From contig JAYODI010000096.1 of the NCBI GenBank assembly GCA_038279365.1, positions 1-20,527 of the forward strand: a stretch of DNA of 20,527 bases, read 5' to 3'. Positions 1 to 20,527 of the stretch are shown piece after piece (the first letter of the stretch is position 1; every line of letters starts with the position of its first letter). This stretch comes from Candidatus Latescibacterota bacterium (GTDB lineage Bacteria > Latescibacterota > UBA2968). Both the position numbers and the translations under genes were made by a program. The notes beneath the pieces are model-generated. The model saw only the letters and a program-made list of their open reading frames with translations, searched no databases and was not told where the DNA came from.

Positions 1-120
1 CCACACGAATTCCTCTGATAAGTCTTTAGACCTGTGCGTAAACATCTACAATATAAGCATACAATGAATAGGATAGTAAAGATAGAGGTTTTTTGCTTTA
101 AGTATTTGATGCCGTTTTTT

Positions 121-1980
121 TCAATTTGATTGTTTAATAAGCACTTCACAATCAATTTCTGAAACAGCTACCATCTGTTTTTCTCCATTTGGCCAAATGA
201 CCTGCAAAGACAAAACATCTGTGGCAGCGTCCAATCCAAATGTAATGGGCAATTCGACCTGCGATAAATAGCTGCGTGTGGGCATCACTTGACGGCGTTG
301 CATCTGATCATGTGTCTTCAATTCAACCCAAGCACCGATGGCATTTGGGTTGGGAAAATGACCTTCCAATTTAACCCGCAACCAGTGGTGTTTAAGTTGT
401 TGATCATTGCGCAACAACAAGGGAGAACCACCTATTTGAGTCAAAACCACATCGAGATCACCATCGGCATCAACATCGGCATAAGAAGCGCCACGACCAA
501 CGATCTGCTGAGTCAAGTCTCCTGTTGACACAACAGAAATGAACCCTGTCGTTTGATTGGGGCCAGCATTCCAAAAAAGTTGCGCAGCCTGTTTGAATGT
601 TTGGCTGGGATCCATCTTGTTGATTTCGTTTTCGATGTGACCATTGGCTTGAAGCATATCGAGTCGGCCATCGAGATCGTAGTCAAACAAAAACAACCCA
701 AACGTGAGCGCACGACGACTGGTCGCGCCAATGCCTGCACCAATGGCATCATCAACAAAAAAAGAAGGGTCATCTTGACTGACATAGACAGAAGTCATTT
801 CATTGGCAAAGTTGCCAATCATGAAGCCCAGATTTTGATCATTCCGAAAATGTGCCACATCAACACCCATTGCGCCAGTGGCATTGCCATCTGGGCCATA
901 AGCCAAACCATAAATTTCGCCAACTTCATCAAATGTACCATCTCTTTGATTGTGAAAGAAATAGTTTTTAACGGTATCGTTGGCAATAAATACATCCGAC
1001 CAACCATCTTGATCTGCATCAATAATTGCCAATGCCAGCGATTTGGCCTCGGGCAAGCCCGTTGCAGCATTCTGAATCTTTATACCACTTTCAGCAGACA
1101 CATCGGCAAACGTGCCATCCCCATTGTTGCGATACAGATAGGGAAAAGTGCCTTCGTAATTTTGTGGTGGGCCAAAAGCACGCCCCACGCCCGTGAGGCG
1201 AAAATCTAATTTTTGATCAATTTCTTTGGTCCAACGTACATAGTTGGTTACAAACAGATCCAGATCACCATCGTTGTCATAATCGAAAAAGCCCGCACTG
1301 GTACTCCATTCTTGATCTCGTCCAGCAACCCCAGCTTGATCGGTTATATCTATAAAACGACCCTTTTGGTTGTGAAACAGATGATTTTTTCCCACAGCCG
1401 TAAAAAAGATATCCGGCCATCCATTGCCATCATAGTCTGCAATGGCAACACCCATGCCATAAAAACTCACATCCAAACCAACCTGCTGGGTCACATTGTC
1501 AAATTGCCCGGCCCCATTGTTGCGATACAGTGCCATCGTGGGTTTGAATTTGGCTGGGGGGCGATGTGGCCAAGTGGATGAATTCACAAATAAAAGATCT
1601 TGGTCACCATCGTTGTCATAATCAAAAAAAGCCGTGCCCCCTCCCATCGTCTCTGGCAAAAGTTTGTCACCATAAGCGCCATTGAAATGCACAAAGTCAA
1701 TGCCCGCGGCCCGCGTGATATCGGTAAAGGTAACCTGAGGTACTGATATTTCTCGGGTAACCACTTCAGGTGCAGGGGCTTCTATAATCTGTTCGGGTAT
1801 TATTTCTTCAACTTCACGCGTGGCATAATATCCAATGGCAATCACAACAATAAGACTCCCAATAACAACCAACGACCACTTAAACGCCTTACCAATAATG
1901 GTATCGTCTTCAGGAACCCATTCCTCTTCGGAAGGATCCATCTCTTGAGTTGGTTTTTTTTGGGTCTCTTGCGTATTCAA
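121..1980 (-). CDS. CRTAC1-family protein (FG-GAP beta-propeller repeats + C-terminal ASPIC/UnbV domain) with N-terminal membrane anchor
   Basis: Repeated DxDxDGxxD motifs (DYDNDGDQDL, DYDGNGWPDI, DYDNDGDLDL, DADQDGWSDV, DYDLDGRLDM, DVDADGDLDV). The C-terminus (NAIGAWVEL...SYLSQVELPITFGL...VIWPNG) is ASPIC/UnbV-like, and WSLVVIGSLIVVIAIGYYA is a hydrophobic anchor. Start placed at TTG 1980, 8 nt from GGAGG (1989-1993); alternatives are TTG 1986 or ATG 1941. Confidence 0.85.
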   Translation of the reverse strand: MNTQETQKKPTQEMDPSEEEWVPEDDTIIGKAFKWSLVVIGSLIVVIAIGYYATREVEEIIPEQIIEAPAPEVVTREISVPQVTFTDITRAAGIDFVHFNGAYGDKLLPETMGGGTAFFDYDNDGDQDLLFVNSSTWPHRPPAKFKPTMALYRNNGAGQFDNVTQQVGLDVSFYGMGVAIADYDGNGWPDIFFTAVGKNHLFHNQKGRFIDITDQAGVAGRDQEWSTSAGFFDYDNDGDLDLFVTNYVRWTKEIDQKLDFRLTGVGRAFGPPQNYEGTFPYLYRNNGDGTFADVSAESGIKIQNAATGLPEAKSLALAIIDADQDGWSDVFIANDTVKNYFFHNQRDGTFDEVGEIYGLAYGPDGNATGAMGVDVAHFRNDQNLGFMIGNFANEMTSVYVSQDDPSFFVDDAIGAGIGATSRRALTFGLFLFDYDLDGRLDMLQANGHIENEINKMDPSQTFKQAAQLFWNAGPNQTTGFISVVSTGDLTQQIVGRGASYADVDADGDLDVVLTQIGGSPLLLRNDQQLKHHWLRVKLEGHFPNPNAIGAWVELKTHDQMQRRQVMPTRSYLSQVELPITFGLDAATDVLSLQVIWPNGEKQMVAVSEIDCEVLIKQSN

Positions 1981-1982
1981 AA

Positions 1983-4838
1983 TCAATTCCTCCGTTGTGC
2001 ATCAGCTTTGTCGGCCAAATTCATTGGGGGTTTAAGTTCAAACGATGCGGCTTGGCGCGTTTGGGTCCTTTCATAGGCCTCATTGCGACCCAAATCGTAA
2101 ATCACCACGGCCTCAGCCGCGTGGTTGGCTGCAGGATCTTTGCTGCGTGCCAAAACCAAAGCCCGATCGCGCGCATTGTCATCGGGTTTGTAGTCTTGAT
2201 ACAACGCCAAATGCATTTTGCCTTTTTCGTGATCACCCAACTGTCGATAAATGAGGCTCAAGTTATAATGCGCGGTCATATTTTCAGGGTCTAACTTCAA
2301 CGCCCGATCAAAATAACCCAATGCTTGATTTAAAAATTCCTCTTGCAAAACCTTATTCACGTCACCACGCTCTTGTTTGGCCCGCTCATAAATCGTCTGA
2401 CCCAGTTCATTGAGCAACTGATAATCTTGGCTAAAGTCAAATTCGCGCCGACGTGTCTCTTCATCATCACCATCCACAATGCTCTTAAAGTTGGCAATGG
2501 CCTCGTCGAGATATCCGTTTTGTTTATTCACCAAACCCGTAAACCAAGACACCGACCAAGGTGGTGCGGGAGGGTCAAAGCTTGCCGCGCGCTGCAAAGC
2601 TTCAATGGCTTTGTCTTCCACCGTACCTTGCGCAATATAAACCCGTGCCAAATTTAAGGGGCCATCGGGTCGTCCCAAAGCCTCCACCTGTGCAAATGCG
2701 GCTTCTGCTTGGCGCAGTTCGCCTTTGGTTTTGCCACCCTTGCGCAAAAGCCCAATACCATAATCGTTCCAACGCTGCCATTCTACAATGGACGATGGCA
2801 CATTTTGAACCGCCACATCCACACCCTTTACAGGAAATATCAGTTCATCTTTTGCCAAGGTCAAAATGGGCAAGTCATTGACATAATCATTGCCAAAAAC
2901 ATACTTCATATAAGTGGTATCAAACTTGCGATATTGCAAACGCACTTCAACCTTAACAGGTGCCTGAGCATCTTTGGGCACCTGCAACAAATAGTGCACC
3001 GCATCGGCAGCACCTGGTGGAATTTGGTGGTTGTATAAGGGCACAAAAATATCCTGTGCATTGCGCCGATCAATGCGATTGCCGTGGCGATCCAACACAT
3101 AGGCATTAACAAAATGTGACCACGGATCCACCGCATTGTCTTTGCCCATGCCACCACTGCGTCCAATAACGGCATCACCACAGGTCACCAAAATATCGAG
3201 CCAAATTTCATTCGAATCTGCCGTACCTTGTGTAAACAAGTGCCCCATTTTCATCGTTCGAATAATCACATCGAGCAAATAAGCGTTGCCAGGCATTAAA
3301 ACAGGTACCTCAGGGCGCAAGGGTGCAAATTGTTTGCCATCAATTTGCCCACCTTCTCTCAGGCTAAAAATATCAAGCCGCATCACACCGTCATTAAATT
3401 TGCGATGTGCTTCATTCACCCAATCTGGCAAATCCAAAATATGTGGAATAGCCGTATTGGCCGTTGGAAACATGTGGTCGTGTATTTTGGTCTCACCCGA
3501 TCCATCAAAATCTTTGGCCGAAAATTGATTCGAGTTTTCCAAACGCATATGGCACGTATTACAATCGTGCGTGGCTTTGGGTGGATAATAAAAGCTCGTA
3601 ATGCCATGACCAGACACCCCACTCAAATGATAGGCGTCATAGTGATTTTGTCCACGCAACCATTTGTACTTGTTGAGCTCTTTGGGCAAATGCACCTTGT
3701 GACAAGTGCCACAAAATTCTGCACTTTTATGCAGGGGTTTCAAAAATGTTTTTTTGTGCAACTCGGGTTTGGCCTTCACCAACTGCTGGTTGACCCATTG
3801 CAACGTAGGGTTTTTGCTAAAAGCAAAAGGATAGTGAACAGGTTCTTCAATGGTATAATCGCTGTTGCCACGCGCACTGTTTAGATGTGTAATGGCATGA
3901 CACACGGTGCAGGTGATGCCTGCTTGAGAGGTTGGATCATTCACATCATCAAAGTTGGGATCGTCAAACTTTCCCGAAAAAAACACCACAGGATCGTGGC
4001 ATCCTGCACAAAACCGAGACGCCTGCAAATCGCCATCGCGCTCCAAAGACACTTTGCGTGTTTCGCGCACTGAAAACAAATAGGGCGGATTGTTAAATGA
4101 ACTAAACCGATGCACACTATTGGCCCAGCCACGATGGCTGTCTTCGTGGCATTTTTGGCAATATTGATCGTTCATCAACACACGTTCAGGAATAAAATCA
4201 CCCGTAGCGGTACGCGCCAGAGAAGGAAAGAAATATTGCTCACCCGATTTGGGGCCCACCACACTCCAAGCACGAGGATCTTGAGCTTGCCAAATGAGCA
4301 TCACAACACCAAACACAGCAGCCACAGCGCCCCAGCGCAAACCAATACGCCATTTGATGCGTCGGCCTGCCAAACGATGCAGCACAAACAACCAAGCTGC
4401 CACAATCGGCGCAATCACATGTGCCCAATAAGCCGCAGAACGAACCGCTGGATCATGAACAACAACAACACCTTCCAACCGCGTCAACACAATGCCGCTG
4501 ATCAAAAGAATGAGTGCTGCAGCAAACAAACCATAACCCACCCTAACCGCACGTCGGTTGCGCCGGTTGTGGGCATTTTTGATATGGGCAATACCAAAAA
4601 TAATGATGGGCAAAACGATCAATGCACCCAACAACAAGTGCACAATGAACATATTCATATAAAACCAGTTTTGGTAGGTGCGTTCCGTAACCGCTTCCAT
4701 CACCGTCACACCGACCAGATAAACCGAATTGATGGTCAGCAAAGCAAAAAAACCAAACACCACAAACAGCAATTTTTTGAGCCTGTCACCAACGGCAGGC
4801 ACATATTTTTTACGACCATCTGGTATTTCCGAATTCAT
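1983..4838 (-). CDS. Membrane-bound multiheme c-type cytochrome (5 CxxCH) with N-terminal cytochrome-b-like transmembrane region and C-terminal TPR repeats
   Basis: CxxCH motifs at 4146-4160 (CQKCH), 3996-4010 (CAGCH), 3897-3911 (CTVCH), 3699-3713 (CGTCH) and 3549-3563 (CNTCH). About five N-terminal hydrophobic helices carry four His. The C-terminus is TPR-like (ALGYFDRALKLDPENMTAHYNLSLIYRQLG). Start placed at ATG 4838 with GGAGG at 4844-4848; the ORF track starts at 4865. Confidence 0.85.
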   Translation of the reverse strand: MNSEIPDGRKKYVPAVGDRLKKLLFVVFGFFALLTINSVYLVGVTVMEAVTERTYQNWFYMNMFIVHLLLGALIVLPIIIFGIAHIKNAHNRRNRRAVRVGYGLFAAALILLISGIVLTRLEGVVVVHDPAVRSAAYWAHVIAPIVAAWLFVLHRLAGRRIKWRIGLRWGAVAAVFGVVMLIWQAQDPRAWSVVGPKSGEQYFFPSLARTATGDFIPERVLMNDQYCQKCHEDSHRGWANSVHRFSSFNNPPYLFSVRETRKVSLERDGDLQASRFCAGCHDPVVFFSGKFDDPNFDDVNDPTSQAGITCTVCHAITHLNSARGNSDYTIEEPVHYPFAFSKNPTLQWVNQQLVKAKPELHKKTFLKPLHKSAEFCGTCHKVHLPKELNKYKWLRGQNHYDAYHLSGVSGHGITSFYYPPKATHDCNTCHMRLENSNQFSAKDFDGSGETKIHDHMFPTANTAIPHILDLPDWVNEAHRKFNDGVMRLDIFSLREGGQIDGKQFAPLRPEVPVLMPGNAYLLDVIIRTMKMGHLFTQGTADSNEIWLDILVTCGDAVIGRSGGMGKDNAVDPWSHFVNAYVLDRHGNRIDRRNAQDIFVPLYNHQIPPGAADAVHYLLQVPKDAQAPVKVEVRLQYRKFDTTYMKYVFGNDYVNDLPILTLAKDELIFPVKGVDVAVQNVPSSIVEWQRWNDYGIGLLRKGGKTKGELRQAEAAFAQVEALGRPDGPLNLARVYIAQGTVEDKAIEALQRAASFDPPAPPWSVSWFTGLVNKQNGYLDEAIANFKSIVDGDDEETRRREFDFSQDYQLLNELGQTIYERAKQERGDVNKVLQEEFLNQALGYFDRALKLDPENMTAHYNLSLIYRQLGDHEKGKMHLALYQDYKPDDNARDRALVLARSKDPAANHAAEAVVIYDLGRNEAYERTQTRQAASFELKPPMNLADKADAQRRN

Positions 4839-4863
4839 CAACGCCTCCGAACAACGATGTAGC

Positions 4864-4892
4864 AAAAAGAATGCAGAAAGATCTCTTCATTC
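4864..4892 (-). terminator. Weak terminator-like hairpin with U-tract between the 1068-aa gene and the cytochrome gene
   Basis: Minus strand reads GAATGAAGA-GATCTT-TCTGCATTC-TTTTT: a 9-bp stem with one mismatch, a 6-nt loop and 5 T. The stem is AU-rich and therefore weak. Confidence 0.3.
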
Positions 4893-4922
4893 CAATTTTA
4901 TTTTGGCCCACCCCAAACACCC

Positions 4923-7900
4923 TTAAGGTTTTGAAACAATGCGATTCTCATGGAGATAGAGTGGGCGAATCAAACGCAGTGCCGGACGTGTGTTGTATAT
5001 TTCTAAATAACGTTGGTGAATACCATCACGGGGAAAAACGTGTGGTGCTTCATAAGGATATTGTGGCATCTCATGGTAAGGCAAAGGTGCCACTGTTTGT
5101 GAAAACGCGGTATTGGCATCGCCATCTTTGGCCCACCCATCGACCATCAACAAATAATCGCGCCGCCAACCCTCCGCCAACTCAGGCAACACCTCCGCAT
5201 CAAATGCCAACTGCAATTCATCACCAGATCCCATAATGACCAACAAATCATCTACTTGATTCAAAAGGGTCTGCACCTGACCAAAGCACGTGTACATCCC
5301 AGGTGTCGGGTTCCAGTTCCAGTCATTAAAGGGACGAAAGTCACTGTAAACAAAATATTCGGGCTGTTTGCGCTGAGGGTGAATCACAACCTTTGAAAAA
5401 CCTCTAAAACCCAAATGAGCAGTTTGAGGAAGCATCTCTGTCAACCTTACCGATGGCGCACTCGGGTTTTCACCCAAGAAAATCTCATCCCAATAAACAC
5501 ATAAATTGGTCACAATGCGCACCTGCCGCGACGCACTCAAAAATTTGTCTGACAAATCAACGGAAATGGTCTTGGGTTTGCCTGCCGGAAGACCCATATC
5601 TGCAATCACAGTCTCCCAATCACCTTGTGCATTTTTCACCTGCAAATAAGGGAAAATTAAACCCTCGGGATTTTGTTGTCCCACATTCAAAAATGTACTG
5701 CCATCGGCCCAATCGACCCACCCATTCAAAATCATCACGGCCTGACCATCTTGCGCCACATGGCCAAAGTCCAGTTCCACATAATGCAACTCAGCCACAC
5801 CCGAATAATCTCGTGTAAATCCATCGGGATACGTTTTGTCTTTGGCCGTCAACTGGGCCAAAACATCTTGGCCTTTGTGATCCAAAGCCCGAATAGGATA
5901 CATGCGTTCTTCAACACCAAACAACCGAAACTCGGGAAACGGTGGCCCCTTAAACTTATCATTGGTAAAAACATCCACATCATCACGATGATCAATCGCA
6001 ATCAACTTAACCGCATCCAAAAAAGCAACTTCTCGCAACTCTTCTGTCACACGGATTTGAAACAGTCCATCTTTAGGGACCAGCGATTCGCCCGAAATTT
6101 GTACATATTCATCGTGATCAACCGGAAAATACTGACCATCGCCCGCACTTGCACCCAATGGTGCAACACCCAACACATCGGTAATAAACTCAAACTCTGA
6201 CCCATTCCAGGTAAAAATCATTGGGCACGACCCCGAAAGCCGTTGTGCCTCCTTATAAACATGTAACTGATTAGCCAGCTGCCGTGTTTCATTTTGAATC
6301 ATGCCATTGGGCCAAGTAATGCGCACCGCATCGGCTTGATCTTTATCGCCCAGCCCAAACAAAAGCGGCAGCCCGCGATAAATCTGCTTTTGATACTGTC
6401 TGCCGACCTTCACTTCAATTTCGGCACTGGGTGCAAGGGCCAAATTTTTAACCCCTTGCAAAGCCACGCGCAACCAGTGTTTGGCTTCTGTTCTGTTATC
6501 CAGTCGTTTTACCGCACCATCCCTATCCAACACGGCCAAATCTATGCGACCATCCCCATCAAAATCGGCAGCAACCCAATCGTGTGCAGTCACAAATTCT
6601 GCTGGTGTTTCCACACCACCAAATTTTCCCAAACCCAAATTGCGATATACACCATCACGAGCAACCAGTTCGGCAACCGCTCGATTTTCAAAATCGGCAA
6701 AAACAGCTGGTCCTCGCACATCGTTGGCCATTTTGTGAACAACAAAACCCGCATCTTGATCATTCATAAACAACACCACACCCGCATCACCCGCTCCAAC
6801 AAGATCTGTCCATCCATCGTGATTAAAATCAACAGCCAATACCTGTGACCCTGTTAGCTCTGGCAAATCTTGTGCGTCATATTTACCCGCCAACCCATCG
6901 CGATACAACACCCCAACACGATTGGCATATACCACAGCCAAATCCATTCCCTGTGTATCGGCCACCCAATCAAACTGCACACCCGCAACAGCTTCTCCAT
7001 CGACAAAAGGAAACGTCTCTGTCACATCAGAAAACCCAGCCGTGCCATTGTTGCGAAACAGTGCCGATGCATGACCCAACAAAAACAAATCCAGATCATA
7101 ATCGTGATCATAATCCAACCACACCGCACTGCGAAACTCTCGTTGGGGCAATGCCCTATCAACCTTTTTAAAAGCCCCATCAACATTGCGATAAAGCACG
7201 GCGCCTGAAGTTTGAATCACACACAAATCAATTGCACCATCGTTGTCAAAATCACTTGGTGCAACCGATACCATATCAACCACGCCTTCTAACCCACATT
7301 CTGTTTCTGTTTGGCCATTTAAAAAAACGGTTCCGCCCGTTTGTGACCACACCAACAAATCTGGAGTCAAATCACCATTGGCATCCAAAACAGCAAACCC
7401 ACTCATATTCACAGCCAACGTTTGTGCTTCAAATTTCCAAGCCGCTTGAGATCCTGTATCTTGTGCATGTTTGGGATCAATCGTTTCATAAATTTCCGAA
7501 TAAAAACTCCATTCCAAATCTTCGGCAACCGCATCACCCGCTTGTTCGGCCTTAATACGGCGAAACGTTTCCATTGCTGTTTTGGCATCGTCCATTCGTT
7601 TCACCTGGCGATATGCTGTGGCCAACTGAAAATGAGGGCCTGCCAAATAAGGATCCAATTGTGCCGCTTTGGCAAAATGTGTAATTGCCAGATCGTTTTT
7701 CTTCTCCAACTTATACAGCACACCCAAATTGTAATGGGTCATGGCTTCATTGGGCACCAATTGAATCATACCTTCCAATTGTTCAATTGCTTTTTCATAT
7801 TGCGACAAACGTTTATACGCAATGCCCAAATTAAACCACGTATGCGGAATGGATGGATCTTGTTTTTGCGCTTTTTCAAGTTCGGCAATACCTTCAGGCT

Positions 7901-8129
7901 CTTGCCCTGCACGCATGAGTGCCAGCCCATAATTGATCTGCTCTCGAACCGAATCAGGGGCCAAGTCGAACGCCTTTTTAAACTCGCCCACAGCCTCGTA
8001 TTGTGTTGCAGAATTTTCATAAAACGCCTTGCCCAAATTGCGATGTCGCCACAAGGCCTCATCTGTCGTTTCAGAAAACACCACCAAAGGCAAACACCAC
8101 AACACCATCAAAAACCCATACAATCTCAT
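4923..8129 (-). CDS. Exported TPR + FG-GAP + ASPIC/UnbV multidomain protein with a long C-terminal domain of unknown function
   Basis: Signal-peptide-like N-terminus (MRLYGFLMVLWCLPLVVFS). About five TPR units (TWFNLGIAYKRLSQYEKAIEQLE; THYNLGVLYKLEKKNDLAITHFAKA). FG-GAP motifs (DFDNDGAIDL, DYDHDYDLDL, DFNHDGWTDL, DFDGDGRIDL), a UnbV-like segment (PLLFGLG...VRITWPNG), then about 435 aa starting SGSCP. ATGA overlap with the upstream gene at 8126-8129. Confidence 0.85.
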   Translation of the reverse strand: MRLYGFLMVLWCLPLVVFSETTDEALWRHRNLGKAFYENSATQYEAVGEFKKAFDLAPDSVREQINYGLALMRAGQEPEGIAELEKAQKQDPSIPHTWFNLGIAYKRLSQYEKAIEQLEGMIQLVPNEAMTHYNLGVLYKLEKKNDLAITHFAKAAQLDPYLAGPHFQLATAYRQVKRMDDAKTAMETFRRIKAEQAGDAVAEDLEWSFYSEIYETIDPKHAQDTGSQAAWKFEAQTLAVNMSGFAVLDANGDLTPDLLVWSQTGGTVFLNGQTETECGLEGVVDMVSVAPSDFDNDGAIDLCVIQTSGAVLYRNVDGAFKKVDRALPQREFRSAVWLDYDHDYDLDLFLLGHASALFRNNGTAGFSDVTETFPFVDGEAVAGVQFDWVADTQGMDLAVVYANRVGVLYRDGLAGKYDAQDLPELTGSQVLAVDFNHDGWTDLVGAGDAGVVLFMNDQDAGFVVHKMANDVRGPAVFADFENRAVAELVARDGVYRNLGLGKFGGVETPAEFVTAHDWVAADFDGDGRIDLAVLDRDGAVKRLDNRTEAKHWLRVALQGVKNLALAPSAEIEVKVGRQYQKQIYRGLPLLFGLGDKDQADAVRITWPNGMIQNETRQLANQLHVYKEAQRLSGSCPMIFTWNGSEFEFITDVLGVAPLGASAGDGQYFPVDHDEYVQISGESLVPKDGLFQIRVTEELREVAFLDAVKLIAIDHRDDVDVFTNDKFKGPPFPEFRLFGVEERMYPIRALDHKGQDVLAQLTAKDKTYPDGFTRDYSGVAELHYVELDFGHVAQDGQAVMILNGWVDWADGSTFLNVGQQNPEGLIFPYLQVKNAQGDWETVIADMGLPAGKPKTISVDLSDKFLSASRQVRIVTNLCVYWDEIFLGENPSAPSVRLTEMLPQTAHLGFRGFSKVVIHPQRKQPEYFVYSDFRPFNDWNWNPTPGMYTCFGQVQTLLNQVDDLLVIMGSGDELQLAFDAEVLPELAEGWRRDYLLMVDGWAKDGDANTAFSQTVAPLPYHEMPQYPYEAPHVFPRDGIHQRYLEIYNTRPALRLIRPLYLHENRIVSKP

Positions 8130-9886
8130 CGAATAATTCCTTTACCTTCTTGGACCGTTCTGATTTTATTGGTCAATTTTTTCACGTGATCTTTTGACAA
8201 TTTTTCCACCAGGCCACTGGGCCAACGAATTTCAACAGCATCGACCTGTTGTGTTTTGCCAATGCCAAAATGCAATCGAAAGGTGCTTTGTCCAGCATAT
8301 CCATTGCCCCCATTTACTTCTCGCAAATAGGTCTCACCATCAGCCGTCAATATCACCCGAGCCCCCACAGCATTGCGATTGGATTTTGTGCCGACCAACT
8401 TCAATTCGACCCAATTTCCCGGATTAACAGGCATCCCATGAAAAAACAGCGTGGGCTGGTTGGCATTGGTCTGATAGATATCCAACATCCCATCATTATC
8501 AAAATCGCCAACCCCAATACCGCGTCCATCCAAATCATTGTCTACCCCAGCCTCAGCACCGATTTCCTTAAAACTACCATCTGCCAAATTGTGGAACATT
8601 CGCTGTTTTTGGTACCCACTCCAAGTCATTGTGCCAATATCGGGATAATTGTTCATATCTGAAAAATCAACATTGGGCGTAATAATCATCTCCAGCAGCA
8701 CAGGGATATAATTCATCTCACCCGCCGAACGCAATCCATTGACCACAAACAAATCTTCCCAACCATCGTTGTCAAAATCACCAAACTTGCCCGCCCAACC
8801 CCAATCGGTATCACACGTGCCCGTTTCACGAGACAAATCGAGAAAGGTGCCATCTCCATTGTTGTGCCACAACATGTTGCACTCTTTCATATATTCATCG
8901 GTAATATTTGTCACATAAATATCCAGCCAACCATCGCGATTGTAATCGCCCATATCCACATTCATGCCCTTGCGGGTATCAAAGCCAATCGCACTTTCTG
9001 TCACTTCTTCAAAAATGCCTGTGCCATCGGCTTTGTTAAAAAACATACGATCTGTGCCATAATCCCCGGCAATATAAACATCTTGCCAACCATCATTGTT
9101 TAAATCGGCGTGTCCCAAATCCAATGTCCACCCCGTGTGTTCAATAAAACCCGCTTTTTCCGTCATCTCTTCAAACCCACGCGTGCCATCTTTTTTCTTC
9201 ACATTGTGCCAAAACGTAACCCCACCCCCATTGATTGCATAATCGAGGTTGTTGGGCAACACATGTGGGGTATGGAGATCGAGCAAATTTTTGGGCTGAA
9301 AATAATTGCCCAACATCAAATCAAGCCACCCGTCATTGTCTGCATCAAAAGCAATCACCGCAATGGTATTGCCAAATTTTGTCAACCCAGTGGCTTTGCT
9401 CACATCTTTAAACGAATAAACACCCTTTTTATTGGGTCCATTGTTTCGATAAAGAATCGGCGTGCCAAAACGCGCCACCAACAAATCGAGATGTCCATCG
9501 TTGTTATAATCAAACCAAAGTGCATCGGCACAAATTGACAGCGGATCATTGCCACCTGCCACACCGAGTTTTTTGGCAACATCTGTAAATGTCAAATTGC
9601 CATTGTTGTGCATCAAATGGTGCGATTTTCCTTCATCAGAATCGACCACAAACAAATCGTCAAACCCATCGTTGTTATAATCACCAACCGCCACAGCCGC
9701 CCCACCATCGGTAAACATCTCCAATACTTGGGCTTTGTGTCGGGTGCCAAACTTGCGCGTTGCATGCACAAATCTAACGCCTGCTTTTTCACCTATTTCC
9801 TCAAACTTGGGAGCAGTTAACTGGGCCGATGCATTTCCGATACCCAAGAACAATCCCACAAGGGCTACTATGATCACGCGTTTCAA
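8126..9886 (-). CDS. Exported CRTAC1-family protein (FG-GAP repeats + ASPIC/UnbV domain)
   Basis: FG-GAP motifs (DYNNDGFDDL, DYNNDGHLDL, DADNDGWLDL, DLNNDGWQDV, DYNRDGWLDI, DFDNDGWEDL, DFDNDGMLDI) and a UnbV-like C-terminus (SNRNAVGARV...GNGYAGQSTFRLHFGIG...IRWPSG). Start placed at TTG 9886 (AAGGAGG at 9891-9897, TTGA overlap with upstream stop), giving signal peptide MKRVIIVALVGLFLGIGNASA. The ORF track starts at 9904. Confidence 0.88.
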   Translation of the reverse strand: MKRVIIVALVGLFLGIGNASAQLTAPKFEEIGEKAGVRFVHATRKFGTRHKAQVLEMFTDGGAAVAVGDYNNDGFDDLFVVDSDEGKSHHLMHNNGNLTFTDVAKKLGVAGGNDPLSICADALWFDYNNDGHLDLLVARFGTPILYRNNGPNKKGVYSFKDVSKATGLTKFGNTIAVIAFDADNDGWLDLMLGNYFQPKNLLDLHTPHVLPNNLDYAINGGGVTFWHNVKKKDGTRGFEEMTEKAGFIEHTGWTLDLGHADLNNDGWQDVYIAGDYGTDRMFFNKADGTGIFEEVTESAIGFDTRKGMNVDMGDYNRDGWLDIYVTNITDEYMKECNMLWHNNGDGTFLDLSRETGTCDTDWGWAGKFGDFDNDGWEDLFVVNGLRSAGEMNYIPVLLEMIITPNVDFSDMNNYPDIGTMTWSGYQKQRMFHNLADGSFKEIGAEAGVDNDLDGRGIGVGDFDNDGMLDIYQTNANQPTLFFHGMPVNPGNWVELKLVGTKSNRNAVGARVILTADGETYLREVNGGNGYAGQSTFRLHFGIGKTQQVDAVEIRWPSGLVEKLSKDHVKKLTNKIRTVQEGKGIIR

Positions 9887-10626
9887 GGCGCCTCCTTTTC
9901 CCACAAAACCGTCAAATCGGTATTCACACGTTTGCCAGGTTCAAAATGTGTTGTCAAAAACGCAGTTAAAGCCTCGTCATCTAAAGACAACCGCTTTTTC
10001 AATGCGTCATTATTGGGAAACTTTTGAATGGCATCTTGCCAAATTTCACGTGCTTTGGCCAAATCGTCTAACCGCCAATAGGCTTCGCCCAAACCGATAT
10101 AAGGACGCACGTGAACACTGAGCAATTTATCGGCCTTTTCTGAATGTACAATGGCCTGTGTCAAATCATCAATGGCCTTGGGGGTCCGGCCAAAAATAGC
10201 CGGCCAATACAAATAGCTGTTTCCCCGCGTATAACGCCCCAACCACGTATCTTCCAATGCCAAAGCGGTGCTAAAATGCCCCAACGCCGTATTGGCCAAC
10301 AAAACCTGCGTGATCGCCCCTTCAATGGGAATTTTATCTACAAAAGCATATCCATAATTCATCCACGCATTGGGTGCTTTGGGATTTTCGGCGGTCAGGT
10401 TTTCAAAAAATGCAATACACCGGTTATATGTCTCAACCTTATTCACCCCAACCACCGCCTGACGATAATCATTGCCAGTCTTCAAATCATTTGGCTTCAT
10501 TTTTAATGCCGCTTCAAATTTATCCAATGTAGCAGCAACATCAACCGCAGTTGTTTTGTCATTTTCGGCTCGTGCCATACCGACCGTTATGACCATTAAC
10601 ATCACCATATAAAACAATCTTCTCAT
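9883..10626 (-). CDS. Exported tetratricopeptide-repeat protein
   Basis: Signal peptide ending A-R-A (MRRLFYMVMLMVITVGMARA). TPR-like helices (PYIGLGEAYWRLDDLAKAREIWQDAIQKFPNN; NAWMNYGYAF). Fits exactly between two CRTAC1 genes. Confidence 0.8.
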   Translation of the reverse strand: MRRLFYMVMLMVITVGMARAENDKTTAVDVAATLDKFEAALKMKPNDLKTGNDYRQAVVGVNKVETYNRCIAFFENLTAENPKAPNAWMNYGYAFVDKIPIEGAITQVLLANTALGHFSTALALEDTWLGRYTRGNSYLYWPAIFGRTPKAIDDLTQAIVHSEKADKLLSVHVRPYIGLGEAYWRLDDLAKAREIWQDAIQKFPNNDALKKRLSLDDEALTAFLTTHFEPGKRVNTDLTVLWEKEAP

Positions 10627-10641
10627 ACCTTATTCATCTCC

Positions 10642-12375
10642 CTATTTATTTCCATTTTTGGGTTTAAACGGTTTCAAGGTTTTTTTACCTTCTGTCATGC
10701 GATAGATCTGGTTGGATGAGATATTTTTAAATGTTTGTTTTTTACCCGAAGGCCATACCACCTCAACCGCTTCGACCAACGCCACATCACCCAGCCCAAA
10801 ATGAACCCGCATCGTGCTTTGGCTTGCAAACCCATTTCCCCCATTGACAAATCCCACATGCCGTTGTCCATTTGCCAAAACCCACACCCGAGTACCCACC
10901 GGTGAAGCATGGCCAGCCTCCAACACAAACTGTATCCAGTGGTTGTTGGTCGGTTGCACATTTTGAAACAAAAACCCTTTGGCATTGGCATTAGACACAT
11001 ACATATCGAGCCGACCATCATTGTCAAAATCAGCAACCGCCACACCGCGGCCATCCAGCTTAGAATTGACGCCGTGGCGTTTGGCCTCATTTTTGAACAA
11101 ACCACCTTGGTTGTGAAACAAACAATTTTCTTGATATCCACTCAGCGTTTTATCGCCCATTGGGGGCCAATTGCGCGCATCAGACAAATCGATATTGGGC
11201 TGTACAATCAATTCAAAAATATCCACCACATAATTGGCCTTGCCCCCAGACACCCAACCATTTACCACATACAAATCTTGCCAACCATCGTTGTCATAAT
11301 CAAAAAATTTGCCTGCCCAGCCCCAACCTGTGTCAAATGTGCCCGTTTCACGCGACACATCGGCAAATGTGCCATCGCCATTGTTTTGCCACAAAAAATT
11401 ACCTTCGCGCATGTATTCATCTGTAATGTTGGTCACAAACATGTCGAAGAGTCCATCGTTGTTGAAATCACCCCAATCGGCATTCATACCCTTTTTGGTA
11501 TCAATACCAATCGCCTCCTTTGTCACATCGACAAAGGTGCCATTGCCAGTGTTTATAAAAAAGCGATCTGTGCCAAAATCGGCCGCAACATACAAATCTT
11601 CATCGCCATCGTGATCCACATCGGCATGGCCCAAATCCAATGTCCACCCCGACAACTGCAAACCGGCCTTTTCGGTCACGTCTTCGAAGATGCCGCCATT
11701 GTTGCGATAGAGCATCACACCGCCACCATTATTGGCTGTTTCAAAACTTTCGGGGAAAAAATTGGGCGTAGACGGATTGAACAAATCAACCGGTTGAAAA
11801 TAATTGCCCAAAACCAAATCTTGATCCCCGTCCAAATCGTAATCAAATGCAATGGCCACAATACTATTGAGATACGGAATACCCAAACCCACCTTTTTGG
11901 TCACGTCTTGAAACGTACCATCGCCTCGGTTTTCATACAAAATATTGTGACCAAAACGAAGCACCAACAAATCGGGTCTTCGATCGCCATTATAATCAAA
12001 CCACAAGGCATTGGCCGATGCATTGGTCGCATCGTTGCCATTTGACACACCTGCTTTTTCACCCACCTCGACAAAGGTAAAGTTGCCATTGTTGCGATAC
12101 AGTTTATTTTTGCCCGTCTCTTTCGAATCGGTCAAAAACAAATCTTCAAATCCATCCCCGTCATAATCGGCCACAGCAACCGAAGCCCCCAAAGCCGTAT
12201 ACCCTTCCATGATGCTGCCATAAACATTGTTGAACGACCGATTGTTATGTTTAAAATCGATCCCTGCTTTGGCGGCAACATCTTGAAACCAGGCTGTTTC
12301 TTCGGCATGGGAGGTGCCAACAATGACCCACCCAACCGCCATCAACACAATCATCCAAAACCTAGTGATGCCCAT
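10642..12375 (-). CDS. Exported CRTAC1-family protein (FG-GAP repeats + ASPIC/UnbV domain)
   Basis: FG-GAP motifs (DYDGDGFEDL, DYNGDRRPDL, DYDLDGDQDL, DVDHDGDEDL, DFNNDGLFDM, DYDNDGWQDL, DFDNDGRLDM) and a UnbV-like C-terminus (GNGFASQSTMRVHFGLG...VVWPSG). Start placed at ATG 12375, 4 nt after the upstream stop, giving a signal peptide ending TSHA. The ORF track starts at 12417. Confidence 0.88.
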   Translation of the reverse strand: MGITRFWMIVLMAVGWVIVGTSHAEETAWFQDVAAKAGIDFKHNNRSFNNVYGSIMEGYTALGASVAVADYDGDGFEDLFLTDSKETGKNKLYRNNGNFTFVEVGEKAGVSNGNDATNASANALWFDYNGDRRPDLLVLRFGHNILYENRGDGTFQDVTKKVGLGIPYLNSIVAIAFDYDLDGDQDLVLGNYFQPVDLFNPSTPNFFPESFETANNGGGVMLYRNNGGIFEDVTEKAGLQLSGWTLDLGHADVDHDGDEDLYVAADFGTDRFFINTGNGTFVDVTKEAIGIDTKKGMNADWGDFNNDGLFDMFVTNITDEYMREGNFLWQNNGDGTFADVSRETGTFDTGWGWAGKFFDYDNDGWQDLYVVNGWVSGGKANYVVDIFELIVQPNIDLSDARNWPPMGDKTLSGYQENCLFHNQGGLFKNEAKRHGVNSKLDGRGVAVADFDNDGRLDMYVSNANAKGFLFQNVQPTNNHWIQFVLEAGHASPVGTRVWVLANGQRHVGFVNGGNGFASQSTMRVHFGLGDVALVEAVEVVWPSGKKQTFKNISSNQIYRMTEGKKTLKPFKPKNGNK

Positions 12376-12379
12376 ACCT

Positions 12380-14812
12380 TTACCCTTCTGCACCGTCAAT
12401 TCGATACACTTTTTCAATCAATTCATTTTGGCTTTCTTTAATTTCATAAAGTTTGTTGGGCGCCACATTTTCAAAGCGCTGTTCAATGCCCGAACGCGGC
12501 CAACGCACAATGATCTCATCAATGCCATCATGCTCACCCAACCCAAAGTGCAACCGCAATGTGCTTTGGGCACCATATCCATCGCCCAAAATCACCTCAC
12601 GCAGCAATTGCATCTGACCCGATTTTAAAATCACACGTGCACCCACCCCGTCGCGATTGCTGCCCTTTTCAATCTCACTTGCAGCACCCACCAACTTAAA
12701 CTGCACCCAATTGCCACTGGATGCAATCTCATTGCGCAACAGCGCATGACGCGCCGTTGAGGCTGCAACCGCCAAATCCATTACCCCACGATTCCAAAAG
12801 TCGGCCACGGCGGTGCCACGGCTATTGAGCTCCAAATCGGCACCATAACCCCGCCCGATCTCTTTGAATGTGCCATCGCCGTTGTTACGCAAATAACGAT
12901 TGCGCTCCCAACCATGCCATGAACGCGAACCAAAATAGTTGGGATCAAACAAATAACCCGTTTTGTAAAGCTTTTGTTCACTCACCACATTGTTCAAAAA
13001 ATCCAGTTCAATCTCTGTGCCTTTTTCATTGTAAACCCACCCATTGGCCGCATACAAATCTTGCCACCCATCATTGTCAAAATCCACCATATTGGTGCCC
13101 CAAAACCAACCCGGAGGATTGGCATTGGCATGCCATGTCACATCTTCAAATGTGCCATCACCTTTGTTGCGCAACAGCGTATTGCCCGAAGCCATATCTT
13201 GAAAAACTTGCACAAACTGAAAACCTGATTGCTGTAATATTTGAAAATAAAGTGGCATATCCGTTATCCACACACCTTGCCGCCACGAATTGACCATATA
13301 TCGCAACACCGTTGGCCACTCGGCAAACCAACCTTCTTCAGAGCGAATGTGCGCTACATAAAAATCCAAATGCCCATCATTGTCATAATCGCCAATGGTT
13401 GAACTCATTCCGGCACCATAGGCCAATGTACCCGTCTCCACCGTCACATCATCAAATGTGCCATCGCCATTGTTTTTATACAGCGTTTTGCGACCAAAGT
13501 CATTCGACACATACAAGTCGGGATACCCATCGTCATTATAATCGCCAAATGCTGTGCCCAAACACAACCCCACTTCACCCACACCGGCTTCTTCTGTCAC
13601 ATTGGTAAACGTGCCATCACCATTGTTTTTATACAGCTGATTTGGCTGGCCATTACGCGCATAAAACGTAGTGGGAATCTGCTCGCGAGGTTCCAAATAA
13701 CGCCCCACATACAAATCGAGAAATCCGTCGTTGTTATAATCGGCCCAAGAAGCCACCGTCGTACAATTGTCAGGATCAATGCCCGATTGGGCCGTCACAT
13801 CGACATAACGATCGCCACGTTTTTCAAACAACTGATTGGGTTCAAACGTGCGACTCACAAAAAAGTCTTGATCGCCATCATTGTCATAATCGGCAAACAG
13901 CCCCACACTCACACCACTCAGGTTCGACAACCCCACCGATGCCGTCACATCGTCAAACTGTCCATTGCCCAAATTGCGAAACAACCGTGATGCCACACCG
14001 TCGGGCACAAACAAATCGCAAAACCCATCACCGTCATAATCGGCCGCCGTGATGCCCGCCGGACCATATCGCAACATGCCAAACTTGAGCTCTTGCGTGA
14101 GAAATTCAGGATAATATTCATTTTTAAAGTCAATGCCCGTAGCGGGTGCCACATCCACAAAAAGGGGACGAGAATTAATCACCCGATCACCTTCTATCAA
14201 TTCCACCTGTTGAATGAGATAGGAGGCTTCGTCATTGCGATCAAAATGTACCCGAAAAAGGGCCCGATCAATGCCCGCTTGCATCTCGCCTTTGGGTGTG
14301 CCAATTAATTCAAAACGCACAGTGGCCACCACATTGTCCGAGCCTTGCCAGTCTTCCAAACGATGAATGTAGAGCCCCACTTCTTCTATCGATTCAAACC
14401 CTTCCAAATAATCTCGCCACTGGGCAAGTGCAGCTTGTGGATGAGATATTTCACCGCCTGCTTGAAAGGCATAAATGCGCACCCCATCGCGATCATCTGT
14501 CAGTTTAAGATCATTGAGCCCCAGTGCGCGCCCTTTAAATGACGGTGCATAAAGGGATTCAACCGTGGCCAAATCGCGAGTTTGCATGGCCTTGGCCATT
14601 TTGCTCAACGTCACAACAGCTTCGCGTCCCGTATGAAAAAAGGCCCACCCCACCCGATCGATATAACTCACCGTAGCCCAATAAATCAAAAACAAAACAA
14701 CCGCCGCCCCTCCCAACCACCACTTGCGCGACAATTTTTTGCGAGTCGGTTCTGAACCATTCACATTTGCATTTTTCTCAGACCCTTGTGTGGGTTTTGT
14801 CGTTTCTGCCAT
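12380..14812 (-). CDS. Membrane-anchored CRTAC1-family protein with an extra N-terminal domain (possible SnoaL/NTF2-like fold)
   Basis: Basic stretch followed by a TM helix (RKKLSRKWWLGGAAVVLFLIYWATV), an insert of about 150 aa, FG-GAP motifs (DYDGDGFCDL, DYDNDGDQDF, DYNNDGFLDL, DYNDDGYPDL, DYDNDGHLDF, DFDNDGWQDL) and a UnbV-like C-terminus (SNRDGVGARV...LRLHFGLG...VRWPRSG). AAGGTG lies upstream of ATG 14812. Confidence 0.87.
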   Translation of the reverse strand: MAETTKPTQGSEKNANVNGSEPTRKKLSRKWWLGGAAVVLFLIYWATVSYIDRVGWAFFHTGREAVVTLSKMAKAMQTRDLATVESLYAPSFKGRALGLNDLKLTDDRDGVRIYAFQAGGEISHPQAALAQWRDYLEGFESIEEVGLYIHRLEDWQGSDNVVATVRFELIGTPKGEMQAGIDRALFRVHFDRNDEASYLIQQVELIEGDRVINSRPLFVDVAPATGIDFKNEYYPEFLTQELKFGMLRYGPAGITAADYDGDGFCDLFVPDGVASRLFRNLGNGQFDDVTASVGLSNLSGVSVGLFADYDNDGDQDFFVSRTFEPNQLFEKRGDRYVDVTAQSGIDPDNCTTVASWADYNNDGFLDLYVGRYLEPREQIPTTFYARNGQPNQLYKNNGDGTFTNVTEEAGVGEVGLCLGTAFGDYNDDGYPDLYVSNDFGRKTLYKNNGDGTFDDVTVETGTLAYGAGMSSTIGDYDNDGHLDFYVAHIRSEEGWFAEWPTVLRYMVNSWRQGVWITDMPLYFQILQQSGFQFVQVFQDMASGNTLLRNKGDGTFEDVTWHANANPPGWFWGTNMVDFDNDGWQDLYAANGWVYNEKGTEIELDFLNNVVSEQKLYKTGYLFDPNYFGSRSWHGWERNRYLRNNGDGTFKEIGRGYGADLELNSRGTAVADFWNRGVMDLAVAASTARHALLRNEIASSGNWVQFKLVGAASEIEKGSNRDGVGARVILKSGQMQLLREVILGDGYGAQSTLRLHFGLGEHDGIDEIIVRWPRSGIEQRFENVAPNKLYEIKESQNELIEKVYRIDGAEG

Positions 14813-14881
14813 AGGTCACCTTAATATTTAATGAATAGGATTGGGTTGCTGTGTGAATAAACCAAGAGACGGTTTTTAATC

Positions 14882-16399
14882 TTAAGACCGTGTGGCAGGA
14901 GGTGTCACACTCATACCCGAGGTCACGGCTTTGGCCACTTGCATGGCCGACACAATCACAGGCGTAATGCCCCCACCCGGTTGTGTCCAATGCCCTGTAA
15001 AAAAGAGGTTTTTTATAGGGCCTGTAATGCCCACACGGTGCTCACCAAGCTGATCGGGTGACATTTCCCAACCCAGCATGGCCCCTTGATAATTGCGTGT
15101 AAAACGATAGGATGTCTGCGCCGATGCACTCAACTTCACCACCATCTTTTGTTGAATACCCGGAACAATTTTTTCCAAATGATCCAAAATATAACGCTCA
15201 ACAGACGCCTTATGTGATGCCCAATCGGTCACTTTGTAATAATCCATATCCAGCACCTTTTGAATGATCATCACATGCCCACCCTTGGGTGCCATTTGAG
15301 GTTCAAAAAGCGTGGGGATAAAAATCTTAAACTTGAGCCCGTTTTGCGCCAACAAATTTGGATCCCATTCATTCCAATAATACCCCTGTATGTCATAAAG
15401 CGTTTTTGTCGGTACATCTTTTAAACCGATGTGCGTTAAAAAACAGGGGTGGGTGGGTCGCAACGAGCGTATATGGCGCACATAAGCAGGATCGACTTGG
15501 TCGCCATCCAACATATTTTCTAAAGTCTGCAATAAGTCGGCATTCGAAACGACCACAGGCGTTTGAACGCGTTTGGTAAAACGGTGTTGTTTGGGACCTG
15601 TTTCAATTTCAACACCACATACCCGATCCTTTTCAGATAGGATTTTTACAACACCAGACTGCATCAAAATATGGCCGCCACGCGCTTCGAAACACCGAGC
15701 CAACTCGTCGGCAAAAACCTGAGACCCACCAACGGGATAATAGTTGCCCAAAAAATACGATAGCCGAAGCATCGAATCAAAAACAAAAGACGTGCGATTA
15801 GGCGGAGAACCCCAATGCGGGCCATCGGCAACAAGAAGCAATTTGAGTTTTGGGTCTTCAAAATGTGTGTCGAGCACTTGGTCGACTGTGAGATTGCGAT
15901 AAGGATCGAGACGCGGCGTATCACGCCCGCGAAAAAAATAGAGCAAACCCAGTCGATAGGTTTCATTGACAACTTTGAAAAATCGATCCAGCGCAGATGC
16001 TTCTTTAGGGAATTCGGCTTTGAGTTTGGCAATATAGGTATCAAAATCGGCGGGTACTGAAAACTGGGAACCATCGGGAAATCGAAAATGGTCAACCGGA
16101 TCCATCTTGACCCAGTCTGTTGTCACACCCAATTCTCTAAGGAGTGTGCCAGTAATAGAAGAGGGATTGCCTAAGAGAGGATAAAAGTGGCTGGCCGCAT
16201 CAAACGTATATCCTTTGCGGCGAAAGGTGCTGCAATAACCACCAACGACATAATGTTGTTCCACCAAGAGCACATGCAAACCGCTTTTGGCAAGCAAATT
16301 GGCACACGTCAACCCACCAATGCCTGCACCAATGACCACCGCATCATACCGATCATTTGGCCCTTCGCGAAGTCGAAGCCCCTTGAAAGCGCGTTTCAT
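14882..16399 (-). CDS. FAD/NAD(P)-dependent oxidoreductase, phytoene desaturase (CrtI)/carotenoid isomerase/retinol saturase family
   Basis: N-terminal dinucleotide-binding motif (YDAVVIGAGIGG...LLVEQHYVVGGYCSTFRRKGYTFDAA), mid-protein YYPVGGSQVFADEL and VVSNAD, and C-terminal IKNLFFTGHWTQPGGGI. ATGA overlap with the upstream gene at 16396-16399. No export signal. Confidence 0.85.
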   Translation of the reverse strand: MKRAFKGLRLREGPNDRYDAVVIGAGIGGLTCANLLAKSGLHVLLVEQHYVVGGYCSTFRRKGYTFDAASHFYPLLGNPSSITGTLLRELGVTTDWVKMDPVDHFRFPDGSQFSVPADFDTYIAKLKAEFPKEASALDRFFKVVNETYRLGLLYFFRGRDTPRLDPYRNLTVDQVLDTHFEDPKLKLLLVADGPHWGSPPNRTSFVFDSMLRLSYFLGNYYPVGGSQVFADELARCFEARGGHILMQSGVVKILSEKDRVCGVEIETGPKQHRFTKRVQTPVVVSNADLLQTLENMLDGDQVDPAYVRHIRSLRPTHPCFLTHIGLKDVPTKTLYDIQGYYWNEWDPNLLAQNGLKFKIFIPTLFEPQMAPKGGHVMIIQKVLDMDYYKVTDWASHKASVERYILDHLEKIVPGIQQKMVVKLSASAQTSYRFTRNYQGAMLGWEMSPDQLGEHRVGITGPIKNLFFTGHWTQPGGGITPVIVSAMQVAKAVTSGMSVTPPATRS

Positions 16400-17607
16400 A
16401 CCGTCTTATTTTCTTGGGGAGGGTTGCGCCCATAACTTTCGTGTGCCGCAACAAACTCACCACTGGCAATCGCCGCACCCATAGACAACTCACCCGCCAA
16501 GAGTGTGGCCGCAATAATTTCTGCAAATTTGGGAGCATGGCCGGCTCCAAAACAACCCAACATCTCCAAGCATTCTCGGCTGCTGCCCAACCCCGTGCCC
16601 CCCCCAACCGTGGCCACCGTAAGCGATGGCAAAGTCACACTGGCATACAAATCACCGTCATCTGTCAATTCAAAACTTGTAATGCCCACAGACGCATTGA
16701 CCACATTGGCAACATCTTGACCACAGGCAATAAACAACGCCGTGAGACCATTGGCATAATGGCCGTTGTAACCCATTGCATTGGCCTGAATATGCCCCAA
16801 CACCGTATGACGCCACACCTTGCACAAATCTTGTGGTGTGGTGTGCAAATACATACGTACCTGCCGAGCAGACAACAAAGCACCTGCCACAACTTTTTTG
16901 CCCTTACCGCCTGCAAACAAAAACCCACTGGCTCGTTTTTCAGAATTGAGACCACTAAAAATAAAAAAGTCCGTTGCTTTGCTGTTTTCCAATAACCATT
17001 GGCAGGCACAATCTGCCGCCTTCATAATCATGTTCATACCCTGGGCATCGGCTGTATAAAAACAAAAATTCACCTGTACTTCTCGCCCGACAGGATAACA
17101 TTCAACCCGCAACAACTTGCCGTAACGGGTGGTAGACTCTGCCAAACTTTTCAATTGCTCAAAATCGTTTTGTAACTGTTGTGCAAAAACATGCGCTTCG
17201 GCAACGGTATCAAAAACAAACACAGGTGCAATGCGATTTTCATCTTGATAAATATGTGCAGAAACCCCACCACAGCGCGTTAAAAGCACCATGCCACGCT
17301 CATATGAACGCACCAGCGCACCTTCTGTGGTGGCCAAAGGCACATAAAAAGTACCCTGAGCATGGTCACCATTCACCTTGAGTGGCCCTGCCAGGCCAAC
17401 AGGCATTTGCACCGCCCCAATCGGATTTTCAATATTGCCCCGCATCGCCTCGGTGGGAATGCTACAATTGGCAATATATGGCAAAGAAACACCTGTTTTT
17501 TGTTCGACCCAATTGCGGCGAAACGTGACGTCTTCCAAAGTATAACCCTGCGCCATCATACGAGGCACCAAATCGCCCATCTTGGTTTTTTTTGCTTCGG
17601 TAGACAA
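16396..17607 (-). CDS. Class I (NADPH-type) hydroxymethylglutaryl-CoA reductase-like protein
   Basis: HMGR signatures: NIENPIG, PLATTEGALV (catalytic Glu), STTRYG, DAQGMNM, ACGQDVANV (catalytic Asp), TVGGGT, LAGELS and AAH (catalytic His). TTG start with AGGAG at 17614-17618. Confidence 0.88.
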   Translation of the reverse strand: MSTEAKKTKMGDLVPRMMAQGYTLEDVTFRRNWVEQKTGVSLPYIANCSIPTEAMRGNIENPIGAVQMPVGLAGPLKVNGDHAQGTFYVPLATTEGALVRSYERGMVLLTRCGGVSAHIYQDENRIAPVFVFDTVAEAHVFAQQLQNDFEQLKSLAESTTRYGKLLRVECYPVGREVQVNFCFYTADAQGMNMIMKAADCACQWLLENSKATDFFIFSGLNSEKRASGFLFAGGKGKKVVAGALLSARQVRMYLHTTPQDLCKVWRHTVLGHIQANAMGYNGHYANGLTALFIACGQDVANVVNASVGITSFELTDDGDLYASVTLPSLTVATVGGGTGLGSSRECLEMLGCFGAGHAPKFAEIIAATLLAGELSMGAAIASGEFVAAHESYGRNPPQENKTV

Positions 17608-17682
17608 TTTAAACTCCTAAAAGCACATCAAAAATGAATCATATAAATCATCGTCTATACAATAAAATAAATCGTTTTGTAT

Positions 17683-18891
17683 TTAAACTTTTGAAAGCAC
17701 AAGCGCGCACATATTGCCATCAAGTCCAAATGACAAGATCAAGCCATTTTGCATCGGTAGGGTGCAATTTTCTTTTTTTGCCATTGGCAAATGCAAACCG
17801 TCTTCCAATGTGTTCAACCCACAAATGCCTGGCAACACACCTTGATGCATATGTTCAAGTAACGCACCCGTTTGCAACGCACCCGATGCCCCCAACGTTT
17901 CGCCCAACGCCGACTTGATTGCCGTAATGGGCAAGGATGCCGTTTGATCTCCAAACATAGCGGCAATCGCTTCGGCCTCACACCGATCTCCCATGGGGCT
18001 GCCACAAGCCGATGCACTGATGCAATCAATGTCTTCAGGATTTAACTGGGCATGAGCCAATGCGGCACGAATGGCCATGCCCATCGCTGCGCATAATTTG
18101 TCGGCATTTTGACCCCGATTCGGATCAAAAGCGGTGCCGTATCCTTTAATCTCGCCAATAATTGAGGCCCCTCGCAGATGTGCCTGCTCAGCATCTTCCA
18201 ACATTAAAAATGCAGCCCCTTCTCCTAAAATCAACCCCGTTCGACCCGCATCAAAGGGCACAGCCGTTTCGACCCGGCTGCTCAACAATTTGGCCCGCTC
18301 AAAACCAAATAACGCTTCAAAACACAACTCTTCGGCACCACCGGCCAACAACATAGAAATACGCCCACTTTTGATCAAATCGGAAGCATAACCTATGGCC
18401 TGTAACCCCGAACTGGCACCTGTGGACAAGGTCGAATTAAGACCACGAAGGTTGTGCCAAATAGCCGTTTGTCCCGTTGCTGCATTGATCACCGTATTGG
18501 CAAAATCAAGCGGTTTAACAAAACGAGGCCCTCGCGTAATGGCCATTTGATCAAATGCCCCAATGGTGTGTACACTGCTAAACACAGTTCCCAAAACGAT
18601 GCCCACATCCTGTTCGGCACGCATCTCAGGTGTCCAGTTGCTGTCTTTAAGCGCCAACTGTGCCGCACTTGCCGCCAACTGAGCAATGCGATCCAATGGG
18701 CGCAAGTTTACATCGCCCAAATAATGACGCGCATTAAAATTAGGCACTTCACCGCCCATGTGCTGCGTTTCAAAAAACCCAATGGAACCCAAACCACATT
18801 GCCCCGCACACAAAGCTTTGTGTAACGTATCTGCTTGATCAGACAAAGAAGAAATGATGCCTTTTCCTGTAATCACCACGCGTTGTGACAT
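17683..18891 (-). CDS. Catalytically inactive beta-ketoacyl synthase homolog (chain-length-factor-like subunit)
   Basis: KAS fold motifs are present (RVVITG, LAGGAEE, PFD, GEGAAFLMLE, IKGYG, LSFGLDGN). The triad positions read Ala (18415-18417), Ser (18010-18012) and Glu (17899-17901) instead of Cys/His/His. Start placed at ATG 18891, 1 nt after the upstream TAA; the ORF track starts at 18921. Confidence 0.85.
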   Translation of the reverse strand: MSQRVVITGKGIISSLSDQADTLHKALCAGQCGLGSIGFFETQHMGGEVPNFNARHYLGDVNLRPLDRIAQLAASAAQLALKDSNWTPEMRAEQDVGIVLGTVFSSVHTIGAFDQMAITRGPRFVKPLDFANTVINAATGQTAIWHNLRGLNSTLSTGASSGLQAIGYASDLIKSGRISMLLAGGAEELCFEALFGFERAKLLSSRVETAVPFDAGRTGLILGEGAAFLMLEDAEQAHLRGASIIGEIKGYGTAFDPNRGQNADKLCAAMGMAIRAALAHAQLNPEDIDCISASACGSPMGDRCEAEAIAAMFGDQTASLPITAIKSALGETLGASGALQTGALLEHMHQGVLPGICGLNTLEDGLHLPMAKKENCTLPMQNGLILSFGLDGNMCALVLSKV

Positions 18892-18892
18892 A

Positions 18893-20116
18893 TTAAGGTG
18901 AATCCTTAAATTTTTTGACAATCAACGACGCATTCACCCCACCAAAAGCATACGCATTGTTCATCGCAGCAAATACTTTGTGGTCACGAGCTTCATTGGG
19001 CACACAATCTAAATCACACTCAGGATCGGGTTCTTCCAAATTGATTGTGGGTGGAATTCGGTCTGTGTAGGCCGCCAAAGCGCACACCGCTGTTTCAATG
19101 GCTGAAGCGGCTCCCATTGTATGCCCCAACATCGACTTGATTGAACTGATGGGCACTTGCCCAGAACGATTGCCAAACACCTTTTTGACTGCCCGTGTTT
19201 CGTGCATATCGTTGGTCGGTGTGCCTGTACCATGTGCGCTAATATAGCTGATCTCTTCTCTTTTTACACCGCTTTCAAAAAGCGCATTTTCCATTGCCTT
19301 AACCGACCCTGCCTCTTCGGGATGCCCACCCGTCATATGAAAAGCATCACACGACAGCCCATAACCCGCAATTTCGGCATAAATGCGGGCATTGCGCGCC
19401 AAGGCACGTTCCAAAGGTTCCAACACCAAAACACCTGCACCTTCGGCAGGAATCATACCCTTTCGGTTTTTGTCAAACGGCTGACACCGTTCAGGTGCAA
19501 TCGCTTTGAGCTGGGCAAAACCAGAGTAGGTGATGCGCGAAAACGAATCGGCCCCACCCGCCAATGCCAAATCGGCCTGCCCCAAACGCAACATATCAAA
19601 CGCATGAGAAATGGCATAAGTACCTGCTGCACAGGCCGCCGGGATCATGGTATTGCGTCCCATAAACTGCAATTCGGCAGCCATATAAGCAGCAATATGA
19701 TGACATGGATAAAGGGTAAGCATCTCATCACCTGTCGCCTGAAGGTTGTCAGCGACAAAATGATCATCAAACTGTTCAATCTGATTGGGTTCACCCGATG
19801 TGGTTCCCATAGAGATGGCCGCCCGAGTCAAATCGAGCGTGCTCACATCTACTTGGGCATCTTGCAAAGCAAGTTTTGCGGCTGCAATGCCCAGCTGTGA
19901 TGTTCGCCCAATCTTTTGTGCCTCAAGCGTTTGAACATAAGTGGCAGGTGAAAAAGCCTTAACCTCGCCCCCAACATGCACCGCATAATTGCTGGTATCA
20001 AACGATTCGACAGGGCTGATGCCACTTTGACCCTTGAGCAAAGCCGACCAAAAGTCTTGGCACCCAGTACCAATAGAGGTAAAAACACCAATGCCTGTAA
20101 TAACAACACGTTTCAT
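18893..20116 (-). CDS. Beta-ketoacyl-ACP synthase, FabF/KAS II family (probable type II PKS/FAS ketosynthase)
   Basis: MKRVVITGIG start and an intact triad: PAACAAG (Cys 19631-19633), ISAHGTGT and KSMLGHTMGAA. Also PPTINL and NNAYAFGGVNA. ATG 20116 with GAGGT at 20122-20126; the ORF track starts at 20128. Confidence 0.92.
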   Translation of the reverse strand: MKRVVITGIGVFTSIGTGCQDFWSALLKGQSGISPVESFDTSNYAVHVGGEVKAFSPATYVQTLEAQKIGRTSQLGIAAAKLALQDAQVDVSTLDLTRAAISMGTTSGEPNQIEQFDDHFVADNLQATGDEMLTLYPCHHIAAYMAAELQFMGRNTMIPAACAAGTYAISHAFDMLRLGQADLALAGGADSFSRITYSGFAQLKAIAPERCQPFDKNRKGMIPAEGAGVLVLEPLERALARNARIYAEIAGYGLSCDAFHMTGGHPEEAGSVKAMENALFESGVKREEISYISAHGTGTPTNDMHETRAVKKVFGNRSGQVPISSIKSMLGHTMGAASAIETAVCALAAYTDRIPPTINLEEPDPECDLDCVPNEARDHKVFAAMNNAYAFGGVNASLIVKKFKDSP

Positions 20117-20131
20117 CTCTAACCTCAAATT

Positions 20132-20380
20132 CTATTTCGCAGCCAAATATTTCTGAACCAAATCGACAGAGTCCTGAAGCGTTTTTATGTTGGCAAATTC
20201 TTCTTCGGGCACGATCAAATCAAATTCACTTTCCAAATCAACAGAAATTTCAAGCATCGTCAAAGAATCCAAACCCAAATCATCCTTATAGGACGCTTTG
20301 TCGCCAATTTGACTGGGGTCAATATTGGCAGCATTTGAAATAAACCCTTTAATTTGGTTTCTAATTTCTTCCGAATCCAT
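20132..20380 (-). CDS. Acyl carrier protein
   Basis: 82-aa acidic protein with the phosphopantetheine motif DLGLDSL and a typical LESEFDL.VPEEE..NIKTLQD tail. ATG 20380 with AAGGAG at 20388-20393. The 33-aa extension in the ORF track lies upstream of this RBS and reads as AT-rich non-coding sequence. Confidence 0.93.
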   Translation of the reverse strand: MDSEEIRNQIKGFISNAANIDPSQIGDKASYKDDLGLDSLTMLEISVDLESEFDLIVPEEEFANIKTLQDSVDLVQKYLAAK

Positions 20381-20451
20381 AAAAATTCTCCTTGTAAGAG
20401 CAAAATATAATTGAGATAAGAAAATACCATGAAAAGCACTTGTTACAAAAT

Positions 20452-20479
20452 AAATTAAAAGAACAAAAAAATAGGTCAA
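20452..20479 (-). promoter_or_regulatory. Putative sigma70-type promoter for the cluster
   Basis: TTGACC (20479-20474), a 16-nt spacer and TAATTT (20457-20452) in the AT-rich region upstream of the ACP gene. A perfect TTGACA also lies at 20515-20510 but has no good -10. Confidence 0.35.
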
Positions 20480-20502
20480 GTCCTATTTTCAGTTGAAATA
20501 GG
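20468..20502. repeat. Two overlapping inverted repeats sharing a central arm
   Basis: AAAATAGG (20468-20475)-N6-CCTATTTT (20482-20489) and CCTATTT (20482-20488)-N7-AAATAGG (20496-20502). Both are perfect. Confidence 0.7.
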
Positions 20503-20527
20503 GGAGGCGTGTCAATCAGCAGCGAAA

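Follow-up and report, generated by a model that had tools for sequence, protein, structure and literature searches.

Anammox bacteria carry a gene cluster, Cluster I (KustE3603-3608), encoding amxACP, amxFabZ, amxFabF2, amxFabFmut, a phytoene-dehydrogenase homologue and a B12 radical-SAM protein (PMC4790861; bioRxiv 10.64898/2026.05.19.726425). In the preprint, the cluster is called unique to ladderane producers, and the formation of a KS/CLF heterodimer is demonstrated; in vitro, this pair produced only acetyl- and acetoacetyl-ACP and preferred C6-C8 probes, and the product of Cluster I is described as unproven even in anammox bacteria (bioRxiv 10.64898/2026.05.19.726425). PDB entries 9s5h and 9s5i probably represent this heterodimer, an attribution that we infer, as the preprint text names no PDB code.

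The DNA analysed here (the window) is an entire contig of 20,527 bp, C107, from the 6.03-Mb MAG of an uncultured salt-marsh bacterium. The closest described relative of its biosynthetic cassette is anammox Cluster I, with which the cassette is, by gene order and similarity, syntenic: both have, in the same order, an ACP, an active KS, a KS partner without the triad and a flavoenzyme of the CrtI family. In tblastn comparisons with two Cluster-I-type loci, L114 and L115, identities to the window were 32-33% for the ACP, 55% for the KS, 37% for the CLF and 35% for the flavoenzyme (full length, E 6e-89), and the second catalytic His is Glu in the CLFs of the window and of Cluster I alike. The two differ in that Cluster I has FabZ and B12 radical-SAM genes (both present in L114) where the window has an HMG-CoA-reductase-family gene (HMGR). 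None of the 12 proteins encoded in the window has a FabA/FabZ or MaoC match in Pfam, and no Radical_SAM or B12-binding match was found in the window or in 14 scanned proteins of the adjoining contig C169; searching with the 12 window and 10 accessory proteins, tblastn gave no HMGR, propeller or cytochrome match in the 20 kb around L114 and L115. Against the stated restriction to ladderane producers, the window-type cassette occurs in Latescibacterota, Acidobacteriota, Nitrospinota, Zixibacteria and Poribacteria. In the window, the cassette stands next to genes for FG-GAP/UnbV propellers, a pairing that is repeated in genomes of several bacterial phyla and for which no product is described. An earlier note on this DNA had missed the syntenic kinship with Cluster I.

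Layout of the locus and the biosynthetic cassette

All 12 window ORFs are on the minus strand, to which all gene coordinates below refer. The G+C content is 46.46%, versus 46.45% for the genome, which is 98.5% complete with a bin contamination of 7.43%; MAG contamination as the origin of the window was rejected, given the equal G+C and the presence of cluster parts in both other genomes of the genus. Reading of strand and junctions bore out the earlier description of 12 co-oriented, tightly packed genes with 4-nt stop/start overlaps at 16396-16399 (ATGA), 9883-9886 (TTGA) and 8126-8129 (ATGA), and revealed a fourth at 1983-1986 (TTGA). Short gaps separate ACP and KS (15 nt), KS and CLF (1 nt), U810 and U591 (4 nt) and U591 and the TPR gene (15 nt); the CLF/HMGR gap is 75 nt, the CrtI/U810 gap 69 nt and the TU1068/cytochrome gap 84 nt, the latter if the cytochrome starts at the ATG at 4838, which has GGAGG upstream. 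The domains then named (ACP/KS/CLF, HMGR-like, CrtI-like, five UnbV propellers and a membrane multihaem cytochrome) were likewise recovered by Pfam and by motif and TM reading.

The first 55 bp of the window (1..55, strand not assigned) recur unchanged as the final 55 bp of C169, and this overlap extends the cluster from C107 into C169. On the same strand, C169 encodes an SDR-like/PlsC acyltransferase, two ABC1/UbiB kinases, uncharacterised proteins and a ParA-like ATPase, and further on a FAD enzyme, an RPE65 oxygenase, two metallo-beta-lactamase-fold proteins and an ALDH. The join rests on the 55-bp overlap together with synteny, and makes the window the predicted first half of a system of about 37 kb. 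The run-on into a second contig had escaped the earlier reader. No integrase or transposase was noticed among the window and C169 proteins scanned.

The cassette starts with an ACP of 82 residues (20132..20380; PF00550, 1.8e-10) containing the phosphopantetheine-site motif LGLDSL; its ATG at 20380 is preceded by AGGAG, and of 61 related loci that extend 3.5 kb or more upstream, 54 have an ACP homologue 5' of the KS. The active, FabF-like KS (407 residues, 18893..20116; PF00109 1.4e-42, PF02801 4.2e-35) has a Cys162-His-His triad that is invariant in all 61 aligned sequences, the window KS included, and scores 477 bits to chain B of 9s5h (9s5h_B) versus 324 bits to the best FabF. In the CLF-like dead partner (402 residues, 17683..18891; KS Pfam domains 3.9e-31 and 5e-22), the triad positions are occupied by Ala, Ser and Glu. 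Among 66 aligned CLF sequences none has the Cys (0/66), and the second His is replaced by Glu in 63 and by Asp in 3; the window CLF scores 257 bits to 9s5h_C, which contains the same His-to-Glu change. An intact triad, an adjacent triad-less paralogue and a dedicated ACP with its serine site are thus all present, as would be expected for a KS/CLF heterodimer system.

The last cassette gene encodes a CrtI/CrtISO-family FAD oxidoreductase of 505 residues (14882..16399; Amino_oxidase/CrtI family Pfam match, 1.3e-20), the start of which overlaps the HMGR stop. It reaches 162.5 bits against the NCBIfam model crtI_fam (TIGR02734), under the 238.1 cut-off, and just 2.1e-21 against the PDB CrtI structure 4dgk; Pfam found neither CrtB nor CrtE among the window genes, and the enzyme falls outside the phytoene-desaturase CrtI type. 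Of 73 related loci that extend 3.2 kb or more downstream, 71 have a CrtI-like gene. KR, DH, ER, AT and TE genes were found neither in the window (Pfam) nor among the recurrent neighbour families of 80 related loci, in which counts are lower bounds because longest-ORF gene calls are rough in G+C-rich loci. The gene content thus fixes neither the length nor the reduction state of the chain. A polyene, one of the chain types mentioned in the earlier note, is not supported as the product: KR, DH and ER are missing, and the nearest characterised KS/CLF made acetyl- and acetoacetyl-ACP only in vitro and preferred C6-C8 probes, according to the preprint.

In four runs of a salt-marsh metatranscriptome, contigs at least 99% identical to the window cover pieces of both the cassette and the propeller half. 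They bridge the ACP/KS, KS/CLF, HMGR/CrtI and TPR247/U592 junctions, with the proviso that a single transcript is not demonstrable from such contigs and that DNA carry-over is possible; none of the contigs listed bridges the CrtI/U810 gap, and parts of the window are uncovered. One apparent joint that skips 12,039 nt (814 to 12854) and has only 22 letters on its shorter side was disregarded, being probably an artefact of the propeller repeats. Neither promoter-like matches (34 in the window versus 30.9 in shuffled sequence) nor terminator-like matches (26 versus 25.0) are enriched. Upstream of the ACP, a 21-nt block (20443..20463, minus strand) conserved with a sister genome is a candidate promoter element; by eye, no sigma-54 -24/-12 consensus was seen upstream of the ACP.

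The extracytoplasmic module and its linkage to the cassette

Five window proteins combine FG-GAP repeats with a UnbV_ASPIC domain (Pfam E-values for UnbV of 8.8e-19, 9.8e-19, 1.1e-19, 4.2e-7 and 1.1e-17); export, by signal peptide or TM anchor, was judged from the N-terminal sequences and a hydropathy scan. U810 (12380..14812) consists of an N-terminal TM anchor, an NTF2/SnoaL-like domain (residues 52-220, approximately) and an FG-GAP propeller with UnbV_ASPIC. A relaxed Pfam scan of uncharacterised regions gave a weak SnoaL_2 match only, which prompted folding; the resulting model of this domain has a pLDDT of 86.6 and 248 Foldseek matches in the PDB at E<=1e-3, and those listed and inspected appear NTF2-like throughout. 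U591 (10642..12375) is predicted by Pfam and hydropathy to be a secreted FG-GAP/UnbV propeller; translation probably begins at the ATG at 12375, 4 nt past the U810 stop, and homologues with 58-64% identity occur in nine loci of other phyla. The predicted secreted TPR protein TPR247 (247 residues, 9883..10626; Pfam and hydropathy) is flanked in other phyla, as here, by orthologues of U591 and U592. The predicted secreted propeller U592 (8126..9886; Pfam and junction reading) starts with a TTG at 9886 that overlaps the TPR247 stop and has AAGGAGG upstream; by sequence, human CRTAC1 (9etn, 7.9e-22) is its sole relative in the PDB.

TU1068 (4923..8129) is predicted to be secreted and combines TPR and FG-GAP/UnbV parts with a highly conserved, all-beta C-terminal region of 439 residues, in which mean column identity is 70%. 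The model of this region has a pLDDT of 66; residues 110-260, approximately, resemble a CBM32/discoidin-like sandwich, with middling VIA Z scores of 8-9.5, and the Foldseek TM-scores of the region are at most 0.24. As this sandwich is a common fold, no function is drawn for the TU1068 C-terminus, and in the ESM Atlas this region and a 450-residue protein matched only unnamed clusters. NTF2 and CBM-like folds are both generic. CYT960 (1983..4838) has five predicted TM helices, five CxxCH haem-c sites, a middle domain and C-terminal TPR repeats; all five CxxCH motifs and the TM residues His67 and His140 (counted from the ATG at 4838) are conserved without exception in three homologues of 36-37% identity. 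With its CxxCH motifs predicted to lie on the outer side of a TM domain, it has the predicted make-up of a membrane multihaem cytochrome c. The last gene, U621 (121..1986; Pfam), encodes a TM-anchored FG-GAP/UnbV propeller, its TTGA start overlapping the cytochrome stop, and a homologue follows the cytochrome homologue in six loci (L029, L043, L047, L051, L057 and L075).

Relatives of the cassette lie mostly in Acidobacteriota MAGs; a single scan counted at least 549 loci. Of 43 related loci from other phyla that have 9 kb or more of sequence to each side, 42 have the CrtI-like gene, 41 the KS, 41 the CLF and 39 the ACP. Propeller-set genes occur in 31 of the 43, all on the HMGR strand in 25 of these 31; in the other 12, none lies within 10 kb. 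The propeller genes lie 5' of the ACP in L018, L022, L042 and L044 and 3' of the CrtI-like gene in many others. A U810-like gene begins less than 300 nt past the CrtI-like gene in 21 of the 27 loci that have one downstream, and the junction in L016 is tight, the aligned segments being 2 nt apart. Five genomes with a propeller-less locus were considered; four have a U592 orthologue elsewhere (66-77% identity), three of these being about 19-58 kb away, apparently on the same contigs.

For the co-occurrence counts, in which related genomes are not independent samples, U592 served as the marker of the periplasmic module. A sample of 201 Acidobacteriota genomes contains an HMGR orthologue in six, U592 in seven and the SDR-acyltransferase in the same seven; the six HMGR genomes all hold U592 as well, in four of them on another contig. 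Exceptions are G165, with propeller and acyltransferase genes and without HMGR; G043, with two HMGR cassettes and a U592 relative of just 33% identity; and the Poribacteria genome G247, with U810-like genes and no U592 orthologue at E<=1e-100. The earlier note would have given up the joint system had its two halves not been linked elsewhere; they are linked beyond this genome physically, across phyla and in differing orders, and also by presence and absence across contigs. Judged from these genomes, the periplasmic module is co-inherited with the cassette.

The reading that we favour, which falls just short of being probable, is a two-part system in which the cassette makes a reduced, modified acyl lipid and the periplasmic module binds or acts on it. 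By analogy to the anammox homologue, the KS and the catalytically dead CLF would act as a heterodimer on the dedicated ACP and would self-prime by decarboxylation of malonyl-ACP, yielding a short or medium acyl chain. The HMGR-family enzyme may reduce the thioester on the ACP, giving an aldehyde or an alcohol, a step suggested by natural fusions and by a genome without a mevalonate pathway (see below), and the translationally coupled CrtI-family flavoenzyme may desaturate, saturate or isomerise the chain. The SDR-acyltransferase and the two UbiB kinases encoded downstream would provide lipid esterification and trafficking. The predicted extracytoplasmic module would comprise the anchored NTF2-propeller, secreted FG-GAP/UnbV propellers, TPR proteins and the 5-TM pentahaem cytochrome, and most likely would bind the lipid or do redox chemistry on it at the membrane's outer face. 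Both the identity of the product and the action of the periplasmic module are what we infer here.

The dependence may also be the reverse, with a periplasmic machine, such as a redox or binding complex, being the main point and the cassette supplying it with a lipid, cofactor or anchor. The propellers are 58-67% identical between phyla, unusually high for secreted proteins, G165 keeps propeller and acyltransferase genes without HMGR, and the five TM helices and two invariant His residues of the cytochrome are what a quinol- or lipid-facing domain might have. UbiB kinases, which are tied to quinone and lipid handling, are linked to the cluster. Against this, the literature found on UnbV proteins lists the domain only, with no FG-GAP/UnbV protein of stated substrate or function, and G043 has two cassettes without a U592 orthologue. 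The reverse dependence, which we consider unlikely while taking it seriously, draws on the same linkage evidence as the favoured two-part system, and sequence cannot separate the two.

The HMG-CoA-reductase-family enzyme

Between the CLF and the flavoenzyme lies a gene for a class-I HMG-CoA-reductase-family enzyme of 403 residues (16396..17607). It matches PF00368 over its full length (2.6e-108, 362.8 bits, profile positions 3-368 of 368), its best PDB match is the archaeal enzyme 6hr7 (3.3e-94), and it scores 348.9 bits against the NCBIfam equivalog TIGR00533, under the 441.8 cut-off. The catalytic motifs are invariant in 15 sequences: ENPIG, TTEGALV, DAxGMNM and GQD are kept, as is the C-terminal His. 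The residues that we take to be the HMG-binding positions of human HMGR are kept or conservatively changed, and the cis-loop reads S-E-K-R, versus D-K-K in solved class-I enzymes. The kept HMG contacts and the SEKR cis-loop would be as compatible with an HMG-like dicarboxylate substrate as with an acyl chain.

The genome has no match to HMG-CoA synthase (PF01154) at 98.5% completeness, and its best mevalonate kinase score (TIGR00549) is 94.2 bits versus a cut-off of 163, so that a mevalonate-pathway reading was rejected. In other genomes, related enzymes occur fused to other domains. P0121 and P0122 are single CLF-HMGR proteins (HMGR part 63-65% identical; the N-terminal half of P0121 shares 50% identity with the window CLF), the arrangement AMP-binding/(PP-binding)/HMGR is seen in P0126 and P0139, and P0159 combines WS/DGAT_C with HMGR. 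Because of these natural fusions, which support the proposal, and of the missing mevalonate pathway, we propose that the enzyme is a reductase of ACP-bound (carrier) thioesters. The 'reductive release' first put forward for it thereby gains ground as a prediction, through the CLF, AMP-binding and PP-binding fusions and the genome without HMG-CoA synthase or a true mevalonate kinase; among the papers listed by a literature search, none couples 'HMG-CoA reductase-like' or 'HMGR-like' with carrier-protein release.

Alternatively, the enzyme could be a true HMG-CoA reductase that makes mevalonate or an analogue from HMG-CoA or an HMG-like ACP thioester, with KS, CLF and ACP giving acetoacetyl-ACP and a small diol-acid as product instead of a lipid chain. 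The full-length PF00368 match, the retained catalytic and HMG-contact positions and the missing KR, DH and ER genes agree with this, as does the formation of acetyl- and acetoacetyl-ACP only, in vitro, by the closest characterised KS/CLF (preprint). We judge it quite unlikely, given the genome without HMG-CoA synthase and without mevalonate kinase above cut-off, the score under the equivalog cut-off, and fusions to CLF, adenylation/carrier and wax-synthase domains that point to carrier-bound acyl substrates and alcohol acylation. Returning to the favoured two-part system, a more specific version is tentative and rather doubtful: the HMGR fold would form an unrecognised class of carrier-thioester reductases, the supercluster would make an undescribed, reduced and flavoenzyme-modified short- or medium-chain lipid, esterified through the SDR-acyltransferase, and the UbiB kinases would pass it to the periplasmic machine.

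Spread of the locus and comparison with known systems

The halves might instead be unrelated neighbours co-travelling on a mobile island. Their spread is patchy: among 41 relatives checked, both gene sets occur solely in the window's own genus, and identity to the Acidobacteriota relatives is nevertheless 63-72%, suggesting horizontal transfer as a block, and the 12 fully flanked loci without a nearby propeller gene would agree with this. That the co-occurrence holds across separate contigs, that gene orders vary between lineages while some junctions are very tight (2 nt in L016), that window and genome G+C are equal and that no integrase or transposase was noticed among the scanned proteins all make such chance companionship very unlikely. 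A ladderane-type lipid cluster as in anammox bacteria is extremely improbable: the ACP, KS, CLF and CrtI-like genes are homologous to those of Cluster-I-type loci, in the same order, and antiSMASH 'ladderane' clusters beyond anammox are described in genome-mining papers, but the window has HMGR instead of B12 radical-SAM or FabZ genes, and according to the preprint the Cluster I product is unproven even in anammox.

If the more specific version of the two-part system is correct, it would give bacterial UnbV/CRTAC1-type propellers their first function, and anammox Cluster I would be a single branch within a far broader family of lipid-synthesis systems that also extends to soil and sediment phyla, where organisms may be easier to study. 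HMGR genes in bacteria without a mevalonate pathway would gain a testable role. Tying FG-GAP/UnbV propellers to a defined biosynthetic partner would provide a first functional handle on them, possibly also for the UnbV of enediyne clusters. Since the relatives are mostly Acidobacteriota MAGs (the loci counted above), the lipid could be common in soils.

A literature search found no paper on the combination of KS/CLF, HMGR and UnbV, in agreement with the earlier statement that no characterised pathway has this gene set. With type II PKS and highly reducing type II KS-CLF systems (actinorhodin, 1tqy; ishigamide Iga11/Iga12, 6kxd), the window shares a discrete ACP and a KS/CLF pair, and its KS reaches 320 bits against 6kxd_A and 244 bits against 1tqy_A. 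It differs from them in having no cyclase, aromatase, KR or DH and in its closest matches being FabF-like; actinorhodin-type CLFs carry Gln at the Cys position, whereas the window CLF has Ala.

With class I HMG-CoA reductases (6hr7 and the plant and human enzymes), the window enzyme has the full-length PF00368 domain and the catalytic motifs in common. It differs from these in belonging to a genome without the mevalonate pathway and in the position of its gene between CLF and flavoenzyme, with CLF fusion in some genomes. Reductive chain release is known from carboxylic acid reductases, terminal R domains and fatty acyl-ACP/CoA reductases paired with wax synthase. The proposed reaction would resemble these, with a carrier thioester converted to an aldehyde or alcohol that is then acylated; the known reductases have an SDR fold, whereas here the fold is that of HMGR.

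The FG-GAP propeller with UnbV_ASPIC is shared with UnbV (E4) of enediyne cassettes and with CRTAC1/ASPIC. The iterative type-I PKSE that stands next to UnbV in the enediyne minimal cassette (PKSE with E3/E4/E5/E10) is absent here: Pfam found no type-I PKS (PKSE) or other multidomain PKS in the 12 window genes, which encode discrete KS, CLF and ACP proteins instead. Unlike UnbV and CRTAC1, the propellers here form a set of five paralogues accompanied by TPR proteins and a cytochrome, and the U810-type members carry a TM anchor and an NTF2-like domain in addition.

Gene content and expression of the window

The window makes up a complete contig (C107) of 20,527 bp, and its minus strand is filled by 12 open reading frames. 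From Pfam and NCBIfam matches, they encode an ACP, a FabF-like ketosynthase (KS), a second KS-like protein (CLF), a class-I HMG-CoA-reductase-family protein (HMGR) and a CrtI/CrtISO-family flavoenzyme, together the cassette, as well as five FG-GAP plus UnbV_ASPIC proteins (the propellers U810, U591, U592, TU1068 and U621) and a TPR protein of 247 residues (TPR247). The remaining gene, on the same strand, encodes a cytochrome that has five hydrophobic helices and five CxxCH motifs, with TPR repeats at its C-terminus. The metagenome-assembled genome holding the contig is 6.03 Mb in size, 98.5% complete and 7.4% contaminated; the G+C content is 46.46% for the contig and 46.45% for the genome, and another member of the genus, here called the sister genome, carries the same genes at about 90% identity.

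Reading the junctions from the sequence bore out the overlaps claimed at 16396-16399, 9883-9886 and 8126-8129 in the earlier note, together with its short gaps (1-15 nt) and the 69-84 nt size of its largest ones, and revealed a fourth overlap at 1983-1986. Matches to promoter and terminator consensus sequences in the window occur only at chance level. A 21-nt block (20443-20463, minus strand), some 65-85 nt before the start of the ACP gene, is unchanged in the sister genome, with diverged sequence around it; it is a candidate promoter element.

Four salt-marsh metatranscriptome runs contain contigs at least 99% identical to parts of both halves of the window. Several of them cross gene junctions (ACP/KS, KS/CLF, HMGR/CrtI and TPR247/U592), and the CrtI/U810 gap is uncrossed by any of the pieces listed. 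These contigs show that sequence of the organism is present in RNA libraries, which falls short of proof of a single transcript. In two runs, contigs join window position 814 to 12854, skipping 12,039 nt, with a shorter side of 22 letters; this joint is probably an artefact of the propeller repeats or of assembly.

Linkage of the two halves and extent of the cluster

With one genome scanned per species, at least 549 loci were found to encode an HMGR relative; the best 80 of them are mostly from Acidobacteriota, with others from Nitrospinota, Zixibacteria, Poribacteria and further groups. Physical linkage was counted in 43 loci flanked by at least 9 kb on either side. Each of the other cassette genes is nearly always present in these (CrtI-like 42/43, KS and CLF 41/43 each, ACP 39/43), and 31 of the 43 contain one or more genes of the propeller set; in 11 of these 31, identity to the window protein reaches 50% or more for at least one such gene product. 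Gene orders vary: U591-TPR-U592-TU1068 lies upstream of the ACP in some loci and cytochrome-U621 in others, and in many the CrtI-like gene is directly followed by two U810-like genes. Where the locus has no propeller genes, four of five genomes encode a U592 orthologue at another site (66-77% identity), often at a distance of 19-58 kb.

Among 201 sampled Acidobacteriota genomes, HMGR orthologues (at least 53% identity) occur in six and U592 orthologues (at least 57%) in seven, all six HMGR genomes having U592, on a different contig in four of them; these counts stand without a P-value because related genomes are not independent. Acyltransferase orthologues are found in exactly the seven U592-bearing genomes. 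Across 41 genomes related to that of the window, the two sets are confined to the window's own genus. There are three exceptions to co-occurrence: G165 is without HMGR, G043 has two HMGR cassettes without a U592 orthologue, and the Poribacteria genome has propellers of the U810-like type only. The linkage of the two halves, proposed in the earlier note as one biosynthetic system, is thus conserved beyond this genome (31/43 loci; 6/6 HMGR genomes). The cassette and periplasmic genes are a real, conserved gene system in several phyla, and the two halves are very probably coupled functionally.

Some loci carry duplications: two HMGR genes in L083, two CLF-like genes in L024 and, in G043, two HMGR orthologues on separate contigs. 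In Angelobacter-type loci (L018, L022, L042, L044 and similar), a 337-residue sigma-70 region-4/HTH protein is encoded between HMGR and the CrtI-like enzyme.

The sister genome has a gap of 620 bp upstream of the ACP, and beyond the gap come genes for PhoD, a CN-hydrolase, PhyH, a histidine kinase and a sigma-54 response regulator; as these are unrelated, the cassette starts at the ACP. The histidine kinase and sigma-54-dependent response regulator (11555-14264 of locus L003, contig C24 of genome G002) lie 4-7 kb upstream of the sister-genome ACP. Regulators also recur close to the cassette in other phyla: a LuxR-type response regulator at 18 loci and a histidine kinase at 8.

At its opposite end, the window begins with 55 bp that exactly match the final 55 bp of contig C169, and the cluster goes on along that contig with its strand unchanged. 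Encoded there are an SDR-like/PlsC acyltransferase, two ABC1/UbiB kinases with C-terminal transmembrane helices, several uncharacterised proteins (three apparently having one type of N-terminal domain in common), a ParA/MinD-like ATPase, an FAD enzyme, an RPE65-family oxygenase, two MBL-fold proteins and an aldehyde dehydrogenase. The same families also follow CrtI-like or propeller genes in other phyla; of the 80 loci, at least 38 have the acyltransferase, at least 20 the first ABC1 kinase, at least 13 the FAD enzyme and at least nine the RPE65 oxygenase, all lower bounds, as ORF calls were rough. The 55-bp overlap and the recurrence of these families indicate that the cluster measures about 37 kb, of which the window makes up approximately the first half. 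At 7133-14264 of C169 (locus L093), proteins of 450, 429 and 1125 residues, adjoining the ParA/MinD-like ATPase and the two UbiB kinases, apparently share an N-terminal domain of about 90 residues; neither Pfam nor the ESM Atlas gave them a name.

The HMGR-like enzyme and the periplasmic proteins

The HMGR has a complete fold and motifs, its nearest relative being the archaeal class-I enzyme 6hr7, and scores under the NCBIfam equivalog cut-off. In the window's genome, no HMG-CoA synthase was found, and no mevalonate kinase above the cut-off. A search for longer relatives retrieved single-chain CLF plus HMGR proteins, in which the HMGR part is 63-65% identical to that of the window; in one, P0121, the CLF half matches the window CLF at 50% identity. 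A more distant HMGR clade (43-48% identity) contains AMP-binding/PP-binding/HMGR proteins, with a layout as in carboxylic acid reductase, and one protein is a WS/DGAT_C-HMGR fusion. The best evidence for HMGR-fold domains as reductases of carrier-bound thioesters, and for use of the alcohol by an acyltransferase, comes from these fusions. Positions that we take to contact the HMG carboxylate and hydroxyl groups are kept or conservatively changed in the window HMGR, which counts against a long-chain substrate and makes an HMG-like short dicarboxylate a possible one. Reduction of an ACP-bound thioester is the reading we consider likely. No KR, DH, ER, AT or TE genes recur with the cassette. More widely, the HMGR fusions P0123-P0240 are diverse and outside the mevalonate pathway, with PilZ, GT1/trehalose-synthase-like, APH/EcKinase, DUF3419, WS/DGAT_C and AMP-binding/PP-binding partners.

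Of the proteins in the periplasmic half, four (U591, TPR247, U592 and TU1068) begin with a signal-peptide-like sequence, and U810 and U621 with a single N-terminal transmembrane anchor. The cytochrome has five transmembrane segments with two invariant histidines, followed by five invariant CxxCH motifs. Between its anchor and propeller, U810 is predicted to form an NTF2/SnoaL-like cone (pLDDT 86.6); in Foldseek, the model has 248 PDB matches at E<=1e-3, including LinA, ketosteroid isomerases and scytalone-dehydratase-like proteins. This fold often binds small hydrophobic ligands, though the fold itself has no diagnostic value. TU1068 ends in an all-beta region of 439 residues, 70% conserved, that contains one CBM32/discoidin-like sandwich of middling Z-score. 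Human CRTAC1 is the sole solved relative of the propellers. On contig C104 of the window's genome (56764-83590, loci L100 and L101), one ORF of at least 8,940 codons, leaving the contig end, contains many FG-GAP/UnbV propeller units, 26-35% identical to the window propellers by tblastn.

The cassette product may be a reduced, esterified lipid; still more tentatively, we infer that the periplasmic module acts on it. In the searchable literature, neither the HMGR step nor the coupling to the propeller/cytochrome module was found.

Relation to anammox Cluster I

The Cys-His-His triad of the KS is kept in 61 of 61 aligned sequences; in the CLF, the cysteine is absent in 66 of 66, and Glu or Asp replaces the second histidine. 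Their closest solved relatives are chains B (KS, 477 bits) and C (CLF, 257 bits) of PDB entries 9s5h and 9s5i; for the KS, the best FabF reaches 324 bits and Iga11 320 bits. We infer that these chains are the amxFabF2/amxFabFmut heterodimer of the anammox gene cluster Cluster I (KustE3603-3608). According to a 2026 preprint, these two proteins assemble into a KS/CLF-like heterodimer that decarboxylates malonyl-ACP, yields acetoacetyl-ACP and prefers C6-C8 probes (bioRxiv 10.64898/2026.05.19.726425).

Of 301 sampled Planctomycetota genomes, a further 14 have Cluster-I-type loci. Two of these loci have the order ACP, FabA/Z, KS, CLF, CrtI-like, B12 radical-SAM, with identities to the window proteins of 55% for the KS, 37% for the CLF and 35% for the CrtI-like enzyme (E 6e-89, full length). 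Given the same order and homologous genes, the window cassette is a syntenic relative of Cluster I, with an HMGR where Cluster I has FabZ and a radical-SAM enzyme. The biosynthetic core is a new form within the Cluster-I/type-II KS-CLF kind.

Follow-up and report, generated by a model that had tools for sequence, protein, structure and literature searches.

NADPH-dependent release of carrier-bound thioesters as aldehydes or alcohols is carried out by SDR-type terminal reductase domains, such as CAR, FAR, the 'R' domains of NRPS/PKS systems and ElbD of Myxococcus. An acyl-thioester reductase of a different origin was biochemically characterised in 2025, when FcrA, a class-I HMG-CoA reductase (HMGR) homolog found in Natronomonas pharaonis and Ca. 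Promineifilum breve (Pb-FcrA), was described as an HMGR-derived fatty acyl-CoA reductase (Grossi et al., PMC11948995). According to that report, FcrA uses NADPH to convert acyl-CoA of C14 and longer to the alcohol, leaves HMG-CoA unreduced and is insensitive to simvastatin; ACP-fused forms of the FcrA type were already reported, and the pocket changes given are Ser684 to Glu, Lys735 to a small residue and Leu862 to a bulky aromatic residue (PMC11948995). In human HMGR, HMG is contacted by R590, S684, D690, K692 and K735 (PMC9500038).

The other system to be considered is the anammox 'ladderane Cluster I', described as comprising amxACP, amxFabZ, amxFabF2, amxFabFmut, a phytoene-dehydrogenase homolog and a B12 radical-SAM protein (bioRxiv 10.64898/2026.05.19.726425). 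Literature searches for HMG-CoA reductase in connection with a ketosynthase, an ACP and a chain length factor returned nothing on the cassette described below, and those joining ladderane with HMG-CoA reductase returned nothing relevant. The genome-mining papers found record 'ladderane' clusters outside the anammox phylum but do not analyse them.

Gene content of the locus

The window, meaning the whole 20,527-nt stretch analysed here, derives from a Candidatus Latescibacterota bacterium (GCA_038279365.1, contig JAYODI010000096.1), and the genes discussed all lie on its minus strand. The HMGR-like gene (P0001, 16396..17607) encodes 403 residues from a TTG start, with AGGAG 6 nt on its 5' side. 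Upstream are genes for a chain length factor (CLF)-like inactive ketosynthase (17683..18921, with the N and C Ketoacyl-synt domains), an active FabF-like ketosynthase (KS; 18893..20128) and an acyl carrier protein (ACP; 20132..20380). Downstream is a flavoenzyme of the CrtI/phytoene-desaturase family (14882..16399, with Amino_oxidase and NAD_binding_8 domains, referred to as PDH), whose first 4 nt are shared with the 3' end of the HMGR-like gene. A preliminary description made from the DNA alone had placed an HMGR homolog at 16396..17607 beside KS, CLF and ACP genes; the ORF exists, and its neighbours were identified as such by Pfam.

The conserved order of the cassette is ACP, KS, inactive CLF-like KS, HMGR and CrtI-like flavoenzyme. 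In 83 loci with 65-93% identity, which are kin picked by similarity to the query and are not independent of one another, CLF was found upstream of the HMGR-like gene in 64/68, KS in 51/52 and ACP in 37/40, while PDH was found downstream in 64/66 and was adjacent in 58. In four salt-marsh metatranscriptome runs, contigs of at least 99% identity cover the ACP, KS, CLF, HMGR and PDH genes. They span the ACP/KS, KS/CLF and HMGR/PDH junctions; carry-over of DNA into these RNA libraries is possible.

The active KS has the triad C166, H299 and H336, which is intact in 47/47 homologs. In the CLF-like KS, the Cys-His-His triad is Ser/Ser/Glu; none of 57 homologs has the catalytic Cys, the first His is Ser in 52 and the second His is Glu in 56. 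The two proteins are closest in the PDB to chains B and C of 9s5h, respectively (477.5 and 257.2 bits, the next matches being 328.4 and 180.4 bits), an entry that is presumably the anammox amxFabF2/amxFabFmut heterodimer, the main text of the preprint giving no PDB code. Both in anammox Cluster I and in the window, one operon combines an ACP gene with genes for an active and a triad-less KS and for a CrtI-family flavoenzyme. Unlike Cluster I, the window has no FabZ, and neither its 12 ORFs nor the 12 in the adjoining 19 kb (L097) include a radical-SAM gene; the window cassette has the HMGR-like reductase instead. The likeness between the phytoene-dehydrogenase homolog of Cluster I and the CrtI-family gene adjoining the HMGR-like gene is by family only. 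The latter protein scored 162.5 bits against crtI_fam, under the cut-off of 238.1, and 82.1 and 79.2 bits against PDB 4rep and 4dgk.

The ACP comprises 82 residues (ATG at 20380; PP-binding, 41.3 bits). The listed ORF extends to a TTG at 20479, and a 95% identical 82-residue ORF in another locus (L014) starts at the same Met. D38, S39 and L40, including the serine of the DSL motif, are invariant in 33 ACPs. The best PDB match was a mitochondrial ACP at 53 bits, with PDB 7auf, which we take to be anammox-related, below it at 34.2 bits; the cassette ACP bears no special likeness to the anammox ACP.

Beyond PDH, Pfam assigned seven further ORFs on the same strand (121..14812). These encode four FG-GAP/UnbV_ASPIC proteins (12380-14812, 10642-12417, 8126-9904 and 121-1986), a small TPR protein (9883-10626), a TPR and FG-GAP protein (4923-8129) and a cytochrome-c554-like/TPR protein (1983-4865). 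By eye, several of the seven have signal-peptide-like N-termini. FG-GAP homologs occur in 29/44 related loci with at least 3 kb downstream.

Family and pocket residues of the HMGR-like protein

The HMGR-like protein matches PF00368 with 362.8 bits over residues 28-394 and profile positions 3-368 of 368, corresponding to a full-length domain. It scored 319.5 bits against PDB 6hr7 and 185.6 bits against human HMGR, and members of its clade are 384-448 residues long. An AlphaFold2 monomer from a 34-sequence alignment was poor (mean pLDDT 47.9, pTM 0.35). The protein shares the domain, the catalytic tetrad and the NADPH motifs with canonical class-I HMGR (human 1DQ8; Methanothermococcus 6HR7). E95, K224, D298 and H389 correspond to human Glu559, Lys691, Asp767 and His866, and each is present in 122/122 clade members. 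The motifs start at residues 93 (TTEG), 187 (DAQGMN), 218 (SGLNSEKR), 296 (GQD), 335 (GGGT) and 387 (AAHES).

By contrast with this conserved machinery, R590, S684, D690, K692, K735 and L862 of canonical HMGR are all altered, whereas 8/8 canonical-type representatives have R, S, D, K, K and L at these positions. By HMMER alignment, human R590 (1dq8/2q1l) falls on I126 within the segment ENRIAP (residues 123-128, codons 125-126 being 17230-17235), and D690/K691/K692 on E223/K224/R225. K735 falls on H267 (codon 16807-16809) and S740 on H272. The K735 region is gap-sensitive: the 6hr7 alignment moves the gap and His267 may lie beside the Lys position, with no Lys either way. By ungapped MAFFT alignment, F217 and not S218 is the counterpart of S684, S218 being aligned with it under another gap placement. 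These alignments bear out what the preliminary description had read by eye, namely that the catalytic Glu, Lys, Asp and His and the NADPH motifs are kept, while GMTRGP has become ENRIAP, NYCTDKK has become LNSEKR and KNLVGS has become HTVLGH, a His taking, subject to the gap placement above, the place of the carboxylate-binding Lys.

Throughout the clade, the R590 column contains Val (74) or Ile (48 of 122), and the S684 column contains Phe (121) or Leu (1), with Glu or Asp in none. In the K735 column the four commonest residues, which leave 9 others, are His (79), Arg (20), Gln (11) and Asn (3), with no Lys among these four. E223 and H272 are present in 122/122, as is Phe385 at the L862 position. 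The clade signature reads N124-R125-I/V126, F217-S218-G219, E223-K224-R225, T268, H272 and F385. Because the same replacements recur across the 122 clade members, we judge from the alignments that they are not due to chance, and that ORF 16396..17607 is a genuine class-I HMGR-domain relative in which the residues that hold HMG have been lost. The pocket has not merely turned hydrophobic: R125, R225, T268, the invariant H272 and H267 (or R/Q) leave it polar and cationic in character. The substrate may therefore have a polar group instead of being a simple fatty chain.

The relationship to FcrA was examined with FastTree (SH-like supports) and fast IQ-TREE (SH-aLRT). In a tree rooted on the 8 canonical-type sequences, in which sequences fitting the published FcrA signature stand in for the published ones, the HMGR-like protein was placed in group A, separate from group B, the FcrA-type group (FastTree supports of 0.98 and 0.91, SH-aLRT of 96.5 and 85.9, respectively). 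Group B, the E/D-G-N group, contains Trp-type sequences of ~510 residues fitting the published FcrA signature. The HMGR-like protein has in common with FcrA the class-I HMGR fold, the catalytic Glu/Lys/Asp/His, the loss of Lys735 and a bulky aromatic residue at the Leu862 position (Phe in 81 and Trp in 7 of 90 FcrA-type proteins). In addition, the host genomes of both are without a mevalonate pathway, and a four-electron thioester reduction would be expected of both.

On the other hand, the S684 column, which is Phe or Leu in the HMGR-like clade, is Glu (61) or Asp (18) in the 90 sequences of group B. The small residue that replaces Lys735 in FcrA is mostly His, Arg, Gln or Asn in the gap-sensitive column of the clade, and the Arg kept at the R590 position by 81/90 FcrA-type proteins is replaced by Val or Ile. 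Arg100, Glu103 and His272 are invariant in the clade and unique to it in comparison with the FcrA type. FcrA also has an N-terminal Lad domain, while the domain of the HMGR-like protein starts at residue 28 of 403, with neither a Lad domain nor a fused ACP, and the gene context is wax synthase for FcrA and ACP/KS/CLF for the HMGR-like gene. Judged from the tree and these residues, the clade is a sister lineage to the FcrA type and not FcrA in the strict sense. The preliminary description had proposed a new type of reductive chain-release enzyme that would yield a fatty or polyene alcohol or aldehyde. An acyl-thioester reductase is well supported by the kept tetrad, the rebuilt HMG pocket and the synteny with ACP, KS and CLF, but the claim of a new type has to be withdrawn, FcrA having been characterised already in 2025 (PMC11948995).

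Alternative reactions and substrates

The strong PF00368 match, together with the public annotation of relatives as 'hydroxymethylglutaryl-CoA reductase (NADPH)', a name given to hundreds of such genes, would be accounted for by an ordinary, merely divergent HMGR that makes mevalonate. However, the protein scored 348.9 bits against NCBIfam TIGR00533, under the equivalog cut-off of 441.8, the HMG carboxylate contacts are replaced across 122 relatives, and the constant partners of the gene are ACP, KS and CLF. The Pfam scan of the window ORFs gave no other mevalonate gene, in agreement with the preliminary description, which had also called for a search of the genome for HMG-CoA synthase and mevalonate kinase. 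In the genome, which is 98.5% complete and has one PF00368 gene, none of the following was found above cut-off: HMG-CoA synthase (best match 29.2 bits against 360.35), mevalonate kinase (94.2 against 163.05) and the decarboxylase of the pathway (20.8 against 171.35). DXR of the MEP route was present (451.7 bits). The 94-bit ORF lies on contig C41 and was not accepted as a mevalonate kinase, its match to a heptose-phosphate (sugar) kinase being better at 161.4 bits. All three other cassette-bearing genomes searched likewise had no HMG-CoA synthase above cut-off, DXR and a single PF00368 gene each. These results support the view that the HMGR-like protein is not an HMGR of the mevalonate pathway, and a role in making mevalonate is hardly credible.

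An FcrA-like acyl-CoA reductase deserves more weight, although we consider it unlikely. Here the chain would leave the ACP and become a CoA thioester, by release and re-activation or by transfer, before its reduction to an alcohol that is used for wax esters or ether lipids. S101 and R104 of the HMGR-like protein correspond to human S565 and R568, which we take to be CoA contacts, and are preserved. A PlsC-like (SDR-like/PlsC-like) acyltransferase is encoded further downstream in the cluster. The sole characterised HMGR-derived reductase uses acyl-CoA and not acyl-ACP, and Grossi et al. tie FcrA-type genes to ether lipids (PMC11948995). Against a passage through CoA, the conserved five-gene core, in the window and in related loci, contains no thioesterase or acyl-CoA ligase, nor is there an acyltransferase between ACP/KS/CLF and the reductase; the clade also lies outside the FcrA-type group and has neither the S684-to-Glu change nor the Lad domain. 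HMGR chemistry can run in both directions, and among the class-II enzymes there are degradative ones; the enzyme might accordingly halt at the aldehyde in a two-electron release, or oxidatively load an aldehyde or alcohol on CoA or ACP as a KS starter, possibly supplied by an RPE65-type oxygenase. Genes for an RPE65 oxygenase and an aldehyde dehydrogenase are in fact found on the adjoining contig, and RPE65 also in two other loci (L083 and L088). Nevertheless, the two genes are 14-19 kb away and outside the five-gene core, and the class-I enzymes, like FcrA, act reductively and depend on NADPH, the product of FcrA being an alcohol (PMC11948995). We regard a role in aldehyde release or starter loading as quite improbable.

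Proposed role of the cassette

Taking the alignments and gene contexts together, the HMGR-like gene probably encodes an NADPH-dependent acyl-thioester reductase of the HMGR fold that makes no mevalonate and acts inside a five-gene lipid cassette. Most likely, the enzyme would make an alcohol from a fatty chain built for the purpose, in a lipid operon that is widespread and unstudied. We infer rather than observe the direction of the reaction, its four-electron stoichiometry, the use of ACP as carrier, what chain is made and where the product goes. Malonyl units would be loaded onto ACP, and the active KS, with the inactive CLF-like KS as its partner, would prime and elongate the chain. Ketoreduction and dehydration would be borrowed, either from the housekeeping FAS II or from the hotdog dehydratases that some versions of the cluster carry, and the CrtI-like flavoenzyme may alter the saturation pattern of the chain. 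Glu95, Lys224, Asp298 and His389 would then reduce the thioester twice, via a bound hemithioacetal/aldehyde, to the primary alcohol, with the pantetheine thiol being freed. The carrier would most likely be the cassette's own ACP, and the reaction would therefore amount to reductive chain release. The alcohol would probably be handed to the downstream SDR-like/PlsC-like acyltransferase for an envelope lipid.

Direct use of a carrier protein is consistent with the wider family. Among 20 representatives scanned, AMP-binding, PP-binding and HMGR domains are fused in P0151, P0215 and P0254, PP-binding and HMGR in P0142, and the HMGR domain is joined to ACBP in P0191 and to hotdog domains in P0125 and P0133. 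HMGR-fold domains therefore occur behind carrier proteins, and the A-T-HMGR fusions mirror the A-T-R layout of SDR-type reductases. The role of these SDR-type enzymes is the same as that proposed for the HMGR-like protein, but their fold and catalytic residues are unrelated. A more specific version of this proposal is a tentative one, to which we give less than even chances: the HMGR-fold enzyme would off-load the ACP-bound chain of a KS/CLF system of the ladderane-cluster type, giving an unusual desaturated and possibly oxygenated or halogenated lipid alcohol, from which the SDR/PlsC-like enzyme would build an envelope lipid beside exported FG-GAP/ASPIC proteins. If this is true, direct off-loading from ACP by the HMGR fold would be a way of chain release new to type-II FAS/PKS, and the cassette would give tractable access, outside anammox bacteria, to the early steps that it shares with the unsolved ladderane pathway.

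For the family, the label 'HMG-CoA reductase (NADPH)' wrongly suggests that Acidobacteriota, Latescibacterota, Poribacteria and Zixibacteria use a mevalonate pathway. The clade would extend HMGR-derived reductases from acyl-CoA and wax-ester metabolism to a biosynthetic cassette centred on a carrier protein and, if ACP is the substrate, would provide reductive chain release with a further route that is independent of SDR enzymes. As the KS/CLF core is shared with the unsolved anammox ladderane cluster, and as the cassette is abundant in soils and sediments, its product is likely to be an unrecognised class of bacterial lipid.

Gene layout and the mevalonate pathway

The window corresponds to the entire contig C107 (20,527 bases) of a 6.03 Mb bin of 199 contigs (98.5% complete, 7.4% contamination). 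Every long ORF lies on the minus strand. When these were annotated with Pfam and NCBIfam, the order of transcription was an acyl carrier protein (ACP, 20132-20380), a FabF-like ketosynthase (KS, 18893-20128), a second ketosynthase-fold protein (17683-18921), the HMGR-like reductase of 403 aa (16396-17607; PF00368, 362.8 bits, residues 28-394) and a flavoenzyme of the CrtI/phytoene-desaturase family (14882-16399), whose start overlaps the reductase stop by 4 nt. The coordinates of the reductase in the preliminary description were correct, since AGGAG stands 6 nt before the TTG start at 17607. Seven more ORFs follow the flavoenzyme (121-14812): four FG-GAP/UnbV_ASPIC proteins, one TPR protein with FG-GAP, one small TPR protein and one cytochrome-c554-like/TPR protein. 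The last of these, lying amid the FG-GAP genes (1983-4865), is a 960-aa protein with a cytochrome c554/c-prime-like segment (29.1 bits) and C-terminal TPR repeats.

Concerning the mevalonate pathway, the reductase scored 348.9 bits, short of the 441.8 bits that NCBIfam requires of an HMGR equivalog, and is the only PF00368 gene of its genome. HMG-CoA synthase and mevalonate kinase, for which a genome check had been proposed, both stayed below cut-off in this genome (best matches 29.2 bits against 360.35 and 94.2 bits against 163.05, respectively), as did diphosphomevalonate decarboxylase (20.8 against 171.35). The ORF with 94.2 bits was ruled out as a mevalonate kinase, as a model for heptose-phosphate kinase matched it at 161.4 bits. 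On the other hand, DXR of the MEP route was found at 451.7 bits. Judged from its gene content, the genome is predicted to be devoid of a mevalonate pathway. We also examined three further cassette-bearing genomes, namely one bin of the same genus and one MAG each from Poribacteria and Thermoanaerobaculia. HMG-CoA synthase exceeded the cut-off in none of the three, and each harbours DXR (435-483 bits) and one PF00368 gene.

HMG-pocket residues and relationship to FcrA

All motifs named in the preliminary description were found in the reductase, and HMMER and MAFFT alignments bore out its claim that HMG-binding segments are altered while catalytic residues are kept. Using HMMER alignments to solved HMGRs, the catalytic residues of human HMGR were found to correspond to Glu95 (E559), Lys224 (K691), Asp298 (D767) and His389 (H866). 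Roles in the human enzyme are given for Arg590, Ser684, Asp690, Lys691, Lys692 and Asn755, and Lys735 forms a salt bridge to the HMG carboxylate, in PMC9500038. In the reductase, R590 is replaced by I126 (an Arg sits one position before, at R125), D690 by E223, K692 by R225, K735 by H267, S740 by H272 and L862 by F385. The K735 equivalence is gap-sensitive, the gap shifting by one residue in the alignment with 6hr7, and Ser684 corresponds to Phe217, not Ser218, in the ungapped MAFFT alignment. Whichever gap placement is taken, the HMG carboxylate contacts are gone.

A word-indexed search returned at least 120 homologues (67-93% identity, 384-448 aa), and the named sources among those listed were Latescibacteria, Acidobacteria, Pyrinomonadaceae and Zixibacteria. 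An exhaustive search gave 3,504 proteins at E≤0.001. We aligned 121 sequences, including the query, with 134 of the best 150 representatives at 50% identity; the other 16, with fewer than 331 residues aligned, were left out. Counts for the clade of query-like sequences cover 122 sequences, the homologue P0122 among them. E223, K224, H272, F385, R100 and E103 were each present in 122/122. The R590 column held Val in 74 and Ile in 48, and the S684 column Phe in 121 and Leu in one. At K735, the four commonest residues were His (79), Arg (20), Gln (11) and Asn (3), with no Lys among those, and 9 further residues beyond these. The eight canonical-type representatives carried R, S, D, K, K and L at R590, S684, D690, K692, K735 and L862 without exception. 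These pocket substitutions define a clade. Polar residues are conserved in the rebuilt pocket (R125, R225, H267 or Arg/Gln, T268 and H272), which is predicted to be not simply greasy. Because of this polarity, the substrate chain may carry an oxygen function or be short.

Reduction of acyl thioesters by an HMGR homologue has a precedent. According to Grossi et al. 2025 (PMC11948995), FcrA, a class-I HMGR homologue, converts acyl-CoA of at least C14 to the alcohol with NADPH, does not reduce HMG-CoA and is not inhibited by simvastatin. It retains the catalytic tetrad, and differs from HMGR in Glu at Ser684, a small residue at Lys735 (printed 'Lys795') and Trp or another bulky residue at Leu862. 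In many cases FcrA is fused to an ACP or has an alkyl-binding domain at its N-terminus, and most bacterial 'class-I HMGRs' form a monophyletic clade of FcrA and putative FcrA in genomes without the mevalonate pathway (PMC11948995). The principle behind the proposal of a new type of reductive enzyme was therefore already published; the proposal named the right kind of enzyme, but its principle was not novel.

A FastTree phylogeny (LG+gamma) was built from 159 sequences, comprising all 134 representatives and 25 of the 121 sequences of the clade, of which five were selected and 20 drawn at random, and rooted on the eight canonical-type sequences. The clade together with P0122 had a support of 1.00. 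A wider group A (0.98) added P0123, P0163 and a number of 'R-S-N' type proteins that are likewise without Arg590. Its sister group B (0.91) consisted of FcrA-type proteins, recognised by the published signature as the published FcrA sequences lie outside the set, with the Arg kept, Glu/Asp at 684 and Phe/Trp at 862. A fast IQ-TREE of 83 sequences gave the same picture (SH-aLRT 94.9, 96.5 and 85.9). Alignment and tree, the check suggested at the outset, showed that the HMG contacts are replaced across the clade, which stands apart from the canonical type. FcrA and the clade share an aromatic residue at 862, one of the three pocket changes of FcrA. In contrast to FcrA, the clade has lost Lys735 in a different manner, and has neither Glu at 684 nor the N-terminal domain. 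From sequence, we regard the clade as a lineage sister to the FcrA reductases described in 2025, found in a ladderane-cluster-like operon of ACP, KS, CLF and flavoenzyme.

Conservation, continuation and distribution of the cassette

We scored 83 related loci by tblastn with the window proteins, three from genome contigs and 80 that ranked highest among 437 confirmed matches in metagenomes; being kin (65-93% identical to the query), they are not independent. Among loci with enough flank, a CLF-like gene, coding for the inactive partner of the active KS, lay within 700 nt upstream of the reductase in 64 of 68 (not found in L045, L077, L086 and L091), KS upstream in 51/52, and a same-strand ACP in 37/40 (not found in L027, L072 and L085; placed after the flavoenzyme in L080 and L090). 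The flavoenzyme was downstream in 64/66 (not found in L045 and L064) and adjacent in 58. The reductase-flavoenzyme gap was about 1.5 kb in L034, L042, L062, L065, L076 and L081; a gene of about 350 aa containing sigma-70 region 4 lies within it in L062 (7397-8446) and L076 (4465-5571).

Cys-His-His was retained in 47/47 homologues of the active KS. Among 57 homologues of its partner, none had the Cys, the first His was Ser in 52 and the second Glu in 56. The best PDB matches were 9s5h chain B for the KS (477.5 bits against 328.4 for FabF) and chain C for its partner (257.2 against 180.4). We infer that 9s5h is the amxFabF2/amxFabFmut heterodimer of anammox ladderane Cluster I, as the main text of bioRxiv 10.64898/2026.05.19.726425 gives no PDB code. 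That source describes Cluster I as ACP, FabZ, two FabFs, a phytoene-dehydrogenase homologue and a B12 radical-SAM enzyme. Unlike Cluster I, the 12 ORFs of the window and 12 of the adjoining contig include an HMGR-like gene and no radical-SAM gene. A hotdog dehydratase, absent from the window, lies directly upstream of ACP in the Poribacteria locus (L015 1149-1535, FabA-like) and in L089 (6678-7118, MaoC-like); the only FabA-like match of the window's genome is on contig C196.

Contig C169 ends in 55 nt (57278-57332, stretch L097) that are identical to window positions 1-55, and the cluster runs on into C169. There, on the same strand, follow in order a 553-aa protein with a PlsC-type acyltransferase domain, two ABC1 kinases, a ParA-like ATPase, four proteins without family, a flavin-halogenase-like protein, an RPE65-type oxygenase, an MBL-fold protein and an aldehyde dehydrogenase. 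The N-terminal ~315 residues of the 553-aa protein weakly matched extended-SDR 'Epimerase' profiles (19.4-26.8 bits, three orthologues), and a language-model lead read them as an SDR with high confidence. In a flank scan of 18 related loci, the acyltransferase was present in eight and ABC1 in six; the Poribacteria locus has both. RPE65-type, carotenoid-cleavage-like oxygenases and a Trp-halogenase-like flavoprotein also occur near the cassette in L083 (14398-16989), L088 (14489-15925) and L096 (9335-11086). Their recurrence may point to a product that is polyene-like or halogenated.

Exported-looking FG-GAP/UnbV_ASPIC (CRTAC1-like) and TPR proteins trail the lipid cassette in several phyla (window 121-14812, minus strand; L015 7200-12419; L026 12752-17678). 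Where the flank was long enough, 29 of 44 loci had FG-GAP homologues. Homologues about 30% identical to the cytochrome/TPR protein adjoin the cassette in L079 and L088.

Contigs from four salt-marsh metatranscriptome runs covered all five core genes at ≥99% identity and spanned the ACP/KS, KS/CLF and HMGR/PDH (flavoenzyme) junctions, although DNA carry-over is possible. At 18897, in the KS/CLF overlap, contigs of three runs have A against G in the window, probably a strain variant. Among 168 genomes of the phylum, from 49 genera, two genomes of one genus had the reductase gene at E≤1e-50; of the nearest relatives, 2 of 41 had it. Such patchiness, seen beside an identity of 65-70% to copies from Acidobacteria and Poribacteria, is consistent with the cassette having spread horizontally.

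Proposed reaction and the wider HMGR-fold family

In the pathway we propose, the KS/CLF pair would build a chain on ACP and the flavoenzyme would alter its saturation. The HMGR-like enzyme would then reduce the thioester to a primary alcohol in two NADPH-dependent steps via Glu95, Lys224, Asp298 and His389, releasing the chain, and the SDR/PlsC-like enzyme would take up the product. We consider it rather probable that the protein is a thioester-to-alcohol reductase serving the cassette. If so, ACP and CoA have roughly even odds of being the carrier; direct action on the cassette ACP is plausible because HMGR-fold domains occur fused behind carrier domains.

Pfam scans of 20 representatives revealed AMP-binding and PP-binding domains before the HMGR-fold domain in P0151, P0215 and P0254, which mirrors the A-T-R organisation of carboxylic acid reductases, and PP-binding alone in P0142. 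Fusions to ACBP (P0191) and hotdog domains (P0125, P0133) were also present, as were others to APH/EcKL kinases, DUF3419, receiver (response-regulator type) and PilZ domains; some AMP-binding/PP-binding fusions in the P0124-P0259 set also bear the APH/EcKL kinase. The canonical HMG-binding signature was found in only 8 of 134 representatives. The HMGR-fold family is a large, mostly unstudied radiation, and its fusions show putative reductases of acyl groups bound to pantetheine carriers in some lineages.
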